Shown: positions 1 through 64,000 of the stretch, in pieces
How the letters are laid out: each line of letters opens with the position of its first letter
How positions within the stretch are numbered: position 1 is the first letter of the stretch
The notes under the pieces: generated by a model
Databases searched by the model: none
The model's input: only the letters and a program-made list of their open reading frames with translations
What the model was told of the DNA's origin: nothing
Program-made: the position numbers and the translations under genes
Source: a virus
Reading direction: 5' to 3' (one strand)
Length of the DNA stretch: 64,000 nucleotides
Virus record (IMG/VR): IMGVR_UViG_3300046791_000499
Location: 79,094 to 143,093 of that record

Positions 1-334
1 CCACCGCGGCGAACAGCGGCAGCACGACGGTGCTCCCCACGGCTGCCAGCTTCGGACCGATCCTCGGGGTCAGCAGCAGTTCGAGGCTTGAGCCCTCGGC
101 GACGCCGTTGGTGCCGGGAGCCGCCGAAATGAACTTCGAGTTGTAGTTGCCCGCGCCATCATCCCACGCGTCCTTCATGACGTTAGCGAAGGTGCGCAGG
201 AGGTCCGCTGCAGGGCCGTTCTCGACGTCGATGTTGGCGCTGGTCTCGGCCTTGTACTTGTTCTGCAGGTCGAGCAGGACCATGTCGTAGGTAGCCGGCA
301 GCCAGCCGGTTGTCGTGTCATAGCCGAAGGACAT
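1..334 (-). CDS. Baseplate J-like wedge protein, N-terminal part (continues out of the window)
   Basis: My translation from ATG 334 (MSFGYDTTTGWLPATYDMVLLDLQNKY...AEGSSLELL) is open to base 1; directly follows the gp25/W-like gene. Confidence 0.7.
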   Translation of the reverse strand, partial: MSFGYDTTTGWLPATYDMVLLDLQNKYKAETSANIDVENGPAADLLRTFANVMKDAWDDGAGNYNSKFISAAPGTNGVAEGSSLELLLTPRIGPKLAAVGSTVVLPLFAAV

Positions 335-337
335 GAT

Positions 338-709
338 CTACGTTCCGATCTCGATTGATGTACCAGTGATCGTCCGAAAGGTCACTTTGATCGTGACCCT
401 TGGACCGTTCGCCGCTTCGTTGTCCACCGTCACGATGGGCCCCGCAACGACCGACTCGACTCGCGGATGAGCCAGTACGACGTCACGCACGAGCGCACCG
501 CGTTCCTCATCGCTCGTGTTGGGATCCAGGATCCGGTCGTAGTCCAAGCCCTCATCGGTGTTGAACACGTACTTGCCGAACGGCGTGGCCAGTTGCAGGT
601 AGACCTCGACCCGCGTGGCGTTGTCGTCGTCCGTCGTGTAGGCCAGCGGGCGGACGAGTTCACCAGCGTTGGCGCCGGTCGTGTACATGTCGAGCGTCAT
701 GCCGGCCAT
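338..709 (-). CDS. Baseplate wedge gp25/gpW-like protein
   Basis: L-x-T-x-x-G-x-Y-x-F-N-x-x-x-G-L-D-Y motif; 123 aa; precedes J-like gene. Confidence 0.75.
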   Translation of the reverse strand: MAGMTLDMYTTGANAGELVRPLAYTTDDDNATRVEVYLQLATPFGKYVFNTDEGLDYDRILDPNTSDEERGALVRDVVLAHPRVESVVAGPIVTVDNEAANGPRVTIKVTFRTITGTSIEIGT

Positions 710-945
710 GGGTCATCTCCGATATCGGCCAAACACTGTGGTCGGCGATGGTGCGGGTGGCTGAAATACCGGTCCAACGCTGGCTTCGTGAGCGCAACAG
801 GCGGGCCAAGATTTGGAAGCACCTCGCCGTCGATGCCCATCAAGAGTTCATGTGCGTGCCCCTCGTGCGTGACCCAAGCACACGAAAACCGGCCGGTGGT
901 TCCGCGGCCAGCCAAATAGGCCATGAGTTGCGCTTCGTCCATCAA
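697..945 (-). CDS. Small hypothetical protein within baseplate cluster
   Basis: Start overlaps hub stop; fills the gap between hub and gpW. Confidence 0.45.
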   Translation of the reverse strand: MMDEAQLMAYLAGRGTTGRFSCAWVTHEGHAHELLMGIDGEVLPNLGPPVALTKPALDRYFSHPHHRRPQCLADIGDDPWPA

Positions 946-1985
946 AACACTCCCGGAATCGTCTGTAGTTCGTCGAGTTCGAGACGAGTCTCGCCGCCGC
1001 TATTCGTGTCCACCGTGGTCGTAGCGACCTCGATCCGGTAGTTCGCCGTGCGGGTGGGCGTGATCATCGTGACTGCTCGACCGGGCGCGGCGCCGGGCTG
1101 AGCCCATGTACGGACCGCCATCTTGAACGCATCGACGGCCTCGGGCTCGCCGAAGATGTTGCCCGCTGCTGACGAGAGTTCGATCGGCGGGAAGCCGGTG
1201 AGCACGCTCGTCGAGTCGAGGAACAGCAACTCGCCGTTCTGCACCGACCATCGAAGCTGCAGCGCGTCCATGATCTGCTGGACCTGTGGCCGCGCCGGAC
1301 CCGAGGCGTTGTAGCCACCGAGCAGTTTGAGATCGGCGGGCGGCAGGTTCTTGGCGATCATCGCAGCTTGAAGCTGTTGGAGAAGCCGAGCCCGATCCGC
1401 GGTCAGCCCACACGCGGCGATCAGATCCATGATGACGTCGACGACGTTGGTGCCGGGCTTGTAGCTCTTGCCCACGAAGGGCACGACGCCCGCGCCGGCA
1501 GATTGGATCGCCTCGCCGGCTCCGAGCAGGTGAGCCCCATCCTGTACCTCGATCGTCAGGACTTGGTCCCGGCCATCGGGGGCGTAGCGCATCTTGCTCG
1601 ACTGCCCGATGAACCCCACCGACAAGGCCGCGAGCATGTTGGGCGCTTCGCTGTCCGTGAATCCCCACGACAGTTCGACCGAGCCGAGTCCGTAGATCTC
1701 GCTGATCATTTCGATCGTCGCCCCCGACTTCCCAAGCTCGAACAGTTGCGCTCGCTCGGTCGCAGTCCAGTCGGTTCGCGAGCGCACCACCCCGATGATC
1801 AAAGCCGCGGTGAGAGGCGCGGGGTTGTAGAACTGGATCTGCGCGGTGTTGGGCTCAGATCGCAGCGACCTCGTGACGGTGAAGCGGATGCGCGGCTGGA
1901 CGCCAAGCGGGTCGGGGTTCAACGAATCGAAGTACCCCGCGGCGTTCGTGATCCGCAACCGTGCAACGCAGATCGGCGAGCCCAT
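942..1985 (-). CDS. Baseplate hub protein
   Basis: RIRFTVTRSLRSEPNTAQIQFYN and WSVQNGEL motifs typical of this hub family; position. Confidence 0.75.
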   Translation of the reverse strand: MGSPICVARLRITNAAGYFDSLNPDPLGVQPRIRFTVTRSLRSEPNTAQIQFYNPAPLTAALIIGVVRSRTDWTATERAQLFELGKSGATIEMISEIYGLGSVELSWGFTDSEAPNMLAALSVGFIGQSSKMRYAPDGRDQVLTIEVQDGAHLLGAGEAIQSAGAGVVPFVGKSYKPGTNVVDVIMDLIAACGLTADRARLLQQLQAAMIAKNLPPADLKLLGGYNASGPARPQVQQIMDALQLRWSVQNGELLFLDSTSVLTGFPPIELSSAAGNIFGEPEAVDAFKMAVRTWAQPGAAPGRAVTMITPTRTANYRIEVATTTVDTNSGGETRLELDELQTIPGVF

Positions 1986-1988
1986 GGG

Positions 1989-2339
1989 TCAAGTCCCCAC
2001 GTCCGCTGCGGGGATGTAGACGAGCCGCACGCCAGATTCGCGCTTCAAGTCGTCGCGCCCGGGGTCAAGCTGGTTGCGGGTCGTGTCCCACACGCGGAGC
2101 TTTCCCGCGCCGTTGCCTGGGTACGCGCTGGTGTTGAGCGACTCCAGAACGTCCTCGCCGTGCCGAAGCACGAGACCAGCTCGGAGCAGGACCCGGTCGG
2201 CGTCGTAGATCGAGAGCGTCCAGAACTGCTCACCCTCGACCCAGAAAACCTCGAGCACGTAGAAGCGCCCGTCGAGTCGGGTCCGAACACGCGAACCGCC
2301 GCGGTCTCCGATGGCAAGATTGACGAACTGCTTGGCCAT
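1989..2339 (-). CDS. Small baseplate (plug-like) protein
   Basis: 116 aa, LDG-x-x-Y-x-L...W-x-L-S-I-x-D and terminal LVY pattern; between Dit-like and hub genes. Confidence 0.65.
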   Translation of the reverse strand: MAKQFVNLAIGDRGGSRVRTRLDGRFYVLEVFWVEGEQFWTLSIYDADRVLLRAGLVLRHGEDVLESLNTSAYPGNGAGKLRVWDTTRNQLDPGRDDLKRESGVRLVYIPAADVGT

Positions 2340-2342
2340 GGG

Positions 2343-2930
2343 TCACCCGGGGATCGTCGCGGCGAGGTCGGCGGGTACGGTTTCGGTGCTCTGCTGTCCG
2401 GCGTCAACGATGCCATCAACGCTGTCCGTGATACCTGGGTCCGTTGCCGAGGGCACGGTCGTGAACGAGGTAGAGAAGCGCGAGACCTCCTTGAGCGTGA
2501 TCACGCCGCGCCACGCCTGGACCGTGAAGCCGCCGTTCAATTCGACGGTCTTGCCATCTTCAATGTTGGAGATGACCCACACGCGAGCCCCCGTGGGTGC
2601 ACGCCAGAGCTTCTTGCCGTCAAAGAAGGTGACCTCGGTGCCGAGTTCTTGCAGTAGATACAGTTGCTTGAGGATGACGTCGACGTGGCCTGGCGCGGGC
2701 TCCCACAGCCCGACGATCCCCGAGCCCGCGATCGGCTCCGCGTCGCTCAGCACGACCGTGACCTGGATCTGATACGGCACGCGCTGCCGATGGTTGGCGA
2801 TCGGGGCTCCGCGCTCGAGCGCCGTGTTCGTCATGTCGAAGTCGCGAGGCGCTCGAATGTCCTCGATCACGTCGATGTGAACGACACCAATGCGTCCAGG
2901 GAGCCCGGTGCTGGCGTAAGCAAACGGCAT
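2343..2930 (-). CDS. Dit-like / tube-initiator baseplate protein
   Basis: T-x-x-x-L-E-x-G-A-x-I-x-x-H motif, ITLKEV; position. Confidence 0.65.
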   Translation of the reverse strand: MPFAYASTGLPGRIGVVHIDVIEDIRAPRDFDMTNTALERGAPIANHRQRVPYQIQVTVVLSDAEPIAGSGIVGLWEPAPGHVDVILKQLYLLQELGTEVTFFDGKKLWRAPTGARVWVISNIEDGKTVELNGGFTVQAWRGVITLKEVSRFSTSFTTVPSATDPGITDSVDGIVDAGQQSTETVPADLAATIPG

Positions 2931-2933
2931 GGC

Positions 2934-3722
2934 CTACTCGCCCTTCGCTTTCAGAGTCTCAGGCGAATTCAGACCGATCGCGGTGTTCCATGCGGTCTGC
3001 GCTGTGGTGGCGCCCGTAAAGGCTGGTCCGGCGCCAGCGGCCACGAGAGCGTTGAGCATCGATGTCATCGCCGAACTCAACGCAGCCCAGTTGGTGAGCG
3101 ACAGCGCAGCCGGACCGCCTATGGTCACCGATTGCCCCGTGGGAACATCGATCGCAACCGAGCCCGAGGCGCTCAGCGTTATGGTGGCCGAGACCACCCC
3201 AGCCTTGGTGAGCGTCAGGACCCCGTCCGGTCCCACTCGAAGCGCATCCCCGACCGGGCCTTGGAGCACCCAGTCTTCGTCTTCGTCGGTGACCGAGGCC
3301 GGTGGTTGCGGCGTCGGCGGGGTAATTCGGAAGGGCAGCACCACCGCGTCGGAGAGATCATGGTGCCGCTGGTCGAGCGAGTGCGCCTGGCCGACGAGTT
3401 TGGTCTGCCTCCATCGCTCGGAGTTGCGATCCGAGCAGACGGCGAGGCACTCGTCGCCGGCCGTCATCGGCCAACGCATGGAGAATCCTCCACCGCCTGG
3501 GAAGGCGACTGGGGCGCTCGGAGCCTGTCCATCGCCTTTCTCTTCGCCGCCGCGCCGCGAGCCGATGCCAGCATCAAAGTCGACGTCCATCTCGCCGAGG
3601 GCCTGTCGCGCGATCGCTGCGATCTTGCCGAGCACGACGGTCCGCGCGTTGCGGATCTTCTCGTCGATGACGACGGCGATCGCCTCGATCAGCACGCCCG
3701 CGTCACCAGTCTTGGCCGTCAT
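2934..3722 (-). CDS. Baseplate spike / puncturing protein (gpV/Gp138-like)
   Basis: PVAFPGGGGF...GDECLAVCSDR...RHHDLSDAV Gp138-type N-terminus; beta-rich C-terminus. Confidence 0.8.
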   Translation of the reverse strand: MTAKTGDAGVLIEAIAVVIDEKIRNARTVVLGKIAAIARQALGEMDVDFDAGIGSRRGGEEKGDGQAPSAPVAFPGGGGFSMRWPMTAGDECLAVCSDRNSERWRQTKLVGQAHSLDQRHHDLSDAVVLPFRITPPTPQPPASVTDEDEDWVLQGPVGDALRVGPDGVLTLTKAGVVSATITLSASGSVAIDVPTGQSVTIGGPAALSLTNWAALSSAMTSMLNALVAAGAGPAFTGATTAQTAWNTAIGLNSPETLKAKGE

Positions 3723-6523
3723 TGGACCCCCGGGATCGTCCGCCCACCGCCGTGCGCAGCGAGCAGCCTCTTGCCCTGCAGCTCGAACATCGCAGCCACG
3801 AGCGCGGGCAAGTCTTCCAACTTGGCGAGCATCGCGTCCCGAGCCTGATTCGCGGCATCCTGCATCGCATCGTTCTCCTCGACCGAACCCGCACCGTGGA
3901 TGGTGATCGTGAGGTTCTCGATCAGTTTGATGATCGGGGCGATTGTGATCAAGAGCGTTTGCGGTGGCGGCCTGCCTTCGAGCACCGAGCCTGGACCGCG
4001 AAGCCCGAGCATGTCGAGGATGTTCTTGGACGCCCCGTCGAAGATCCGGCCGGCCTGGCGAAAGCGCTCCTCGAGTTCCTTGGCCCGCGTGCGACCGGCC
4101 TCGCGTGCGAGCGCGACGGCTTGATCTGGATCGGTGCCGCCAGCGATCAGGCGTTCGAGTTCACGCTGAGCGAACTCCTCGGCCTGTTTCTCGGCCGCCT
4201 TTTTCACGTCCTCCTCGAATTGGAAGAACGTGTCGCCCTTCCCCTTCTTTCCCTTCTTCCCCTTGGCTGCGCCCTTGACCTTGCCGATCTGGCCAACGGC
4301 TGCCTCGGCCGCGGCGTCGGCTGAACCAGTCGAGGCAAAGGTGGCGGTCGCGGTCTCGAACGCTTTCTGGCGCGTCGCTCGATTGCCCTCCAACACGGCC
4401 GCTCGCGCAGCTCGGCCAGCAGCGTCAGCATCCCCGCCGCGCTTTTTGGCCTCGGCTCGGGCTGTCTTCTCAGCTGAGTCCGCTCGGACCCGCTCCGCCT
4501 TCGCCACAGCGTCGTATACCTGGCGGCCCTCGGCGGTGAACAACTTGGAGGCTCCCTGCTCGGCCTGCTCGGCTGTGCCCTTCGAGAGCTGATTGAGCCG
4601 GAAATTGGCCTCATTCACGTCAGTCTCGGCGAGAAGACCCGCGCCCAGCCCTCCAACCGCACCCTGCACACGAGCCTTTGTCGCCTTCTCGCGTTCCTGT
4701 TTCTGCTTGTCGTACGCCTGGTTGCGCTCAAACCTCGCTCGCTCCATCGCGTCGATGTTGGCGTTGGTCTGCCGGATCGATGCTTCGAGCGCCTTGATCT
4801 CCCGCTCGCTCTCCGAGATCGAATCGTTCAAACCCGTGATGTCGGCTACGGCACTTGCGGCCATGTTGCCGAGCGCGAGACCAACAGCACCAGCCGCCAC
4901 GACCAGGCCAGCCGGCCCCATCATCGCCGTGGACATGCCGACGATCAGGAGCGTGGCGTTGATGAGAGCGTTCTCCATCCCGCCCGAGATCTCGATGAAG
5001 CTCTGGATCGCATCGATGATCATGCCGACCGCCTCGGCCCCACCAACCACCGCATCGTAGAAGGCGTCTAGCGCCCCGCCGACATCCTCTGGCGAGACCG
5101 ATCCGATGAACTCGCGGACCGCTTCGATGGCCGTGACGAGTGCATCCGACAGCACTTGCGCAAAGCCGCCGCTCTCGGAGAACCGGCCATTCAGATCTGT
5201 GATCAGGCCCTTGAAGGCATCGAGCGCGCCGGCCTGTGAGACCTGGTCGAAGAACTGCGCGATGCCGTCCTTCAAGTTCGAGATCATGCCGGCAGCGGTC
5301 TCGGTTTGGTTCGCCATCGAGCCGGCGAACTCGGTCTCGCCAAGGCCCTTCAAATAGGCGCTGATCTCGTCAGAGCTTTTGCCGACCGTGGTGGTCAGGC
5401 CCTTGAACGTGAAGGCGACCTTGTCTCCTTGGGTCGACGCCTTGATCCCGAATTCTTTGAGCCGCTCGAACTCGCCGGTACTGGCGTCGGCGACAGCCTC
5501 GACGAACTCGATGATCGGCTTGCCCTGCGCCGCGGCGATGTTACCGAACGCGGTGAGCGATTCGGTCGACGCATCCAGGCCGATGTTTTTGAGCCGGATA
5601 TAGGCGGTGGTGACCTCCTCAAGCTCGAATGGTGTGGTCTTGGCGAACTGCTGGATCAGACCGAACGCCGCGCTCGCACCCTCGGCCGAGCCCTCGACGG
5701 TCTTGAGTCGCGACCGGAGCGACTCGAAGTTGACTCCGGTCGAGAGCACGGCGGTGCCCAGGGCCGCGACCCCGATCGCACCAATGGAGGCGACGCGACC
5801 AACCGTTGCCGCGATCCCGCCGATGTCGCTCGCGGTGCTGCGCAGGATCTCTCGGCGACGATCCCGAGTCGATGCCTCATCGTTCAGATCGTCGAGCCGA
5901 CGACGCTTGCGGTCCAGGAACAGCCGCGCGTCATCGTCGATCATCTTGTGATGCGACCGCTGACGATCCGAGGCGACCTGTTCGGAGTGCTTCCGGTTGT
6001 CCTCCGTTGCCCGCTCTCGGCTGACCCGTAGCTTGTCGAGCGCTCGCCCTTCCGAGGCCGCGATCCTCTGCGACGCTTTCTCCTCTGCCGCCGCCGCTCG
6101 CTCGGATGCTCGGATGCGTGCGGCGATCTGCTTGTCCGACGCTGCGATAATCCGCTCGGACGCGCGCTCGTGGGCGGCGGCCTGCTTCGCGGCGAGAGAG
6201 TCCTCCTTGTCGGCGGCCTTCTCAGCGCTCGAGACCGCTTTCAAGAAGTCGGTCTCAGCCCGAACCGCAGCCTTCGCCCGGGTCGCCGCGGCTTTCTCGG
6301 CTGCCTTCGCAGCGCGCTCGGTCTCCTTGGCGAGCTGCCGTTCGGCGACCGCAGCCTTGGCCGCCGTGCGCTCTGACTCACCGAGTGAGCGGTCGAGATC
6401 GTCGGTTGCTCCGGCCGCTCGCTTCGATGTCCTGCTGAGCTTCTCCGCGTCGGCGTCGGCCTCCTTGAAGCCCTCGCCGTTGTACTTGGTGACGATGGAG
6501 ATGATGAAGCGGCGCAGTTCCAT
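3719..6523 (-). CDS. Tail tape measure protein
   Basis: 934 aa Ala-rich helical; FAKTTPFELEEV...GEFERLKEFGI tape-measure domain; hydrophobic segments. Confidence 0.9.
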   Translation of the reverse strand: MELRRFIISIVTKYNGEGFKEADADAEKLSRTSKRAAGATDDLDRSLGESERTAAKAAVAERQLAKETERAAKAAEKAAATRAKAAVRAETDFLKAVSSAEKAADKEDSLAAKQAAAHERASERIIAASDKQIAARIRASERAAAAEEKASQRIAASEGRALDKLRVSRERATEDNRKHSEQVASDRQRSHHKMIDDDARLFLDRKRRRLDDLNDEASTRDRRREILRSTASDIGGIAATVGRVASIGAIGVAALGTAVLSTGVNFESLRSRLKTVEGSAEGASAAFGLIQQFAKTTPFELEEVTTAYIRLKNIGLDASTESLTAFGNIAAAQGKPIIEFVEAVADASTGEFERLKEFGIKASTQGDKVAFTFKGLTTTVGKSSDEISAYLKGLGETEFAGSMANQTETAAGMISNLKDGIAQFFDQVSQAGALDAFKGLITDLNGRFSESGGFAQVLSDALVTAIEAVREFIGSVSPEDVGGALDAFYDAVVGGAEAVGMIIDAIQSFIEISGGMENALINATLLIVGMSTAMMGPAGLVVAAGAVGLALGNMAASAVADITGLNDSISESEREIKALEASIRQTNANIDAMERARFERNQAYDKQKQEREKATKARVQGAVGGLGAGLLAETDVNEANFRLNQLSKGTAEQAEQGASKLFTAEGRQVYDAVAKAERVRADSAEKTARAEAKKRGGDADAAGRAARAAVLEGNRATRQKAFETATATFASTGSADAAAEAAVGQIGKVKGAAKGKKGKKGKGDTFFQFEEDVKKAAEKQAEEFAQRELERLIAGGTDPDQAVALAREAGRTRAKELEERFRQAGRIFDGASKNILDMLGLRGPGSVLEGRPPPQTLLITIAPIIKLIENLTITIHGAGSVEENDAMQDAANQARDAMLAKLEDLPALVAAMFELQGKRLLAAHGGGRTIPGVQ

Positions 6524-6535
6524 GGCTCGTCTCCA

Positions 6536-7258
6536 TCACTTCTTCGCCGTCGACGTTGCATCCATCGCCCGGCGCTCGACCTCGGCAGCGTGAGCCGCGA
6601 TATCGACCTGGTCCATGAGCGCGACCGGGGTCCAGTCGGTGAGCACTTCATGGCTGCTGGCGACGTAGCCCATCTTGGCGAGGTTGGCCGCCCACTGCAC
6701 CGCGGTCGCTACCCCGGGAACCGGCACGCCGTAGTCTTTGGACTTGGGGCTGCGCAGCGAGTACGGCTTGCGGATCCACAGCGGTTGGAAGGTCTGCTCG
6801 ATCTGAAACGCCAAGACCTGCCAGCGGCCGAACGGGCCAAGCCCTGCCTGCGCCCACGTCGTCCAATCCTCGACCAGCACGTCGTCGACCTTGAGCCGGT
6901 CAAACACCATGCGCTCGAACACCTGCGCAAGCCAACGGCCTTCCAGGTTCGCACTCACGGCGCAGGCGGTCAGCATTTCGACCGTGCGGCGGACACCATC
7001 GGCTGCGATGTCGAGCCCTTGCTCGCGGTCGCGAACGGCGTCACCGATCGTGCCCGTGAACCCGTGGTCGGCCAGCACACCGCTCCACAGCGAGCCGACG
7101 ACGTTGCCTCGGGCAGCGAGCAGCATGACGAGCGGCTCACCGAACCGATCGATCAACTCGGGCTCGAGTTCAAACGCGGTGATCGGGTCGAGAACCTGTA
7201 GCCGGCAGCGTCGGCCGGTCACAGTGAGACGGCCCCACGGCTGCCGGTAGTAGGTCAC
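6536..7258 (-). CDS. Tail assembly chaperone-like protein 2 (G-T-like)
   Basis: GTG 7258 overlaps upstream TGA (GTGA); immediately before tape measure; resembles upstream gene. Confidence 0.6.
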   Translation of the reverse strand: MTYYRQPWGRLTVTGRRCRLQVLDPITAFELEPELIDRFGEPLVMLLAARGNVVGSLWSGVLADHGFTGTIGDAVRDREQGLDIAADGVRRTVEMLTACAVSANLEGRWLAQVFERMVFDRLKVDDVLVEDWTTWAQAGLGPFGRWQVLAFQIEQTFQPLWIRKPYSLRSPKSKDYGVPVPGVATAVQWAANLAKMGYVASSHEVLTDWTPVALMDQVDIAAHAAEVERRAMDATSTAKK

Positions 7259-7872
7259 CCGGATGCAGCCTCGCTTGGGGGCACGGCAGTCGGGGGATCG
7301 ACAGGCTTGGAGGTCGCGGCGACTGGGCGCGCGAAGCTGATCTCGTCGGCGTAGTTGAACCGCAACGACTCCGCGAGCAGGCGCCACTTGGTGGCCGGCG
7401 ACGAGCCCACGAGCACCGCGCCGAGCACCTTGTAGTCGGTGATCCTGATCTCGCCCCTACCGGTCTGGACCAGGGTCTTGTTGAACACGGCCAACTGCAT
7501 GAGGCGATGCAGGTCCTTGGGCTCGAGCCGGGCGAGCAGGACCGGGAACGCCTCGCCGAGAAGGCTGCCGGCCACGTCGGGGAGAACCTCGAGCAGCCGA
7601 GCCCACGCCCTGGCGATGCGACCGTCGGACGTGTCGAGGTCCCCGAGGTTGGCCAGGTCGAAGTCAGCCCCGGAGCCCGTGGTCTCGGCCAGGAACAGCG
7701 CGACCTCTTTGGCGAGCGCGTCGACGACGATGCCGACGCCTACGGCTGCCGCGGGACCGAGCACCCGAAGCAAGATGCACTCGATCTCGAACTGCTCTTC
7801 GGGACCCGTACGCGTGATGATCCACGTACGGTCGTCGAAGCTGAGCGTCTTCTTGGGGTCGATGCGATCCAT
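7255..7872 (-). CDS. Tail assembly chaperone-like protein 1
   Basis: Between tube and tape measure; RBS GAGGT upstream. Confidence 0.65.
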   Translation of the reverse strand: MDRIDPKKTLSFDDRTWIITRTGPEEQFEIECILLRVLGPAAAVGVGIVVDALAKEVALFLAETTGSGADFDLANLGDLDTSDGRIARAWARLLEVLPDVAGSLLGEAFPVLLARLEPKDLHRLMQLAVFNKTLVQTGRGEIRITDYKVLGAVLVGSSPATKWRLLAESLRFNYADEISFARPVAATSKPVDPPTAVPPSEAASG

Positions 7873-7884
7873 GGATTACCTCGA

Positions 7885-8358
7885 TCACGGCATCAACGAG
7901 ATGATCTCTTCTTGGGTCAACTGCGGCGGGTTCACCCACTTGCCGACCTGAGCGATCTGGAACACCCCGATCAGCGGCCAACTGACGACCTCGACGGTAT
8001 CGGCGTTGAAGTTTCGCGTCGGCTGGGCCTCGATCGAGACCGAGCCGGAGACGAACTTCGTGGTCTCGTAGGTCAGCGAGACCCCGAGGATCTTTCCGAA
8101 CTGCCGGATCGCCTTGACCGCCGCGAAGATGAACGAGTCGTCCTCGCTCATCGGCATGACGTTGACCGTGAACCGATAGGCGTTGGACCCGTTGATGATG
8201 TGCGCCGCCGTATTGTGAAGGCCGCCAATGAGCGCCGACTCTGGAGACATCTTCTCCAGGATGGCGATCGTCCCGACATCGGGCAGCGCCGTGATGCGCT
8301 TGCCGCTGATGTTCAGGAACAGATTCGATTGTTGGATGATGACGGTCTCGTTGGACAT
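7885..8358 (-). CDS. Tail tube protein (DUF3277-like)
   Basis: 157 aa beta-rich, directly after sheath; RBS GAGGT. Confidence 0.7.
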   Translation of the reverse strand: MSNETVIIQQSNLFLNISGKRITALPDVGTIAILEKMSPESALIGGLHNTAAHIINGSNAYRFTVNVMPMSEDDSFIFAAVKAIRQFGKILGVSLTYETTKFVSGSVSIEAQPTRNFNADTVEVVSWPLIGVFQIAQVGKWVNPPQLTQEEIISLMP

Positions 8359-8370
8359 GGCTCAGACCTC

Positions 8371-9747
8371 TCAGACGAGCGCGAACTCGGCTTCCACTCG
8401 CAGCGCCGCGAGCTTCGGGGTGATGGTGGCGGAGGCGAGGATGCGCCCGGTCGTCTTGAAGTCGCCGATCGAAAGTTCGGACGGCGGAAGCGTGGACAGA
8501 TCGAGCGGCTCGTAGGTCACGGTGAAGTCGTCGCGGATGACACCAGCGGTGACCAGCGGGATCATGTCCTGGCTGATCTTGTCGCAGACGCTCTGCAGCC
8601 CGGCCTTGTCGAGATTGACGCCAGCGTTCGACTGCAAGATCAAGTCGACGGTCTGGCGGATCGTGTACCACCACCAATCCTCGGCGTGGACTTGGTAAAT
8701 GAAATTGCCGCTGGAGACGTAGCCGCCGAGCGTGCGCAGGTCATCGGCCGGGCTGTAGAACCGCTCGGTGTATGACGTGAAGCGCTGGCGCATCGTCTGC
8801 GTCTGGCTGAGCGACCGAGCAGCGGTGATCGTCGTTTCGTCGCTGCCCTCCGTGACCAGGAAGTGCCAGGTCCGCGAGCCCGGGAACGCCCCGCCGACAC
8901 GGCCAACCCACGCGGCCGCCATGTAGTCGGTCGCCGTCGGGTGGCTCAGCAGGGCGGCACGCTTGTACTCGCCGTTGAACCAGTCCACCGCGATGTTGGT
9001 GGTGTCGCTGCCGTCGTAGACCCCGACGGTCGCGGTCTCGCCGATCATGACGTTGCGGCGGTTCACGACGTCGGCTCCCGCCCATCGGCGGCCTTCGTCG
9101 AGTTCGACGTCGAGCGCACCTGGCATGAGAACGCCCCAGAAATTCGAGAGCGGGTAGGCGGCGTCGAGATCCTCGAACGCCCCGACGTTGGCCACCGTCT
9201 CCGTCACGGTCGGAGCCGTACCGCCTGGTGCTGCCGACGTCGGCGTGAAGCCAACCCCTGGCACGTCGGCCGTGAGACTCAGCGTGTCGGTGTCTACGGA
9301 AGCAGCGGTGATCAGCGCGCCGTAGATGCCACCGTTGAAGGCGGCGACCAACCCGTCCTTGATCTGCGTCGTGGTCGAGCCGCTTGCGGCGAACGTCGCG
9401 GCGAGCGTCCCGTTGATGCTGACGGTGTGGTTGCCGTCGGTCGTGGAGATGATGTCCACGGTCCAGACGTTGGCGACCGGGTTCTCGCGCTTGATCAGGA
9501 CGATCCGAGAAACGGCGGTGGCGGTCGGCTCCTGGCTGAATAGTTGGACCGCAGCGTTGAAGGCCGCGTCACCGGTGTCCCAGCCATCCTCCTCCATGAG
9601 CGCGGTCGACGAGTAGTCCGTCGTCTTCGCGGTGATGCCGGCAGGAACGGCGGGTGCCACAATCGCGAAGATCCGTGGGGTGTCCGGCGGTTCGGGTGGA
9701 ACCTGATTGAGCTGCGAATTGATTGCGATCCAGTCGATTGCGGGCAT
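8371..9747 (-). CDS. Tail sheath protein (DUF3383-like)
   Basis: 458 aa; AAVQLFSQEP, PGSRTWHF, SGNFI..., LVTAGVI motifs of DUF3383 sheaths. Confidence 0.8.
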   Translation of the reverse strand: MPAIDWIAINSQLNQVPPEPPDTPRIFAIVAPAVPAGITAKTTDYSSTALMEEDGWDTGDAAFNAAVQLFSQEPTATAVSRIVLIKRENPVANVWTVDIISTTDGNHTVSINGTLAATFAASGSTTTQIKDGLVAAFNGGIYGALITAASVDTDTLSLTADVPGVGFTPTSAAPGGTAPTVTETVANVGAFEDLDAAYPLSNFWGVLMPGALDVELDEGRRWAGADVVNRRNVMIGETATVGVYDGSDTTNIAVDWFNGEYKRAALLSHPTATDYMAAAWVGRVGGAFPGSRTWHFLVTEGSDETTITAARSLSQTQTMRQRFTSYTERFYSPADDLRTLGGYVSSGNFIYQVHAEDWWWYTIRQTVDLILQSNAGVNLDKAGLQSVCDKISQDMIPLVTAGVIRDDFTVTYEPLDLSTLPPSELSIGDFKTTGRILASATITPKLAALRVEAEFALV

Positions 9748-9759
9748 GTCGGTCTCCTA

Positions 9760-10599
9760 CTAGGCGACGTTGAGGGCGTGCCCGATCCGGCGGGCGGCGG
9801 GGACTTGGTATGCAGCGGTGGCGTAGCCCAAGAGCGCGAAGTCGAGGGTGCCTTGCGTCTCGCTGCGATCGGCGAGTGTGGTGTTCTGAGCGAGAAGAAT
9901 TCCGGCCAGGTTCCAACCGGCGGCCTGCAGCTTCGGCTTGAGCACGCGGTGCATGGCTTTGCGGGCGCGGGTCATGAGGTCGAACCCGGTGGCGAAACCT
10001 CGGACCTCGACGCCTCGGAAGGTCACTCGGCAGACCATGCGCGACCACTCGACCTCGAGTTCGGGGAAGCGCTCGACCAGCGGCGTGATCTCGACGAGAT
10101 CGGCGTCGCTCGGAGCGAGAGCGAACAGGGGTTCGTCGGTCGAGCCGGTGACGATGATGCTGGTCGGATCATCGCCATCGATCGCGGCTGTGATCCCAGC
10201 GGGCAACCCGGCGTCGATGATGGCGAACAGGGCAGCCGCGCTGATGTCGGGTGTCTCCTGTGGGTCCAGGCCCTGGTCGGGCGAGTCGTACGAGAACGTG
10301 AGCGGGGAATCGAAGTCGAACCCGACGTACAAGAGCACGGCGAAGGTCCCGGGCCCGTCCACGAGGATCGTGATCTGCTGCTTCACGATCGATGGGATCG
10401 TGCGGACCTCTGGCTGACTCAGCGGCACGAGCGAGGTTGCGACCTGGATCAGCGCGGCCGGGAGCGCCACGTCGGGGGCTCCGTCGTCGCGCTTCTCGGG
10501 GAAGCACACGCGCTCACCGGGGATGCCGGTAGCCGCAACGACCCAGTCATGGATCGCGTTCTCGACCAGCTCGATGGCGATCGGGGCAGTCGCGGTCAT
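9760..10599 (-). CDS. Neck / tail terminator protein with internal insertion
   Basis: Position before sheath; ENAIHDWV-x-x-A-T-G N-terminus. Confidence 0.6.
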   Translation of the reverse strand: MTATAPIAIELVENAIHDWVVAATGIPGERVCFPEKRDDGAPDVALPAALIQVATSLVPLSQPEVRTIPSIVKQQITILVDGPGTFAVLLYVGFDFDSPLTFSYDSPDQGLDPQETPDISAAALFAIIDAGLPAGITAAIDGDDPTSIIVTGSTDEPLFALAPSDADLVEITPLVERFPELEVEWSRMVCRVTFRGVEVRGFATGFDLMTRARKAMHRVLKPKLQAAGWNLAGILLAQNTTLADRSETQGTLDFALLGYATAAYQVPAARRIGHALNVA

Positions 10600-11036
10600 G
10601 CCGGCCCCCGTTCCGCCGCGCTGTAGAAGCGGTAGCGTGAATCAGCCACGAGCCCGGCATCGTCCCAAATCTCTTCGCCGGTGATCTCGTAGAGCCGGCC
10701 CTGCCATTCGACCTGATCCCCCGGAGGACCGTCGGTGTTCTGCGTCGGCGCGATCTGGAGTCCGGTCCAGTTGAGCGCAATCTGGTCGATGTCGTCTTCC
10801 ACGTAGGCTGCGGAGAGGAACGTCTTGGATGCCCAGATCTGCGTGCCGCCCGTGGTCGAATCGCCGGGAAGTTGGCGGTTCAATTGGGTGCTCGTCGGCT
10901 GGACGTACAGCTTCACGAGCGCAACGACGTCATCGGCAGGCGTGAGGCGACCATCGGCCCCACGCGTGCCTGCTACTCGACGACGCACGCGCGTCAGCCG
11001 AGAGCCTTTTTTGACGGCGTTCTCGATCCCACCCAC
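10596..11036 (-). CDS. Head closure / head-tail adaptor protein
   Basis: VQP...LP-G...GDQVEWQGRLYEI motif. Confidence 0.7.
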   Translation of the reverse strand: MGGIENAVKKGSRLTRVRRRVAGTRGADGRLTPADDVVALVKLYVQPTSTQLNRQLPGDSTTGGTQIWASKTFLSAAYVEDDIDQIALNWTGLQIAPTQNTDGPPGDQVEWQGRLYEITGEEIWDDAGLVADSRYRFYSAAERGPA

Positions 11037-11039
11037 GGC

Positions 11040-11588
11040 TCAGCCTGCTTTCTTGACGTCCTTGATCCGCGGGACCTTGGCGATCTTGCGGCTCAGCGCC
11101 TCGACCAGTTCCGGGTTGCGACGGTTCTTCGGGCCTGCGATGACCGGCTTCTTGTGCTCGATCTCCATCAACTGCTCGAGTGCGGCACGTCCAGAAGTCC
11201 GAGAGATCAGCGCGGTGAATTCGTCCGGGGTGAGCCCGGCGAGGTTGACCTCGACCACCTGCTTGGCCTCGATCAGCTTGGCGATCTCTTTGTGAGCCGA
11301 AGCCGCGGACCACGTCTTGGCGTCCACGAGATTCAGACCAGGCGTGAACATGCCGATGCTGCCATCGGGAAGGCCGAACGCGACCGGGCTGGGCTCGGCG
11401 TAGCGAGTCGGCGCGGGCGGACGCTTCGGTGCGTTCTTCGGTCGCACAGCGGCCGGGAGTTTCACGAGTTCTGGCTTGTAGTCCACGGCGACCAGCCCGG
11501 GGCTTGTCGGTTGTGGTGCACTCGGCACGGGGCCAGACGCACTGCGGCCGCGGGGGCTTGGCTTCTCGGTCTTGTCTTCTTCGCTCAT
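11040..11588 (-). CDS. Hypothetical head-associated protein, paralog of 12536-13156
   Basis: ATGA coupling; shared PG-x-N-x4-5-W motif. Confidence 0.55.
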   Translation of the reverse strand: MSEEDKTEKPSPRGRSASGPVPSAPQPTSPGLVAVDYKPELVKLPAAVRPKNAPKRPPAPTRYAEPSPVAFGLPDGSIGMFTPGLNLVDAKTWSAASAHKEIAKLIEAKQVVEVNLAGLTPDEFTALISRTSGRAALEQLMEIEHKKPVIAGPKNRRNPELVEALSRKIAKVPRIKDVKKAG

Positions 11589-12064
11589 ACGTCGTCTCCG
11601 TCTGTTCCGATCTCGAAATCGATGGCCTTGAGCATGTCGCCGCTGTCGACCAGCTTTTGATCGTGGCCCTTGCGATCGATGGTGCTCTGCGCGAGCGGGT
11701 CTCCGCCCACCTGTCGGGTCTCAATCACCGCCTTGGCCGACTTTTTCATGAGCCGGCCGAGCATGGTGAGAGCCTGGATGGGGGTGGCAACGCAGTCAGC
11801 GACCGCACCGACATCGTCCTTGGCCTCCTCACCGAGTAGCGGTGCACTCTGGTCGGCCGCGATCGAGAGCCAGGGACGTGGCTTGACGTACGGCTCCCCG
11901 TTGTCTCGCTGGGCCTTGGAGCCTAGTTCGTTGATCGCACCCTTGAATGCTTGCTCAGGCTCGAGCAAGCCGGCCGACACGCGCATGCGATCCAGCCCAG
12001 CGAGGTTTCGCTGAGTCTTCCGCCAACCGAGGTCGACGTCTTGGATCTTGATCGTGGTGCCCAT
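11585..12064 (-). CDS. Neck / tail completion protein (HK97 gp10-like)
   Basis: NELG...PRPWL and PLAQSTIDRKG...LVDSGDMLKAI motifs. Confidence 0.75.
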   Translation of the reverse strand: MGTTIKIQDVDLGWRKTQRNLAGLDRMRVSAGLLEPEQAFKGAINELGSKAQRDNGEPYVKPRPWLSIAADQSAPLLGEEAKDDVGAVADCVATPIQALTMLGRLMKKSAKAVIETRQVGGDPLAQSTIDRKGHDQKLVDSGDMLKAIDFEIGTDGDDV

Positions 12065-12093
12065 CGGTCAGCCGTAGAGAATGGTTCTAGGAG

Positions 12094-12516
12094 TCATGAG
12101 TTTGTCGCTCGCGTGGACCCGATCGAACGGGGGAGAGTTCTGCGACGGGCTTGGCACTTCTCGAACTTGGCCAGCTCGAACGCGAAGAGAGTCCCGAAGG
12201 GCGAGCCAGCGAACAGGCCCGACGCCGAGGTCGCGGTCCCGTAGGTCACCGACACGCGCCCGACCGTCTCGCTCTCGACGGTCGAACCTGACTCAGCACC
12301 GGCACCCGGGGTCACCGTGAGTAGGTGCTGAGCCAGCAAAGTGATCATGTTGCAGGGGTCGACCCCGCAACCGATGTAGGCGAGTTCCTTGGTGGCCTGT
12401 CCGGCTGCGGGCCCGAGCACAATCAAGACCGCCTGTGCGATGAACAGCTCCGCCAGATCGGCGTCGACGTCAGCGAACAGGGGGCCAAGACTGTCCTGGG
12501 TGATCGTGCAGGTCAT
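12094..12516 (-). CDS. Head-tail connector (DUF4054-like)
   Basis: LLAQHLL...SETVGRVSVTY...SPFG motif; start revised to ATG 12516. Confidence 0.75.
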   Translation of the reverse strand: MTCTITQDSLGPLFADVDADLAELFIAQAVLIVLGPAAGQATKELAYIGCGVDPCNMITLLAQHLLTVTPGAGAESGSTVESETVGRVSVTYGTATSASGLFAGSPFGTLFAFELAKFEKCQARRRTLPRSIGSTRATNS

Positions 12517-12535
12517 GAAGGAATCCGCCTCGAGA

Positions 12536-13156
12536 TCAGCCCATCGCCAACGACGGCTGCGGTGCGTTGGTATCCTTGACCAAGGGCACCGCGCGCTGGA
12601 ACGCGATCGTCTTGAGCTTGACCGGCCGCGCCTTCGCCTGCCGGTCGGCAACCGCGTCGAGGATCTCGGGGCGGCCATCGCCGTGCCGCTCCTGATCCGC
12701 GATCCACTGCAGGCCGGTTGGGTCGATCGACCGAGCGATCAGATCGAGTACGGCGCCGCTGTCATCGGGCAGAGCCGTCAACTCGCGGATCTGCTTGGCC
12801 TTGACCAACTCCATCACCTGGGGATGACCTGGCTCGCCGGCCGCCGACTTGGCGGTCCTCGTGTAGAAGCGCCAGAGGTCGGCTGAGATGACGTTGACCC
12901 CGGGTTGCAGTTGCAGATCCGCCTGCCCGTTCTCCGGCCAGAAAGCCATCAACGGGGAGAGCCGGTGTGCAACTGCTCGGTCGTTCCGAACAGCGCCCTT
13001 GTCTACGGTGCCTCGGCCCACCATGCCGCGGTAGTCGAGGATGACGTGGGTCTTCTTGGGCGGCTTGGCGGCCGCCTCGTTGGGAACGGTAGTGGTTTCG
13101 CTGGACATTGGGGTCTCGCTCTCGGGGTTCACGTCGTCTGCTTTGCGTCGGGCCAT
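12536..13156 (-). CDS. Hypothetical head-associated protein
   Basis: Directly after MCP; start revised to ATG 13156. Confidence 0.6.
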   Translation of the reverse strand: MARRKADDVNPESETPMSSETTTVPNEAAAKPPKKTHVILDYRGMVGRGTVDKGAVRNDRAVAHRLSPLMAFWPENGQADLQLQPGVNVISADLWRFYTRTAKSAAGEPGHPQVMELVKAKQIRELTALPDDSGAVLDLIARSIDPTGLQWIADQERHGDGRPEILDAVADRQAKARPVKLKTIAFQRAVPLVKDTNAPQPSLAMG

Positions 13157-13161
13157 GACGA

Positions 13162-14364
13162 TCACGCGGTGAAGTCGGCGTACAGGACTTGCTCGGGCAG
13201 CTTGGCGATGACGCCACCGTGGCGCCGGAGCAGCACGTACGTCTGGTTGAGGTAGTCCTCGAAGGGTCCGAAGACCATGGACTCCATGTGCTCCACGTAC
13301 AGGTTCTTGCGATCGTCGGTGTAGACGATCCAGCGCGTGGCGGTGCCGGCTTGGTTGCCGAGCATGAGGTTGTCGGAGAACATCGCCGCGGCGATCCACG
13401 GGTACTGCTCGACCGCGCGCTTCCACACGGAGTCGCCTTCGCCGTTGGCACCGAAGTAGGTGTTCTGCATCGCCAGCCGGTCGGCGTGCGGAATCACCGA
13501 GTGGGTCGGACGTCGGCCCTGGTTGCCCAACATGTAGCGGGCTTCGATGGCCGCGAGACGCTGCATCATCTGCACCGCGGTCGGGACCATCGACGAGAAC
13601 TGCTGACCGACCAGGAGCACCATGGCGCCGCTGATCGTGGCGAAGCCTTCGATGTTCTTGTCGGTCGAGCCCCACCAAGAGACGCGCTCGCGGAAGTCGT
13701 CGGCAGCCTCGACCGCCGCGTACTGTCGCTCGCCCTGGAGATCATCGCCGACGATCGCTGCTTCCCAGTCGTCGGGGAGACCCCAGGTGTACTTGCTGGC
13801 GTAGTAGGCCGCGCCGCGGATCTCCTTCTCGTCGGAGTAGTCCGAGTTCGGGACCTCGCGCAGCGCGTTGGGGTCGGCCCAAACGGCCTGCCCGGTGTGC
13901 TCGCGGATCTTGAACGAGTTCGTCCGGTAGCCGGGCTTGAGCACGTTGCGGGACTGCAACGCCATGACCCGACCAGGACCCGGAACGAACAGCGTCGGCG
14001 CTTGCGGGCGCGTGATGTTCTCGCCGGGGCCACCGACCAACTCGAGCGAACTCGAGGTGAAGTCGGTCACGCCGTCGAACCGAGGATCGATCAACGGCGC
14101 AATGTGGCGCTTGATGATCGCCTTGGCCGCGTCCTGGACCTTCTCCAGCGGGGCGTCCGGCCATTTGCGTCGGAGTGCGGGGACGATCCGCTTCAAGGCC
14201 GCATCGCTGCTGTGCCCGATCTCGAGCCCGAAGCCCGAGTTTGAGAACCCTTGGAACTTGCCCGCCGAGTCGAGTCGGACGTCGTCGAACATGGAATCGT
14301 CGAAGACGACCGCACGTCCGCCTGCCGCATCGAGCCGAGTGATGAATGGTAGATTGGCGCTCAT
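13162..14364 (-). CDS. Major capsid protein (DUF2184-like, HK97 fold)
   Basis: 400 aa; WWGSTDKNIEGF, RHGGVIAKLPEQVLYAD C-terminus; RBS CAGGAG. Confidence 0.85.
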   Translation of the reverse strand: MSANLPFITRLDAAGGRAVVFDDSMFDDVRLDSAGKFQGFSNSGFGLEIGHSSDAALKRIVPALRRKWPDAPLEKVQDAAKAIIKRHIAPLIDPRFDGVTDFTSSSLELVGGPGENITRPQAPTLFVPGPGRVMALQSRNVLKPGYRTNSFKIREHTGQAVWADPNALREVPNSDYSDEKEIRGAAYYASKYTWGLPDDWEAAIVGDDLQGERQYAAVEAADDFRERVSWWGSTDKNIEGFATISGAMVLLVGQQFSSMVPTAVQMMQRLAAIEARYMLGNQGRRPTHSVIPHADRLAMQNTYFGANGEGDSVWKRAVEQYPWIAAAMFSDNLMLGNQAGTATRWIVYTDDRKNLYVEHMESMVFGPFEDYLNQTYVLLRRHGGVIAKLPEQVLYADFTA

Positions 14365-14381
14365 GAGGTGCTCCTGTGGGA

Positions 14382-15686
14382 TCAGACGTTGGGCGTGACC
14401 GGGACCGCGATACGAGCGCGACCGATGTGGGTGGAGGGGGCGATGAACATTTCACCGCGGGTGGTTCGGGTGTGGGTGCTGACCTCGGGGTTCGTCTCGA
14501 CGAACGCGATGGTGCCGGGGCCCAGGTTGGTCACGGTCACGGCGCGGCCATCGGCGGGGCCGGTGAGCGTGATGGTCGAGGTGCCACCACCAGCAACGAG
14601 CCCCGTGAGCGTGGGCTTGAGTGCGAGGGCAGCTTTCAGGCCCGTGACGATCAGCGTGGCGGTCGTGCCGGCGCCGCTGGTGAAGCCAACGTGCTCGGTG
14701 ACGGTGACCCCCAGGTTGTTCACGACCGAGACCTGGAAGGCGTAGTCGGTTGCGTCGACCGCCGTTGGCGTTCCCGTCCACAGGTTCGCCGTGGCACCGA
14801 CGGCGGCACCAGCCGCATCCGTCACCATGCCGGCGAGGTAATCGCCCGCGTCGGTGTGTCGGACGTAGACGGCCTCGGGCCCGTTGCTCAGCGTGATCGC
14901 CTTCTCGCCGTAGGCCGAGATGTGCCCGTACTTGGCGTAGGGGATGTTCTGGCCGGACTTGTACTCGCGGTAGGCGAAGCCGGGCTCGACGGGCTGCGTG
15001 TCGGAGCCCCGGAAGATCGGACCGCGGAAGGTCGCGGCCGACATCGAAGACGTGATCTTGGTGAAGTAGGGGCGGCCCTCCTTGTCGTAGCCGGCGGTCC
15101 CCTTGCTCGTGTCGATCCCGTAGAAGAGACCAACCTTGATCGTGTCGGTGACCGGCGACGCGATGGAGGTCGCCGTGTAGCCATCGCCACCGACGGTGCT
15201 GGTGATCACGGCCGAGAACGTCGCGCCTGGGACCCGAGCGGTGAGCCGCAACTTGGCCGCGCTCGCGCCGACCGAGGCGACCACGTAGGAGGCGATGTTG
15301 CCACCCGTGTAGGCCCCCGCGATGGTCGTGATCGCAGCGTTGATCGCCTCGATCAATCCGAGCACGGTGTCCGCGGCGGTGTCCGCCGTCGCTACGAACG
15401 AGGTGCTCGCGGGCGCCATCGCATGCGCCGCGGCCGAGGTCCCCGATTGAGTCGTCAGCATCGTGACCGTGACGGTCCACGTTGCCGAAGACGCGAAGGT
15501 CCCCGTCAGTTCGTAGTCGGTGACCTGAACGACCTGTGGGTAGTGGGCAGTCCCGACATCGTTGATCGAGGTGTCGAAGAAACACCCCGGCTCGATGATG
15601 GTCTCATCCGGGTTGGTGACGCCGTCCGTCTTGAGGAACGGGATGTCGAGATTGTTGGTGAACGGGAACAGGGGTGGAAGTGACAT
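14382..15686 (-). CDS. Head decoration/cement protein with inserted domains
   Basis: Between protease and MCP; GHI-x-A...VYVRH pattern; Thr/Ala/Gly-rich. Confidence 0.65.
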   Translation of the reverse strand: MSLPPLFPFTNNLDIPFLKTDGVTNPDETIIEPGCFFDTSINDVGTAHYPQVVQVTDYELTGTFASSATWTVTVTMLTTQSGTSAAAHAMAPASTSFVATADTAADTVLGLIEAINAAITTIAGAYTGGNIASYVVASVGASAAKLRLTARVPGATFSAVITSTVGGDGYTATSIASPVTDTIKVGLFYGIDTSKGTAGYDKEGRPYFTKITSSMSAATFRGPIFRGSDTQPVEPGFAYREYKSGQNIPYAKYGHISAYGEKAITLSNGPEAVYVRHTDAGDYLAGMVTDAAGAAVGATANLWTGTPTAVDATDYAFQVSVVNNLGVTVTEHVGFTSGAGTTATLIVTGLKAALALKPTLTGLVAGGGTSTITLTGPADGRAVTVTNLGPGTIAFVETNPEVSTHTRTTRGEMFIAPSTHIGRARIAVPVTPNV

Positions 15687-15689
15687 GGA

Positions 15690-18600
15690 TCAGGCCGCTC
15701 CGTGGGGCTGGGTTGGGGGCGCGCCGACGGGCAACGCCGTGTACTGGTTGCGAACTTGCTGGGCCTTGGCCAGCGGGTCGTCGTCCTGCCGGGTGGCATC
15801 GGTCACGGCATTCGCGGCGCGCAGGCGCTCGACGGATGCAAGGGCTTCGGTGCCCTTGTGGTCACGCCGGTCGAGCATCTCGCGTGCATCGGCCAGTCGC
15901 TCTCGCACGGCGTAGGAACGGGCCTCGGGGGTCGGAGCCGCATCGATCCGCTTGATGATCGCCTCGGCCTTGTCGCCGTAGGCTTCTCGGATCGCCGCCA
16001 TCTCCCAATCCACGATCGAGAGCGGGAGAGGTTCGCCGGAGGCTGCATCCTTGCGGGGCTCGGGCGTGTACTCGTTGCCTCGGCAGCGAGCCACGAGAGC
16101 CATCGACTCGGCGATGTGGAGAGCTTGGGCGTTGACCATCCCGAGCGCGTCGGCATGCGAGACCATCTTGGACATCGCGTCGGAGCGCTCGGTCAGCGTG
16201 GTCTTGGCGGCGGCCAATGCCTGCTCGGTCTTGGCGAGGTCGTGCTCGGCCTTATCGGCGCGCTTGCCTGCGCGGTCGGTCCGACCCTCGAGCATGGCTA
16301 CGTACTCGGCGACGGCGAGCGGGACCTGGTACTCGGCCTCGCCGACCACCAACGTGGCGAGGTCGCCAGCAACAACGGGGACCTGGACCTCCTCGTTCGC
16401 AGCGACAACGGCTGGTGCGCCTGCATCCGTCGTCGGCATTGCCGGAGGCACAGGGGGAGCAGCCGCGGCCGGAGCCTTGGGCGCGTCGGGGAACGCCATG
16501 CCGAGCGCGTTGATCTGGTCGGGCGTGAGATCCTCCTCCGACTCCATGAACTTCGCCATGTCTTCGGGCTTGATGCCGATCGCGGTGGCGATGACGTCTT
16601 CGGTCAGGCCGAGCGCCATCGCGGCGGGGATGAGTTTCTTCTTGAGCATGACGACAGAGTCCTGTTGTTGGGTGGGAGGGGCAGGCCGCTTGGCGCTGGC
16701 AGAGTCGAACCGGGTCCAAGAAGGAGGGTCGAAGAACACCGGTTGCACTGGCGGTCTCGCCGAGAGCGCGAGAGCAATGAGTTCGTCGGCGCTGTGCACC
16801 CGGATGCCGGCCGCGTCGGCGCGACCGGTCAGCACCTTGGCCGTGATGGCTGCGCCGTGCGGTTCGCTGGCGAGGCTGTTCCAGGTGATGTTGTCGATCC
16901 ATTGATCGAAGGGCCGACCGTAGTCGTCGGTGCCTGGTCCGCGATGGACGCGGCAGCCGTAGGCGACGGAGACCTCGGGCGCCATCGGCTTCTGACCGTT
17001 GACCCCTTCGATCGCGTAACGCAGGGCGGCGTCCCATGCCTTGGCCCACCCGAAGGTGTGAAGTCCATCGTGGTACTCGTCGACCGTGAGCACGACCCCG
17101 CGCGCAGCTCCGAGAACCGTCGACGGGGTGAGCAGGTCGGAACTGTGCCGCAGTTCCCACGGCGAGCCGATGCCCGAGTCCATGGAGGCCCGGTCGAACA
17201 CGGACTTGCGCGGCCGGAACTCGCGAATGCCGTTGTAGACCTGGATGTTGTCGGCACGCGAGTACAGCACCGGGTAGGTGACCCAGCCGTAGGGATGGAT
17301 GATCGGCGTGCAGTCGGCCGCCATCTCGACGCGGTCGGCTCGGACGATGTCGAAGCTGTTGGTGCGGCTCTCGACGTGGATGGCCGGCGCGTTGCCGGTG
17401 GCCAGGATCCCCGCGAGAGCACCAGCCATCCCGAGCGCCGAAGCACCGGCAGCGGTTCCGCCGAACTTGATCGCAGCACCGGGGCGCACGTCGATGGTGA
17501 TGGCGCCCGCTGCATCCATGGAGATGCGGGTCTCAGCGCCGGGCTTGCCGATCAGCACGCTGCCGTCAGCGCCCACACCGAACAACGCCTGCTGCCCTGG
17601 CGCGGCATCCTTCGCTGCCTTGGCAGCTTCGATCTGGCGGAGTCGCTCTCGAGCCTCGGCCTCGGTGTCGTAGGGGCCGAGTTCTTTGTACCCGTCCGCT
17701 GAGAGCACGACCCACTTGCCGTTCCGTTCCTCGATCCGGTCGTAGTGCTCAGCACCGTCGAAGACGTACCGCTCGCCTGCGCGCCAGATCTCGATGGAAT
17801 CGACCGGCCAGGATCCAGTCGGGACGGTGCCGGTCCAGTCGGTTCCGGGCTCGATGTAGCCGAGGGTGGCGTGGGGCTTCCATGACTCGCCGAGTCGAGA
17901 GACGTCGAGGCCAGCGGAGGCGAGCGCTTGGGCGAGCGCGCCTTGGGCAGCCACGCAGACGGGGGCAACGTCGACAGCGCAGTGAGCCACGCGCATGTCG
18001 TTGTCGAAGTAGGAGAGCGGTCCGAGGTTGACCTGCGAGCCCAGCATGGTCGGTGCCACAGCCCGGACGGCCTCCATGGCTGCGGCCAGTTGTTCCTCGC
18101 TGGTGTGCTTGACGTAGACGCAGGTGACGTGGGGAGCACCGACCTCGGCGTCCTCGGGGAATTGCGCAGCGATGGCGGCTGGGATCGGCAGAACGACGCA
18201 GAGCGAGTCGGCCGCGAAGTCTTGGCGTGCCATCGGCAGCACTTCGACCCGCATGACATCGACGGGGCCGAATACTACGACCTCGCGCTCGGTGGCGATC
18301 GCATTGCGCAGCGGCTCGTTCCAGATCGGGTGGACCTGGTCAGCGATGGCCGAGATCTTGGCGATGGCGTCAGCATCGAGCAGGAGCGCGTCCGGGGACA
18401 CGCTGCCGTGCATGATTGCACCGACCTTGGCGTTGTTGATGTCGCCGGTCGGGATGTAGTCCCCGCTCGAGAACTTGGTCGCCTGCTCGAGCGACGTGGT
18501 CCAGGACTTGTCGCGAGTCGCGTCTGACTCGCCAACGAGCTTCCCGGCGATGCTCGGCGAGATGTTCGACAGGCCGCGGTAGATGCGGTCGGTCTCGGGC

Positions 18601-19082
18601 GCGCGCAGGTATGGGTACTTATCGCGCAGCCCGAGCAGCACTTGGATGCGCGGCTGCGAGAGCTTTTGCCCGTGCGAGTAGTGCTCGACCAGCCACCCGT
18701 GGATCGTCGCTTCATCTGGCTCGCCGTCCTGCCGAGCGTTGAAGTCGTCGAGCAGCCCCTTGGCTGCCTTGGTCGCTCGCTCGCGAACATCGGCCGGCAC
18801 GTCGAGCGGGGTGCCCTGACCAAGCCGGCTCAGCGCTGCACGCAGGGCAGCCGCGTTGATGACCATCTCGCCGTCGACGATGTCGCCAACCGGCATGTGG
18901 AGATCGCCCTTGAGCTTGGTCGACGGGTCCGCGATCAGGTAGGCGGCGGAGACCTTGTCGAAGTCGAGTTCGCCTGCAGCGTTGGATGCCCACGCGAACA
19001 GGCGCTTTTCGGCCGCGCCGCTGTCCCAAGGCTGGTCGATGATCTGGGCCTTGGTGTTGAGCGTGATGCGGAAGTCAGCCAC
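15690..19082 (-). CDS. Multidomain prohead protease/scaffold polyprotein (N-domain + ART + 2H phosphoesterase + small domain + spike-like segment + DUF2213 + scaffold)
   Basis: GGAGGT RBS before GTG 19082; YRG/SWTTS/EREV; PHVT/PHAT; SRADNIQVY..REFRP..VF..EVSVAY; acidic helical C-terminus. Confidence 0.8.
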   Translation of the reverse strand: MADFRITLNTKAQIIDQPWDSGAAEKRLFAWASNAAGELDFDKVSAAYLIADPSTKLKGDLHMPVGDIVDGEMVINAAALRAALSRLGQGTPLDVPADVRERATKAAKGLLDDFNARQDGEPDEATIHGWLVEHYSHGQKLSQPRIQVLLGLRDKYPYLRAPETDRIYRGLSNISPSIAGKLVGESDATRDKSWTTSLEQATKFSSGDYIPTGDINNAKVGAIMHGSVSPDALLLDADAIAKISAIADQVHPIWNEPLRNAIATEREVVVFGPVDVMRVEVLPMARQDFAADSLCVVLPIPAAIAAQFPEDAEVGAPHVTCVYVKHTSEEQLAAAMEAVRAVAPTMLGSQVNLGPLSYFDNDMRVAHCAVDVAPVCVAAQGALAQALASAGLDVSRLGESWKPHATLGYIEPGTDWTGTVPTGSWPVDSIEIWRAGERYVFDGAEHYDRIEERNGKWVVLSADGYKELGPYDTEAEARERLRQIEAAKAAKDAAPGQQALFGVGADGSVLIGKPGAETRISMDAAGAITIDVRPGAAIKFGGTAAGASALGMAGALAGILATGNAPAIHVESRTNSFDIVRADRVEMAADCTPIIHPYGWVTYPVLYSRADNIQVYNGIREFRPRKSVFDRASMDSGIGSPWELRHSSDLLTPSTVLGAARGVVLTVDEYHDGLHTFGWAKAWDAALRYAIEGVNGQKPMAPEVSVAYGCRVHRGPGTDDYGRPFDQWIDNITWNSLASEPHGAAITAKVLTGRADAAGIRVHSADELIALALSARPPVQPVFFDPPSWTRFDSASAKRPAPPTQQQDSVVMLKKKLIPAAMALGLTEDVIATAIGIKPEDMAKFMESEEDLTPDQINALGMAFPDAPKAPAAAAPPVPPAMPTTDAGAPAVVAANEEVQVPVVAGDLATLVVGEAEYQVPLAVAEYVAMLEGRTDRAGKRADKAEHDLAKTEQALAAAKTTLTERSDAMSKMVSHADALGMVNAQALHIAESMALVARCRGNEYTPEPRKDAASGEPLPLSIVDWEMAAIREAYGDKAEAIIKRIDAAPTPEARSYAVRERLADAREMLDRRDHKGTEALASVERLRAANAVTDATRQDDDPLAKAQQVRNQYTALPVGAPPTQPHGAA

Positions 19083-19328
19083 GGCGGACCTCCGTCGCGG
19101 TGTTGCACTTCGGGCATGCGTCGGCAGGGAAGTCGGGGTGCAGTTCGCAGCGGAGTGCGGGCGCAACAACACCGACGCGACCGCCACTATCTCGGCGCGT
19201 CTGCCATTCGCCTGCGTTTTGCTGGGGACCCGAATCGACCACTTAGGCAGGCAGCCTAGGGGCTACATTTACAGGACGGCAAACATGGCCCGTTGCGCGC
19301 CGCGGTACGGCCGAGATAGAATCCGCGA

Positions 19329-19664
19329 GTGACGGCCGGGACTCGACGGATGCTCGCAAACATCGTGGCCGACGATGACCTGCGAGGCAGTTCGAGCGGA
19401 CGCCCGATTCTCTACGGTTTCGGATACCGGTATCTGCTCCGAATTGGTCGGGTTGCCGGGCGGAAGACGTTGAGGCGGACCATCCTCCGCGGAGTGCCAC
19501 TTCACGACCCGATCATCGCGATCGCATGGGGGCTGGCCCGTCGAGGCAAGCGGGATCTCGCTGCTGCTGTGCTTCGGGAATTCGGCTACTCGAGCGAGTA
19601 CCGGGTCTGCCGTCGGTCGATCTTCCAGGTCGCAATCGCTCGGGCGAAGCCGGTCACGCCCTGA
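19329..19664 (+). CDS. Small basic hypothetical protein, divergent from structural operon
   Basis: Only ORF filling the gap; Arg-rich. Confidence 0.45.
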   Translation: MTAGTRRMLANIVADDDLRGSSSGRPILYGFGYRYLLRIGRVAGRKTLRRTILRGVPLHDPIIAIAWGLARRGKRDLAAAVLREFGYSSEYRVCRRSIFQVAIARAKPVTP

Positions 19665-19685
19665 CCGGCGGGGCGGCCTACCTGG

Positions 19686-21080
19686 TCATGGGTTCCGGCT
19701 CCGGGTGTGTTCGAGCGCAAACGCCTGGATGTTGGCCACGATGCGCTGGCGAAAGTCGCCGTCGCGCTCGTCTGGGTTTCGCGTCAGCCCGCGAACCTGC
19801 CCGATGCCGTCGAGCGCCTGGCCCGTGGCGCGAGGCACCACGATCACCTGGGTTCGACGTGTTCGGAATAGCCGAGCCTCGGCATGCTCGATCTCGCCGC
19901 GACGCCAGCGTGGAAGTTGCAGCCATTCGCGCCTCTCGTGCTCGCGATGAGGCCGTGCCGAGATGCGCTCATCCAGGCTCGGGCGGTCGGCCGCTGGCAT
20001 CGTGACCAGGAACTCGGGTCCGCAGTACAGGCTATCGGCGTACTCGCGGTGCTTGCCTCGGTCGACCACCCGGGTCGCAGGGCCTCCGAAGCGGGCATGC
20101 TCGCCGGGGATTGGGATCGTGTCGACCAGGTCGGAGAGATCCCGATCTTCGTCGTACAGCCTCCGGGTCCACTCGCTGCGGCTGCGATCGTCTCGGGCAC
20201 TCGGCGTTCGTTGCGAGTCGGCCACAACAACCGCCACGGCCGTCGACCATGTGATCTTCGGCAGCACTCCGGTGAGATTGTGCCCCGTACCTCGGCACGT
20301 CGGGCACCGACCGCGGATCGATTCACCCACGGCAGCCTCGCGCGGCTGGCCGTCCTCACCGATGATCGTCAGCCCAGGAACCGCAACCACCGAGATGCGG
20401 GTGTGCGGTGTGATCGCCAGGCCCGGTCCCGTCTCGCCGATCCCATCGCATCCGAGGCAGTCGCTGGGCTGGCCCTCGAGCGCCTCGAGCAGCAGTCGGC
20501 CGAGATGGGCGATGGCCTTGCCATTGGCGACGCCGGGCGGGATGCCGTGCTTGCGGGTGAATCCGCGACCCTTGCAGGCGGTGCAACGCCGACTCCAGAC
20601 CTCGGTCGGCTCCTCACCATCATCCGTCGGAAAAGTGCCGCCGGTTTGCTCCCAGCCTTCGAGGGCGAACGTAGCGTGGGCAATGGCACGAGTGACCCCG
20701 TGCTGCTTCTCTTCGTACCCATTCCCCTTGCACTCCTTGCATCGCTCCCACCCGTACTCGCTAGCGAGCGGACCTGGCCAACCACCTGCCTGTGGGAAGC
20801 GAAGGGGATGCGGAGTCTCGAACGCGGCCCCGTCTTCGATGTACGACTGCGCCGCATCGAGGCATCCGCTCCGAGTCAGGTGCACCGTCGTGGCGACCAC
20901 GGATCCGTACGTCGCGCCGATCTTCCACTTGGTCTGCCATCGCCTGCCAGCATCTCCGATCGTGACGTGCTCGAGCGTGATCGTAGCGCATGCCTCCGCG
21001 ATCAGCCGAGCGACCTGCATCCGGTTGCGGCGCAGCCTCATGGTCTTGGATTGCTTCGCCTGTCCCACTACAACCAGCAC
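19686..21080 (-). CDS. CxxCxGxG (DnaJ-type) zinc-finger repeat protein
   Basis: CKECKGNG, CTACKGRG, CLGCDGIG, CPTCRGTG; start may be ATG 21041. Confidence 0.7.
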   Translation of the reverse strand: MLVVVGQAKQSKTMRLRRNRMQVARLIAEACATITLEHVTIGDAGRRWQTKWKIGATYGSVVATTVHLTRSGCLDAAQSYIEDGAAFETPHPLRFPQAGGWPGPLASEYGWERCKECKGNGYEEKQHGVTRAIAHATFALEGWEQTGGTFPTDDGEEPTEVWSRRCTACKGRGFTRKHGIPPGVANGKAIAHLGRLLLEALEGQPSDCLGCDGIGETGPGLAITPHTRISVVAVPGLTIIGEDGQPREAAVGESIRGRCPTCRGTGHNLTGVLPKITWSTAVAVVVADSQRTPSARDDRSRSEWTRRLYDEDRDLSDLVDTIPIPGEHARFGGPATRVVDRGKHREYADSLYCGPEFLVTMPAADRPSLDERISARPHREHERREWLQLPRWRRGEIEHAEARLFRTRRTQVIVVPRATGQALDGIGQVRGLTRNPDERDGDFRQRIVANIQAFALEHTRSRNP

Positions 21081-21286
21081 TCCACGATCACGGGATCGTC
21101 AGTGGTGGAACGCGAAACACAGATGTGGCCGCTCGGGACTGCCAGTCGGGCCGCCTGGAGATCATCGACCACGGCGAGCGGTACTTGGTCGGGCTTCTCG
21201 CCAACCCAGCGCCTCACCACGAACTTGTCGGGGTAGTCCTTGGGGTTGTCGTAGATCGCGTAGAATTCACCAACCGTCACCGTCAT
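21068..21286 (-). CDS. Small hypothetical phage protein
   Basis: IYDNPKDYPDKFVVRRW...DDPVIVECWL; ATGA coupling. Confidence 0.65.
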   Translation of the reverse strand: MTVTVGEFYAIYDNPKDYPDKFVVRRWVGEKPDQVPLAVVDDLQAARLAVPSGHICVSRSTTDDPVIVECWL

Positions 21287-22044
21287 GGGCTTGTGCTCTC
21301 CTCGGCCTTGGCCGGCGTAATCATGTCGAGCGTCGGGCTGACCTCGTGGAAGCCGTGGAACGAGACGATGTCGAGCACCACGTACTCGGACGACCGCTCG
21401 CCCAAGCGGTTCCACGTCGCACACCGCTCATCCCATTCGAGATCGCTGATCTGGTCGGGTTTGTCCGTATTGTTCCAATAGCCGTACTCCTCGAGCCCGG
21501 TGTACTCACGGAGGAAGTCGAGCACGCCGCCCATGAGGCTGGCGCCGTCGCAGTAGGGGATCAGGTAGTACCGGCCACCGAGTTCGCGGATGGCGACCGA
21601 GACGCCGAGGTTCCACTTGCTGCGCTGGAAACTGCTCAACTGCGCGCCGTACTTCTGCGTGACCCAGGGGTCGACATCGAGCACGTCCAGCGGGCGAGCA
21701 TCGTAGCCATCGCCGTGGAGGTCAGCGAGGATCTGCGCGTTGACGACCGACACCCGCGAGACCGGCTTGACCCCGATGCGCTTCTCAGCGGACCGCATGT
21801 ACATGCTCACCGATACGACCCGATCGCTCGTGTCCTTGGTCTCCTCACGCCAGACCTCGAAGTCAGCATTTGCTCGCATGAACCATGTGGACAGCGCCTC
21901 TGCTCGCCCTTCGATGATGTCGCGGTAGACCTCGGCTAGCCGAGCACGAGCAGCGGTTTGGCCCTCGCGCTTGATCGTGAACAGGATCGGCCAGAGCGGG
22001 AAGCCCTCGCGGACGCGGTACGCCTCGTAGATTTTGGTGCTCAT
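21283..22044 (-). CDS. Hypothetical phage protein
   Basis: MSTKIY...YGYWNNTDKPD; ATGA coupling. Confidence 0.65.
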   Translation of the reverse strand: MSTKIYEAYRVREGFPLWPILFTIKREGQTAARARLAEVYRDIIEGRAEALSTWFMRANADFEVWREETKDTSDRVVSVSMYMRSAEKRIGVKPVSRVSVVNAQILADLHGDGYDARPLDVLDVDPWVTQKYGAQLSSFQRSKWNLGVSVAIRELGGRYYLIPYCDGASLMGGVLDFLREYTGLEEYGYWNNTDKPDQISDLEWDERCATWNRLGERSSEYVVLDIVSFHGFHEVSPTLDMITPAKAEESTSP

Positions 22045-22316
22045 CGTGTCTTTCGTTTCTTGCGAACGCTGCCGTAGGTCATGCGGAACCCATCGTCGGT
22101 CAGGTTGAAGGCCCGCGGATTTCCGGGCTCGACCACGGCCAACCCCATGCCGACCAGTTCGGTCCACTCGGTGAAGTCGTCCGAGTCCGTCTCTGCGCAG
22201 TAGTAGTTGCGGTGGCCTCGGAGCATGCCGCCGGTGGCGTAGCGCATCATGTCGAGATGTCGTTGCGTGACCTTCGGCGTGTACCGGATCGGATCAGGTG
22301 GGGCGTGGTTGGTCAC
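22041..22316 (-). CDS. Hypothetical protein (RNYY motif, wHTH-like)
   Basis: HRNYYCA...W-x-x-L-V-x-x-G-L-A; ECF-type promoter upstream. Confidence 0.6.
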   Translation of the reverse strand: MTNHAPPDPIRYTPKVTQRHLDMMRYATGGMLRGHRNYYCAETDSDDFTEWTELVGMGLAVVEPGNPRAFNLTDDGFRMTYGSVRKKRKTR

Positions 22317-22325
22317 GATGCATCC

Positions 22326-22351
22326 GACCGCTCAGGAAGTTGGCGGATTCC
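22326..22351 (-). promoter_or_regulatory. ECF-type promoter GGAAT-N18-GTC
   Basis: 9 nt before GTG 22316. Confidence 0.7.
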
Positions 22352-22655
22352 TGGCGGCCACATGAGCATCCAGGTCACGAATGCGGCGTCGGATCTCGTC
22401 GCGCCCATCGTATGCGTGGACCGTCTCCCGCCCATTGGCGATGGACCACGAGATGTTGTCAGTGGCTTGCTGCTCGAGCGCGACAAGCCGCTCGCGCTCG
22501 CGGATCTCGACCGGTACAACCACCGCCAGCCGAGTTGCTCGGCGCTCGGCGATCCTCCGCGCACGCTGCCGAGCCCGACGCCACCGGCGAAGGTCTGGGT
22601 CGACGAGCAGCCAGACGAGTAGGCCCGCGGCGAGGATGACCAACTGCTCGAGCAT
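22332..22655 (-). CDS. Hypothetical membrane-anchored protein
   Basis: N-terminal hydrophobic helix. Confidence 0.45.
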   Translation of the reverse strand: MLEQLVILAAGLLVWLLVDPDLRRWRRARQRARRIAERRATRLAVVVPVEIRERERLVALEQQATDNISWSIANGRETVHAYDGRDEIRRRIRDLDAHVAARNPPTS

Positions 22656-22743
22656 CAATACGGCTCCCACCAGAGATGGCCCCACAGCCACGCGATGTCA
22701 CTGCTGACGTGCACGGGCTCTCGCTGGAGTAGCTGGTACGGCG

Positions 22744-22992
22744 TCATGCTCGTGCTCGTCGGCTCGCGTGCGCGATGATCCCATCGTAGGTCTCGCGCAT
22801 CTCGTCTTCGGTGTAGTTGCGAGAGTCCCACTCGTTGGTGCCACCCTCGCGGGCGTACCTCTCGTGTGAAGCCCGGAACATGTCGCGCCACTTCTCGAAC
22901 CCGAGCCCGCGCAATTCCTTCACACAGTCTGGTCCGTCGTCGATCTCGCGCAGGTACCTGGCGATGGCCTCGTGAACGGTCAGCCTGCTCAT
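22744..22992 (-). CDS. Hypothetical protein
   Basis: ATGA-coupled ORF. Confidence 0.5.
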   Translation of the reverse strand: MSRLTVHEAIARYLREIDDGPDCVKELRGLGFEKWRDMFRASHERYAREGGTNEWDSRNYTEDEMRETYDGIIAHASRRARA

Positions 22993-23255
22993 GGTTCGAT
23001 CTCCCGTGCTCGGCAGCCATGCCACTTCCCACCCGGCTGCTCCAAGAACAGGCTCTCGCCCGACTTGGCTGCGACGGTCCACTCCTCGCCCTTGCATCGC
23101 ACGACCTCACCGACCTCATAGGTCCGAGCAGCGCGGTTGTCGATCCACTGCTGGACCTTCCGGGCTTGCGGTGGGATCCGCCAGAGGCACAGCATCCAGC
23201 CGAGTGCGTAGTCGGTAACCTTCGCCGCGGTGGTGAGCACACGCCTGCCGATCAT
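22989..23255 (-). CDS. Hypothetical protein (small SH3-like)
   Basis: YEVGEVV; ATGA coupling. Confidence 0.5.
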   Translation of the reverse strand: MIGRRVLTTAAKVTDYALGWMLCLWRIPPQARKVQQWIDNRAARTYEVGEVVRCKGEEWTVAAKSGESLFLEQPGGKWHGCRAREIEP

Positions 23256-23653
23256 GACCCGACCTCCATTGCCGCCATGGCCTCGAGCACGTCGAGTTCG
23301 CTGGGTGCGTAGCCTCGGACATGTGCGACGCGGATCATAGCGATGATCACCCGCATCATTCCGCGGCCGTTGTCGTCTTGGGCGTCTTGCTCGGCCCACT
23401 CCGGGGTCTCGGTCTCGTGGCTGGGGACCCCGCCGACGGACCTTGCCCACGCTTGCACGTGCGCCCACGTCACGCCGGCCTGGCTTACGTCTGCAGGTTC
23501 GACCTTGACGCGACGACGGTGCCACTCGCGATCGGCGAGCAGGGCTGCGATGGCGTCAGCGGCAAGGCTTCCCCACGGTGGAGGCAGGTCGCCGCGCACG
23601 TAGATGCGCAATTGATCCACGTCGTGAAGCGTCATCTTCTCGGGCTCGATCAT
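23252..23653 (-). CDS. Hypothetical protein, paralog of 23650-24102
   Basis: RVKVEP...LDVLEAMA. Confidence 0.55.
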   Translation of the reverse strand: MIEPEKMTLHDVDQLRIYVRGDLPPPWGSLAADAIAALLADREWHRRRVKVEPADVSQAGVTWAHVQAWARSVGGVPSHETETPEWAEQDAQDDNGRGMMRVIIAMIRVAHVRGYAPSELDVLEAMAAMEVGS

Positions 23654-24102
23654 GGCTGGATCTCCGCTCCGGCCATGGCATCGAGTACGTCGAGCGGCGG
23701 CTGGCCTTCCACCTTGGCGACTGCATTCACGAGCGTGGCCATGATGCCGGCGAAGTCAGGCGCATCGGTGAGCTGCGGGATCCGAACATCTCGGCCGCGC
23801 TTCTCCAAGAGCACCATGGTGGTCAGGTCACCGCGACGGGCTTCGATTCGGTTTCCCCAACCAATTTCAAGTAGGTGCGCTTCGACGCGGTGAGGGTCCA
23901 GCCATGCGGCATCGTCTGGCTCCACCTTGACACGAGCGCGGAGCCGCGTGATCAAGGCCGCCTGAGCGTCGACGAGCGAGAGCAGTTCGCGGGTCTCGAC
24001 GTCAGCGAAACATCCTGGAACGGCTATCTCGCACAACCGTCGGATGACATCGAGCCGCTCGGCGTTCGGGACGGGCAGCGGAACCTTGGGCTTGCGCGTC
24101 AT
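23650..24102 (-). CDS. Hypothetical protein, paralog of 23252-23653
   Basis: RVKVEP...LDVLDAMA. Confidence 0.55.
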   Translation of the reverse strand: MTRKPKVPLPVPNAERLDVIRRLCEIAVPGCFADVETRELLSLVDAQAALITRLRARVKVEPDDAAWLDPHRVEAHLLEIGWGNRIEARRGDLTTMVLLEKRGRDVRIPQLTDAPDFAGIMATLVNAVAKVEGQPPLDVLDAMAGAEIQP

Positions 24103-24347
24103 GGATACGCCGCCTGGTCGATCTCGACGTGGCCAAGGTAGCGCGCCTGGTACTCCTGGCTGACCATGAGCGTATCCGGCCTTCCGGTCCAAGTAGCGAC
24201 GACCTTGGGGTAGATGCCCTGCTCTCCGATCGGGTGCGTCACGAGCAACACAGCGCCAGCGAACTCGATGAGATCACCACGGGTCAGCCACGATGCGGCG
24301 CGTGCGTGACTGGTTTCGATCTTCGCGGTTGGCATTGGTTCGGCCAT
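24099..24347 (-). CDS. Hypothetical protein
   Basis: Promoter upstream; ATGA coupling downstream. Confidence 0.5.
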   Translation of the reverse strand: MAEPMPTAKIETSHARAASWLTRGDLIEFAGAVLLVTHPIGEQGIYPKVVATWTGRPDTLMVSQEYQARYLGHVEIDQAAYP

Positions 24348-24355
24348 GTTGGGCC

Positions 24356-24380
24356 AACCGCTTCGAGCGCGGCTTATTCC
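24356..24380 (-). promoter_or_regulatory. ECF-type promoter GGAAT-N17-GTT
   Basis: 8 nt before ATG 24347. Confidence 0.7.
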
Positions 24381-24387
24381 TGGCCGC

Positions 24388-24855
24388 TCAGTCGAAGCGC
24401 TTCCCGATCTTCATGCCGGTTCGCGTGCGGTCGATCGACGTCACAGCCGCAGCCAACGCGCGGACATCGGACCGACGCTTCACCCGGCCGCCGCGGGGCT
24501 GATGGTGCGTGACGATTGCTGCTTCGATGACCTCATCGTCCGAGCAGCCGAGGCCGCGCATCTTGGCGATGACCTCCCCGAACGTGTCCGCCTCGAGCGA
24601 GTCGTCGCCAACGAGGATCTGAAATCGCGGCTCGGGTCCAAGGCTGCGGTAGGGATCAGTCTGCGCCTTGCGGATCCGCGCTCGGGCTCGCCTGCGAGAC
24701 CACGCCAGCCACAGCCGTTGACGCAGCACTTGGATCGCCAGCCATGCCGCGCCGAACAACTCGGCCAGATCAGCGCCATCGCTTGTGCACCGGCACCGGC
24801 CGGTCGGCTCACCCGTCTTCCACCCCTGGCCGCAGCCCTCGCAGCGGACGCTCAT
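24388..24855 (-). CDS. Hypothetical protein
   Basis: ATGA-coupled; N-terminal CxxC. Confidence 0.45.
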   Translation of the reverse strand: MSVRCEGCGQGWKTGEPTGRCRCTSDGADLAELFGAAWLAIQVLRQRLWLAWSRRRARARIRKAQTDPYRSLGPEPRFQILVGDDSLEADTFGEVIAKMRGLGCSDDEVIEAAIVTHHQPRGGRVKRRSDVRALAAAVTSIDRTRTGMKIGKRFD

Positions 24856-25202
24856 TTCGGTGGCAGCCCCTGCGCCGCACGCTTCGCGGGGTTCGGCGAG
24901 ACCGGGCTGATGGTCCCGTTGCGCAGTCCGGCGCCGAGCGCATCGATCACCACGGACAGGCAGAAACTACCGTCGATACGGAAGGCGCGTTCGTCCGCAC
25001 CCCACGTTCGGTCCGAGTCGCCGCTCGCCGTGGTCCAGTCTGCGAAGGTGTAGGGCCCCGCGCCGAGATGCGCTTTCATCCCGATCACGAGGAACGTCAC
25101 CACCTGGTTCCCACATACAAATACCGCATGCTGGGAGAAGCCTTGCGCATCCTCTTTGCGGGCCGTCTCGACCCTGGCGAGCGTCCAACTTGGCGTGGTC
25201 AT
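24852..25202 (-). CDS. Hypothetical protein
   Basis: Promoter upstream; ATGA coupling. Confidence 0.5.
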   Translation of the reverse strand: MTTPSWTLARVETARKEDAQGFSQHAVFVCGNQVVTFLVIGMKAHLGAGPYTFADWTTASGDSDRTWGADERAFRIDGSFCLSVVIDALGAGLRNGTISPVSPNPAKRAAQGLPPK

Positions 25203-25210
25203 GCGGTCAC

Positions 25211-25236
25211 GACCGGCCAGGCCAGCCGCTCATTCC
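25211..25236 (-). promoter_or_regulatory. ECF-type promoter GGAAT-N18-GTC
   Basis: 8 nt before ATG 25202. Confidence 0.7.
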
Positions 25237-25490
25237 CGGAACCGAGGCCGACCCAGGCCACCGCTCTCGAGCACCACGTGGGAGTGCGGACGGCCATGCT
25301 CGTGGGCGATGACGTTGGGCGGTAGCACGAACGGGATCGGCCCAGCGAGTTCGATGGTGAACGAGTACGTCTTCCCGTAGTGCACGTCGGGCTTGGGCGA
25401 CGAGCCGAGCCAGGGGCTCGAGGTCACGGGAGCGCCGTCGATGAAGATCTCCACGCGTGCCGGGTCGACGGCGATCACCTGGGTCCCCAT
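25230..25490 (-). CDS. Small hypothetical protein, tube-like N-terminus
   Basis: MGTQVIAVDPARVEIFIDGAPVT. Confidence 0.45.
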   Translation of the reverse strand: MGTQVIAVDPARVEIFIDGAPVTSSPWLGSSPKPDVHYGKTYSFTIELAGPIPFVLPPNVIAHEHGRPHSHVVLESGGLGRPRFRE

Positions 25491-25492
25491 GG

Positions 25493-26020
25493 CTACGGCG
25501 TCAGCTTCGTCAGGTCGCGAGCCCGAGACTTGGTCAGCGACGCGATGACCGGCGTCACACCTATGTTGAGCGCGGCGGCCATCTGCTCCGGGGTCTTGGC
25601 CTCGCGGATCAACGGGATACACCGGGCGAGGGTCAGGCACAGGATGATCCCCTCGGGGGTGCCGAGCGCCAGTTTGGACGTGGCCTTCGTTTTCATCTCA
25701 GGGTCCAACGTGATCGTGGTCTCGATCATGTTGGAGATGAACGAGGCGAGCGCGACCTCCTCTGGTTCGCACTCGACCCCGCGTTTGCGCAACTCCTCGG
25801 CCATGCGCTCGGCGACATCGAGCATGTCGCCCGTGATCTCGAACGGGGGCACGCGGGACTCGGCCCAGTGCTTGGCCTCTGCTTCCATCGCCGCGAGCAG
25901 GTCCCATTGCGTGACGACCTCCTGGTAGGTGGGTTCGCCTTCACCCTCGCAGCCGAGGTATCCGCGAGCCCACGCGAGGCGGCGGTCCTTTTCGATGTCC
26001 ATGGTCATGTCGGAGACCAT
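25493..26020 (-). CDS. Hypothetical protein
   Basis: Helical, coding-like composition; start uncertain. Confidence 0.5.
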   Translation of the reverse strand: MVSDMTMDIEKDRRLAWARGYLGCEGEGEPTYQEVVTQWDLLAAMEAEAKHWAESRVPPFEITGDMLDVAERMAEELRKRGVECEPEEVALASFISNMIETTITLDPEMKTKATSKLALGTPEGIILCLTLARCIPLIREAKTPEQMAAALNIGVTPVIASLTKSRARDLTKLTP

Positions 26021-26021
26021 G

Positions 26022-26528
26022 CTATTCGACCGGCGTGAGCTTGTCGCGGCCGATGAACTGCGAGCGTTTCCCGTCGATGCCGATGTAGTCACCTTGCAGC
26101 TTTCCACCGCCGCCGATCCGCGTTGAACCGAGGGGAACCAGGACGATCTCGCCGAGCAAGTGTTCGTACACGAGATCGTAGCGACACTCGAATTCGTAGT
26201 GGCCGAAGTGACCCTCGTGCATCGACATCTGCAGACGCGGCACGGGCAGGCCGTGTGGGTCCACGTCCAGGCTCGTGTGCCCGGTCCAATGCCTGGCGTT
26301 TTCGAGTTCGTCGATCCGGTCGCGCGCCTCCGCCAGCCGTTCCTCGGCTTCTCCGAGCTGGTCGTTCAGACGCTCGTATAGCTTGACCCGATCCCCGCCA
26401 GCCCGATCGAATTGAATGCCGATCTGGGCCAGTACACAGATATCGTCGTCGTCCACACCCAGGCTGGTGAAAATGGTGGCGTCGGCGGTCAGGGCCCGCA
26501 TGATGGCGTCGAGGCGCTCGGTGTCCAT
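26022..26528 (-). CDS. Hypothetical protein
   Basis: Start revised to ATG 26528 behind ECF-type promoter. Confidence 0.55.
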   Translation of the reverse strand: MDTERLDAIMRALTADATIFTSLGVDDDDICVLAQIGIQFDRAGGDRVKLYERLNDQLGEAEERLAEARDRIDELENARHWTGHTSLDVDPHGLPVPRLQMSMHEGHFGHYEFECRYDLVYEHLLGEIVLVPLGSTRIGGGGKLQGDYIGIDGKRSQFIGRDKLTPVE

Positions 26529-26537
26529 GTGTCGGCC

Positions 26538-26563
26538 AACCGCGAAGCTACTTGCCAGATTCC
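26538..26563 (-). promoter_or_regulatory. ECF-type promoter GGAAT-N18-GTT
   Basis: 9 nt before ATG 26528. Confidence 0.7.
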
Positions 26564-26769
26564 CTCGCCAGGCTATCCCAGTAGTCGACTTGGCCGTCAA
26601 CGATGGCCGGCTCGCACCTTGCCCACTCCCCTGGTCGCGGAGGTCGTGGCCCGCCCGGGAGCGCGGTGCGAGCCAGGTTGCTGAGGTCGGTGAAGTCGAT
26701 CCCGCCACGGCGCAGACGCAGCGCGGGATACGGGTGAGCGTCCATGCAGGTTTGTTCAGAAACACTCAT
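26548..26769 (-). CDS. Small hypothetical protein
   Basis: ATGA-coupled. Confidence 0.4.
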   Translation of the reverse strand: MSVSEQTCMDAHPYPALRLRRGGIDFTDLSNLARTALPGGPRPPRPGEWARCEPAIVDGQVDYWDSLARESGK

Positions 26770-26981
26770 GATCGTCCACCCCTCTTCGGCTGTGCGCGGT
26801 TCTGGTCACGGAGCGCCAGCATGCCGAGCAGCACCCACGTCGCCGCGCCGATCCCCTCGAGCAGCGAGTATGTGTAGCCGTCTTGCACGAGCGGTCCAAA
26901 GAGGTAGCCGAGCCCCATCTGGTGCCCGAGGATCGTGATCCACGGGACGCCGCGAAAGCCCTTGGATCGGGGTTCGGTCAT
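26766..26981 (-). CDS. Small two-TM membrane protein (holin candidate)
   Basis: Two hydrophobic segments, basic C-terminus, ~500 bp downstream of endolysin. Confidence 0.35.
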   Translation of the reverse strand: MTEPRSKGFRGVPWITILGHQMGLGYLFGPLVQDGYTYSLLEGIGAATWVLLGMLALRDQNRAQPKRGGRS

Positions 26982-27274
26982 CGGTGCCGTCCTCCGCCCA
27001 TGCCGAGAGCGAGCGGCAGCAAGTAGAGCAGAGGGCTCATCCGAAGCTTGGTTCGCCGTGGCCGCCGAGCGCGAACCGGTGCCGGTGTCTGCCGCACGTC
27101 GGCGAGGATCTTCCGCTCGAGCGCGACGATCTCGATGCACTGCGGGCAGCACCACGACGGCGCCACGCCACGCTTGACCGAGCGCGTCTTCCACCCGGCG
27201 ACGACGGCAGCGGGACCGCGCCGGGGTCCGACGCGCCCACACGTGCACACGGCCGATCGGTTCGACTGTCCCAT
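26978..27274 (-). CDS. Small Zn-finger protein
   Basis: CTCG...CCPQC. Confidence 0.45.
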   Translation of the reverse strand: MGQSNRSAVCTCGRVGPRRGPAAVVAGWKTRSVKRGVAPSWCCPQCIEIVALERKILADVRQTPAPVRARRPRRTKLRMSPLLYLLPLALGMGGGRHR

Positions 27275-27456
27275 TACCGCCCGGCACCCGCAGCCATGGG
27301 CACCATGCGAGGCTCGGGCTTGACGCTCGCGGGCCGCGGCTTGCCGGCCTGCGCGATCCAGTAGGACCTCGGCGCGGGCGAAAGCGCGCTCGCGAGCAGG
27401 CGGTGGACGAAGACTTCGTTGGTGAGGGTGATCGGTTGGAGTGCCATGTCGCGCCC

Positions 27457-27482
27457 TACCCAAGAGCCCCGCGGGTTCTTCC
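27457..27482 (-). promoter_or_regulatory. ECF-type promoter variant GGAAG-N18-GTA
   Basis: 9 nt before ATG 27447. Confidence 0.5.
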
Positions 27483-27485
27483 CGG

Positions 27486-28505
27486 TCATTCGCCCAACAT
27501 GGCGACCCAGGTGTTCCCGTCGACCACACCGGTCTCGGGCAGCGCCATCTCGCGCTGGAACGCCTTCACCGCGTCGAGCGTCTTGGGGCCCGGGAGCCCA
27601 TCCGGGAAGCCTTCGTCGTCCACGAGCCCATCGGGACCGAAGCCCCAGGCGAGCAGCAAACCTTGGATCTCTTTGAGATGCTGGTCGACGGTGCCCTTGG
27701 TCAAGGTCGCGACCGACACGACGTGGAAGATCCCGCCGGTCCGTCGGGGCACGGGCGGCAGGACCGGGTGAGACGTGGCCAGGCAGGCGAGGAACTCGAT
27801 CACGTCATCATCCTCCATGACCGAATTGATGGTCCAGTAGCAGACGCGCTTGATGCCGGCTGCGACCACGTCATCGATGCATGGCTGCATCGTGGAGACC
27901 GCGTCGTCGGCCTGCTTGTACCCGGCCAAGCCCATGATCCACCCCTCGACCGGCTCGCCGTACCGTTCCCGCCATTCACCGAGGCTGTAGGTGACGACCT
28001 TGTCGGGGCTCGACTGGCTCTCCTCGGTTGCGTAGGACTGGGGCGACCAGACGACGCAGACCTTGGCGAGTTCGACCAGCTCGGTGAGCGCGGCCCCGAT
28101 GCCCGACAGCCCCAGCCGCGGGAACACGCGCTCGGCCTTCGCTGCCGCCGCCGCGTAATCGAAGCACCCGGTGGCGTCGCACCACGGCCCCTCGGCGTCC
28201 CACATGAGCAGGGTGGCGCCCGTGCTGGCGATCAAGCCGGGCAGCACGGCGAGGGCCCCGTCCATGAACAAGTCGTGGGGCATGATCCACGACGTCAGGT
28301 GGACCTCGATACCGGCGTCGCGGCACGCCTTGGCCATCGCGTTGATCTTGTCAACCGGAAACGTCGAAAACGCCGTAGGCCCACGAGCTTTCAAGAAGTC
28401 GTTGAGCATCAAGTTGGCCACCTTTACCTTGGCGGCCTGCAGATTTCGGATCGTCTCCGCTGGGTCAGAGAAGCAGGATGATGGTAGCCAGGCGTGTACT
28501 CGCAC
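27486..28505 (-). CDS. Endolysin-like protein: glycoside hydrolase-like domain + C-terminal peptidoglycan-binding domain
   Basis: IQGLL...DGLPGPKTLDAVKAFQREMALPETGVVDGNTW (PG_binding_1); WDAEGPW and PQSY motifs. Confidence 0.75.
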   Translation of the reverse strand: MRVHAWLPSSCFSDPAETIRNLQAAKVKVANLMLNDFLKARGPTAFSTFPVDKINAMAKACRDAGIEVHLTSWIMPHDLFMDGALAVLPGLIASTGATLLMWDAEGPWCDATGCFDYAAAAAKAERVFPRLGLSGIGAALTELVELAKVCVVWSPQSYATEESQSSPDKVVTYSLGEWRERYGEPVEGWIMGLAGYKQADDAVSTMQPCIDDVVAAGIKRVCYWTINSVMEDDDVIEFLACLATSHPVLPPVPRRTGGIFHVVSVATLTKGTVDQHLKEIQGLLLAWGFGPDGLVDDEGFPDGLPGPKTLDAVKAFQREMALPETGVVDGNTWVAMLGE

Positions 28506-28794
28506 GCGCGGAAGGTATCACCGCTCACTCGCCGTGCGGAGGTCTATCTCGCAGGGCCTCGCACCGATCGCCGTCACCGAGCCTCGCGTGGACGAACCTG
28601 AACCCCGTCCACGCGAGAGGCTGACCGCATCGTGGGCATGTACGCATCAATCTGCCGTCTTCGGATCCGCTGGTCACCGCGCTACCACGGTTCCTCATGG
28701 GGCTTGCGCATGATCTTGTGCATGACCGAGCCTCCGACCACGGCGGCCTCGAAATCGCTGACGCCGTGATCGCACCAACTGCACTTTGCCCTGT

Positions 28795-30330
28795 TCATGG
28801 CTGGTCCTCTCCATCGTCCGCTGGCGACGCGAGCCCACACCCGAGCGCGAGCACGCGGACACACGCACGCTGCTTGGCTACCTTCGCCGAAGAGGCGACG
28901 ACCCATTTGGTGGCGAACGTCTCCCCGTTGGCTCGGACCGCGGCCTTGACCGCATGGACCAGCGCATGCTCGGGCCCGCGGCGGTCGGTCTCGTAGTCGA
29001 TGCCGCTCCATCCCGCCATCTGCCGACAGAGCATCGCCACCGACACAGCCAGGTGCGGGTTCTCGGCAAGGTAGCTGACGACGGCCTGGCGAAGTCCGGC
29101 CCAGGCCGCGACCTCGGGCGTTTGCATCGGCTCGATCAAGACCGTGAACAGGTCGAGGATCGGCGCGGAGCCGGTCCCCATGCGGCGCTTGAACTCGCGG
29201 GCGAACGCGTCGTTGTAGGAGCCAGACCGCGCGAGCACCTTGGCCACGCGCTCGAACGCCTTCACCGGCAGCGCTGCATAGTCCTCCGTCCGAATGTTCT
29301 CCTCCGCGCGCGCCGTCGCCTGCGTTCGGCCGACATGACTGGCGCGCTCTCGAAGGGCCTCCGTCCGCGCGTTGATGTGGTCGCAGATCCGCGCGATATC
29401 CTCGTGGCTGTAGGGGAGCGCATCGCCTCGGATCCACGCGGTCAACTGCCGCTGGGTCACGAGGTCCGCGAGGCGTCGGATCGGTGACGTGCAATGTAGG
29501 TACCCCGGCAGGTTCAGGCCGAAGTGTCCACGCAGCCGCGACCCGTACTCGGCGCGGTTCATGGACATGTGGGCGTGCAGCCGTAGCAATTCCACGCCCG
29601 CGAGCGGCGTGGCGAGAGCAGCGTTGATCTGGCTCATGAGATCGGCGCGGTCGGGCGCGTGGATCTTGGCCGTGTGGTTGCGCCACGGCACCGGGATCTC
29701 GTGCTCGGCGCACAGCCTGGCGACCTCGGCGTTGGCCAGGATCATCATCTCCTGCACGATGATGTGGCCGATCGTCTCGCGGGTGTCTTTGAGGCGATGC
29801 AGCGCGCCGTCCTCGGTCGTGACCCAGCCAGTGTTCAAGTCGTAGAACACGAGCGCTCCCCGAGCCCGCCGCTTGTCCATGAGCGCGGAGGCCAAGACGG
29901 ACATCGTCTCCATCGGCTGGTGAAACTCATGCGCCATGTCGGCGAGCACGGCGGGGATCTCCGTGTAGGCGAAGCGCTTGCGGCTGGTGAACACCACGCG
30001 CTTGACCTCGGGCAACGCCAGCGGCTCGAGCCCATGATCGAGCAGCATGACGATCCGCATGCCCTGCCGGCGCTCGCCCTCGAGCAGCGACGCCTTGGCC
30101 TCGACCTCCCGGCTGAGCATGGGATGGGTCATGCCATTGGGGAGGTAGCGCGTCTCGACTCGCTCGACCGCGGCGTCGTCCATGCGTGTGCCGATGCCGA
30201 CGCGGTACGCGACGTCGGCGATCGTGACCGTGATCTTCCAGCGTCCGTCCGCGTGCTCGGCCCACACAGCGTCGTCGAGATCCTGCGAATGGCTTGCGTC
30301 GATCGTAACGCCTTTGTCCGTCTTCGTCAT
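28795..30330 (-). CDS. RNase II/R-family (RNB) exoribonuclease with C-terminal dsRBD
   Basis: TIDASHSQDLDDA, QEMMILAN, HFGLN..YLHCTSPIRRLADL; GPEH...SAKVAKQRAC; frame is open upstream to GTG 30627. Confidence 0.85.
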   Translation of the reverse strand: MTKTDKGVTIDASHSQDLDDAVWAEHADGRWKITVTIADVAYRVGIGTRMDDAAVERVETRYLPNGMTHPMLSREVEAKASLLEGERRQGMRIVMLLDHGLEPLALPEVKRVVFTSRKRFAYTEIPAVLADMAHEFHQPMETMSVLASALMDKRRARGALVFYDLNTGWVTTEDGALHRLKDTRETIGHIIVQEMMILANAEVARLCAEHEIPVPWRNHTAKIHAPDRADLMSQINAALATPLAGVELLRLHAHMSMNRAEYGSRLRGHFGLNLPGYLHCTSPIRRLADLVTQRQLTAWIRGDALPYSHEDIARICDHINARTEALRERASHVGRTQATARAEENIRTEDYAALPVKAFERVAKVLARSGSYNDAFAREFKRRMGTGSAPILDLFTVLIEPMQTPEVAAWAGLRQAVVSYLAENPHLAVSVAMLCRQMAGWSGIDYETDRRGPEHALVHAVKAAVRANGETFATKWVVASSAKVAKQRACVRVLALGCGLASPADDGEDQP

Positions 30331-30342
30331 GGCTGGTCCTCT
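28795..30342. repeat. 16-bp direct repeat TCATGGCTGGTCCTCT bracketing the RNB gene
   Basis: Identical at 28795-28810 and 30327-30342. Confidence 0.85.
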
Positions 30343-30623
30343 TTGATCCTCGGGGAAGGTCATCGCGCACGGGCTCGAGCACGCGGGGCACATGTCTCCA
30401 TCGACCTCGCTCTTGATCACGTGCCGAGAGACGTGGCCTTGCGTGCACCGAACCGTGAACTGGTCGTACCAACGGTCGGGCATCCCCATGAACATGCGGC
30501 CCCCTGCCTCGCGCTCGCGAGCGGCAGCGGCATCCCGGCGAGCCACGAGGGCGGCGATCTCCGCGTCGATCGATGAAGCCGCCGGAGGCTCGAACGCCTT
30601 GGGGTCGATCGGATCGAAGGTGA

Positions 30624-30998
30624 TCACAGGGTCAACTCCATGTGCTCGACTGCGCGCTTGGTGATCTGGACGCCGAGCTGCCCGTCGATGTCGACCCACT
30701 CGAGCCAGTTGCTGCGGATCGTCTCGAGCAGCCGACTGCCCCGGGAGGTCTCCTTGAACACGACCATGCGGGTGCTGTGCGGCGCGCTCGCGGAGACGTC
30801 GTCGAGGTTCCACCCGTCCATGACGATCTCGCCAGTACGGACAGGACGCCAGGTCTCGCCGCATGCCTTGGCCACGGCGAGTAGGACCATCTCGGTGTCG
30901 CGGTGGCCGGTGAGGCTGTGGGCTCCCGAGCGGATGAGCCGGGCTGGGGTGATGGTGCAGGTGTTCGTATCCATGGGGTTTAGTTGTTGCTCGCTCAT
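30624..30998 (-). CDS. Hypothetical protein
   Basis: Coupled to neighbours. Confidence 0.5.
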   Translation of the reverse strand: MSEQQLNPMDTNTCTITPARLIRSGAHSLTGHRDTEMVLLAVAKACGETWRPVRTGEIVMDGWNLDDVSASAPHSTRMVVFKETSRGSRLLETIRSNWLEWVDIDGQLGVQITKRAVEHMELTL

Positions 30999-31000
30999 GG

Positions 31001-31432
31001 TCACCCAAACAGCCAATCCGAGATCACGGCGGTCGCTACGAGAGCGAAGATGAGCGTCCCGAACGGACCCCAACCCCACACGCCAGCGCCGAGCACCCCG
31101 AAGGTCATGAACGTGACGAGACGGAGACCGCTGCGAGCGGGGCTGGACCTCTTGGCGACGGCCGTGGTCGCGGTGGCACGCATTTCGGTACGCTGCCCGT
31201 TGGAGACCGAGACGACCTCGGCCTCGATCGTGCCCGGCGGTTCGGGCTCGCGGGTGTTGGTCGGCACGTACGGCGAGCGCGGATCTGGTCGGAACACTGG
31301 GACCTGCGTGATCGTGTAGCCATCGTTCGGAGCGCGACCGCGCTGCAGGCGTTCTTTGAGTTCGGTCAGATCCGGGGGCGCGGGCCGACGCGGATCTCGT
31401 GGGGTTCGTGGCGGACGGTCAGACCTGGCCAT
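31001..31432 (-). CDS. Hypothetical membrane protein
   Basis: Two C-terminal TM helices; RBS GGAGG. Confidence 0.55.
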   Translation of the reverse strand: MARSDRPPRTPRDPRRPAPPDLTELKERLQRGRAPNDGYTITQVPVFRPDPRSPYVPTNTREPEPPGTIEAEVVSVSNGQRTEMRATATTAVAKRSSPARSGLRLVTFMTFGVLGAGVWGWGPFGTLIFALVATAVISDWLFG

Positions 31433-31916
31433 GCTCGCCTCCGGTCTCGGGCTGGGGCCGCGTGTGGATGACGACCGGGGTCTCGTGGAACAGGTCCATC
31501 GTGTGCCGGCCGTAGGATTTGGGCGCGAAGATACTCGCTTGCACCAATCCGACCTTGCCCTTGGCTGTGTCGTAGACCCTGACCTCATCGATGATCCAGA
31601 TGGGCACCGGTGGCTGGCGGACGGAGCCGAGGCTTGATGCTGTCCCCTCGCCGGATGCACCCTTCACGAGCACGTCGCCAGGTCGAAGCTCATCGGCACG
31701 AACGACCACGATGTCCGGCTTGGGCGGCGGCCTCTCGGGCTCGGGGTCCAGCCGCTTCGGGCTCGTCTCGTACCAGATCAGGAACGGAGCGAGGAAGGCC
31801 ATCGCCAGCGCGATGAACGGGCTGACCAACGCGAGCCCCAGCCGCGCGATCGTCCGCCCAACCGGGCTTTCGATCTGCTGGATCCGTTCGATGGTGATGG
31901 GACGTCGCTTGCTCAT
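31419..31916 (-). CDS. Hypothetical membrane protein
   Basis: TM helix; start revised to ATG 31916 behind ECF-type promoter. Confidence 0.55.
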   Translation of the reverse strand: MSKRRPITIERIQQIESPVGRTIARLGLALVSPFIALAMAFLAPFLIWYETSPKRLDPEPERPPPKPDIVVVRADELRPGDVLVKGASGEGTASSLGSVRQPPVPIWIIDEVRVYDTAKGKVGLVQASIFAPKSYGRHTMDLFHETPVVIHTRPQPETGGEHGQV

Positions 31917-31925
31917 GCCGGCCTC

Positions 31926-31951
31926 GACCGCGCTCGCGCCCCGCTCATTCC
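31926..31951 (-). promoter_or_regulatory. ECF-type promoter GGAAT-N18-GTC
   Basis: 9 nt before ATG 31916. Confidence 0.7.
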
Positions 31952-31966
31952 CGCCGCGCCCTTGCG

Positions 31967-31991
31967 GGAATGCCAGCGATGCTGGATGGTT
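31967..31991 (+). promoter_or_regulatory. ECF-type promoter GGAAT-N17-GTT facing the portal gene
   Basis: Divergent from 31926-31951; no start codon at the usual 8-10 nt. Confidence 0.5.
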
Positions 31992-32142
31992 GAACCTTCG
32001 CACCGCAGCCGGCGGCATGCTGCTCAGGGAGAGCCTGAGAGGACTTCTCGGTTGGTTCATCTGGTTCATGAAACACCGTCGGCTGCGGTAGCCTTGCGTG
32101 CTCAGCTTTCAGAGCAGACGCCAATGCGGTAGGCTATCCCGC

Positions 32143-34401
32143 GTGCGCGACGCTCGGCAGGATGGACTCGTCAATGCGGTCACCGGTCTCGGGGACGACG
32201 AGATCGACCTCCGGCTGCACACCCACCGGATCCCGTCGTATCAGCGATCGGTCTACGAGTACGAGTCGGAGTGGCGCGACAACGCCTACGCCCAACGCGA
32301 GGTCAGCCAGGTTTCTGGCGACATCTTCCGCGAGGGGCTCGACCTCATCAACGTCAAACCCGAAGCGATCGACATCGGCGCTCTCAAGAGCTGGCTCGAG
32401 GGGGACACTACTCCCAACCCCGACGGATCGATCAACCGCACGGAGGGCCTGCTCAATTACGCAGAAAAGCTCATCGAGCAGGGTGACAAGGTCGGCGGGG
32501 CTGCCCTCTACGTGATCGTCGACGACGGCTTGGATCCCGTCCACCCGCTCGACTGGCGCCGGATCCAGCGGGTCGTCGCCTGGGTCGTCCTCGATCGGTC
32601 CGAGATCGTGCCCTACATCTCCGAGGGCATGGGCATGGAGCCCGAGTATTGGATGCTTTCCGACGTGCTCTCGACCGCGAAGGTCCAGGGCGGCAAACGG
32701 CAAGCGCTGCGGCCCGGTCAGGTCATCCATCACACCCGGCTTTGGCGACACAAGGGGATCCCGCTGAGCGCCCGCGAGGAACGACTCCGGCAGTTCTGGG
32801 GCGGGTCCGTGCTCGAGGTCAACTGGGATGCCCGCCGCGCGATCGAGGAGGGGACCACCTACGCGAACACCTACCTCCATCGCGCCAGCATGATCCACGT
32901 GTCGCTCGCCGAACTGAACGAGATCTACGGGGCCAAGGATCCAGAGACTGGACAGGAGATCGGGACCGAAGTCATCGACCGGCGCATGCGGCAGTTCCGG
33001 CGCATTGCCTCGACCTTGGACATCATGCTGACCGATGGCGGCCGGCAGGGGTCGAAGTCGTCTGACGGGCTCACGGAAATCCAAGGCCGCAACCCGGACA
33101 AGGTCGAGAGCGTCGTCGAACGCACCGGTGATCTGATCCCGATCGTCGAGTTGAACCGGACCCAATGGCAGAGCGGCTGGGGGGCCCCGCGCGAGATCGC
33201 ATTCGGCGAGCAAACGAGCGCCCTGCGTGGTGGCGACAGCAAAGGGGCTTGGCAGTCCTGGCAAGGTACGATCGATCTCAAGCGCAAGAAGAAGCGCGTC
33301 ATCGGCTTGGTCAACTGGATGCTGACGATCACGTTCGCCTCCCGCGAGGGCCCGACGCACGGCTTGATTCCCACGCAATGGGAGCAGCAATGGCGCCCGC
33401 TTCATGTCCCGTCGGCGATGGAGAAGGCCACGATCGACAAGGCCCGTGCCGACGCCGACAACGCCAGGATCGGGACGCAGGTGGTCACGGCCGAAGAGGT
33501 CCGGCAGCAGCGGATCGTCAACGGCGACGTCGAAGGTCAGCTCACCGTCACCGAAGTGCCGAACTCCGAGAAGGTCACGATCGTCCCGCCAGCTCATGTC
33601 GGTATCGCCAAGGCGATGCTCGACGGTGCGATGGCCGTTGCGACTGGCCAGATCACCAAGGAGTTCTACGCCCGGTACCTGCTGGCGATCGACGGCGCGC
33701 GGTTCACCGAAGAGGAGGCCAATCGCATCGCCGATCAGGCGGCGGCTGGGATCGTTCCGGGAGCGGCGGCGGCCGAGGTCACCACCGACTCGGCGTCTCC
33801 CGTTACCGCGGCCACCGTCATGGCTTCGGGGGGCCAGGTTGCGCAGGGCAAGATGGCCCCGGAGTTCTTCGAAGAGGCGCTGCAGACCCTCGACCCCGAG
33901 CAGTTCGATCCCGAGACGGCAGCTCGGCTGCGCGCGGCAGCGGAAGGGAACGATCCTGACGCGCCCGCGCTCCCGCCCGACGCCCCGCTGGTCGCCCCAG
34001 TTGGAGCAGCCACGGCAGTCGCACCAGCCCTGCCGACGACCGACGCCGCGACGCCCGAGGGTCAGCCATCGCCCGCCCCAGCCGCGCCCATCGAGCCCAA
34101 GGCCAACCCCTTCGCCGTACTCGCCGAGATCCCCGACGATCTCATGACACCCGAGCAGATCGTGGCGGAGATCAAGCTACGCACGCCGCTCCCGATCACC
34201 ACTCGCCACGTCCATGCGATCGCCAAGAAGCACGCGGTCAGGCGCGGGAAGATCAGCGGGGTCACGGGGTACTCGGCCGGCGACGTCGCCACCGCGCTCG
34301 CTCGCGACAACGGGCTACTCCCGCCGGCTGCCGAAGTCGACGAACCCGTGGTCGATGAGTCGCTGGTCGATGGTGGCGAGCCAGAGCCCCTGGTCGAGTA
34401 G
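32143..34401 (+). CDS. Portal protein (DUF1073-type) with long C-terminal extension
   Basis: DGLVNAVTGLG start, IHHTRL...WGGSVL, W-x-x-x-WRPL...EEVR; GTG 32143 lies 7 nt after a TAGGCT -10-like box. Confidence 0.85.
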   Translation: MRDARQDGLVNAVTGLGDDEIDLRLHTHRIPSYQRSVYEYESEWRDNAYAQREVSQVSGDIFREGLDLINVKPEAIDIGALKSWLEGDTTPNPDGSINRTEGLLNYAEKLIEQGDKVGGAALYVIVDDGLDPVHPLDWRRIQRVVAWVVLDRSEIVPYISEGMGMEPEYWMLSDVLSTAKVQGGKRQALRPGQVIHHTRLWRHKGIPLSAREERLRQFWGGSVLEVNWDARRAIEEGTTYANTYLHRASMIHVSLAELNEIYGAKDPETGQEIGTEVIDRRMRQFRRIASTLDIMLTDGGRQGSKSSDGLTEIQGRNPDKVESVVERTGDLIPIVELNRTQWQSGWGAPREIAFGEQTSALRGGDSKGAWQSWQGTIDLKRKKKRVIGLVNWMLTITFASREGPTHGLIPTQWEQQWRPLHVPSAMEKATIDKARADADNARIGTQVVTAEEVRQQRIVNGDVEGQLTVTEVPNSEKVTIVPPAHVGIAKAMLDGAMAVATGQITKEFYARYLLAIDGARFTEEEANRIADQAAAGIVPGAAAAEVTTDSASPVTAATVMASGGQVAQGKMAPEFFEEALQTLDPEQFDPETAARLRAAAEGNDPDAPALPPDAPLVAPVGAATAVAPALPTTDAATPEGQPSPAPAAPIEPKANPFAVLAEIPDDLMTPEQIVAEIKLRTPLPITTRHVHAIAKKHAVRRGKISGVTGYSAGDVATALARDNGLLPPAAEVDEPVVDESLVDGGEPEPLVE

Positions 34402-34402
34402 G

Positions 34403-34428
34403 GGAATCCGCCCGCGCATCGGACGGTC
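34403..34428 (+). promoter_or_regulatory. ECF-type promoter GGAAT-N18-GTC
   Basis: 8 nt before GTG 34437. Confidence 0.7.
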
Positions 34429-34436
34429 ACCGCCGC

Positions 34437-34730
34437 GTGCGTCAGATGAAGGCCCACCGGTGCTCCGAGTGCAACGCCGTCTCCTACACGGGGCGCCCCG
34501 GCCTGTACCCGGATCAGTGCATTCCCCACAAGGAGACCTGCTCGGTCTATCCGAGCGCCGGCCAGCGCCAAGTTCTGGCCGAGGCCGACCGGCAGCGACG
34601 GGTCGATTTGGCGCGCACGACCACCGCTCGCCTGATCGAGCGTGGGTTCCTCTCGGCCGAGGTCCAGTTCGACGCGGTGAAGCTGAGCGCCAGCGATGCC
34701 GCGCGGCTGCTCGTCGACATCGGCGGCTGA
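34437..34730 (+). CDS. Small Zn-binding hypothetical protein
   Basis: CSEC...HKETC; promoter upstream. Confidence 0.55.
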   Translation: MRQMKAHRCSECNAVSYTGRPGLYPDQCIPHKETCSVYPSAGQRQVLAEADRQRRVDLARTTTARLIERGFLSAEVQFDAVKLSASDAARLLVDIGG

Positions 34731-34731
34731 C

Positions 34732-35805
34732 CTACCTCGCGCCCTGCCGGATGCCCAAGCGCCGGCCAAGCTGCTGGCCCACATGTCGAGCGTGCTGGCG
34801 CCGTCGTGGGTCCCGGGCTCGCTCGGCTTCGGCCATGGCTTCGAGAGCCTCGCCAACGATCTCGGCCGTTGGGCGGTGGCCGATCTCGAACGTGACGGGT
34901 TCGGCCCCGCCAAACGCGACGGTGTAGGTTCCGGCGGTTGCAGCACTGGCCACGACGGTCGTCACGGGACCGCGCGGCTCGTTGAACATGCGCTCGAGTT
35001 CGTCGCGTATCTGCGTGGTCGTCCGGCCCTCGCCGGCCTCGGGGACCGAGTACTCGTGCTCGCGCCCGTTGATCGAGATCGTGTAGATGCCGGGCTCGAG
35101 GTAGGCCGCCTTCGCTCGAGCAGCCTCCAACCAGTGCAAGAGCAAGACGACCTCGCCGGTGCCGTCTTGGATCTCATCGTCCTCGGACCAGCGGATGCCC
35201 CACGCGAGCGCGAGCCCGGCCGGGCAGCCGCTCGCGAGCCGACGATCAGCCTCGACCTGCAGGTTGGCCATCGCGGCGCCGAAGTCGACGGCCGTCAGGA
35301 ACGCTTGCGCGAGCGTCACGTGCTCGCGGCCGGTGCCGTCACACGCCTGGCATGGCCGCGATGCTCGGACCACGACGTGTGCTTGCCGTCGTGGTTGGCG
35401 CGTGCGTGGGCGCTTCTCCAGTACGGTGGTCCACCCGCGGCGCCCGTAGGACTGAACGCTCCCACGCGCACGGATCAAGCAGCCCTGGCCCTCCCATTCA
35501 TCCTGCGCCCACTCGATCGCTACCAGCTTCCTGGAGCCGCTCCGAGCGAGGCAAGCCGGGCACGGTCCGACGTCGAGCGTCCCGACGTCGAGTTCGACGA
35601 GCAGCGCCCACGCGAGCGCGATCGGTGGCGGCATCGTCCACGTGGCTGGCCCTGCTCCGAGCAGCATGACGCGGATCCCCTCGCGCACCGAGAAGACCTG
35701 CCAGCGGCTCTTGGTCTCCCTCACGTCGAGCGCGAGCCAGCACCCGCGACCACGAGCCCATCGCTCGAGCACGTCCTGCTGCGCCTCGTGTGTGGCGATC
35801 GTCAC
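34732..35805 (-). CDS. Zn-finger / TIGR02996-like motif protein with sheath-insert-like C-terminus
   Basis: CPAC, CQACDGTG, LQVEADRRLASGCPAG; GTGA coupling. Confidence 0.6.
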   Translation of the reverse strand: MTIATHEAQQDVLERWARGRGCWLALDVRETKSRWQVFSVREGIRVMLLGAGPATWTMPPPIALAWALLVELDVGTLDVGPCPACLARSGSRKLVAIEWAQDEWEGQGCLIRARGSVQSYGRRGWTTVLEKRPRTRQPRRQAHVVVRASRPCQACDGTGREHVTLAQAFLTAVDFGAAMANLQVEADRRLASGCPAGLALAWGIRWSEDDEIQDGTGEVVLLLHWLEAARAKAAYLEPGIYTISINGREHEYSVPEAGEGRTTTQIRDELERMFNEPRGPVTTVVASAATAGTYTVAFGGAEPVTFEIGHRPTAEIVGEALEAMAEAERARDPRRRQHARHVGQQLGRRLGIRQGAR

Positions 35806-36494
35806 TCGGTCTGCTCCTGCGCCGCTTTGGCTGCTCGCAGCAGCGCAATCACGGCCACCTTTCGCCATTCCGTGATCGGTGGAAGCCCTGCGATCTCGAG
35901 GCGTGGCGTCGCCAGCCAACACGCGAGACCGTCACCGAGCGGATCGCCGAGCCAGAGCCGTGCGTCTGCGAAGACGGAGAGCGCTTCCCTGGCCACGCTC
36001 ATGTTCTGCCAGGTCTCCAGCACGAGCCGCGCGACCTCGCTGGTGATCCCGCCCTCGCCGTCGCACTGCGGACACGGCCTCCTTCGCTTCGCAGGATCGT
36101 CAGGGTCTCGCTCCCACCCGAGCCCCGCTGCCTCGCCGAGCAGCGGCACGTCGGCCGGCATTCGCTTCCACTTCGAGCCCGCGCATGTGCGGCACCCCAT
36201 GGTGACCTTCGCGTTCGTCTCCAGCGCCCAGGCCCACAGGAGCAGAACGTCAGCGTCGCCGCATGGCCAGCACTTGCCGAGCCCGAAGATGATCAGGGGT
36301 GGCGGGGCTGAGCTTGGTCCTGGATCTTGGACGTGCCAGCCTCGTGGGCGCGAGCGTTCATGGGCTCCGACGGCGAAGCGACGGCCTGACGTTGCTGCCC
36401 ACGAGACCACCGCAAGGGCGGCCATCTCGTCGTCGGGCTCGCGCTCGCCAGCGCCCAGGCTCTCGATCAGCTCGTCGATGGTGAGGCTAGTCAT
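35802..36494 (-). CDS. Zn-finger / TIGR02996-like motif protein
   Basis: CRTCAGS, CPQCDGEG, LSVFADARLWLGDPLG. Confidence 0.6.
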   Translation of the reverse strand: MTSLTIDELIESLGAGEREPDDEMAALAVVSWAATSGRRFAVGAHERSRPRGWHVQDPGPSSAPPPLIIFGLGKCWPCGDADVLLLWAWALETNAKVTMGCRTCAGSKWKRMPADVPLLGEAAGLGWERDPDDPAKRRRPCPQCDGEGGITSEVARLVLETWQNMSVAREALSVFADARLWLGDPLGDGLACWLATPRLEIAGLPPITEWRKVAVIALLRAAKAAQEQTE

Positions 36495-37251
36495 CGGTGC
36501 CCGGGTAGAGCGGCTCGCCGCGCGCTCGTGCCGAAGCCTGTCGGGCCGCGAGCTGATCGCCCTGGTAGCCGGCGCCGCTGTAGGGGCTCAGGCCGGCTCG
36601 GTCTTGCGGCGTCTGGTCCTTCGTGCGCTCGCCTTTCGGCAGACCCGCGGCCGACTTTCGAAGTTTGGCCTTGCCCGATGGACGCACGCGGACCTGCTTG
36701 CGCTTGTTCTCCCTGTCCACCCAGTGGCTCCCCTCGACCACGTACGCGCGGCCGTCGACGTCGAGCCAGTCGCCGTCCTTGGTCTTGCGTGGCGCCCACA
36801 CGATCCCTCCACGCTTCTCGAACACGAGCCGATCGGTCAGCGCTTCCAAGGCAGCCGCGGCCGCTGGGGCTTCGAGCCCTTCGCCCATGAGCCAATCCAC
36901 GATGTAGATTCCGAGCGGGTCGCCATTGAACTGGAGAGCATCCGCGCGAACGAGCAAGGAGGCGCGCTCGCGGCTGTAGTCACGCGAGTAGTCGCCGGCT
37001 CGGAGCATGGCGAGGTTGATGTCGATGACCTCGCGCCCGGATGCGACCTGTGAGATCTGCGGCGTGTCCCGGGTGTAGCAGGCCGCGCAGCCACCGAGCA
37101 GCACGCGGACGTTGCTGCGGTTCGCCCACACGTCGACGTAGCGTAGGTTGCGTTGTCGAGCACGAGCGATGAACACGGGATCGATGAACGTGCCTTCGTC
37201 GAGAGCATGCGTCGAGCCATTGCAGAACGTGCACTTGCCGACATCGATCAT
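36487..37251 (-). CDS. Zn-finger / TIGR02996-like motif protein (5' end possibly frameshifted)
   Basis: CTFCNGS, CAAC, LLVRADALQFNGDPLGIYI. Confidence 0.6.
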   Translation of the reverse strand: MIDVGKCTFCNGSTHALDEGTFIDPVFIARARQRNLRYVDVWANRSNVRVLLGGCAACYTRDTPQISQVASGREVIDINLAMLRAGDYSRDYSRERASLLVRADALQFNGDPLGIYIVDWLMGEGLEAPAAAAALEALTDRLVFEKRGGIVWAPRKTKDGDWLDVDGRAYVVEGSHWVDRENKRKQVRVRPSGKAKLRKSAAGLPKGERTKDQTPQDRAGLSPYSGAGYQGDQLAARQASARARGEPLYPGTDD

Positions 37252-37811
37252 CCCGAGCTGCGCGCCATTGACCAGCGCCCACAGGACCCGAGCGTGTGGA
37301 TCCGGCTCTCGCCAGATCGCGGTCCCCTCGGAGGAGACGAACTCAGCGGGTGAAGGCGTTGCGCAAGGCGAGTTCGGTGGCGTCGTGGCCAGGCAGGTTG
37401 GAGCGCCATCCGATCCTCCTTGCGGCGGTGCGCGATCACTTCGTCCATAACCTCGCCAAGAACCCGCGCACCCTCGGCGATGAAGGCCGCGTCGAACGAT
37501 GCCGGGAGCATGGCTGCGAGCCTCTCGTCGAGCAGCCGGCGGACCTCGTCGGCGTCTGCCTCGGTGGCGGCGAGACCCTCGGCCGAGAACCGCTTCTCGA
37601 GCGGCGACATGAAGGGGTCCGGCAGCACCGCCCAAGCCACGAACAGCCCACCGGTGGTCAGGATCTCGAGCAAGCAGCCTCGCGCCTCCGGGCTGTCGAC
37701 CCCGTGTGCACGCTCGGCAACCCGCCACCGTCGCTCCATCCCGACGCGAGCGCCGTGCCGGGCGAGCCACGTCAGGATGCGGGCACGTAGTTCGTCGGCG
37801 CTGGCCGCCAT
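37248..37811 (-). CDS. Hypothetical protein
   Basis: Coupled to upstream stop; C-terminus may be out of frame. Confidence 0.5.
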   Translation of the reverse strand: MAASADELRARILTWLARHGARVGMERRWRVAERAHGVDSPEARGCLLEILTTGGLFVAWAVLPDPFMSPLEKRFSAEGLAATEADADEVRRLLDERLAAMLPASFDAAFIAEGARVLGEVMDEVIAHRRKEDRMALQPAWPRRHRTRLAQRLHPLSSSPPRGPRSGESRIHTLGSCGRWSMARSSG

Positions 37812-39484
37812 CAATCCCACCGATCCAGGTTGTAGGCCGCGACCATCCCCGTGGTCGTGGTCACGCGAAAGGACGCGGCCGACCAGGACGATGCGCTACC
37901 AGAGAGGCTCAGCCCGCACGCGGTGGACTCGCTCTTGCCGGTGATCTCCGACCGCTGCATGTACTCCTCCAACGTGCTGCGGATCGAGTGGTACTCCGAG
38001 CGCAGGATCTCGACAAAGAAACCGCCGCCCGCGAGGTGGCCGACGTCGCGAGCCCCGTCGAGGATGGCGATCACGCCGTTGCCGTCCTGGGTCCGACTGT
38101 TCCCGTACCACTGAGCAGGCTGCAGCGTGAACGCATTGACCTTCACCCAGCCGGGCTTGAGGTTCCACTTCGCCGGCATCGAGCCGTCCCTGTAGACGTA
38201 CGCCGACGCCGGGTTGCGCTTGTCCTCGCGGTCCCACTGGATGATCGGTGGGGCCTCTGGATTGGTCGCCGTCACGATCGCGCAGTAGCTGTTGGCCATC
38301 GTGGTGACCTGGTACTCGACGTGCGCAGCTTCGGGCAGCACGGTGGCCGCGAACTTCGTCCACGTCATCCTGACGGCGGGCAGCGTCATGGCTCGGGCGA
38401 CCCGGCCTTCGTGCTGCTGAGCCGCTTCGAGCAGATGCCCGAACACCGGCGCGTGCGGGTTCGGCTTGGGCTCTCGCGTCGGTGGAAGCTGCGGGCGCCA
38501 CAGCGCGTCGACCTCCTCGAGTTTGGCGAAGCGGCGCTCGAGCGAGCCGGCCGTGCGCAGAACCTCGATGATCTTCTCGGCCTGCTTGATGTTGCCGACG
38601 CTCGGCGGTGCTTGGGGGCGCAGATACAGCGACGGATCCATCTTCGCGTCGAACCGCTTCTTGATCGCGTCGAAGCCCAGGCCGGTCTCGATGTCTTCGA
38701 GCAGCGTCCCGATCATGCCCGAGCGCACGTGGCAGAACCCAGCCGGTGCATCAGCGACGGCGAGCCAGGTCACGGTGTTGGACGCGGGAGTGACCCACTG
38801 CGGTTTGCCAACCTCAACCCGTTCGGTAGCCCGCGCCTCGTACAGATCGAGCAGCCACTTGGCCACGCCGACGCACTTCTCCGCGCGGTAGAGCCGGCCC
38901 GATGCGAGCAGTTCGTTCGCCGTGCGGACGGTCGAGAGCGAGAAGTCTCCGAACGATCGACTGAGCATCTCGTAGTCCTTGCGCTTTTCGGCCATGACCT
39001 GGTCGGCGTTCTTGGTCTCCGAGCGGTTGGCGTGCCTCGACGCTGCCTGCACGGAGAAGTGCGACCAGTTGCCCGTGACCGCGGTGCCGAGGTTCAACTG
39101 CTTGGTCAGGAACACGCCGGTGATCTTGGAGCGTGCAACCGCGCGGGTGAGCTGCGCGAAGGCTTCTCCGAGGCCATCGACGTAGAGGCCAGGCACCGAC
39201 CACAGCGCGGAGCGAACCCGTCCGTCCACGATCACGGCGAGCCCGCCGAAACGCTCGACGAATTGCTGGCAGGCGCGGCATTTGTAGTGCTGGCGCCGGT
39301 CGGGCTCGAGGCTCGCGAGGAACAGGTTCCACAGGCTTGGGCCGGACGCGTCCGTGGTGAACAGCGGCACGTCCTGGGTGAGCACGGCGAAGTGCTCTTG
39401 CACCCGAACGAGCGCGTGGTCGTAGTCTTGAAGGTGGTCGCCAGGAGCGGTTGGAGTGACAGGTTGGCCAGATAGATGGGTCAT
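37811..39484 (-). CDS. Large phage hypothetical protein (HY-x-C-x-x-C motif)
   Basis: 557 aa; RQHYKCRACQQFVERFG, FCHVRSGMIGTLL, LERRFA, YNLDRWD. Confidence 0.75.
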   Translation of the reverse strand: MTHLSGQPVTPTAPGDHLQDYDHALVRVQEHFAVLTQDVPLFTTDASGPSLWNLFLASLEPDRRQHYKCRACQQFVERFGGLAVIVDGRVRSALWSVPGLYVDGLGEAFAQLTRAVARSKITGVFLTKQLNLGTAVTGNWSHFSVQAASRHANRSETKNADQVMAEKRKDYEMLSRSFGDFSLSTVRTANELLASGRLYRAEKCVGVAKWLLDLYEARATERVEVGKPQWVTPASNTVTWLAVADAPAGFCHVRSGMIGTLLEDIETGLGFDAIKKRFDAKMDPSLYLRPQAPPSVGNIKQAEKIIEVLRTAGSLERRFAKLEEVDALWRPQLPPTREPKPNPHAPVFGHLLEAAQQHEGRVARAMTLPAVRMTWTKFAATVLPEAAHVEYQVTTMANSYCAIVTATNPEAPPIIQWDREDKRNPASAYVYRDGSMPAKWNLKPGWVKVNAFTLQPAQWYGNSRTQDGNGVIAILDGARDVGHLAGGGFFVEILRSEYHSIRSTLEEYMQRSEITGKSESTACGLSLSGSASSWSAASFRVTTTTGMVAAYNLDRWD

Positions 39485-39972
39485 CGTTCGTTCTCTCGAT
39501 TGGTTTGATTCTCGGGCTTGGGCACGACGCCGGACCGTGCGTCACGAAGGCGCTGCGCCATCTCGTGCCGGCCCTCGACAACGAGGCCACCGAACAGTCC
39601 AGCTCGAACGACCTTCGCCGCGTCTCGCTGCTCATACTCGGGGCCCGAGTACGGGCGTGGCTCGATCATGCTCGGCAGCACCGCGAGCACGACGCGCTCC
39701 CACAGGCGAAGATCGTCGAGGTCCGTCAGCAGGTCGCGCGTGCTCGGCTCGTGAGCGCTGCGATCCTGGACCTTGGCGGCCACGCTGGCAGCGACGCTCG
39801 GGTCCAGGCCGTAGATGAACTCGCACCACGTCGCGTACGTGAAGCGCGTTTCGTCCTTGCTATAGAGCGAATGCCACACATTCCACGCGGGCTTGTTGTA
39901 GCCCGGTTGCTCCTTGGCGCGGTCCCACGCTGACAGGAATGTGAGCAGCTCGGGATCTGCTTTGGCGGTCAT
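39481..39972 (-). CDS. Hypothetical protein
   Basis: ATGA-coupled on both sides. Confidence 0.5.
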   Translation of the reverse strand: MTAKADPELLTFLSAWDRAKEQPGYNKPAWNVWHSLYSKDETRFTYATWCEFIYGLDPSVAASVAAKVQDRSAHEPSTRDLLTDLDDLRLWERVVLAVLPSMIEPRPYSGPEYEQRDAAKVVRAGLFGGLVVEGRHEMAQRLRDARSGVVPKPENQTNRENER

Positions 39973-40184
39973 AACCACCCCTGCTTGGTTGCGCACCAGT
40001 ACGCGACCACCAAGGCGGCGCAGACGAACGCAAACCGAGCGACGGCGCTGGGGAAAGGCTGCGAGAGCCGTACCGTTCGACCGGCGAACAGCTCCGGCTT
40101 GCCGAAGATGCGAAAGTTCCACGCCTGCCACAGCGCGAGGCAGATGACGAAGAACGAGGCGAGAGCGATCCATGGGTGGGTCAT
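39969..40184 (-). CDS. Small two-TM membrane protein
   Basis: Two hydrophobic helices; RBS AAAGGA. Confidence 0.55.
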   Translation of the reverse strand: MTHPWIALASFFVICLALWQAWNFRIFGKPELFAGRTVRLSQPFPSAVARFAFVCAALVVAYWCATKQGWL

Positions 40185-40212
40185 TAGGTTTGGTCCTTTC
40201 GTGGCCAGGTGT

Positions 40213-41205
40213 TCATCGATCCGGCCAGTAGGCTGCCGGGCTCTCGTGGTCGGGGCGGTTCGCGGCAAGCCACGCCTTGCACTCGGCGACCGCTTGATCT
40301 TTCAGCTCGTCGTGGCGGTCCCACCATGCACGATGGGCCTTCGTCTGCTCGGGATCCGAAGGCCGCTCGCTCGGGATGGGCAGGTCGACACGGTGCTCGG
40401 CCGTGAACAGGACCGCGTCGAGCATCCGGGCTTGGATGGCCGCCACCGCGTCCTTGCACTGGTCCTCCTTCCACTGACCGCGGGCTCGGCCTTGGGCTTC
40501 GAGCGCCTCGTTCAAGTCATCTTCGAGCCGTACCGCCCGCACCCGATCGACCACGCAAAAGCGCACGACCGTGTTGCGCTCGTACACGTCGCGAGAGTCG
40601 ATGCTGTACTCCTCGATCCGATACCGGCGCACCGCGTTGTATAAGATGGCGTCCCGATCCCAAAAGCCGGACTTGTAGAAGAACGACCCGCGCCGGTTCC
40701 CCAAGGCGTCGAGGATGTTGCTGTGCATGCCGTGGCTCGTGCGCTGTTTGGTCCAGCCGGCCGGCATCGTCACGGGGCAGAACAGCTTGTCGTCGGCGAA
40801 CTGCTCGCCGAACACGAAGCCCAGCGCCTCGTAGTCCGCTCGGACCTTGGAGTCACGCGGGTACGGCAGCGTCTCGCTCGCGACGGCTTCGCTCTGGCCT
40901 TGGGCGATCTGGACGTCGAAGGCGTCGGGGCCGATGGCCATCGCCATCATGGTGAAGGTCCCGATCGCGCCCGGGGTTTGAGTGTTGGTTGGTCGACTGG
41001 TCTCGGTCATGCCGGTCCCAACAGCCGAGCCGTCGTCGCATTCCCCGAAGCGCTTGAACGCGCGGTGCTCGAGCGCGCAGGCGAGGCATTGCCCAACGTG
41101 AGCGGCGATCGGCGATGTGAGCGGGCGCCCGAGCAGCCGGCTGGCCTCGCCACCCAGCGCAGGATCCGTGCACCCGATCGGTGCGTCGGCGGAGCCCACG
41201 GTCAT
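40213..41205 (-). CDS. Hypothetical protein with N-terminal HxxxCxxC (zf-HC2-like) segment; possible second start ATG 41010
   Basis: AHVGQCLAC; downstream domain FFYKSGFWDRDA. Confidence 0.55.
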   Translation of the reverse strand: MTVGSADAPIGCTDPALGGEASRLLGRPLTSPIAAHVGQCLACALEHRAFKRFGECDDGSAVGTGMTETSRPTNTQTPGAIGTFTMMAMAIGPDAFDVQIAQGQSEAVASETLPYPRDSKVRADYEALGFVFGEQFADDKLFCPVTMPAGWTKQRTSHGMHSNILDALGNRRGSFFYKSGFWDRDAILYNAVRRYRIEEYSIDSRDVYERNTVVRFCVVDRVRAVRLEDDLNEALEAQGRARGQWKEDQCKDAVAAIQARMLDAVLFTAEHRVDLPIPSERPSDPEQTKAHRAWWDRHDELKDQAVAECKAWLAANRPDHESPAAYWPDR

Positions 41206-41456
41206 GGCGTCTCGACCTCCCGGAACAACTCGCTCCGAGGCACACCGAGCGCTTTCGCCATGGCGTCGAGCCGCTCGGGCTTCGGCCACCTTGGGTGTTC
41301 GCCGAGGTACTCGAACCGCAGCTTGGTCGCCGCCTTGTAGGACGCCCCGCCCAAGCCGATCGCCTTGGCGAAGGCGGCCTCGGTCATCTCGCTTTTGGCG
41401 AGCAGCCGGCGGACGTTGTAGGAGAGCAGGCCCGCGGCGGAGAGCGTCGCGGTCAT
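41202..41456 (-). CDS. XRE/Cro-like HTH regulator
   Basis: NVRRL...MTEAAFAKAIG...PKPERLDAMAKALGV. Confidence 0.75.
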   Translation of the reverse strand: MTATLSAAGLLSYNVRRLLAKSEMTEAAFAKAIGLGGASYKAATKLRFEYLGEHPRWPKPERLDAMAKALGVPRSELFREVETP

Positions 41457-41743
41457 GGCTCACCCGCCTTCGCCCGCAGTTCGGCGAGGTCCTGTTCTGC
41501 CTGCTCGAGCCGGAGTTTGAGCATGTGGTCGGCCGAAGCCTGCGCCAGTTTGGCGATGTCGGTCGCGAGCACGCGGCCAGACGGGCCGTTGTACCTGCCG
41601 TGCTGGTCGATCCACGCGACCTCGTAGCCGCTGCGATCGGTGTCCACCCACAGGCAAGGCCGGCCGTCATCGTCCACATGCCAGGTGCACGAGAACATGC
41701 TGCCCTCGAGCGGGTACTTGGCGTTCAGTTCGGCGACGGTCAT
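41453..41743 (-). CDS. Hypothetical protein
   Basis: ATGA-coupled. Confidence 0.5.
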   Translation of the reverse strand: MTVAELNAKYPLEGSMFSCTWHVDDDGRPCLWVDTDRSGYEVAWIDQHGRYNGPSGRVLATDIAKLAQASADHMLKLRLEQAEQDLAELRAKAGEP

Positions 41744-42222
41744 CGTGCTGCCTCGATTCCAGCCAACAGCATGCTGAGTGCGCGCTCCGGGCCTGGCCCC
41801 TCGCCCGCCGCCGCGAACCTGTCTGCGGCTTCGCGGGCCGACTCGTCGGGCAACATCTTCAACTCGAGCAAGGTCTCGCCGCTGCTCGCCAGCACCAGCC
41901 ACCCTGCCCCGTCGGCATCCAGGTCGTTGATGAGGCCGCCCATCCGGCGCTTGGGGTTCGGCTCCCGACGCAGACGCACGTCCACCATCGCAGCCTTGGC
42001 CTTCACCAACTCGTCGCGCTTGCGGGATCGCTCGTATACGGCGTCGGTCACTGCCCGGGGAACCAGAGCGGTGGCGGAGCCATTGCACGCCAGACCGCAA
42101 CTGTCGGCACAGATGTCGAACGCGTCGGCGGCTGCGTCGAACGTCACCTCCACGCCGCGCATCACGGCGGTGTCGGGGCTGTTCGGATCCCAGGTCCAAG
42201 GCTCGGGGAGTTCGGCGCTCAT
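41740..42222 (-). CDS. Hypothetical protein sharing its C-terminal domain with 42219-43040
   Basis: WLVLASSGETLLELKMLP...PGPERA. Confidence 0.55.
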   Translation of the reverse strand: MSAELPEPWTWDPNSPDTAVMRGVEVTFDAAADAFDICADSCGLACNGSATALVPRAVTDAVYERSRKRDELVKAKAAMVDVRLRREPNPKRRMGGLINDLDADGAGWLVLASSGETLLELKMLPDESAREAADRFAAAGEGPGPERALSMLLAGIEAAR

Positions 42223-43040
42223 GACCGCATCTCCGCTACGTACTGGCGGAGGATCTCAGCGGCGCGCTCGGGCCCTGGCGTGTCTTCGGCTGCATCGAAG
42301 CGTGCCTCGGCCACGGCCGCCGACTCGCCGGGCAGCATCTCCAGTTCGAGCACGTACTTGCCATCGGCCGCGATCACCAGCCAGTCGGTCGAGTTGATCT
42401 CGTTGATCGAACCGAGCGCCGCAGCCTCGTGGCTGTACTCGCTACGTGCGTGGGTGCGTGGCAGCTTTTGGATCCCATACAGGGTCTCGAACGCGTACTT
42501 GCCCTCGTACCGAAGTTCGACCCCGGTGATCCGCTCGCCGACGGTGCCGAAGTGACGCGACGCATCGCGACGTGCTTGCTGCGCGGCCTCGCGGTCGGCG
42601 ACGATCTTCTCGGCCAGTTCGTTGTCGGTCAGAGATCCGTGCCCGAGCAGGAAGTTGGCGGCACGCTCGCCGTCCTCCCGTTCCTCGCGGGTGCGTCGCT
42701 CGGCGGCCATCCGCTCGCGGCGCTCGCCATCGCGCAGGTTCGCGATGCGCTCGCGCTTGCCGTCGCGCACGGCCTGACCCTCGCCGGCTTTCTCGGCGCA
42801 GTCGCAGCCGACCTTGAACTTTCGGTCGTCTGCCGTGGCGAAGGTGAACACGTTCCAGATCGCCTGACCGCACAGGTCACATGAGCCCCCGCACATGTTG
42901 GTCGTGTACGGGAGGCCAGCAGCCGAAGCCGCGGCGTTCGTGGCTTGGCGATCCTCGGTGGTCTCGAGCCCGACGAACCGATAGGGGCCCGCGCCGAAGA
43001 TGGCGAAGGGATGTTCGGGGAGTTTGGCGGCGGCGCTCAT
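42219..43040 (-). CDS. Zn-finger (CxxCG...GCDC) chimeric protein
   Basis: CDLCGQAI...KVGCDC; RBS GGAGGT. Confidence 0.6.
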   Translation of the reverse strand: MSAAAKLPEHPFAIFGAGPYRFVGLETTEDRQATNAAASAAGLPYTTNMCGGSCDLCGQAIWNVFTFATADDRKFKVGCDCAEKAGEGQAVRDGKRERIANLRDGERRERMAAERRTREEREDGERAANFLLGHGSLTDNELAEKIVADREAAQQARRDASRHFGTVGERITGVELRYEGKYAFETLYGIQKLPRTHARSEYSHEAAALGSINEINSTDWLVIAADGKYVLELEMLPGESAAVAEARFDAAEDTPGPERAAEILRQYVAEMRS

Positions 43041-43042
43041 GG

Positions 43043-43324
43043 TCAGATGACCTCCGCTGCCATGACGGCGAAAGTTGTCCCGCGGTGGCCGCTCATCTGG
43101 ATGAAGAAGCCGACCCCCGTGTTGATGTTGCGCATGATCGTACGGTTCGCCTTGCGCTTGCCGACGAGGTCGGCGCCCATCTCGCTCATCTTGGTGATCT
43201 CGCCTTCCCACGCGTGCTCGTTCGAGCCGGTGGAGCGCAGGGTCAGCCTGACGCGGGTGCCCACGGGCATGGCGAACAGTTGCGCGGCGGCGGCTTGGGC
43301 GATCTCGGTGGCGTCGATCATCAT
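43043..43324 (-). CDS. Hypothetical early protein
   Basis: Directly behind sigma70-like promoter. Confidence 0.55.
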   Translation of the reverse strand: MMIDATEIAQAAAAQLFAMPVGTRVRLTLRSTGSNEHAWEGEITKMSEMGADLVGKRKANRTIMRNINTGVGFFIQMSGHRGTTFAVMAAEVI

Positions 43325-43331
43325 TGCCCGG

Positions 43332-43364
43332 CTATTATGTACCGCCGCGCAGGATATACAATAG
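43332..43364 (-). promoter_or_regulatory. Quasi-palindromic sigma70-like promoter TTGTAT-N16-CATAAT
   Basis: Third copy of the 59.1/61.1 kb element. Confidence 0.7.
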
Positions 43365-43408
43365 TCCGACGCTGATTTATTTGCGCGCGAATACGCCCGG
43401 CTGGCGCG

Positions 43409-45151
43409 TCACTTCCGCAGCTCTCGCCCGAGCACGACCTGCTTGTCGGCCACGTCGTCCATGAGCCCGAGCCCGCGTAGCTTGGTCATGGCGTTCCTGA
43501 ACGTGCCCGAAGTCGCACTCAGGCCGGCGCGGAATGCTGCCGTCTCCCGGGTGACCGGTTCGCTCGTGGCAGCCAGGACCTCGAACAGCCGGCGGTGCGC
43601 GCCTCCGAGCTTGCCTGCCCAGAACTCGAGCAGTTTCGCGCCGGTGGGCAGGGGCGTGAAGGTGCCCGCGTACTTGCGCTTGGCCTCCGCGCTGGCCTCG
43701 AGCATGCCGGTCGAGACGTCCACGAGCAGGGGCGGTGTGGCACCACGCAGCGTGGTCATCGCATTGCGGAAGGTGCCCGACTTTGGGGAGAGGCCGGCGA
43801 GCAGAGCGGCTCGGGTCCTGGTGACGGGCTTGCCGACTTGGAGCAGTACGGTCAGCACACGGCTTGGAGCGCCGCCAAGATCGCCGGGCGTGGTCTTGAC
43901 CGGCTTCTCGTCGGGCGCGGCGTTGCGTGCCCGCGACGCGCCGACGCTCACCTGCACGATCGGAGTCACCGTCGGCGGAGGCGCGATGATGCGTGGCCTC
44001 GTCGTGGCCTCGGCCATCCAGTCCGGGATCCAAGGATCCGCGATCGCTGGGCTCACATGGCGAGGCTCCGCTGGGGTGACGGCCACGGCCTGACCACCGT
44101 TGGCTCGAGTCCAGCCCTGCGCACGCTGCAGTCCGTCGACTGCCTTGGAGATGGCCTCGCTCAGCCGGGCGTTCTCCCCTCGGACCGCAAGCAGTTCGGC
44201 CTCGAGTTCGGCGACGCGCTCTTGGGCTGCGGTGTCGACCACGATGCGCACCGCTGCTGCTTCCGACTCTGGCTCTGGCACGCCGAGGTCGCCGAGCTGC
44301 GCGACAAGTTCGGCCACTCGCTTGTTCGACGCTGGGACCTGCACGAGATGCCGCGCTCCCGGTCGCACGTGCTGCGTGAGCGTCGTGTGGTTCGTCCTGA
44401 ACCTGGCCACGCCATCGAAATTGAAGGCCGAGCCGCTCGCCATGAACTCGCCGGGCAGCAGCCCTTGGAGCGTCGACCACTTGCTCTTGCCCTCGAACCC
44501 GAGGATCGCCGACGCGCGGGTGAGGTCGAGGTCCTGCGCGAACCTGCCGACCATGAGGTTGTTGGCCTCGGCGGCGGCGTCCTTCGCCAGCTTGGAGAAC
44601 CGCTGGGTCGCGAGGATGCCTCCGAACCCGCGCTTGCGCCCCGAGTCCATGAGGTCGATGACGGCCTGCCTGCTCTCCGCCTTGCCCGACTCTGGCGCGA
44701 ACCGGTGGGCTTCGTCGATCACGATCAGCCGAGGTCGCCACAGAGCACGCGGTGCGGCGAGCAGCCCTTCGATGAACAGCCGCAAGTAGAGCCGCTTGGC
44801 GTCCAGGGTGAGGTCGCTCAGATCCAAGATGGCCGAGCAGTTGAGTTCGAGCAGGCGCAGGGCGAGCCGCATGGCCGTGCTCGGGTCCGCGACGATGTCA
44901 CCCTCGCGCTTGCCTCCGACGAGCACCGCGTTGACGTGCGTGCGCAGGCTGGCGTACTCGCCCTCGGGGTCGACGATGGCGACGGGGATCCGGTTGGCCA
45001 GGCCCTCGATCAGCAGGCGCAACGCTTGGCTCTTGCCGCCGCCCGAGTTCGCGCACAGCAGCAAGCGGGAGACGGTCAGCTCCAAGGGGTCGACGGTGAC
45101 GATCGTCTCGGCGCCGGGCGGGGTCAGGACGATGGGCTCGCGGGTGATCAT
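43409..45151 (-). CDS. HerA/FtsK-like (DUF87-type) P-loop ATPase with tandem C-terminal wHTH-like repeats
   Basis: Walker A ANSGGGKS, DPEGEY, Walker B IVIDEAH, GRKRG, ATQR. Confidence 0.85.
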   Translation of the reverse strand: MITREPIVLTPPGAETIVTVDPLELTVSRLLLCANSGGGKSQALRLLIEGLANRIPVAIVDPEGEYASLRTHVNAVLVGGKREGDIVADPSTAMRLALRLLELNCSAILDLSDLTLDAKRLYLRLFIEGLLAAPRALWRPRLIVIDEAHRFAPESGKAESRQAVIDLMDSGRKRGFGGILATQRFSKLAKDAAAEANNLMVGRFAQDLDLTRASAILGFEGKSKWSTLQGLLPGEFMASGSAFNFDGVARFRTNHTTLTQHVRPGARHLVQVPASNKRVAELVAQLGDLGVPEPESEAAAVRIVVDTAAQERVAELEAELLAVRGENARLSEAISKAVDGLQRAQGWTRANGGQAVAVTPAEPRHVSPAIADPWIPDWMAEATTRPRIIAPPPTVTPIVQVSVGASRARNAAPDEKPVKTTPGDLGGAPSRVLTVLLQVGKPVTRTRAALLAGLSPKSGTFRNAMTTLRGATPPLLVDVSTGMLEASAEAKRKYAGTFTPLPTGAKLLEFWAGKLGGAHRRLFEVLAATSEPVTRETAAFRAGLSATSGTFRNAMTKLRGLGLMDDVADKQVVLGRELRK

Positions 45152-45573
45152 GTTGTGGGATCCTTCACAGGCCCAAGCTTCTTGGATGCCACGCACTGGG
45201 AGCAGATCGGTTCATACGACTGGCCTTCATCGATCGCAGCGGCGCCGGCTGGGATGTCGCCGATCCTCACCACCTGCTCGCGTTCGATCCAGCGCGAGCT
45301 CACATCTGGCGTCTCGCGCAGACGATAGAGTCCGGGAAGATCATCATCGAACTCGCCGAGCCCGACTGCCAGCCACGCCGTGCCCTCGTTGACCGACCAC
45401 CGTTTGACCACGATGACCCCGGGTACGAACACCATAGCAAGCGCGACCGGCTCTCCAAGGCGCGACGTCCTCGAGCGCACGAGTGCTCCACTGGGGACTT
45501 GCATGGCCTCGTCCTCGTGACTCGCGGTGATGCGATGCCAGGCATGCAGCCCTTTGGGGTTCTCGATCCTCAT
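45148..45573 (-). CDS. Hypothetical protein
   Basis: ATGA-coupled on both sides. Confidence 0.5.
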   Translation of the reverse strand: MRIENPKGLHAWHRITASHEDEAMQVPSGALVRSRTSRLGEPVALAMVFVPGVIVVKRWSVNEGTAWLAVGLGEFDDDLPGLYRLRETPDVSSRWIEREQVVRIGDIPAGAAAIDEGQSYEPICSQCVASKKLGPVKDPTT

Positions 45574-46076
45574 GACGCCACCTGCCCAGACAGCCACTTG
45601 CGGACATGCGCGAGAGCAGCGGTCCGGGCTTCATCCTCGGTGTCCATGGGGCCCTTGTCCAAGCTGTTGTACTCGCAGCCGTAGAAGTACCAGCCGGCCA
45701 TGCTGGGCACCGTCGTCTGGCTGTAGCGGACACTGGCGAGAACCTTGCCGCCTTTGACCAGGTCGGCTCCGCGAGCTCGCGGTTCCCGAAGGCTGGTCTC
45801 GGTCGACACGCGCCACCGGAGCGGGGACTTGCGGCCGTCGACCTTGACCGCGGCCAGCGCGAGCTCGACGTGCGTGAGAGCAACAAACCCTGCGCCCTCG
45901 ATGTAGACCCCGGCCGTGTGGCCTCCGAGGATGCAGGCTTGGGTCGATGTCACGCCCGTCCTGCCCTCGCCGTCGCGGGTGCCCGTCCAATAGCGGACCG
46001 CGGTCTCGGCCGGATGCTGCCATGCGTCGACCTGCTGTTGGAGTTGCTTCGGGGTGGGCGGCTTGCGGGTGGCCAT
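45570..46076 (-). CDS. Hypothetical phage protein
   Basis: LGGHTAGVYIEG-x-GFVALTHV motif. Confidence 0.55.
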   Translation of the reverse strand: MATRKPPTPKQLQQQVDAWQHPAETAVRYWTGTRDGEGRTGVTSTQACILGGHTAGVYIEGAGFVALTHVELALAAVKVDGRKSPLRWRVSTETSLREPRARGADLVKGGKVLASVRYSQTTVPSMAGWYFYGCEYNSLDKGPMDTEDEARTAALAHVRKWLSGQVAS

Positions 46077-46085
46077 GCGAGCCCG

Positions 46086-46111
46086 TACCGCGACCGAGCG
46101 TGCCGTCTTCC
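46086..46111 (-). promoter_or_regulatory. ECF-type promoter variant GGAAG-N18-GTA
   Basis: 9 nt before ATG 46076. Confidence 0.5.
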
Positions 46112-46150
46112 CGCTGGCCACGCGAAGTTTGCCGGGGTATCGTTACACTG

Positions 46151-46172
46151 ATAACGAAACCCATAACGAAAC
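46151..46172 (+). repeat. Tandem ATAACGAAAC x2 upstream of putative terS
   Basis: 46151-46160 and 46163-46172; AT-rich in a high-GC context. Confidence 0.7.
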
Positions 46173-46176
46173 GTAC

Positions 46177-46845
46177 ATGCCACGCCACTCCATATTGGAC
46201 AGCCGTACAAAGCGTAATCGTGTAATCCGCGCCGTCGCCGATGGGATGACTTTGAAGGCGGCAGCGGAAGAAGTTGGGATGACGACCATGTCGCTCAGTC
46301 GGTATTGCCGCGCGCATCCCGAGTTCGCAGAGTCGCTGGCTCGAACCCGGGCGGCTGCGGCTGCCGGCCACAATGCCCCCGAACTCGAGCCGCCCGAGCC
46401 CATTGTCGACGAGCCCGATCCCACGCGCGACGCCAAACTGGTCGCCGAGGTTCTCGGGGTTCCGGCGGAGATCGCCATGGACGTCGACCGGCTGGTGCAG
46501 TCCGAGACCGAACTGGCGGTGGGCGAGGCTGTCCCTCGACTCACCCTGCGCTCGTACACGGACCTGTGTTGGAAGCGAGCGAGCGACGGGAAGCGGAAGG
46601 ACGCGTCGGCTTGGGCGAGGCTCCTGGCGCCTGTCATGTTCGGGCCGGTGCTCGATGCCCAAGGCCGGCGAGCCGCAGCGCTTGGCGTGCTCGAGTCTGC
46701 GTCCACGGCTGGCGAGCCCAGCGACACCGACGAAGACGAGAAGCCCTCGCGCGCTGGAATGACCGTGCTCGAAGTCCCAAGGAACGCAGCTCGGCCGCAC
46801 CTGCATCGCGACCGGGAGATCCTGGACGCCGAGGTCGTAGACTGA
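46177..46845 (+). CDS. Putative terminase small subunit (N-terminal HTH)
   Basis: VADGMTLKAAAEEVGM...Y-x3-HPEFAE; acidic tail EILDAEVVD. Confidence 0.55.
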   Translation: MPRHSILDSRTKRNRVIRAVADGMTLKAAAEEVGMTTMSLSRYCRAHPEFAESLARTRAAAAAGHNAPELEPPEPIVDEPDPTRDAKLVAEVLGVPAEIAMDVDRLVQSETELAVGEAVPRLTLRSYTDLCWKRASDGKRKDASAWARLLAPVMFGPVLDAQGRRAAALGVLESASTAGEPSDTDEDEKPSRAGMTVLEVPRNAARPHLHRDREILDAEVVD

Positions 46846-46852
46846 GCCGGCT

Positions 46853-46878
46853 GGAATCGGGCCCGCGGCACGGCGGTC
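46853..46878 (+). promoter_or_regulatory. ECF-type promoter GGAAT-N18-GTC
   Basis: 9 nt before ATG 46888. Confidence 0.7.
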
Positions 46879-46887
46879 TTGGTCAGC

Positions 46888-47406
46888 ATGAGCAGCGTCG
46901 ACGCCATCTTGTTCTACGGCTACCTGTGGTCTGACGAGGAGGATGACGGCGAGATCGCCTGTGCGATCCATTCTGAGACCGACCCGAGCAAATGCTCCTC
47001 CAACGATTGGGACTCCGTCGTTTACGCGAGGCGCGGCCATCTGAACCCATGGTCCAACTTCACCGAGGATGAGCGGCTCCCCTACGCCGAGCGACAAGCG
47101 GCAACCGCCCGATGGGTTGAGGAGAACCGCGAGGCCATCGACCGATTGCACAAGGAGCAGGCCGAGATCCGCGCGGAGTTCGGCGTCTCGCTCTCCTCTC
47201 ACGGCCATTACGACTGCTCGGTCCCTCATCTCCTGGTCGTCGGCACCAAGCAGACCGTCAGCTTCACCGAAGGGCTCGCGCTTGCGCCGAGCATGCTTGC
47301 CGTCGACCCCGACTGGCGCGACCGGCTCGACAAATGGCTGGCCGAGTTCGGCATCGCGGCGCCCCAGCCCGAGCCGAAATGGTGGATGGTCGCGCACTAC
47401 GGCTAG
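46888..47406 (+). CDS. Hypothetical phage protein
   Basis: DAILFYGY...PKWWMVAHYG. Confidence 0.65.
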   Translation: MSSVDAILFYGYLWSDEEDDGEIACAIHSETDPSKCSSNDWDSVVYARRGHLNPWSNFTEDERLPYAERQAATARWVEENREAIDRLHKEQAEIRAEFGVSLSSHGHYDCSVPHLLVVGTKQTVSFTEGLALAPSMLAVDPDWRDRLDKWLAEFGIAAPQPEPKWWMVAHYG

Positions 47407-47731
47407 AAGGCCGAGTGGCCACCAGTTCGCCTGGCGTGAAGCGACGCTGGTTGCCCATCGGCGTCTTCCCGAGCCGACCCCATTCGGCCAGTTCCGCCCA
47501 CAGCCGTGCGAAGCGTGGATCCGTCAGCGCCGCGAACCCGTCGTCATGCAGATGCAGTGTGGCAAAGCTCAGCCGATCGTGTCCCCAATCGAACGAGAAC
47601 TCGTACTTGCAGGAGCCGTCGCTATGGGACAGGCCAACGGTGATGGATGCGCTCTCGTCGACGAGCCTCGCCGCTTCCCAATGCCAGGCTTCATGGTTGA
47701 CGTGATACCCGGCGATGATGTCCTCGGTCAT
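47264..47731 (-). CDS. Hypothetical protein
   Basis: YEFSFDW...LHLHDDGF; 3' end overlaps convergent gene. Confidence 0.5.
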   Translation of the reverse strand: MTEDIIAGYHVNHEAWHWEAARLVDESASITVGLSHSDGSCKYEFSFDWGHDRLSFATLHLHDDGFAALTDPRFARLWAELAEWGRLGKTPMGNQRRFTPGELVATRPSSRSARPSTISARAGAPRCRTRPAICRAGRASRGRRQACSAQARALR

Positions 47732-47790
47732 GTCCCGTCAACCTCGGGTCCCGCGTCCGATTCCCTGGACCTCGTACCTGCCTCGGAGCA

Positions 47791-48558
47791 TCATGGCCCG
47801 ACCCAATCCAGCCCGTACGTTATGGCGCGCTCGAGGTCTTTCCCCGTGAACATGGCGGCGATGGCATCCGCGTCTTCTTTGACCAAGCACATGGCCTTGG
47901 GCAACCGACCTGGTGAAAGGCGAACCGCCCACTCGGACCCGCTCGCCAATGCTCGCCACGGCCGAGGTCGTAGCCGCGCGGCTACGTCGTGGCCAAGTTG
48001 TGTCAGCCCGAATGGACCACTCGTGGTCGGAGCCCACAGGCCGAATCGGACGGCCGTGTCGTAGGCCAAGCACTGCTCCTTGCTCGTCAGATCGATCGGC
48101 GTACTGCAGTCAGCCGCACAACGAAGGAGGAACGCTCGCAGGTTCCAGTTCTCCGCCGAATCATCAGCGCGGATTCGGGCGACGATGAGCCCCGCGTCAC
48201 TGGGCGCCGCGCCTCGTTCTCGTGGTGGCGCCTCCGGCTCACCGCGGCGGGCTTCCGCGTAATCGCGCTGCAGCTTCTCTGCTGCGTCGGTCCACGGCTC
48301 GAGCATGAGTTCGGCTGCGTCGATCAAGCACCGGTGCAGTTCGGCGCCGACGCGCTCGCCATCGACGGCCCACACGATGATCGAGTTCGCGTCGTGGCCA
48401 TCCAGCGGGATGCTCGTCTCCGATGCCTCGACCCACACGCGGCTGGTGAGTTGGCCGGGAGCCGGCTTGAAGTACCGGACCACCAATGTGATCGTGGCGA
48501 TCTCGTCTTCGGCTGCTGCGACCAACAGGCCGCGCTCGGGTGGGTCCTGCTCAGGCAT
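47791..48558 (-). CDS. Hypothetical protein
   Basis: Start revised to ATG 48558. Confidence 0.5.
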   Translation of the reverse strand: MPEQDPPERGLLVAAAEDEIATITLVVRYFKPAPGQLTSRVWVEASETSIPLDGHDANSIIVWAVDGERVGAELHRCLIDAAELMLEPWTDAAEKLQRDYAEARRGEPEAPPRERGAAPSDAGLIVARIRADDSAENWNLRAFLLRCAADCSTPIDLTSKEQCLAYDTAVRFGLWAPTTSGPFGLTQLGHDVAARLRPRPWRALASGSEWAVRLSPGRLPKAMCLVKEDADAIAAMFTGKDLERAITYGLDWVGP

Positions 48559-49135
48559 GACCGCGCTCGACCGAGTAGGTGTAGCTGGCAAGGTTGCCGC
48601 GCGAGAGCGGGCAGTTCTGGTCGTGCGTCTCGCCATCGTCTTCGTCGCACTCACACACGAGCCGGCCGTTGGCGTCCATCGTGACGACGGGGCATTCGGC
48701 CGTGCACATGAGCGCCGCCTCGACGACATGCTGGCGGGTCGACGCGATCGCCTGCATGTCTCCGTTGGTCGCAACCCAGCGCCCGACGAACGGGACATCG
48801 ACGAGCCAGCCGGGCAACGCTTCGAGCGCGAACGCACCCAGGGGCGTTCCATCACCGTGCTCACCGACATCGCTACCGAGCCGGTCCATCGGTCCAACCT
48901 CGTGGTCGCGAGCATCCATCCGTTCGCGCAAGGTCGAGACCTCGCCTGCGAGTGCGTCGAACTCGGCGCGCGAGGGAGGGCCGTTCTTCCCGGTCAGCTC
49001 GTCAACGTGGTCGAGCAAGGCAGCGATCTGATCAACGGGCAGCGAGACCGTGGTCCTGCCCTTGGCTACAGCCTTGGCGAGCGGTCGACGGATCAGGCGG
49101 ACCACCATTCCAAGGAGCGTGTCTTCGGCGCTCAT
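48551..49135 (-). CDS. Hypothetical protein
   Basis: Promoter upstream; coiled coil and Cys cluster. Confidence 0.5.
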   Translation of the reverse strand: MSAEDTLLGMVVRLIRRPLAKAVAKGRTTVSLPVDQIAALLDHVDELTGKNGPPSRAEFDALAGEVSTLRERMDARDHEVGPMDRLGSDVGEHGDGTPLGAFALEALPGWLVDVPFVGRWVATNGDMQAIASTRQHVVEAALMCTAECPVVTMDANGRLVCECDEDDGETHDQNCPLSRGNLASYTYSVERGHA

Positions 49136-49143
49136 GCTTGCTT

Positions 49144-49169
49144 GACCTGCGCGGAGGTCCGTCTATTTC
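49144..49169 (-). promoter_or_regulatory. ECF-type promoter variant GAAAT-N18-GTC
   Basis: 8 nt before ATG 49135. Confidence 0.55.
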
Positions 49170-49592
49170 CTAGTCGCTGCTACAGCTTGACGATCCTCCG
49201 CACGATGAGTCGCTGCTACTGCACCTCGAGTCGCTGTGGCTGTGGCCATGATCGTGCGAGTGGTGCGAGTAGTCGGGGCCGCAATCCGATGGAGCCTCGT
49301 GGTGATGGTGATGGACCGAATTGTCCGGCCAATAGTAGACCTCCGCGATCGGGCTGCTCCGATGAGACGTCGAGCGTGACGCCGCCGACCGAGTCGGTGC
49401 TACGGGCCGCGACGGGCGAGACGGCGACGTTGGGCCATAGGCCGGCGGAGTCGCGCTGTAGGTCTGGCGATCGGCGCTGCGGTGCGCAGGCTCATAGGTC
49501 GGGGTGCTGGTTTCGGTCTCGCGCGGCCGCATCCACCAGATCAGGACGGCGACCGCGAGAACGATGATGGTGACGACGATGACGGTGTCCAT
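49170..49592 (-). CDS. Membrane-anchored protein with His/Ser-rich tail
   Basis: N-terminal TM; HHHHH; SSSDSSCGGSSSCSSD. Confidence 0.6.
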   Translation of the reverse strand: MDTVIVVTIIVLAVAVLIWWMRPRETETSTPTYEPAHRSADRQTYSATPPAYGPTSPSRPSRPVAPTRSAASRSTSHRSSPIAEVYYWPDNSVHHHHHEAPSDCGPDYSHHSHDHGHSHSDSRCSSSDSSCGGSSSCSSD

Positions 49593-49602
49593 GTCCGGGC
49601 CC

Positions 49603-49628
49603 GACAGCGCGTGCGTGGCGACTATTCC
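49603..49628 (-). promoter_or_regulatory. ECF-type promoter GGAAT-N18-GTC
   Basis: 10 nt before ATG 49592. Confidence 0.6.
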
Positions 49629-50866
49629 CGGGTGCCATCGGGACGCCGCAAGCTATCGCAGTCGAGCCGCCGCCACAGCACGCCGACCCTCGCCGCCCAC
49701 ACCGAGTCGGGCTTGAAGCTGGACCACTTCGCCTGCGGGTAGTCGCACTCGAAGGCGCGCGCTGGTTCCTCGTTGGAGACGAAGTGCACGAGGTACTCGG
49801 CCGACTGCGGGCCCTGGCGCTCGCAGCCGAGATGTGTGCGCCGACACGACTCGAACTTTGGCGTCGGCCACGACGGCGGCGGGGCGAGTTGAGATCCGCT
49901 CGCCGTCGCGTATCGCACGTGCTCCCAGCGATCGACGGTGTAGGAGCACTTGTTCTCGTACACCGGAACATCGCGGTACTTGGTCTCGCAGACGCGGCGG
50001 GGCGGGCACCGGACGGAGCCGGACCCGTTGCCATTGTCGACCGTGCTGCACGACCCTGGCTCCGAGCGGCAAGTCTGACCATCGGGCACGTGGTTGACGT
50101 GGTGCAGTTCAGGGTGCCGGCTCACGCTATACGCGTCGCTCGGCATCGACGTGCACCAGTCGCTGTCGTGCACGGCGTCAAAGCGCTCGATCGAGATCTT
50201 CCGCTCCCACGTGTGGCCTTGCACTTCAATGCTGATGTCCTTCTTCCAGAACACGACCAGGCACAGCAGCATGGTGACCACGATGCCGGCCGCGACGGCG
50301 AGCCACTGGTGAGGGGAGAGGCTCGAGCCCGCGCCGATGCCATAGCTACGAAGGTCTGGCGTGTCGAAGTCGTCGATGGGCACGGCCACGGGTGCCGGAC
50401 GCGTTTCGATCCCCGCGCGGTCAGCTTGGTACCGCTCGGCGCGTTGCTGCTCGCGAGCGCGCTGAGCTTCCGGTTGGTGATGCGCGACTCGGGCAGCCCT
50501 CACCGCCGCTGCCCAGGCTTCGGCATCGCGCCGTGCATCGGCCACGGTCTCGCCTGCATGCTCTCCGATCGGCCGGCGCAGCGGGACTTGGGGCGAGCCG
50601 CTGAGCGGCGCACCGCAGCCGCAGCAATGCTGGTGCGAGGGGTCATTCAAGACCGAGCAGTGCAAGCAACTGACTTGCCGGCCGCTGCTCGGAGGCGTCA
50701 CGGCTTGCCGTTGCGACGCCGAAGGGAAGTACCGCAGCCCAGCATCCTGTGGGTGGCCGCAGCCAGGGCAGCACTTGTGCGTGACCCCAAGGTTGGCGAC
50801 GCGGTCGCAAGCCGGGCAGTCCCAGAACATCTCGAATGTGCTTTTGACGTATGCGTTCGCGGCCAT
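49622..50866 (-). CDS. Double zinc-ribbon membrane protein with Cys-rich extracytoplasmic domain
   Basis: WDCPAC...CPGCG, CLHC...CCGCGAPL, TM, DNGNG, C-x-YTVDRW. Confidence 0.7.
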   Translation of the reverse strand: MAANAYVKSTFEMFWDCPACDRVANLGVTHKCCPGCGHPQDAGLRYFPSASQRQAVTPPSSGRQVSCLHCSVLNDPSHQHCCGCGAPLSGSPQVPLRRPIGEHAGETVADARRDAEAWAAAVRAARVAHHQPEAQRAREQQRAERYQADRAGIETRPAPVAVPIDDFDTPDLRSYGIGAGSSLSPHQWLAVAAGIVVTMLLCLVVFWKKDISIEVQGHTWERKISIERFDAVHDSDWCTSMPSDAYSVSRHPELHHVNHVPDGQTCRSEPGSCSTVDNGNGSGSVRCPPRRVCETKYRDVPVYENKCSYTVDRWEHVRYATASGSQLAPPPSWPTPKFESCRRTHLGCERQGPQSAEYLVHFVSNEEPARAFECDYPQAKWSSFKPDSVWAARVGVLWRRLDCDSLRRPDGTRE

Positions 50867-50874
50867 CCGGTGGG

Positions 50875-51354
50875 TCAACCGGCCTCGCCCTGTGACATTC
50901 CCGCCGAATGCAATGGGCATGGCTTGCCTACCAACTGCTCGAACTCGCACCCGCGGCAGTCACCCTCGACCGGCGTGGTCCACGAATACCCATCGGCCGC
51001 GTCTGTGATCACGGTCTCGTCGGTCTTGCACGAGCACTCGACGCGGTGCGCTGGGTCGACCGGTCGCCAGTAGTGACGAGCGACACCGGGATGATGGTTG
51101 TCCTGCTCCGCGCCGACCATGCCGAAGGCTCGGAGAGCGCGCCGGAGTTGCTTCGGCTTCGCCCGCTTGCCGCCTGCTCCGATCGATATGTGCCATTGCG
51201 GACCTGCCCCGTTGCCGTCAGGGTACTCGGCGTTGGCGAGCGCGGACAGCACGACGATCGAACCGAGTCGCCAGGCGCTCGAGGTCATCGACGGGCGTCC
51301 ACCTGGCCAGTCGATCTCTTCCCATTCGAGCGGGTCCGGTCGCAGTTCTCGCAT
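50875..51354 (-). CDS. Hypothetical phage protein
   Basis: QWHISI...EQDNHHPGVARHYW; start ATG 51354. Confidence 0.6.
   Translation of the reverse strand: MRELRPDPLEWEEIDWPGGRPSMTSSAWRLGSIVVLSALANAEYPDGNGAGPQWHISIGAGGKRAKPKQLRRALRAFGMVGAEQDNHHPGVARHYWRPVDPAHRVECSCKTDETVITDAADGYSWTTPVEGDCRGCEFEQLVGKPCPLHSAGMSQGEAG
50877..50901 (-). promoter_or_regulatory. ECF-type promoter GGAAT-N17-GTT
   Basis: 10 nt before ATG 50866. Confidence 0.7.
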
Positions 51355-51362
51355 GGTCTGGA

Positions 51363-51388
51363 GACCAGGGAGCAAGCGCCGGGATTCC
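51363..51388 (-). promoter_or_regulatory. ECF-type promoter GGAAT-N18-GTC
   Basis: 8 nt before ATG 51354. Confidence 0.7.
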
Positions 51389-51391
51389 GGG

Positions 51392-51877
51392 CTACGGGAC
51401 CGGCGCAGCGTTCAGGTCGGCAACGCAAGCAGCGAGCCGATCGATGGCGGCCTGGATCGTCGCGGGCGATCCAGCCCAGTCAGCGGGGGTTCCCGGCGTG
51501 AACGCGGCGTCGACCTTGAGCGCTGCGATGGCCGCCGCGAAGGCGGTCGTGGCGATCTGAGTCGTGTTGGTCCCAGGCACCGCGGTCGGAGCTGCGGGGA
51601 CACCCGTGAAGGTCGGCGACGCGATGTTGGCTTTGAGCGCTGCGATAGCAGCAGCAAACGCCGTGGTCGCAATCTGCGTGGAGTTCGTGCCGGGCGCAGC
51701 AGTCGGGGCAGTTGGTGTTCCCGTGAGCGCAGGCGAGAGCAGCGGCGCTTTCAGGGCGAGGTTCGTGACGACGGTGTTGAACGAGTCTTTGACGGTCGGG
51801 CCACCGGCTGTGCTGGTGTCCGTGATATCGAAGCTGTCTGCCGTCGAAGCAGAACTCTGGCCGGAGAGATGGCTCAT
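51392..51877 (-). CDS. Short protein with two phage tail-fibre repeats
   Basis: SP-x-x-TG-x-P-x-APTA-x-PGTN-x-TQIATTAF twice. Confidence 0.75.
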   Translation of the reverse strand: MSHLSGQSSASTADSFDITDTSTAGGPTVKDSFNTVVTNLALKAPLLSPALTGTPTAPTAAPGTNSTQIATTAFAAAIAALKANIASPTFTGVPAAPTAVPGTNTTQIATTAFAAAIAALKVDAAFTPGTPADWAGSPATIQAAIDRLAACVADLNAAPVP

Positions 51878-52311
51878 GGTGACGCTCCTGACGGGAGGGT
51901 TGAACAGCCCGCGGTCGGGATAACCCACAGCCACGGAGCCGAGCCGACCGCGAAAGCTGGCACCGCGATCACGAAGACATCTCCCGGGGATACATCGGTC
52001 TCGGTGACCTCGTGCCCGATGATGGCGCCAGATGTGGCGACGAGCGGACGAACGAGCGTCTTCCGACCGGGCGTCCGCGAAAGCTTGACCAGGCAGGTCG
52101 AGATGCTGGTCGTGGTGTCGGGCACCTGCTCAGCGGTCTCGCCTTTGCCGTTCATCCCAACGACGGTCCAACGAACCACGGAGGCGGTGGCGATCAGCCG
52201 GACCACGTCCGCGTCTGGCACGGTGAGCGTCGCGTCGTCGGCCCACGAATCACCGCCGAAGCTGGACGTGTCCAACTTGCGGATCATTTGGGTGTCGATG
52301 TCGAGAGGCAC
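51874..52311 (-). CDS. Hypothetical beta-rich protein (possible virion partner)
   Basis: GTG 52311, 8 nt after TG-A-TAGCCT; ATGA-coupled to fibre-repeat gene. Confidence 0.5.
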   Translation of the reverse strand: MPLDIDTQMIRKLDTSSFGGDSWADDATLTVPDADVVRLIATASVVRWTVVGMNGKGETAEQVPDTTTSISTCLVKLSRTPGRKTLVRPLVATSGAIIGHEVTETDVSPGDVFVIAVPAFAVGSAPWLWVIPTAGCSTLPSGASP

Positions 52312-52365
52312 GCCGGCAGAGGCTATCACACCTAGCCGGCTGGATGGCAAGGGCCACGCTGAGAC

Positions 52366-52743
52366 CTACGCAGGACCACGCGCTGCCCGAGCCTTGCGGG
52401 TCACCGGTGCCGACACGAGCAGCCGAGCCACGCCGTCCTGGTCGTGCAGCGACGGGCCGGTGCATGCGTCCCAATGGCCGGGCAGTTCGAGTTCGTAGAT
52501 GCCCCACGTCCGGGTGTCATAGCCGGCCAGGCGCAAGGTCACCGCGCTCGCGGGAGGATCATCCACGAAGGCCGCGGCATCCTCGAGCGTGCGAAACACG
52601 TAGCCGCCGTTGTAGGTGCTGCCGTCGGGGTCGGGACAGCGCCCGAGTTTGTGCATGCGCCGGCCCTCAAGCGCGACCTCGGTGAGCGCCTGATCGTAGC
52701 TGGCCTCTTTGCCGACGGTGAAGGCGAGCCGGTCGATGGTCAT
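52366..52743 (-). CDS. Hypothetical phage protein
   Basis: KLGR...YNGGYVF motif; RBS GAGAGG. Confidence 0.55.
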   Translation of the reverse strand: MTIDRLAFTVGKEASYDQALTEVALEGRRMHKLGRCPDPDGSTYNGGYVFRTLEDAAAFVDDPPASAVTLRLAGYDTRTWGIYELELPGHWDACTGPSLHDQDGVARLLVSAPVTRKARAARGPA

Positions 52744-52750
52744 GTGCCTC

Positions 52751-53197
52751 TCAGAACGGGATATCGTCATCATCCGGCCCCGTTGGCGAGTAGTCGCCGG
52801 GGTCGAACTGCCGCTCGGGTCCGCGGTCGGACGCACCATCACTGCCGCGTTGCTGCTCACCCTGGCGACCGCCGCCGAGGAACGTGACCACGTCGGCCTT
52901 GACCTCGGTCGAGTACTTCTTGACGCCGTCCTTGTCGTCGTAGCTGCGCGTCTGCAGTCGACCCTCGACGTAGACCTGGCGGCCCTTGACGAGATGCCGG
53001 TTGCACAGTTCGGCGAGTTCAGCGAACACCGAGACCTTGTGCCACTCCGTCTCCTCGACCATCTCGTTGCTCTGCTTGTTCCTCCACTTGCGGGTTGTGG
53101 CGACCGACAGATTGCAGACGGCTGTGCCGCCTTGGGTGTAGCGCATCTCGGGATCTCGCCCGAGGTTTCCAATCAACATGACTTTGTTTAGGGACAT
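52751..53197 (-). CDS. ssb: Single-stranded DNA-binding protein
   Basis: LNKVMLIGNLGRDPEMRYT...TEWH...KGRQVYVEGRLQTRSY...DDDIPF. Confidence 0.97.
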   Translation of the reverse strand: MSLNKVMLIGNLGRDPEMRYTQGGTAVCNLSVATTRKWRNKQSNEMVEETEWHKVSVFAELAELCNRHLVKGRQVYVEGRLQTRSYDDKDGVKKYSTEVKADVVTFLGGGRQGEQQRGSDGASDRGPERQFDPGDYSPTGPDDDDIPF

Positions 53198-53208
53198 TTT
53201 TCTCCGGT

Positions 53209-53466
53209 TCAATTCGCAGGTTCTGGGTTCGGGTTGCCCGAGCGGGCGAGTAGTTCGAGCCAGGTTCCGGGCCCGTGGGACTCGGTCAACTCGGCAGCCC
53301 ATCGCATGTTTCGGGCGTAGCGGGCGGACTGCTCACTGCTGCCTCGACCTCGGCGGGCTTCAAGCTCCCACCATCGGGCACGGCGGCGGTAGTCATCGCG
53401 GGTTCGAGGCGTCGCCAGCATCGGACCGATCCGGCGCTGAGCTTCGGTGATCTGCTCGTCTGTCAT
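53209..53466 (-). CDS. Small hypothetical protein
   Basis: ATGA-coupled. Confidence 0.4.
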   Translation of the reverse strand: MTDEQITEAQRRIGPMLATPRTRDDYRRRARWWELEARRGRGSSEQSARYARNMRWAAELTESHGPGTWLELLARSGNPNPEPAN

Positions 53467-54212
53467 CGCAGCAACTGCTCCAATCGGTTCATGAACTGGG
53501 CACTGATCGTCGGGTCTGTGGCTGGCCCATGCGCAGCGAGGATGACGTACTGCTCCGCGACCTCGCGAACCACCGCTTGCCAGTCCTCCCCCTCGCGTGG
53601 GTGAAACAAATGCAGCGTGCCGGCGATCTCGATCCTGGCCTCGATCGCTGCGCTGACCTGCTCGGGCGGAAGGCCGATCGGGTTCGGCAGCACGCGGTCC
53701 TGCGCGCCGGGCTGGTAGAGCAGGGCCTCTTGGTGAAGCGAAACATGGTCCGCCCACTCGACGGCTGGATGTTCGTTCACGAAGGCGACGATGGCCGGTG
53801 CGTTCTCGGTCCCGACGAGATGCTCGGCGATCGCCACGAGGATCCCGGCCTCGAGCGCCGACCGATCCGGCGTCTTGATCGGACCGAGGTCGTCGCCGAC
53901 GTAGCCCTCGGGGCTGTCATGGATCAATCCCGCAAGGGTGAGCCCGATGATCGTGAGGGCATGTTCGATCTTGATGAGGTCGCGTGCTCGCAGCCACCAA
54001 TACACGAGCCGACCGACACGCATCGAATGCGACGCGCCCGACTGCGGGTGAGGACACTCGGAGGGGTCGAGCAACTGCCCATTGAATCGGGTCACCCCAC
54101 GGCGAAGGCCGCGAGCGACGTCCGGTAGATGGACAGCATTCGCCTTGGGATTGACCGGATCGAAGCACCGGCCGGAGCCTGTTGAGATGGACGTCGGAGT
54201 CGGAAGGAGCAC
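53463..54212 (-). CDS. HD-domain phosphohydrolase (YfbR/YfdR-like deoxynucleotidase)
   Basis: TGSGRCFD, RFNG, SHS, LIHDSPEGYVGD..PIK, WAD. Confidence 0.8.
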   Translation of the reverse strand: MLLPTPTSISTGSGRCFDPVNPKANAVHLPDVARGLRRGVTRFNGQLLDPSECPHPQSGASHSMRVGRLVYWWLRARDLIKIEHALTIIGLTLAGLIHDSPEGYVGDDLGPIKTPDRSALEAGILVAIAEHLVGTENAPAIVAFVNEHPAVEWADHVSLHQEALLYQPGAQDRVLPNPIGLPPEQVSAAIEARIEIAGTLHLFHPREGEDWQAVVREVAEQYVILAAHGPATDPTISAQFMNRLEQLLR

Positions 54213-54220
54213 GACTCTGA

Positions 54221-54246
54221 AACAACGCCGCGACCAGCGGCATTCC
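54221..54246 (-). promoter_or_regulatory. ECF-type promoter GGAAT-N18-GTT
   Basis: 8 nt before GTG 54212; directly downstream of the sigma gene. Confidence 0.7.
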
Positions 54247-54250
54247 AGCA

Positions 54251-55024
54251 CTACGCCGCCATCGCGAGCGAGTCGAGTTGCGCGGTCAGTTCTTCGAGCA
54301 CCATGTCGTGGTCCTTGGAATCGGTGACGTCGAGCAGGACAGCAAGGCGAATGACCTCGGCCTGAGCGGGCCGGCGTCCGCGGGTCGTCATGCGCTCGCC
54401 GGCAGGCGAGGCACCTTCGCTGAGCAGTTCGATCTCGGCCGCGTGAGCGTGGAGGATCTTGTGCAAGAGCTTCCGGCCCCGATAGATCCTGCTCATGATC
54501 GTGCCGATCGGGCAGTCCATGATCTCGGCGATCTCTTTGAGCGAGAGCCCGTCGAGATCGACGTAGGCAACCGCGTCGCGGTAGTTGGCCGGCAACAGGG
54601 CGAGCGCGTTGCGGATCATCTGCTGCGTCATCGCGGCGCACACAGCCTCCTCGGGTCCAGGCGGTTGGCTGGTCGAGTTCGCCACCGCAACCGACGAACC
54701 GAGCGAGCGCATCTGCGAGCTGACCGAATCATGGAACTCGCGCTGCCGACCTCGACGGTGGTAGCCGTTGATGAAGGTGTTGCGCAGGATCGTGAACATC
54801 CACGCTTTGATGTTGCTGCCTTCGTCGAACGTGTCCCAGAATCGGAAGGCACGGACGAACGAGTCCTGCACGAGATCCTCGGCTTCGGCTGGGTCGCGAG
54901 TCAGGCGCATCGCGGCACCGTACAGACTGTCGCCGAGCGGGAGCGCCAGCGCTTCGAACCGACGACGATCGGCGGCGGACATGACTCGACAACGAGAATG
55001 GTCTTGGGCTTCGGTGGCGGACAT
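54251..55024 (-). CDS. ECF sigma-70 factor (SigR/SigH/RpoE-like)
   Basis: LYGAAMRLTRDPAEAEDLVQD...KAWMFTILRNTFIN (region 2); EIAEIMDCPIGTIMSRIYRGR (region 4). Confidence 0.95.
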   Translation of the reverse strand: MSATEAQDHSRCRVMSAADRRRFEALALPLGDSLYGAAMRLTRDPAEAEDLVQDSFVRAFRFWDTFDEGSNIKAWMFTILRNTFINGYHRRGRQREFHDSVSSQMRSLGSSVAVANSTSQPPGPEEAVCAAMTQQMIRNALALLPANYRDAVAYVDLDGLSLKEIAEIMDCPIGTIMSRIYRGRKLLHKILHAHAAEIELLSEGASPAGERMTTRGRRPAQAEVIRLAVLLDVTDSKDHDMVLEELTAQLDSLAMAA

Positions 55025-55102
55025 GTGTGAAGCGTATCCCAGATCCAGCCCGAGTATTCCCAAACTGATCACGAAACTTGATCGGGCCGTGTGCGACAAC
55101 CG

Positions 55103-55498
55103 TCAGTCCGTTTGGTCAGGGTCGACCCATCGGGCGATTCCGCGCGTACCTCGAGCGCCTCGATCACGCGCCCTGCTCGGCTTCCGTGAAGTGGCGCGCG
55201 ATGACTTGGCCACGCGCCGCATCCTGTGGCTCCCACCTTTTGCAGACGTCGCACGTGAAGCCGCACGAGTCCCGGCGCCACGAGCACTTGGATCGGCGAG
55301 GAGCCCTTCGAGTTGCAACTGGCTGTCGGCCAGATCGCAGAGCGCCCGGATGCGCTCGGGCCCAAGGGCGAACAGCCGCTTGAACGCATCGAACTCTTCG
55401 GGGGTGGGGTTCCAGTCCAGGACTGTCCGAACCATGGCGATCTTCGAGTCGGGTACGACGATCGATTCGGTGTCGTCGGGGTTGATGACGCGCAGCAT
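55103..55498 (-). CDS. Hypothetical protein, basic C-terminus
   Basis: Promoter variant upstream. Confidence 0.5.
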   Translation of the reverse strand: MLRVINPDDTESIVVPDSKIAMVRTVLDWNPTPEEFDAFKRLFALGPERIRALCDLADSQLQLEGLLADPSARGAGTRAASRATSAKGGSHRMRRVAKSSRATSRKPSRARDRGARGTRGIARWVDPDQTD

Positions 55499-55507
55499 GA
55501 TCGCCTA

Positions 55508-55533
55508 GACCGCCGCCCCGCGCTCGGCATTTC
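55508..55533 (-). promoter_or_regulatory. ECF-type promoter variant GAAAT-N18-GTC
   Basis: 9 nt before ATG 55498. Confidence 0.55.
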
Positions 55534-55852
55534 AGCCGGCCCGTTTGCTCGCCCTGGCCGCCCGGCGGGCACGCTTGCGCTCGGCGTCCTTGGCCCGGCA
55601 GCCGGCGCACATGGCCCCACCGTCGGCCGGTTGCTTGCACCGCACGCACAGGCCCGATGCTCGGGTCGCCTCGTATTTCGACCGCTGCTCGGCAAGGTGC
55701 TCGGTGCACAGGGTCTTGCCGGGCTCGGCTGGCTCCGAGCACCAGAGGCAAACCTCGTTCGCTCGAGCGGACGCTTGGCGCTCGCGCAGGGCTTCGGCGT
55801 TGCCGGCTCGCCCGAACGTCCGCTTCGCAGGTTTTTTCTTTGACCCGGCCAT
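55532..55852 (-). CDS. Basic double Zn-finger protein
   Basis: CLWC..CTEH and CVRC..CAGC. Confidence 0.65.
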   Translation of the reverse strand: MAGSKKKPAKRTFGRAGNAEALRERQASARANEVCLWCSEPAEPGKTLCTEHLAEQRSKYEATRASGLCVRCKQPADGGAMCAGCRAKDAERKRARRAARASKRAG

Positions 55853-56082
55853 TACTCCGCGGCCTTGTCGATCTGAACCGTTCCCTCGATCTTTAGCCAC
55901 CGGGAAGCCCGAGCGTCATCAATCCATGTTTGGCTCGCTGGGTTGCTCATGGCTGTGAGGTAAAACCGCTTGCCGAACTTCCGCTTGGGCGTTCGATATA
56001 AGCCCGTCTCACGAAGTATCGGGGCTCGCCCCTCGCCGGGCCCATGATCGCTGGACCGAACTGCGATGAGTTGGCCGTTCAT
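55852..56082 (-). CDS. Small hypothetical protein
   Basis: Coupled ORF. Confidence 0.45.
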   Translation of the reverse strand: MNGQLIAVRSSDHGPGEGRAPILRETGLYRTPKRKFGKRFYLTAMSNPASQTWIDDARASRWLKIEGTVQIDKAAE

Positions 56083-56399
56083 GACCGTGCCTCGGAGCGC
56101 ATCGCCCGGAAGCGCTCGCACATGGTCCGACCGTGCTCGACATCGACCGCAGCTCCGACGTAGAGCCCACGGCGATCGTCCTCGGTGTCGAGGTAGTAGC
56201 GCGCCGACGGAACATCGAGGCGGATGGCGACCTCGAGATCCCACACCGGCAGCGGCTTGGGATCCGGCTTGCTGCTGGACCCGCGGAAGGTGACAGCCTC
56301 GGACTCCGAGCCGTCATCGTGAAGCACGGTCCAGTGCCGGACACCCTCGGCGGCGTCATGGTGGATGAAGTACCCGATCGGGTTGGATGAAGTCGTCAT
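56079..56399 (-). CDS. Hypothetical protein
   Basis: ATGA-coupled. Confidence 0.5.
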   Translation of the reverse strand: MTTSSNPIGYFIHHDAAEGVRHWTVLHDDGSESEAVTFRGSSSKPDPKPLPVWDLEVAIRLDVPSARYYLDTEDDRRGLYVGAAVDVEHGRTMCERFRAMRSEARS

Positions 56400-56442
56400 G
56401 GATGCTCTGTCGCGTAAGGTGGCGGATCGATCCCCGGAATTC

Positions 56443-56470
56443 GACGGCGCGGGTTTGAGCCGCGCCGTCC
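56443..56470. terminator. GC-rich intergenic hairpin (possible terminator)
   Basis: GACGGCGCGG/CCGCGCCGTC 10-bp stem; no clear U-tract. Confidence 0.4.
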
Positions 56471-56478
56471 AGGTCGAC

Positions 56479-56892
56479 TCAGCGCGGCGTGCCCCAGTCC
56501 GTGCGCATGACGAACTTGACGGTGCGCGAGCGCTCGCCGGTCGGGTCGACGTAGCTGCAGCCGTGCTCGCCAAAGAGCTTGCCGCCAGTCATGTGGATCG
56601 TGCCGGTCTTGTCGAACACGCGCTCGGACACCCGTGACGTCTCGGCAACCGACTCGCCCCAGCCGAGCATCAGCCAGCCCACCGAGTCACGGTCCGCCAC
56701 GACGCCGGCAAGTTCGGCGACGGTCTCGCGGACGTTGCGGGTTTCCCATCCGCCGATCGCGTTGGCGAGCAGGAAGTGCGGACGGTCGAGGTCGTGCGCG
56801 AGCAGCAGTTCTCCGGTCTCCATGGAGTAGAAGTCGACGTAGTTGCGGCGGGTGGAAGAGGTCTCGGCTGTCTCGGTCGCGGCTGCTTGCAT
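56479..56892 (-). CDS. Hypothetical early protein (leaderless)
   Basis: ATG 6 nt after TACATT -10. Confidence 0.6.
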   Translation of the reverse strand: MQAAATETAETSSTRRNYVDFYSMETGELLLAHDLDRPHFLLANAIGGWETRNVRETVAELAGVVADRDSVGWLMLGWGESVAETSRVSERVFDKTGTIHMTGGKLFGEHGCSYVDPTGERSRTVKFVMRTDWGTPR

Positions 56893-56927
56893 GTTTTCAA
56901 TGTAGCCGCACGCCGCACGCAGATCAA
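56890..56927 (-). promoter_or_regulatory. sigma70-like leaderless promoter TTGATC-N17-TACATT
   Basis: Shares 19 identical bp with 61008-61026. Confidence 0.7.
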
Positions 56928-56954
56928 TAGGCTGGCGAAAGAATTCGGAGATCG

Positions 56955-57458
56955 TCAGCCGGGGGCGTGGTGCCGGCGTAGCTTCTCGGCCGCGCGCTCG
57001 AAAGCGCCCCGCTCGGAGCCCCAGAGCATCGGCCACCCGATCGACTTGGCCGCAGGGCAGAATGTGGCGACGCATGCGAACAGAGCCTCGCCATCGGTCA
57101 CCCCGCCCGAGGGCCGGTTCTCGAACCACTCGACTGCCTTGGCCAAGGTCTCGGGCGAGCCATCCCACACGCGGCTGCGCTCGAGATCGGCGAAGGCGTT
57201 GGCCGTTCGGATCTCGCGGTCGCTGCGGAGATCCTTCGTGGGGCGAGGCAGGATCGCGGACTCCTCGGCGAGCTGCGCGAAAGCTCGAAGTTCGGCCGCG
57301 CTGTAGTCGTGCTCGCCTGTGGGCGTGACCGTGCCGCTCTCGACCCACGCCACGTGGCCACTCACGTGCATCCACAGGCAAGGTGCTCGGCTGCCGTCGG
57401 TGGTCTCCGGCGTCCACCCGAGGCCGGCGAGAACGGCCCGTGGACTGGCGGCGCTCAT
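56955..57458 (-). CDS. Hypothetical protein
   Basis: ATGA-coupled. Confidence 0.5.
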   Translation of the reverse strand: MSAASPRAVLAGLGWTPETTDGSRAPCLWMHVSGHVAWVESGTVTPTGEHDYSAAELRAFAQLAEESAILPRPTKDLRSDREIRTANAFADLERSRVWDGSPETLAKAVEWFENRPSGGVTDGEALFACVATFCPAAKSIGWPMLWGSERGAFERAAEKLRRHHAPG

Positions 57459-57802
57459 GAGCACACCAGGCAGGTAGCGATGGTGCGGACCATGTCGAGG
57501 TCACCGCGCTCGGCGGCCAGGGCGAGGAGGTCACCGACGTGTCGACGGTGCTCGCGGTTCTCGAGGTCGCAATCCTCCGTGAAGCGCTCGAGGTACTCGG
57601 GCAGCGCGTCCAGGGCACGGACGGCAGCGAGGTCGAGCATCCCCGTGGGCGGGCTCGCGGCGTTGCTCAGGGCAGCGGCGCCATCCCAACCGGCTTGCCA
57701 CTCGCGGATGATGTCGACGGCCTTGTATCGGCACGAGTGCCGCGGCTCGTTGTCGGCGAAGGCGGTCGCGCCTTGCCTTCGATACTTGCTGACTTCGGTC
57801 AT
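57455..57802 (-). CDS. Hypothetical protein (Rmf-like W-x-x-GW motif)
   Basis: G-x-x-AF...C-x-Y...EWQAGW. Confidence 0.5.
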   Translation of the reverse strand: MTEVSKYRRQGATAFADNEPRHSCRYKAVDIIREWQAGWDGAAALSNAASPPTGMLDLAAVRALDALPEYLERFTEDCDLENREHRRHVGDLLALAAERGDLDMVRTIATCLVCS

Positions 57803-58692
57803 GGCGTGGCCAACCGCGTGCGCGCATCGGCGATTCCGGCGTCTTTGATCCCGAGGACGTTTCGGGCACAGTCGCACCCGAACCAGAACCCGTGCTCTAT
57901 GCCTGCATTGTTGGCGATCAAGATCGGCACGAACCTCCCCGATGGGATGCGCTTGCCGCATGCTTCGCAGTCACGGTCCGAGAACCGACTCGAACCGAAC
58001 ACCGTGCCCGGCGGCCACTTCACGAAATAGACCTTGACCATCTTGGGGGCACCATCGGACTGGAACAGGAGCGCGAAACTCGTGTCGCGATCCTGTTCCC
58101 ATCGCCAGCCGATCGGGGCCATCCGACGTGTGGCCAGGTTGAGATCGAGCCCGATGGCGAGCAGCGTCTCGGTGACCTTGGGGCTCACACCGATCTCCGT
58201 GTAGACAGGCAGCGGACGGCTGGCGTCCAGGTCGGTGTAAATATCGCGTAGGGCGACCATGAGCCGCAGCCACGCGCGGGTCACATCGACAGCGATCCTC
58301 GGTGCGATGGCTCGCAGGTCGTCATCCGTCGCTACGTCCAACTCATCGGCGCGCAGGTGCTTACCGTATTGGACCGCGAAGTAGACCCGATATAGCGCTT
58401 GGCTACGCATGTCGTTATGCGCCAGGCCAGGACTTTTCAGGTGTTTGCTGGCGATACCTTTGTTGATGCCCTTGTCCGCGCGCTGCCGGGCTCGGCCCAC
58501 CCAGGTGCCTTGCGTGATGCTCTCGCGGATAACCGCGATGCTCTCGAGGAACGCGGCCAAGCGCGCGCCACCGAAGAACCCGGCGATGATGGCGACGTCT
58601 CCATCATCGGGGCCAGGCACCGCGACGACGTCAAAGGCCGCGCGGTGCAGCGCCATTCCGCGCTCGAGCGCCGTCGGTTTCGTGTCTTGCAT
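57799..58692 (-). CDS. Hypothetical protein with C-terminal CxxCG...GCDC Zn finger
   Basis: CEACGKRI...FGCDCA. Confidence 0.65.
   Translation of the reverse strand: MQDTKPTALERGMALHRAAFDVVAVPGPDDGDVAIIAGFFGGARLAAFLESIAVIRESITQGTWVGRARQRADKGINKGIASKHLKSPGLAHNDMRSQALYRVYFAVQYGKHLRADELDVATDDDLRAIAPRIAVDVTRAWLRLMVALRDIYTDLDASRPLPVYTEIGVSPKVTETLLAIGLDLNLATRRMAPIGWRWEQDRDTSFALLFQSDGAPKMVKVYFVKWPPGTVFGSSRFSDRDCEACGKRIPSGRFVPILIANNAGIEHGFWFGCDCARNVLGIKDAGIADARTRLATP
57812..57837 (-). promoter_or_regulatory. ECF-type promoter GGAAT-N18-GTT
   Basis: 9 nt before ATG 57802; embedded in upstream CDS. Confidence 0.7.
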
Positions 58693-58701
58693 GGCGGGGC
58701 C

Positions 58702-58726
58702 AACCGAAGCCGCGGCGGTTCATTCC
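58702..58726 (-). promoter_or_regulatory. ECF-type promoter GGAAT-N17-GTT overlapping an 11-bp-stem hairpin (58708-58736)
   Basis: 9 nt before ATG 58692. Confidence 0.65.
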
Positions 58727-58743
58727 CGCCGCGGCTCGTCTTC

Positions 58744-59022
58744 TCACCCTGGGATCGCCCCCTGGCTGGGCTCGATCATCCAGGTCATGTTCGAGCTGGA
58801 TCCGCTCGGGCGGTTGGTCGAGATGTCGACCTCGGGGATCGCCAGCCGGACCCGCTGCATCGCACCATCGCGGGATGAGATCTTGATCTGGTCCTCCGTG
58901 GCCGGCGCGCCGTGGAACACCTGCAGGTCGAACGCATCGAACCTGCCACCGGCGATCCCGTGCTGCGCGATCGCACCTTTCAACGCGGAGATCAGTTGGT
59001 CGATGGAGTGCTGGTTGGTCAT
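58744..59022 (-). CDS. Hypothetical early protein
   Basis: RBS GAGGAG; behind sigma70-like promoter. Confidence 0.6.
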   Translation of the reverse strand: MTNQHSIDQLISALKGAIAQHGIAGGRFDAFDLQVFHGAPATEDQIKISSRDGAMQRVRLAIPEVDISTNRPSGSSSNMTWMIEPSQGAIPG

Positions 59023-59042
59023 GGGTCGCTCCTCGCGTGCGG

Positions 59043-59117
59043 GATGAATCGCTCCGACCACTGCATTATATACCCCGCGCGGCGGTATACAATAGACCGA
59101 CGAAGATAATTCGACCG
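59043..59117 (-). promoter_or_regulatory. Palindromic sigma70-like promoter TTGTAT-N16-TATAAT; inverted-repeat copy 1
   Basis: Reverse complement aligns with 61090-61165. Confidence 0.8.
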
Positions 59118-59149
59118 CTCGATATCGCTCGAGGTTGGCCTCGGATCCA

Positions 59150-59425
59150 CCCCGCCCCGCGGGGGCGTGAGCGAGCGAAGCGAACGAACGGCGCCGCGGG
59201 GATCGCAAGTGGCCGGAGGCCCGGAGTGAGCAGAGCGAACGGAGGGTCTCCGGCCACTTGGGGTTGGGGCCGCGGTCCTGAAACGAGCGCAGCGAGTGCA
59301 AGGGCTGCGAGCGCGGGGCCGTGTGGCGATGGCGAGCGCAGCGAGGCAAGCCGCGCGGCCGGCTGGGTTTGCGCAGCTCGGCGAGAGCGAGCGGGACCCC
59401 GGCGAACCGGGGCCCCGCTCCGAGG
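59150..59425 (+). other. Non-coding multi-hairpin region, candidate single-strand initiation / primosome assembly site
   Basis: 13-bp stem 59206-59218/59248-59260; repeated GAGCGAAGCGA and GAGCGCAGCGAG motifs. Confidence 0.5.
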
Positions 59426-59426
59426 C

Positions 59427-60515
59427 TCACGCGATGGCGAGCCGGTCCGCGTCGGGATGCTCGGCGATCGCGGTCATGTTGATGTCGCTGAACTCGCCGA
59501 AGACTTCGGCGACGGTGAACGACCGCTGTGCCATGACCATGGCGACGTCGAGGCCCCGCTTGATCGCGGTGGCACCCGCTCCGAATGCGCCCGCGTTGGC
59601 GCGGCTACCCGCATCGCGACCGGCGTGATGCGTGTGGTACTCGGTCAGGGCATTCCATAGGCCCCAGTACGTACCCTTGGCACCCGGCAGATCCTGGCCG
59701 GTCCCGGTCTCAAACAGGCGTTCGATCTCGGGCAAGCGCCGACCGTTGCGGACCGCGTCGTCGGTTTGCTTATAGACCCCGCCGAGGAATTCGACGATCC
59801 GATCCTGGCCGCCGAGTACCTCGCGTGAGGCCAGGTAGCGGTATGCCTCGCCAGCGGCGGTAAGGCGAGCATCGATCTGCTCGATCTTGCCGGCGACATC
59901 TTCGAGCCGCTGCGCAGCCTTGCCGCGATGCAGGATCTTGAAAATGCCGTCCGGCGTGTTGGTGCGCTTGCCGGTGCTCGGGTCGATCCCGATCGCAGCG
60001 GACAAGGTGTTATGGCAGACCACTCGGATCGGCGTGATGCCTGCTCGGATCGCTAGGGATCCATCGTGTGCGTGCGCGAGCAGTACGTATTTGTCCACCG
60101 TGTCTTCGCCCTGGATCACGATGGGATCGCCCTTGATCTTGGCGAGAACCCACACGCGTTTTCCGTCCATGAGAACGCCGGCCGTCTCCAGTTCGACGAG
60201 CCCGCTCGCGAGCCACGGCTCGAACCAGCCGAACGCGTCGGCATTCTGCAGGGGCTCGAAGTCGGGCCCGACGCTGGCGATCACGCGCTTGGACTCGACG
60301 CCGTTCGCGTCCGTGTCGATGCGAATGATCGACTGGCTCGGAGTCGAAACGAGCCCGCCGTCGATCGTGGTCAGGTTCGGCGAGGTCTCAACTCGCCAGT
60401 CCAGGCCCGCGGCGATCATCGCCTCCGCGATCGTGGGTGGGTGGTCCAGTTTGACGCCGAGGCCATGCCAGGGAGTCGCGCCTACAAACATCATCGAAGT
60501 AACGTGGTGTGTCAT
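59427..60515 (-). CDS. DUF932 family phage/plasmid protein
   Basis: PWHGLG, AGLDW, QNADAF, ETAG-x-L-x-x-GKRVW, HDGS, TPIRVVCHNTL, GTYWGLWNALTEY. Confidence 0.9.
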   Translation of the reverse strand: MTHHVTSMMFVGATPWHGLGVKLDHPPTIAEAMIAAGLDWRVETSPNLTTIDGGLVSTPSQSIIRIDTDANGVESKRVIASVGPDFEPLQNADAFGWFEPWLASGLVELETAGVLMDGKRVWVLAKIKGDPIVIQGEDTVDKYVLLAHAHDGSLAIRAGITPIRVVCHNTLSAAIGIDPSTGKRTNTPDGIFKILHRGKAAQRLEDVAGKIEQIDARLTAAGEAYRYLASREVLGGQDRIVEFLGGVYKQTDDAVRNGRRLPEIERLFETGTGQDLPGAKGTYWGLWNALTEYHTHHAGRDAGSRANAGAFGAGATAIKRGLDVAMVMAQRSFTVAEVFGEFSDINMTAIAEHPDADRLAIA

Positions 60516-60617
60516 CGGAGTATCAGCCTTTCGTGCGGTTGCCCGCGTATCGGAATCGTTGGAGTTCGGGAGAGAATCGCGGGGGCCGGGCAGATTCACC
60601 AGCCCCCGCGTCGTGGG

Positions 60618-61010
60618 TCAGCCTGCGCGGAACCCTTCCATGATGATGACCGGGCCGGAGATCCAGCCGTCCGGCCAGTTGATCCGGCGGGTCGCGTGCA
60701 TGTTCGGGAGCAGGCGCGCGGTCGTGTGCATGGCGTATGCCTCTTCGCCATCCATGAAGGCATCGACGGGCTTGATCGTCCCGCCGAGGCGTGCCTGCAG
60801 TTCGGGCAGGGTCGGGCGGTTGGTGGGATCTCGCAGTTCGACAACCTCGAATCCACCGGGCTGGATCGTGGTCAGCTTGGCCGTGGCCGTCGCGGGGGAG
60901 TCGACCGTGATGGTCAAGGCCGCGGCCGTGTGGGTGTAGGTTTGGACCACGCGCGCGTCAGGCGAACGCGTGGTGGATGGGGGTTGTTGGCCGTTTTCAG
61001 TGGCGGACAT
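60618..61010 (-). CDS. DUF3846-like small protein (leaderless)
   Basis: LPELQARLGGTI...LPNMHAT...ISGPVII. Confidence 0.6.
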   Translation of the reverse strand: MSATENGQQPPSTTRSPDARVVQTYTHTAAALTITVDSPATATAKLTTIQPGGFEVVELRDPTNRPTLPELQARLGGTIKPVDAFMDGEEAYAMHTTARLLPNMHATRRINWPDGWISGPVIIMEGFRAG

Positions 61011-61045
61011 GTTTTCAATGTAGCCGATTCTGGCCGCGCTGTGAA
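61008..61045 (-). promoter_or_regulatory. sigma70-like leaderless promoter TTCACA-N17-TACATT
   Basis: ATG 6 nt after -10. Confidence 0.7.
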
Positions 61046-61089
61046 CAGTCAGGCGCAGGTTTTCGACCACTGTATCCGGTTCGGATCAC

Positions 61090-61165
61090 CGGTCGATTTA
61101 TTTTCGCCTGGCTATTGTGTACCGCCGCGCGGGGTATATAATGCAGGGGTCGGAGCGAATCACCC
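61090..61165 (+). promoter_or_regulatory. Palindromic sigma70-like promoter TTGTGT-N16-TATAAT; inverted-repeat copy 2
   Basis: Followed by GGAG RBS and ATG 61166. Confidence 0.8.
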
Positions 61166-61384
61166 ATGACCACCGCCAAGCCCACCGTCATCATCATCCC
61201 CGTCCCCGCGCGCGCTGACTCGCCGGTCTACCTCCCGAGCGACGAGAGCCAAGCGGCGACCCGCCGCGAGATGGGGCGCATGGGCCTCGGCAAGCTGCTG
61301 ACCTCGCAGCCGAAGCTCACCGCCGCGCAAAAGCGCGACGCCGAGGCGAAAGCCAACGCGGCGAAGTGGGGGATGGCCAAGTAG
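61166..61384 (+). CDS. Small early hypothetical protein
   Basis: Promoter + RBS; strong GC3 bias. Confidence 0.65.
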   Translation: MTTAKPTVIIIPVPARADSPVYLPSDESQAATRREMGRMGLGKLLTSQPKLTAAQKRDAEAKANAAKWGMAK

Positions 61385-61460
61385 GCTGCGCCGGTTCGGG
61401 GCGAGGGTCCGAAGCAAGCGAAGCGAGCGCAGGGCCCTCGACTGGTACGGCGCAGCCTAC
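61381..61460 (+). other. Long intergenic hairpin with GCGAAGCGAG loop
   Basis: 13-bp perfect outer stem (61381-61393/61448-61460), 9-bp inner stem with one G-T pair. Confidence 0.65.
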
Positions 61461-61487
61461 TTGATCCCAACCACGGAGATCCCGATC

Positions 61488-62011
61488 ATGACCACTTCAA
61501 TCGACTGGAACGCCCGCGCCCGCGCGCAGTATCTCGACCCCGCCGCCGCCGTCGCCCGCGTCATGCGGGAGCCCACCGAGCGCGAGCAGCTCAGCCGCGC
61601 GAGGTACATGCTCGCGTTCACCCGCAACCCACAGTACCGGTTCGACCTGCTCGCCAGCGACATCCCGGCCGAGGTCGTGTCCGCGCTCGAGGCCATCGTG
61701 GCCAACCTTGCTCCCACCACCGACGGGGCCGTGCTCGCGCTCGCGGAACGGTCTACACGCTCGACCAACTGGTCGACTCGCGGCAGTCGATTGAGTCGGA
61801 CCTGCTCGCGTACATGCGCGGCGAGGGCCCACCGCCGACCCGCGAGAACGATGCAAAGGGGATCGACGGGGTGACCCTGCTCGATCGCCTGACTACGGAG
61901 ATCATCCGACGCAAGGCGTTGCCGAGCGCTGGACCGACGGCCGTGCACTACGAGGTCATGCCCGACGGCTCCGACCCGATTCGATTCTCCAACACCGTGC
62001 TGTGCTTTTGA
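61488..62011 (+). pseudogene. Hypothetical gene apparently split by a frameshift near 61745
   Basis: Coding-like frame switches from ...GAVLALA to VYTLDQLVDSRQ...VLCF. Confidence 0.5.
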
Positions 62012-62015
62012 AGCC

Positions 62016-62348
62016 ATGGCCACCAAACGCAAGACGATCGCCACCGCTTGCTCGGAGCCACCGACCCTGCTCGCGCTGGCGTGCCGACACGGCCTCCCGC
62101 CTGGTACCTGGGATGCGAGCGGGCAACTGGCGCTGCTCCTGCTCCGAGCCACGGCCATCAACTACAAGACCGCGTGGTACCACTGGAATGCGATCGAGGA
62201 TGAGGCCGAGCGTCGATACGAGGCAGCCCACCCGCGGGCCGAGCCTCCGCCGGAGTTGGAGCCCGAGCCTGGCGAGGCTGTCCGGCTCGAAGTCTTGGTG
62301 CTCGAGCCGCCACCGGCTCCTCACCCGCCGGCCTACATGGAATTCTGA
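62016..62348 (+). CDS. Hypothetical protein
   Basis: Tightly packed between neighbours. Confidence 0.5.
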   Translation: MATKRKTIATACSEPPTLLALACRHGLPPGTWDASGQLALLLLRATAINYKTAWYHWNAIEDEAERRYEAAHPRAEPPPELEPEPGEAVRLEVLVLEPPPAPHPPAYMEF

Positions 62349-62350
62349 TC

Positions 62351-62839
62351 ATGGACCACGACGAGCGAGAGGCTGCAGCGGTCGCGTTCGGTCGAGCGCT
62401 GCGCGAGGAATCGGCCACCGAGCCCGAGCGCATCGCCTCGAACGCCAGGGCCTACCGACAGCATATGCTCAAGGCTCGCGGGCAAACGCCAAACAGGCCA
62501 CAACGTCGGCGAGGGACCAGGCGTCAGCGAGCACGTCGCGAACTTCGGCGCACCTGCCTACAGCGCCAGGGCTACAAGTGCCACTACTGCCAGATCCCGA
62601 TCTCGGACATGGACGGCACCGCCACCCTCGATCACGTCATGCCCGTGTCCAAGGGCGGCGCGGTGTTCGACCTCGACAACTGCGTCGCTGCGTGTGGACC
62701 GTGCAACACCGCCAAGGCTGACGCATTGCCATCTGAAATAAACCTGCGCGCTCGACTGATCTCAGGCCACTTGCCCGAGCATCCAGTCAGCGAACTCGGT
62801 CACGAGCCCGAGCGTCTCGCCCGGAGTGACGACTCGTGA
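62351..62839 (+). CDS. HNH endonuclease
   Basis: CHYC...TLDHVMPVSKGG...NCVAACGPCNTAK. Confidence 0.9.
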   Translation: MDHDEREAAAVAFGRALREESATEPERIASNARAYRQHMLKARGQTPNRPQRRRGTRRQRARRELRRTCLQRQGYKCHYCQIPISDMDGTATLDHVMPVSKGGAVFDLDNCVAACGPCNTAKADALPSEINLRARLISGHLPEHPVSELGHEPERLARSDDS

Positions 62840-63298
62840 CGCACCGGGAGCATCGCTTGGATGCGCGACCAGCCGGCCCTCGCGGGCTCGCAGTTCGGTG
62901 ATGCGATCGGTCAGCGGAACCGGAGGCGTCAGCAAGAGCTTCTGCTCGCGCTGAGCCTCGGCCACCTTGGCCTGAGCAAAGCACTCCTCGGCCGGCAGCC
63001 CTTGCGCCTGCAGCCGAGCGAACTCGATCTGGCCGAACTCCGACGCCTTCGCCTTCATCGCCTCCCGCCACCCGGCGAGGTCATCTTCGACCACGGAAAG
63101 CTCGGCAGCGATCACATCGTCGGCCCACGCGACGAAGCACAAGTATCGCTGGCGGGCGCGGCCATCTGGATCGGGAGGAGCGTTGACGTAGACCCACATA
63201 TCGCCGTCCGCACCCTCGCTCAACTTCACGCTGTGCACGTGTGCCGGCCGATCCGAATCGAGTGCCACGAGTGGGGCGATCTTCTCCGCGACGTTCAT
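62762..63298 (-). CDS. Hypothetical protein
   Basis: ATG 63298, 7 nt after TATAGT. Confidence 0.55.
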   Translation of the reverse strand: MNVAEKIAPLVALDSDRPAHVHSVKLSEGADGDMWVYVNAPPDPDGRARQRYLCFVAWADDVIAAELSVVEDDLAGWREAMKAKASEFGQIEFARLQAQGLPAEECFAQAKVAEAQREQKLLLTPPVPLTDRITELRAREGRLVAHPSDAPGASRVVTPGETLGLVTEFADWMLGQVA

Positions 63299-63313
63299 CC
63301 TCGCCACTATAAC

Positions 63314-64000
63314 CTACCTCGCCTCTGCCTGCAGACGGGCCCGGATGACGGCGAGCACGACCGCGGGATCCGATGTCTCCGATGGCCAGCGGTCGCCGAA
63401 GTCTGCTTTGGCATCTGCGTCGAATGGCTCGAGTCGAAGCCCTCGGACCCGGCCTCGCGCAAGCCGATCGAAGTTCATCTCCTTCTCCTCGGACCTCTCG
63501 CCACACTTGCCGCTCGAGATCAGCCTGTATGCCGAGCGCAGATCATCCGCGTTGCATCGCTGCAGCCCATCGCGGATCGACCAGATCGCTGTCACGGTCG
63601 CGACCGTCAGATCGCACAGCGACCATGGCGGTGCGTCCGTCGACCAGTGGTGCATGTAGAGGCCGGTGTTCATGGCGTACGCACCACGCCCGATCCCCCA
63701 CGCGCTCAGAGTCCCGACGACCTTGCCGTCCTTGTCGTAGACGGAGACCCTCGCCTCGCGCCATCGCTCGGTCGACATCATCCGCCCGCGCCTGGCCGAA
63801 CTGCGGTTTGCTTCGAGATCCGGGTTCCGAATGTGGACGGACTCCTCGTTGCCGCTGGCCTCGAAGATCGACTTGCGGAACAAGAACTCGGCTGCCAGCC
63901 GGTCGCCGCCCATCTCGTCGACGATGATCCCGATCTCCCAACGGACCTGCTCCTGGTGAGCGTCTCGCTCGGCCCTGTTGCGCAGCCATGACGGCAAGCG
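63314..64000 (-). CDS. Partial CDS, possible lysozyme/transglycosylase-like protein
   Basis: helix-E-A-S-G...GRGAYAM pattern; start probably outside the window. Confidence 0.35.
   Translation of the reverse strand, partial: RLPSWLRNRAERDAHQEQVRWEIGIIVDEMGGDRLAAEFLFRKSIFEASGNEESVHIRNPDLEANRSSARRGRMMSTERWREARVSVYDKDGKVVGTLSAWGIGRGAYAMNTGLYMHHWSTDAPPWSLCDLTVATVTAIWSIRDGLQRCNADDLRSAYRLISSGKCGERSEEKEMNFDRLARGRVRGLRLEPFDADAKADFGDRWPSETSDPAVVLAVIRARLQAEAR

Follow-up and report, generated by a model that had tools for sequence, protein, structure and literature searches.

The polyprotein gene and its surroundings

We analyzed a window of 64,000 nucleotides from an uncultured 143-kb phage, in which a single gene fuses an ADP-ribosyltransferase (ART) domain and a 2H phosphoesterase domain to a head protease and scaffold. 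The gene occupies positions 15690–19082 of the minus strand (stop codon at 15690–15692) and encodes a protein of 1130 aa. Its GTG start at 19082 is preceded, 6 nt upstream, by the Shine-Dalgarno sequence GGAGG (19089–19093, minus strand). The frame is open without interruption from 19187 to 15690, and its GC content at third codon positions (0.83) is uniform and typical of coding sequence in this genome. The possibility that an assembly or frame artefact has united separate genes, which the earlier note named as a way for its reading to fail, can hardly be credited: besides the intact frame and uniform composition, a protein identical to the one read from this GTG (record P0002) is present on another contig, and a fusion of the same kind occurs in about 18 independently assembled relatives (NCBI, JGI, ENA and Logan assemblies).

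The protein is a chain of modules, all encoded on the minus strand. It opens with an N-terminal module (aa 1–119, 18726–19082) of no known family that is mobile among relatives, resembles nothing but unnamed proteins, some 120–130 aa long, from phages and actinobacteria, and ends in R-Q-D (aa 117–119). The ART domain (aa 120–288, 18219–18725) follows and also ends in R-Q-D (aa 286–288). Next come the 2H domain (aa 289–447, 17742–18218) and a mini-domain of three strands and a helix (aa 448–495, 17598–17741), which corresponds in place and size (about 45 aa, 448–492) to a domain of some 40 aa proposed earlier. The motifs on which the first reading relied lie where it had put them (IYRG at aa 167, KSWTTS at 192, EREV at 265, PHVT at 317 and PHAT at 403). 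Its ‘spike-like segment’, by comparison, proved to be a variable Gly/Ala-rich linker (aa 496–564, 17391–17597) that is not conserved among relatives. The putative protease (aa 565–800, 16683–17390) and the scaffold region complete the chain. The whole polyprotein matches no PDB sequence, and neither it nor the neighboring genes match an NCBIfam model.

Between the polyprotein and capsid genes lies a conserved 434-aa gene (14382–15686, minus strand) that lacks R-x-D motifs and whose product shares 40% identity with its equivalent from a related locus (L007). It sits in the position of the decoration protein of Pseudomonas phage Pa193. The three R-x-D motifs of the major capsid protein (PF09950; 13162–14364, minus strand) all lie within its first 97 aa. 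This order, carrier, decoration-position gene and PF09950 capsid protein, recurs in the window and five related loci. The portal gene was found at 32098–34401, and a plus-strand ORF at 19963–21939 that had been considered for that role was rejected. A tblastn search of 50,697 phage records gave no match to the capsid protein, and we found no cultured relative; GTDB representative genomes yielded no relative and IMG/VR only one.

The ADP-ribosyltransferase and 2H domains

A structural model of the ART domain has the fold and motif arrangement expected of an R-S-ExE enzyme, as the earlier note had claimed. The (Y/F)RG motif lies on the strand at model residues 48–56, KSW(T/S)xS on the strand at 75–77 followed by a helix at 80–87, and ExE at 147–149, running into a strand at 149–152; the key residues in the full protein are R169, S193, E265 and E267. 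R, S and ExE are retained in essentially all of about 39 homologues sharing 23–69% identity, with QxE in one. By modeled fold and motif the domain appears to belong to the R-S-E clade, and NAD+-dependent transfer is predicted. The comparison with Alt and ModB drawn at the outset does not extend to sequence: the domain has no detectable similarity to Alt, ModA, ModB or any Pfam ART model, and no tblastn match among 50,697 GenBank phage records.

Homologues include solo forms, the gene contexts of two of which were uninformative, as well as fusions. The fusion partners are exclusively DUF2213, portals (PF06381, PF04860) and ClpP-type or XkdF-type proteases, so that the head proteases joined to this domain come from three unrelated families. 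As judged from sequence, this is a rare, small and previously unclassified ART family whose fusions are confined to head proteins. A diverged MuF domain of head morphogenesis was considered as an alternative identity for the module and rejected on account of the conserved R-S-ExE set; moreover, MuF occurs as a distinct domain, recognizable by a signature of its own, in two relatives (P0011, P0013). PF04233, the model used for this check, has no match in the genome.

The 2H assignment is upheld by an HMM match, by two HxT motifs (H318 and H404) placed on central strands and by the 2H fold, and the domain resembles LigT/ThpR. Of 14 aligned domains, 13 retain both HxT motifs; in the remaining one (P0009) PRAT replaces the second. 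The description ‘Acb1-like’ stands at the level of the 2H superfamily and fails at that of the family: the Acb1 model PF23474 matched none of 15 members at E≤1, whereas a true pseudo-T-even homologue scored E 3.8e-49. In structure searches, Acb1 was missing from the top 50 Foldseek hits, and a second look (VIA) listed Acb1 structures no higher than rank 41. The mini-domain that follows is shared with long Acb1 forms, the N terminus of a Skatevirus head protease and solo ORFs.

The DUF2213 carrier and the R-x-D linkers

The putative head maturation protease domain (aa 565–800) is of the DUF2213 type, as in Pa193 gp24, and has invariant H646, H675, S705 and S736. The window protein scores 21.1 bits against Pfam DUF2213 (PF09979), just below the cut-off of 22 bits. 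The cut-off is passed by relatives that share 49–75% identity with it across this region (best E 4e-29), and PHROG 530, whose annotation is the source of the label ‘head maturation protease’ for DUF2213, matches the window protein itself (E 1.9e-9). The nearest Atlas clusters are DUF2213 and YonD_N. Homology to DUF2213, anticipated by the first reading, is thus borne out, as is its scaffold assignment. No solved protease structure was matched by sequence, and the protease-scaffold half gave only chance matches to the PDB. An hhalign comparison of DUF2213 with XkdF-type protease domains, made with thin profiles, showed no relationship (probability 1.5%).

The scaffold region runs from Met812 to the C terminus (15693–16649, minus strand), with weak HTH-like matches at its start and seven R-x-D sites. 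A Shine-Dalgarno-like AGGA (16660–16663, minus strand) lies 10 nt before the internal ATG of Met812, and six of six loci have an internal start codon (ATG or GTG) preceded by an AGGA-type site. This conservation suggests an internal start giving rise to a nested scaffold gene, although constraint at the protein level could also explain the AGGA, which overlaps a K/E/Q-D codon pair.

R-x-D occurs at every module boundary of the polyprotein. Across all 13 relatives compared it is 2–3 times commoner than in shuffled sequence, and it is about sixfold rarer inside the ART and 2H folds (0.0031 per residue) than outside them (0.0193). This scarcity within the folds suggests that maturation is intended to leave the cargo intact. 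Ahead of the 2H domain the R is invariant and the D is present in at least 90% of rows. Ahead of the ART, the motif is found in 11 of 11 DUF2213 fusions, as against none of three XkdF fusions, one of seven portal fusions and none of nine solo forms. The linkers thus appear, on these counts, to be specific to DUF2213 fusions. They could be a lineage-specific linker habit instead of cleavage sites.

Module order is shuffled among the roughly 18 relatives. This shuffling, the DUF2213-specific linkers and the range of ART partners strengthen the domain assignments and the polyprotein idea put forward in the earlier note.

A candidate route for capsid-delivered enzymes

We think it rather probable that the protein is a carrier of virion cargo that is packaged, cut at R-x-D and the source of enzymes injected to act on the host. 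As in other protease-scaffold fusions, the C-terminal scaffold region would bring the full polypeptide into the procapsid during assembly, and DUF2213 would then cleave the exposed linkers. Three folded pieces would be freed (the N-terminal module, the ART with its predicted activity, and the LigT-type 2H domain with its mini-domain), and the R-x-D-rich scaffold would be chopped into small fragments. A nested product initiated at Met812 probably supplies the bulk of the scaffold, in which case the full-length cargo carrier would be a minor species. The folded cargo probably remains inside the head and accompanies the DNA into the host. In some phages intact scaffold proteins exit the procapsid, so retention is not guaranteed. 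We infer that, once inside, the ART would modify some macromolecule of the host. The 2H enzyme would hydrolyze a cyclic or 2'-5'/3'-5' phosphodiester in a nucleotide, its substrate being either a second messenger of immunity or an RNA end that is 2',3'-cyclic.

The second of these substrates leads to an alternative that we regard as possible if doubtful, in which the cargo is delivered and the 2H domain is an RNA-end or NAD-metabolite phosphodiesterase instead of an Acb1-style destroyer of cyclic-oligonucleotide signals. It might heal the 2',3'-cyclic phosphate ends that anticodon or HEPN nucleases of the host leave behind, or hydrolyze ADP-ribose 1'',2''-cyclic phosphate. The classical substrates of LigT-like enzymes are the 2',3'-cyclic ends of RNA and not immune signals.

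It is unlikely that processing occurs as proposed and the enzymes then act late, in the producing cell or the procapsid, on targets that might include packaged DNA, host RNA or NAD-derived molecules, without reaching the next host. Fusion of the same ART to portals and to three unrelated families of head protease is hard to explain unless a location in the capsid interior is selected, the cargo folds contain few R-x-D sites, and T4 Alt provides a precedent for an injected ART. More improbable by far is that the two domains have no catalytic activity and serve, much as MuF does, in head structure or assembly. MuF-type head proteins do occupy the same place in P0011 and P0013, and the 2H domain of P0009 has lost its second HxT; against this, the MuF signature belongs to a different domain and both catalytic motif sets are retained almost throughout their families.

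We return, then, to delivery of active enzymes. Its broadest form is that the DUF2213 protease-scaffold serves as a general loader of cassettes, taking up any fold flanked by R-x-D and here delivering a virion-dedicated ART, together with a LigT-type enzyme, the latter of which disarms nucleotide-based immunity before phage genes are expressed; this we offer only tentatively. If cleavage and packaging were confirmed, the locus would be a clear natural case in which a phage head is loaded with enzymes by way of its scaffold and protease, with the R-x-D linkers as a readable address label and the cargo cassettes as interchangeable parts. Such a system would bear on the delivery of counter-defence ahead of transcription and on the engineering of capsids as protein carriers, and LigT-type 2H enzymes, besides Acb1, become candidate virion-delivered nucleotide hydrolases. 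The surprise and the immediate testability are limited, since computational work had already predicted the general idea and the phage has not been cultured.

Several known systems share parts of this architecture. The nested protease/scaffold genes C/Nu3 of lambda and I/Z of Mu likewise combine protease and scaffold in one frame, where an internal start could yield a separate scaffold; they differ in having no enzyme cargo, and internal initiation at the present locus is suggested by conservation of the start. Pa193 gp24 (PF09979), a putative scaffold of PB1-like myoviruses, has the same succession of DUF2213 and a helical scaffold region and the same gene order leading to a PF09950 capsid protein. 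It has been detected in virions, with one helix-turn-helix segment inside the capsid vertices, and the visible part of the Pa193 capsid protein starts at residue 66. The similarity is remote, and gp24 is a cargo-free protein of 478 aa, whereas the window protein has about 565 additional N-terminal residues comprising three or four modules.

T4 Alt shares the R-S-E type of active site and the proposed route (late synthesis, entry into the prohead, trimming by the head protease and injection with the DNA). In addition to the lack of detectable sequence similarity, it differs in being a separate protein with a short N-terminal targeting signal and not one module of a protease/scaffold chain. T4 Acb1 (gp57B), an anti-CBASS 2H nuclease, shares the 2H fold with two HxT/S motifs, and the long Acb1 forms of pseudo-T-even phages end in the same mini-domain, in which most of a 42% identity over 95 aa resides.

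The conceptual precedent is that of polyvalent proteins and head-fused effectors: head proteins, head peptidases among them, with fused ART or 2H domains have been described, and their packaging and injection predicted (Iyer et al., 2017, 2022: PMC5512222, PMC9503650). As in those proteins, several unrelated effector domains are found in one chain among virion genes, together with an assembly peptidase predicted to process that chain; in the present protein, encoded within the head module, DUF2213 is preceded by the ART, the 2H domain and other modules, and delivery to the host is predicted. The general packaging strategy had been predicted already; the DUF2213 carrier and the ART family are new. 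The carrier is a DUF2213 protease with a scaffold, not a MuF, portal or assemblin-like C-terminal peptidase; the ART appears to belong to the R-S-E clade, whereas those reported in 2017 were of the H-Y-D type (PMC5512222); and an explicit R-x-D linker and the shuffling of cassettes are visible at this locus.

The fused gene and its surroundings

The polyprotein frame runs uninterrupted from 19187 to 15690 on the minus strand with a coding-type GC3 of 0.83, and a GTG start at 19082, with GGAGG six bases upstream, yields a product of 1,130 aa (15690–19082). The same product is recorded from a second contig, and ~18 relatives of 714–1,259 aa from NCBI, JGI, ENA and Logan assemblies share this type of fusion. 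Together, the relatives, the second record and the open, coding-type frame exclude an assembly artefact and confirm the single ~1130-aa ORF of the earlier note. That note read the ORF as a capsid-delivered cassette of an ADP-ribosyltransferase (ART) and an Acb1-like 2H enzyme, processed at maturation and injected as counter-defence; its observation stands, and its interpretation is supported in part only.

The virus record is complete (143,093 bp, direct terminal repeats), and the window, its final 64 kb, has a GC content of ~66%. The gene belongs to a minus-strand structural module of myovirus type, with genes for the tape measure (3719–6523), sheath (8371–9747), neck (11585–12064) and major capsid proteins (13162–14364; PF09950). 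Between the polyprotein and capsid genes, a 434-aa gene (14382–15686, minus strand) has both a conserved position and a conserved sequence (40% identity with 9238–10521 of L007, a locus from another genome), and its product has no family match and no R-x-D, the linker motif of the module boundaries. It occupies the slot of the decoration protein in Pa193, a PB1-like myovirus, at twice that protein's length. Just upstream of the polyprotein, a 464-aa ORF (19686–21080, minus strand) has a weak match to the DnaJ-type CXXCXGXG zinc finger and to no other family. The portal gene (32098–34401, plus strand; PF06381) lies on the opposite strand, 13 kb away from the head genes; its open frame spans ~767–769 aa, of which the HMM match covers ~400 residues, leaving a long unassigned extension, and portal C-termini in relatives carry fused ART and 2H domains. 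The genome has no MuF homologue. The phage is uncultured, and no cultured relative or host was found among 50,697 phage records, GTDB representative genomes and IMG/VR.

Proposed cargo domains

The N-terminal module (aa 1–119) matches no family, and the ART domain (aa 120–288) matches none in Pfam or PHROG. The model of the latter (pLDDT 93.4) finds its best Foldseek matches in cholera toxin, LT, pertussis toxin, PltA and Rhs ART toxins, albeit weakly (best E only 0.026), and the R-S-ExE motifs are kept across ~39 homologues at identities down to 23%. Motifs and modeled fold thus uphold the predicted R-S-ExE ART. Among its structural neighbors, TreX, pertussis and PltA toxins modify proteins, and Scabin modifies DNA. 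The family comprises 33 clusters among 1.84 billion representatives, with no match in 50,697 GenBank phage records. All multidomain members are joined to head-assembly proteins, namely DUF2213, the C-terminus of two portal families, or ClpP-type or XkdF-type proteases, and some portal-ART fusions bear a 2H domain too.

The 2H domain (aa 289–447) matches PF13563 above the cut-off, and its model (pLDDT 93) places both HxT motifs on central strands. The Acb1 HMM gives no match at E<=1 for any of 15 family members and scores a genuine pseudo-T-even Acb1 at 3.8e-49. The 2H fold proposed earlier holds, with likeness to Acb1 only at the level of the 2H superfamily; the domain is LigT-like. By tblastn, T4-like phages have matching genes labelled 'Acb1/RNA ligase', mainly because of a shared mini-domain; the nearest viral 2H models reside in large actinophage proteins labelled 'RNA ligase' or 'capsid morphogenesis protein'. 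In two relatives the second 2H motif differs: it is PRAT, not PHAT, in P0009 (L005 8010–8645), a copy that may accordingly be inactive, and PHGT in P0013.

The mini-domain (aa 448–495; 17598–17741, minus strand) comprises three strands and a helix in roughly 45 aa, with the pattern KW.V....G..LG.Y.T..EA..RL. The 207-aa Acb1 forms of pseudo-T-even phages carry it at their C-terminus, a Skatevirus 'prohead core protein serine protease' begins with it, and in Ackermannviridae a solitary copy forms a 65-aa ORF amid tRNA genes (occurrences outside the window: L001 1501–1767, L010 3501–3590, L011 2429–2626). The segment that follows (aa 496–564), once described as spike-like, is a Gly/Ala-rich linker without conservation in relatives, and nothing in it supports a spike.

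The putative DUF2213 carrier and the R-x-D motif

The DUF2213 domain (aa 565–800; named Pa193_gp24 in newer Pfam releases) matches PHROG 530, 'head maturation protease' (E 1.9e-9), and contains invariant His and Ser residues. In Pfam it scores 21.1 bits, just short of the 22-bit cut-off that relatives 49–75% identical in that region pass. A sequence search of solved structures matched no protease, and a comparison with XkdF-type proteases on thin profiles gave no relationship; the earlier DUF2213 assignment is sound as to family, and the protease itself is putative. The cargo-less Pa193 homologue, gp24 (478 aa), was found in virions by LC-MS, uses a helix-turn-helix segment (aa 286–326) to plug the five-fold vertices on the inner side of the capsid, and was labelled a putative scaffold by its authors (PMC11456595).

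The scaffold region (aa 812–1130) opens with a weakly HTH-like stretch. Its first residue is Met in 12 of 13 relatives, with a GTG start in the thirteenth, and AGGA, GAGGA or AAGGA lies 7–10 nt upstream in all six loci with DNA (window 16647–16663, minus strand, and equivalents in L005–L009). Met812 may thus begin a nested scaffold gene, resembling those of lambda (C/Nu3) and Mu (I/Z); we offer this as a hypothesis because a conserved K/E/Q-D codon pair shares bases with the purine-rich element. If true, the full-length cargo chain would be a minority species.

Module order varies among relatives: the ART precedes the 2H domain in five and follows it in four, and the N-terminal module may open the chain, follow the protease or lie within the scaffold. 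DUF3140 and MuF serve as replacement cassettes in some (among P0005, P0006, P0011, P0013 and P0014), which shows that the carrier takes varied modules. Given this shuffling, the simplest reading is that the modules are independent folded cassettes.

In 13 of 13 relatives, R-x-D exceeds its frequency in composition-matched shuffles two- to threefold. It lies 4–8 residues ahead of the first ART helix in all 11 DUF2213 fusions, as against 0/3 XkdF fusions, 1/7 portal fusions and 0/9 solo forms, which ties it to the carrier lineage and not to the ART fold itself. Essentially all members also have it ahead of the first 2H strand, and it stands before the protease domain too (R581 and D583 invariant). 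Density per residue is 0.0031 within the ART and 2H folds vs 0.0193 outside, a test whose p-value overstates the case because its rows are related sequences; the window's polyprotein has none in the cargo folds and seven in the scaffold. The major capsid protein has only three (aa 10, 30 and 95), all in the first 97 residues, ahead of the PF09950 match, which suggests a removable N-terminal propeptide of ~97 aa; the Pa193 capsid protein is visible only from residue 66. Enrichment, boundary position, cargo depletion, scaffold richness and capsid placement together suggest that R-x-D is a maturation cleavage signal.

Proposed delivery and relation to known systems

The best-supported model is one of cargo and carrier. 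The scaffold end would draw the chain into the procapsid, where the DUF2213 domain would cut exposed R-x-D sites; the scaffold would be fragmented, and the N-terminal module, the ART, and the 2H domain with its mini-domain would survive folded (~13, 19 and 30 kDa), to exit the head together with the DNA. The 2H enzyme might break down nucleotides of immune signalling, by analogy with unrelated viral 2H enzymes that degrade 2'-5' oligoadenylate and cGAMP, both kinds being its structural neighbors. Alternatively, like its nearest relatives, it could process 2',3'-cyclic RNA ends or Appr>p; of these candidate roles we place signal degradation somewhat ahead of the RNA role.

The concept of head-fused effectors is already established, as a prediction: Iyer et al. 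(2017; PMC5512222) described phage 'polyvalent proteins', among them MuF- or portal-fused 2H domains, for which they proposed the degradation of host-defence nucleotides, and assemblin-like peptidases at polyvalent C-termini. Across that paper and Iyer et al. (2022; PMC9503650), ART and 2H fusions to head proteins, head peptidases among them, were predicted to be packaged in heads. Conceptually, then, the polyprotein is not unexpected, but as a candidate system it is clean and testable. New relative to that work are the DUF2213-scaffold as carrier, an R-S-E ART family, unseen in cultured phages, whose only fusion partners are head proteins, an R-x-D linker code with carrier-specific control, cassette shuffling, and the correction of the 2H domain from Acb1 to LigT-like.

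Follow-up and report, generated by a model that had tools for sequence, protein, structure and literature searches.

A SigH/SigR-like ECF sigma factor encoded by a phage with about 40 putative promoters, most of them placed for predicted leaderless mRNAs

The final 64 kb (the window) of a complete 143,093-bp myovirus-like phage genome from IMG/VR carries a gene for an ECF sigma factor and many GGAAT-N17/18-GTY sites ahead of start codons. This raises the question whether the phage sigma reads these sites as promoters, and whether the resulting mRNAs lack a leader. The original prediction answered yes to both and described a middle-gene programme, driven by a captured and possibly autoregulated stress sigma resembling SigR/SigH, in which each promoter and its gene form a portable cassette.

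The predicted sigma gene is a real open reading frame (Table 1). Its product contains the Pfam domains Sigma70_r2 and r4_2, followed by a tail of ~60 aa beyond sigma-4, and scores 84 bits with TIGR02937, over the cut-off of 42.9. With TIGR02947 (SigH_actino) it reaches 163 bits, under the cut-off of 251.55. The public gene call begins at Met15 (54982), matching the start of the cellular orthologues. The nearest solved structure is SigH of M. tuberculosis (PDB 5zx2_F, E=1e-40), and residues were mapped by alignment to this chain in combination with the published promoter contacts of SigH. All three base-specific contacts to the -35 box are conserved (SigH/phage R186/R182, S182/S178 and M181/M177), as are the -10 contacts N92/N86, I91/I85, I85/I79, W81/W75, N88/N82, F72/F66 and N77/N71. 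One -10 contact, T76 in the specificity loop of SigH, is altered to S70. With the promoter-reading residues kept and an equal motif geometry, the SigR/SigH-like specificity that had been proposed is supported.

The motif is strongly enriched. Core sites of the form GGAAT-N17/18-GTY occur 47 times in the whole genome (12.6 +/- 3.5 expected) and 22 times in the window (5.1 +/- 2.3 in shuffled sequence), and a PWM score of at least 16 is reached by 36 sites in the genome compared to 0.5 in simulations. The enrichment before starts is sharper still: an ATG or GTG lies 8-10 nt past GTY at 32 core sites in the genome, where 1.2 +/- 1.1 are expected, with 11 sites at 8 nt, 17 at 9 nt and 4 at 10 nt (about 1.4 expected per offset). 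ORFs of 82-422 aa are opened by 30 of these 32 full-geometry sites, most of them with positive coding scores. All 17 sites listed beforehand were found at their coordinates, 13 of them as exact matches on the given strands, but the list had omitted two exact sites of leaderless geometry, 41020-41044(-) and 47740-47764(-).

Altogether the genome holds about 40 putative ECF-type promoters that read GGAAT-N17/18-(G)GT(C/T). They are strand-specific and co-oriented with the genes downstream, and in two thirds of the sites the -10 element is GTC, not GTT. Nearly every strand block along the 143 kb is headed by such a promoter, and this applies to the units with the portal and terminase genes and to the one holding the 26-kb virion operon. 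A programme restricted to middle genes, as first proposed, does not agree with this, as virion genes are included. The promoter with the highest score, 31926..31951(-), heads a minus-strand block of 43 genes. Within the spacer of 54221..54246(-) lies a terminator-like hairpin (54226-54239).

Table 1. Promoter sites and the sigma gene in the window. Distances are counted from the -10 box to the start codon.
Feature	Position	Strand	Elements	Start codon	PWM	Remarks
ECF-type promoter	22326..22351	-	N18-GTC	GTG 22316, 9 nt	20.9	tops unit running into 26-kb virion operon
ECF-type promoter	24356..24380	-	N17-GTT	ATG 24347, 8 nt	19.8	82 aa
ECF-type promoter	25211..25236	-	N18-GTC	ATG 25202, 8 nt	24.9	116 aa
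ECF-type promoter	26538..26563	-	N18-GTT	ATG 26528, 9 nt	20.2	168 aa
Doubtful two-mismatch variant	27457..27482	-	GGAAG-N18-GTA	ATG 27447, 9 nt	4.3	weakest variant
ECF-type promoter	31926..31951	-	N18-GTC	ATG 31916, 9 nt	26.0	165 aa; top score
ECF-type promoter, leadered	31967..31991	+			18.0	divergent from 31926..31951(-), upstream of portal gene 32143-34401
ECF-type promoter	34403..34428	+	N18-GTC	GTG 34437, 8 nt	15.0	97 aa
ECF-type promoter	41020..41044	-	N17-GTT	ATG 41010, 9 nt	19.0	265 aa; within longer open frame
Third, diverged sigma-70-type element	43335..43362	+	TTATGT-N16-TACAAT			antisense into terminase gene 3' end
Weak two-mismatch variant	46086..46111	-	GGAAG-N18-GTA	ATG 46076, 9 nt	3.4	168 aa
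ECF-type promoter	46853..46878	+	N18-GTC	ATG 46888, 9 nt	20.0	172 aa
ECF-type promoter	47740..47764	-	N17-GTT	ATG 47731, 8 nt	17.3	155 aa, atypical codon usage
Variant promoter, credible kind	49144..49169	-	GAAAT-N18-GTC	ATG 49135, 8 nt		194 aa; called gene start
ECF-type promoter	49603..49628	-	N18-GTC	ATG 49592, 10 nt	19.8	140 aa
ECF-type promoter	50877..50901	-	N17-GTT	ATG 50866, 10 nt	21.0	414 aa
ECF-type promoter	51363..51388	-	N18-GTC	ATG 51354, 8 nt	20.0	159 aa
ECF-type promoter	54221..54246	-		GTG 54212, 8 nt	17.8	249 aa, dNMP-phosphatase-like; directly past sigma stop codon
ECF sigma factor gene	54251..55024	-				257 aa; 243 aa if start is Met15 (54982)
Poor match to regulon promoters	55036..55060	-	GGAAT-N17-GAT	sigma ATG, 11 nt	1.6
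Variant promoter, credible kind	55508..55533	-	GAAAT-N18-GTC	ATG 55498, 9 nt	15.2	131 aa
ECF-type promoter	57812..57837	-	N18-GTT	ATG 57802, 9 nt	20.8	115 aa
ECF-type promoter	58702..58726	-	N17-GTT	ATG 58692, 9 nt	19.1	297 aa
Putative early promoter, sigma-70 type	59065..59092	-	TTGTAT-N16-TATAAT class	ATG 59022		leader with GAGGAG ribosome site
Putative early promoter, second copy	61115..61142	+		ATG 61166		diverges rightward

Variants with one mismatch are not enriched as a class (26 observed, 28 +/- 6.5 expected). Eight of the 26 lie at independently called gene starts, where we estimate about 0.6 by chance, and only these are credible. Among the two-mismatch variants, 46086..46111(-) would be a weak head for the terminase-containing unit. 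The site at 27457 opens an ORF of 57 aa only, and an alternative start at 27489 overlaps the upstream stop codon.

Direct autoregulation of the sigma gene through the GGAAT-N17-GAT site in front of it had also been suggested. Its PWM score of 1.6 compares with 14-26 across the regulon promoters, and in SigH of M. tuberculosis any change in GTT, including T-9, abolishes activity; autoregulation at this site is therefore unsupported. Part of this site coincides with a possible -10 box of sigma-70 type, TACGCT, which lies 6 nt ahead of the sigma ATG. If there is feedback on the sigma gene, it would run via read-through or via the GAAAT variant (55508-55533) of the preceding gene, a possible route for positive feedback. 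The ORF at ATG 55498 is the gene immediately upstream of the sigma gene.

In a phylogeny the phage sigma nests within a clade of Nannocystaceae (Myxococcota) sigma factors with support of 100/99, and shares 66-72% identity with their proteins. Capture from a host is thus supported, but the sigma is not actinobacterial: its cellular relatives are found in Myxococcota rather than in Streptomyces or other actinobacteria. The phage host is probably myxobacterial, as judged solely from the sigma phylogeny. Upstream of the cellular sigma genes, within 330 nt, GGAA[TC]-N17/18-GTY is present at 55 of 80 orthologue loci, which is a sequence signature of autoregulation; GTC is used by some Myxococcaceae sites as well. 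In these loci a zf-HC2 anti-sigma gene lies just downstream and overlaps the sigma stop codon. The partner protein has 309-329 aa; RsrA is far shorter. The three sigma-carrying phage genomes were searched as well, and none yielded a zinc-finger anti-sigma.

Three sigma-70-type promoters were found in the phage genome and probably mark its early region. The hexamer TATAAT occurs only twice genome-wide, both times within these promoters. The copy at 59065..59092(-) is directed at the sigma gene, 4 kb downstream; a terminator scan, which bears on the path between the two, gave chance level. Intergenic gaps without an ECF promoter did not reveal a second shared motif.

Taken together, we favour a two-step programme, with a probability of roughly 0.7. 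Host RNA polymerase with sigma-70 would start at the three nearly identical TATAAT-class promoters, one of which reads toward the sigma gene. The phage ECF sigma, of SigH/SigR type and derived from Nannocystaceae, would then redirect the host core polymerase to the ~40 phage promoters, which would drive almost all non-early units, including portal, terminase and virion genes. Where the start codon lies 8-10 nt past the -10 box, as at about three quarters of the promoters, the first gene would be translated leaderless, and downstream genes would depend on Shine-Dalgarno sites or stop-start coupling. The transcription start positions, the dependence on the phage rather than the host sigma, the timing and the leaderless translation are what we infer from the DNA alone; a look through RNA runs found none that contains this sequence.

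It appears unlikely that the promoters are mainly served by a SigH-type ECF sigma of the host, which infection stress would free from its zinc-finger anti-sigma, with the phage copy as an accessory that might, e.g., titrate the host anti-sigma as a decoy or act as a booster. Judging by their upstream sites, the cellular orthologues read the motif of the phage promoters, and they share the DNA-contact residues with the phage protein, so that the orthologous sigma of the host should read the phage promoters; moreover, no strong promoter serves the phage sigma gene itself. However, three different phages each retain a copy of the sigma and an anti-sigma was found in none of them, the sigma-70-type promoters upstream of the sigma gene fit a cascade, and about 40 essential promoters hanging on a stress signal of the host would be a fragile arrangement.

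In the SigH open complex GGAAYA occupies -34 to -29 and GTT -11 to -9, corresponding to GGAAY-N18-GTT-N8-(+1) (PMC6411747). As two thirds of the phage sites carry GTC despite the T-9 intolerance of the M. tuberculosis protein, the specificity of the phage sigma family must differ somewhat. The start codons, at 8-10 nt past the -10 box, coincide with the SigH-type RNA start, so leaderless first-gene mRNAs with a 5' UTR of 0-2 nt are expected, and the majority of the phage mRNAs should lack a leader. We regard it as improbable that the promoters are real but their mRNAs not functionally leaderless, owing to downstream starts or read-through, with the spacing reflecting nothing but genome compaction. 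Read-through is indeed likely for the many promoters that sit inside extended runs of genes on the same strand, and some sites are leadered, e.g., 31967(+) (window numbering) and, numbered on the genome, 19646 and 31665. Against this stand the offset peak of just 3 nt, ORFs that begin exactly at the promoter-led codons, and, at 25 of 30 promoter-led starts, a C at -1 followed by a purine at +1. Shine-Dalgarno 4-mers are at background here (4/30; background 11%), whereas among the 171 other genes 64 have them and 95 show stop-start coupling. Compaction alone would not pin the distance to the expected transcription start. The predicted large promoter set at leaderless distance is supported by these counts.

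The same spacing, which also speaks against compaction as the sole cause, is seen in two further phages (95 kb and 89 kb), which carry this sigma but not the terminase and sheath genes of the present phage; they contain 15 and 10 full sites, respectively, with offset peaks at 8-10 nt. Full sites make up 62-75% of core sites in the phages but 10% in cellular loci totalling 1.1 Mb. Starts of the cellular orthologues lie 11-18 nt from the -10 box, and in host-like genomes offsets of 8-10 nt are no commoner than those of 13-15 nt (phage, 32 vs 1). The promoter-to-start spacing is specific to the phages. Portable promoter-gene cassettes found almost no support, as only one promoter-led gene is shared, promoter included, with another phage; the gene at ATG 58692 and its promoter 58702..58726(-) are conserved in phage G001. 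Start-associated sequences exist in some mycobacteriophages, and by analogy the link to start codons could suggest a phage regulator binding site or a recombination hotspot, to which we give hardly any credence given the bipartite motif with exact SigH boxes and spacing, its strand-specific co-orientation with genes and the identical motif ahead of the cellular sigma orthologues.

Sigma-70/ECF genes are likewise annotated in other large phages, i.e., the Rhizobium RHph_I46 group, Sinorhizobium phiM9 (rpoE) and Bacteroides DAC phages. In tblastn these are distant relatives of the present sigma (29-33% identity), and neither a promoter set nor a leaderless architecture was found for RHph_I46, phiM9 or the DAC phages in the literature searched. 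The phage sigma factors gp36 of phiEco32 and gp47 of Salmonella phage 7-11 serve middle and late genes, and there too early promoters of host sigma-70 are followed by a phage sigma-70-family factor that acts with the host core at a conserved promoter (PMC8948821). These systems have 6-8 mapped promoters without reported coupling to start codons, in contrast to ~40 here that appear to be placed for leaderless mRNAs, and their sigmas are very divergent, gp36 lacking region 4, whereas the present one is a recent host-derived orthologue.

SigH of M. tuberculosis and SigR of Streptomyces (ECF12-type, with the ZAS anti-sigmas RshA and RsrA) are likewise two-domain ECF sigmas with the same target form, GGAAY-N18-GTT, and a start ~8 nt past GTT. 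In the phage sigma, the three base-specific contacts to the -35 box and most of those to the -10 box are kept, and its cellular orthologues, autoregulated by their sequence signature, are paired with a zf-HC2 anti-sigma. In difference to SigH/SigR, it falls under the TIGR02947 cut-off, belongs to a Myxococcota (Nannocystaceae) and not an Actinomycetota clade, has S for T76, mostly faces GTC sites, has no anti-sigma found in the phage, and would target phage genes, not a thiol-stress regulon. A -10 box that stands a set, small number of nucleotides before AUG/GUG, with no Shine-Dalgarno, is also known from organisms rich in leaderless mRNAs (Deinococcus, Actinobacteria) and from lambda cI (PRM). 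For Deinococcus deserti, PMC4007540 gives 47% of mRNAs as beginning exactly at the initiation codon, and lambda cI is named as a leaderless phage mRNA in PMC10491246. Those cases use the housekeeping sigma and a -10 box of TANNNT type, whereas in the present phage the start codon is tied to the promoter of an alternative ECF sigma, an arrangement not seen on host-like chromosomes and specific to the phage.

The gene in question encodes a protein with sigma-2 and sigma-4 domains (Pfam Sigma70_r2 at residues 57-118 of the 282-aa frame) that passes the ECF (group 4) family model TIGR02937 (sigma70-ECF) with 84.3 bits, the cut-off being 42.9, and the original prediction of a phage-encoded ECF sigma factor is thereby confirmed. 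The top NCBIfam model is TIGR02947 (SigH_actino), reached with 163.3 bits and below its equivalog cut-off of 251.55, and the closest solved structure is Mtb SigH (E=1e-40). Published SigH contacts were transferred onto the structure-match alignment of the two proteins. The phage sigma has the same amino acid as SigH at R186, S182, M181, N92, I91, I85, W81, N88, F72 and N77; this includes all three base-specific -35 contacts and nearly all of the -10 pocket, with T76 changed to Ser and Y83 to Phe. The proposed SigR/SigH-like character therefore stands for the best model, the nearest structure and the DNA-contacting residues, but the protein remains under the equivalog cut-off, and no zf-HC2 anti-sigma factor was found in the phage.

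The nearest cellular homologues are proteins of Enhygromyxa, Pseudenhygromyxa and Nannocystaceae MAGs (66-72% identity). Sigma homologues were also found in two viral contigs, G001 (94.9 kb, 63% identity) and G002 (89.4 kb, 58%). In a maximum-likelihood tree the sigma factors of all three phages fall within a Nannocystaceae clade (support 100/99), apart from the sequences of Myxococcaceae, Polyangiaceae and Actinomycetota. Within this clade, whose inner branches the tree does not resolve, the three are not grouped together. The placement therefore points to a Nannocystaceae host, as judged from a single gene. An actinobacterial host, which the SigR analogy implied, is rejected by both homologue taxonomy and tree. 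Contig L009 (JALOAI010000024.1, 89,231 bp), assigned to a 'Pigmentiphaga sp.' MAG, is essentially the same phage as G002 and carries its promoter sites at shifted coordinates; its place in that bin is probably a binning artefact and not host evidence.

Of 80 cellular orthologue loci, 55 have the motif GGAA[TC]-N17/18-GTY in the 330 nt ahead of the sigma gene, with about 1 locus expected by chance (our arithmetic, using the background rate of the genome simulations), and in the closest loci it lies 11-18 nt ahead of the sigma ATG. The motif is therefore taken as the promoter that this sigma family recognises. The cellular sigma genes are followed by a gene that overlaps the sigma stop and encodes a protein of 309-329 aa whose N-terminal part is a zf-HC2 (ZAS) domain, and in two Nannocystaceae-type genomes the top PF13490 matches are those that immediately follow the orthologous sigma gene. 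A search for zf-HC2 (PF13490) in the three phages gave no match. In the Nannocystaceae-type genomes (L004-L008, ~40 nt ahead of position 4001) the sigma start lies only 11-18 nt past the -10 box of the sigma gene promoter, and the cellular sigma mRNA would there have a 5' UTR of a few nt and lack a ribosome site; in Myxococcaceae the leaders of the orthologues measure ~130 nt or more.

Core sites (GGAAT-N17/18-GTY) occur 22 times in the window versus 5.1 +/- 2.3 times in shuffles, and 47 times genome-wide versus 12.6 +/- 3.5 expected from first-order Markov simulations. An ATG or GTG follows the GTY at a distance of 8 nt (n=11), 9 nt (n=17) or 10 nt (n=4), with ~1.4 expected per offset. This full geometry is present 32 times in the genome versus 1.2 +/- 1.1 expected, so the positional test bears out the predicted enrichment of the motif ahead of starts. 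ORFs of 82-422 aa with mostly positive coding scores are opened by 30 of these 32 start codons. The aligned sites have a -35 box c-G-GGAAT and a -10 box C-G-G-T-C/T followed by G, and in 25 of 30 a C directly precedes the start codon. When scored on a matrix built from the aligned phage promoters (PWM), 36 sites reach at least 16, versus 0.5 in simulations. The spacer length covaries with the -10 box, as GTT is found in 7/7 N17 sites and GTC in 22/25 N18 sites; G002 has almost exclusively N17-GTT and G001 uses both types. No consistent pattern across the three phages links Ser or Thr in the specificity loop to the GTC/GTT preference, and hairpins in the promoter spacers are not significantly enriched (p=0.10).

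All 17 sites that had been placed ahead of start codons are present in the window, and two exact sites had been overlooked. One of these is a strong promoter that lies inside a more extended open frame. An alternative start of this gene may be 41205, where it would be coupled to the stop codon upstream, and the internal promoter could therefore give a 265-aa isoform with a shortened N-terminus. Taken together, one-mismatch variants show no enrichment (26 versus 28 expected). Genes were called, independently of the motif, with a codon-usage model trained on the long ORFs of the genome itself, and 8 of the 26 variants, including those at 49135 and 55498, lie exactly on a called start versus ~0.6 expected by our estimate. 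Both GGAAG...GTA variants are weak, and the variant at 27457 is doubtful because its ORF has 57 aa and an alternative, translationally coupled start.

In the open complex of Mtb SigH the -35 element GGAAYA occupies positions -34 to -29 and G-T-T positions -11 to -9, which is equivalent to GGAAY-N18-GTT-N8-(+1) (PMC6411747). A start codon 8-10 nt past the GTY therefore begins at +1 to +3, and this geometry predicts a transcription start 0-2 nt before the A or G of the start codon. Shine-Dalgarno 4-mers are found at 4/30 promoter-led starts, which is the 11% background level, and at 64/171 (37%) other phage genes, where 95/171 also show stop-start coupling. A pyrimidine at -1 and a purine at +1 are generally preferred at transcription starts, and the prevailing C(-1)/purine(+1) of the phage sites agrees with transcription starting on the codon. 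From these signals we infer the transcription starts and the leaderless translation of the promoter-led genes. Of the leaderless regulon put forward in the original prediction, start spacing and a Shine-Dalgarno frequency at background level hold, while the leaderless mRNA itself is putative. A search of sequencing runs listed no RNA run with the phage sequence; one wastewater run shares ~5% of the phage sequence words, in the form of contigs, which carry no 5'-end information.

The 143,093-bp IMG/VR record, of which the window forms bases 79094-143093, is listed as a complete genome with terminal repeats and has a GC content of 64-70%. PHROGs profiles recognise the tail sheath, tape measure, major head protein, prohead protease, portal and large terminase, and the phage is therefore of the myovirus type. 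Megablast against the phage collection gave no near-identical record, and no relatives were found when viral contigs were scanned with the major capsid or terminase protein singly. Nearly every strand block of the whole genome is headed by an ECF-type promoter. The minus-strand block starting at 31951 has additional ones at 26563, 25236, 24380 and 22351, and none was found in the 26-kb virion operon downstream of the last. Since units with virion genes are also headed by ECF-type promoters, the regulon is not confined to a 'middle' class as had been suggested and may rather comprise everything after early transcription. Almost all promoter-led genes remained blank in Pfam and PHROGs searches. 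The minus-strand virion operon is broken by a 600-nt gap, which has no repeat elsewhere; a sigma-70-like TTGCGC-N18-TAGAAT at 19293 precedes the 111-aa ORF in it.

Positions of promoters, genes and other elements in the window (coordinates in nt)
Feature	Position	Strand	Remark
Sigma ORF	54251-55024	-	Sigma70_r2 and Sigma70_r4_2, without region 3
GGAAT-N17-GAT site	11 nt before sigma ATG		PWM 1.6
Internal ECF-type promoter	41020-41044	-	overlooked exact site; PWM 19.0; within ORF 40213-41205/41679
Exact core site	47740-47764		overlooked exact site
Portal gene promoter	31967	+	leadered ECF-type copy
Terminase gene unit	headed at 46111		weak variant promoter
Large terminase gene	43409-45151	-
Gap in virion operon	19083-19685		600 nt
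ORF of 111 aa in gap	19329-19664	+	opposite to operon; without Pfam match
Sigma-70-type copy	59065-59092	-	directed toward sigma gene, 4 kb downstream
Sigma-70-type copy	61115-61142	+
Sigma-70-type copy	43335-43362	+	diverged; antisense into 3' end of large terminase gene
Inverted repeat	59042-59117 / 61090-61165		76 nt, 88% complementary
DUF932 gene	59427-60599		in 2-kb segment between repeat arms
Gene of 297 aa	57799-58692	-	promoter-led
Phosphatase-like gene	53463-54212	-	promoter-led; just past sigma gene

ECF sigma genes are usually autoregulated, and the GGAAT-N17-GAT site had been read as a hint of this. However, its -10 element is GAT and its PWM score low, and any base change in GTT abolishes the activity of SigH (PMC6411747); it is for these reasons not accepted as a functional ECF promoter, and autoregulation by this route is not borne out. 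The site overlaps a possible, weakly indicated TACGCT -10 box 6 nt ahead of the sigma ATG. The gene immediately upstream of the sigma gene is headed by a GAAAT variant (PWM 15.2), and positive feedback is possible via this variant or by read-through from 58726 and 57837. A terminator-like hairpin is located just past the sigma stop codon, such sites being overall at chance level.

A sigma-70-type element with a TTGTRT -35 and a TATAAT/TACAAT -10 box has exactly three copies in the genome, and the hexamer TATAAT does not occur outside these elements. The sigma-70-type promoters have leaders with good ribosome sites. The diverged copy may drive an early antisense RNA against the late terminase gene. 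Both divergent TATAAT promoters are carried by the inverted repeat, which flanks a 2-kb segment with the DUF932 gene and a 110-aa gene. The gaps without ECF promoter were searched for a second phage-specific promoter class or a shared motif, and none was found.

G001 and G002 have no recognisable homologue of the terminase or sheath of the phage and only few accessory genes in common with it. They carry 15 and 10 full-geometry sites, respectively, with offset peaks at 8-10 nt and 0 sites in the reversed-pattern control. Leaderless spacing accounts for 62-75% of the core motifs in the three phages versus 10% in 1.1 Mb of cellular loci, which derive from a metagenome scan and contain, among the matches listed, distant cellular homologues only. 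Host-like genomes of 8-12 Mb have just 15-37 full matches each, and the counts at 8-10 versus 13-15 nt are 15 vs 12, 37 vs 27, 17 vs 22 and 20 vs 22, compared with 32 vs 1 in the phage. As these genomes show no excess at 8-10 nt and the cellular rate is 10%, the placement of promoters on start codons is a feature of the phages and not of the host regulon.

Portable promoter-gene cassettes, which had also been proposed, are unsupported, as only one promoter-led gene is common to the phage and G001 together with its promoter. This 297-aa gene is 77-79% identical to the G001 protein, whereas the two sigma factors share 63%. It sits between the early promoter and the sigma gene; Pfam and PHROGs gave nothing for its product and an Atlas search was uninformative. 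The phosphatase-like gene encodes a protein resembling deoxyribonucleoside 5'-monophosphate phosphatase (phrog_318, E=6e-17) with a 33%-identical homologue in G002, ~3.4 kb from the G002 sigma gene and on the opposite strand. In G001 an ECF-type promoter lies directly ahead of a 91-aa ORF (G001:C1:63516-63792, minus strand), two pieces of which match residues 4-50 and 159-189 of the terminase with 63-68% identity; judged by its sequence, this ORF is a fragment of a virion-packaging gene under its own promoter.

Strong sequence statistics thus stand behind the proposed programme. That several lineages of Nannocystaceae phages each joined a copy of a host SigH-type sigma, beside which no anti-sigma gene was found, with the promoter-on-start-codon design, making leaderless translation part of the takeover, is a more far-reaching reading, to which we give a chance of about one in five. 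If it is true, the first genes of the phage transcription units would be translated independently of Shine-Dalgarno pairing at a time when canonical initiation in the host is at a disadvantage or shut off, and the programme would be the first in a phage to be built on leaderless mRNAs made with an alternative sigma factor. To our knowledge there are almost no cultured phages of Nannocystaceae. If confirmed, the system would offer an orthogonal and compact promoter/sigma/leaderless module for expression in high-GC Myxococcota, a natural setting in which to study why and when leaderless translation pays, and a sequence signature by which Nannocystaceae phages can be recognised.

Phage sigma cascades are textbook biology. 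We found neither a system of this kind nor a myxophage sigma factor described in the literature searched. In phiEco32 (gp36) and phage 7-11 (gp47), sigma-70 early promoters are followed by a phage sigma factor for the later genes (PMC8948821). The phage resembles them in its apparent layout of three TATAAT-class promoters, ~40 ECF-type promoters and a sigma gene, and its promoter DNA recognition matches that of SigH/SigR. In difference to the known systems, its sigma factor was copied recently from a host ECF sigma; an anti-sigma factor accompanies the cellular orthologues, and no anti-sigma gene was found beside the phage gene. Its regulon is large, with apparent control of nearly the whole genome by ~40 promoters compared with a handful of late operons elsewhere. 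In addition, its promoters are systematically placed at a distance that would make mRNAs leaderless, a design that recurs in G001 and G002 and is absent from host-like chromosomes.
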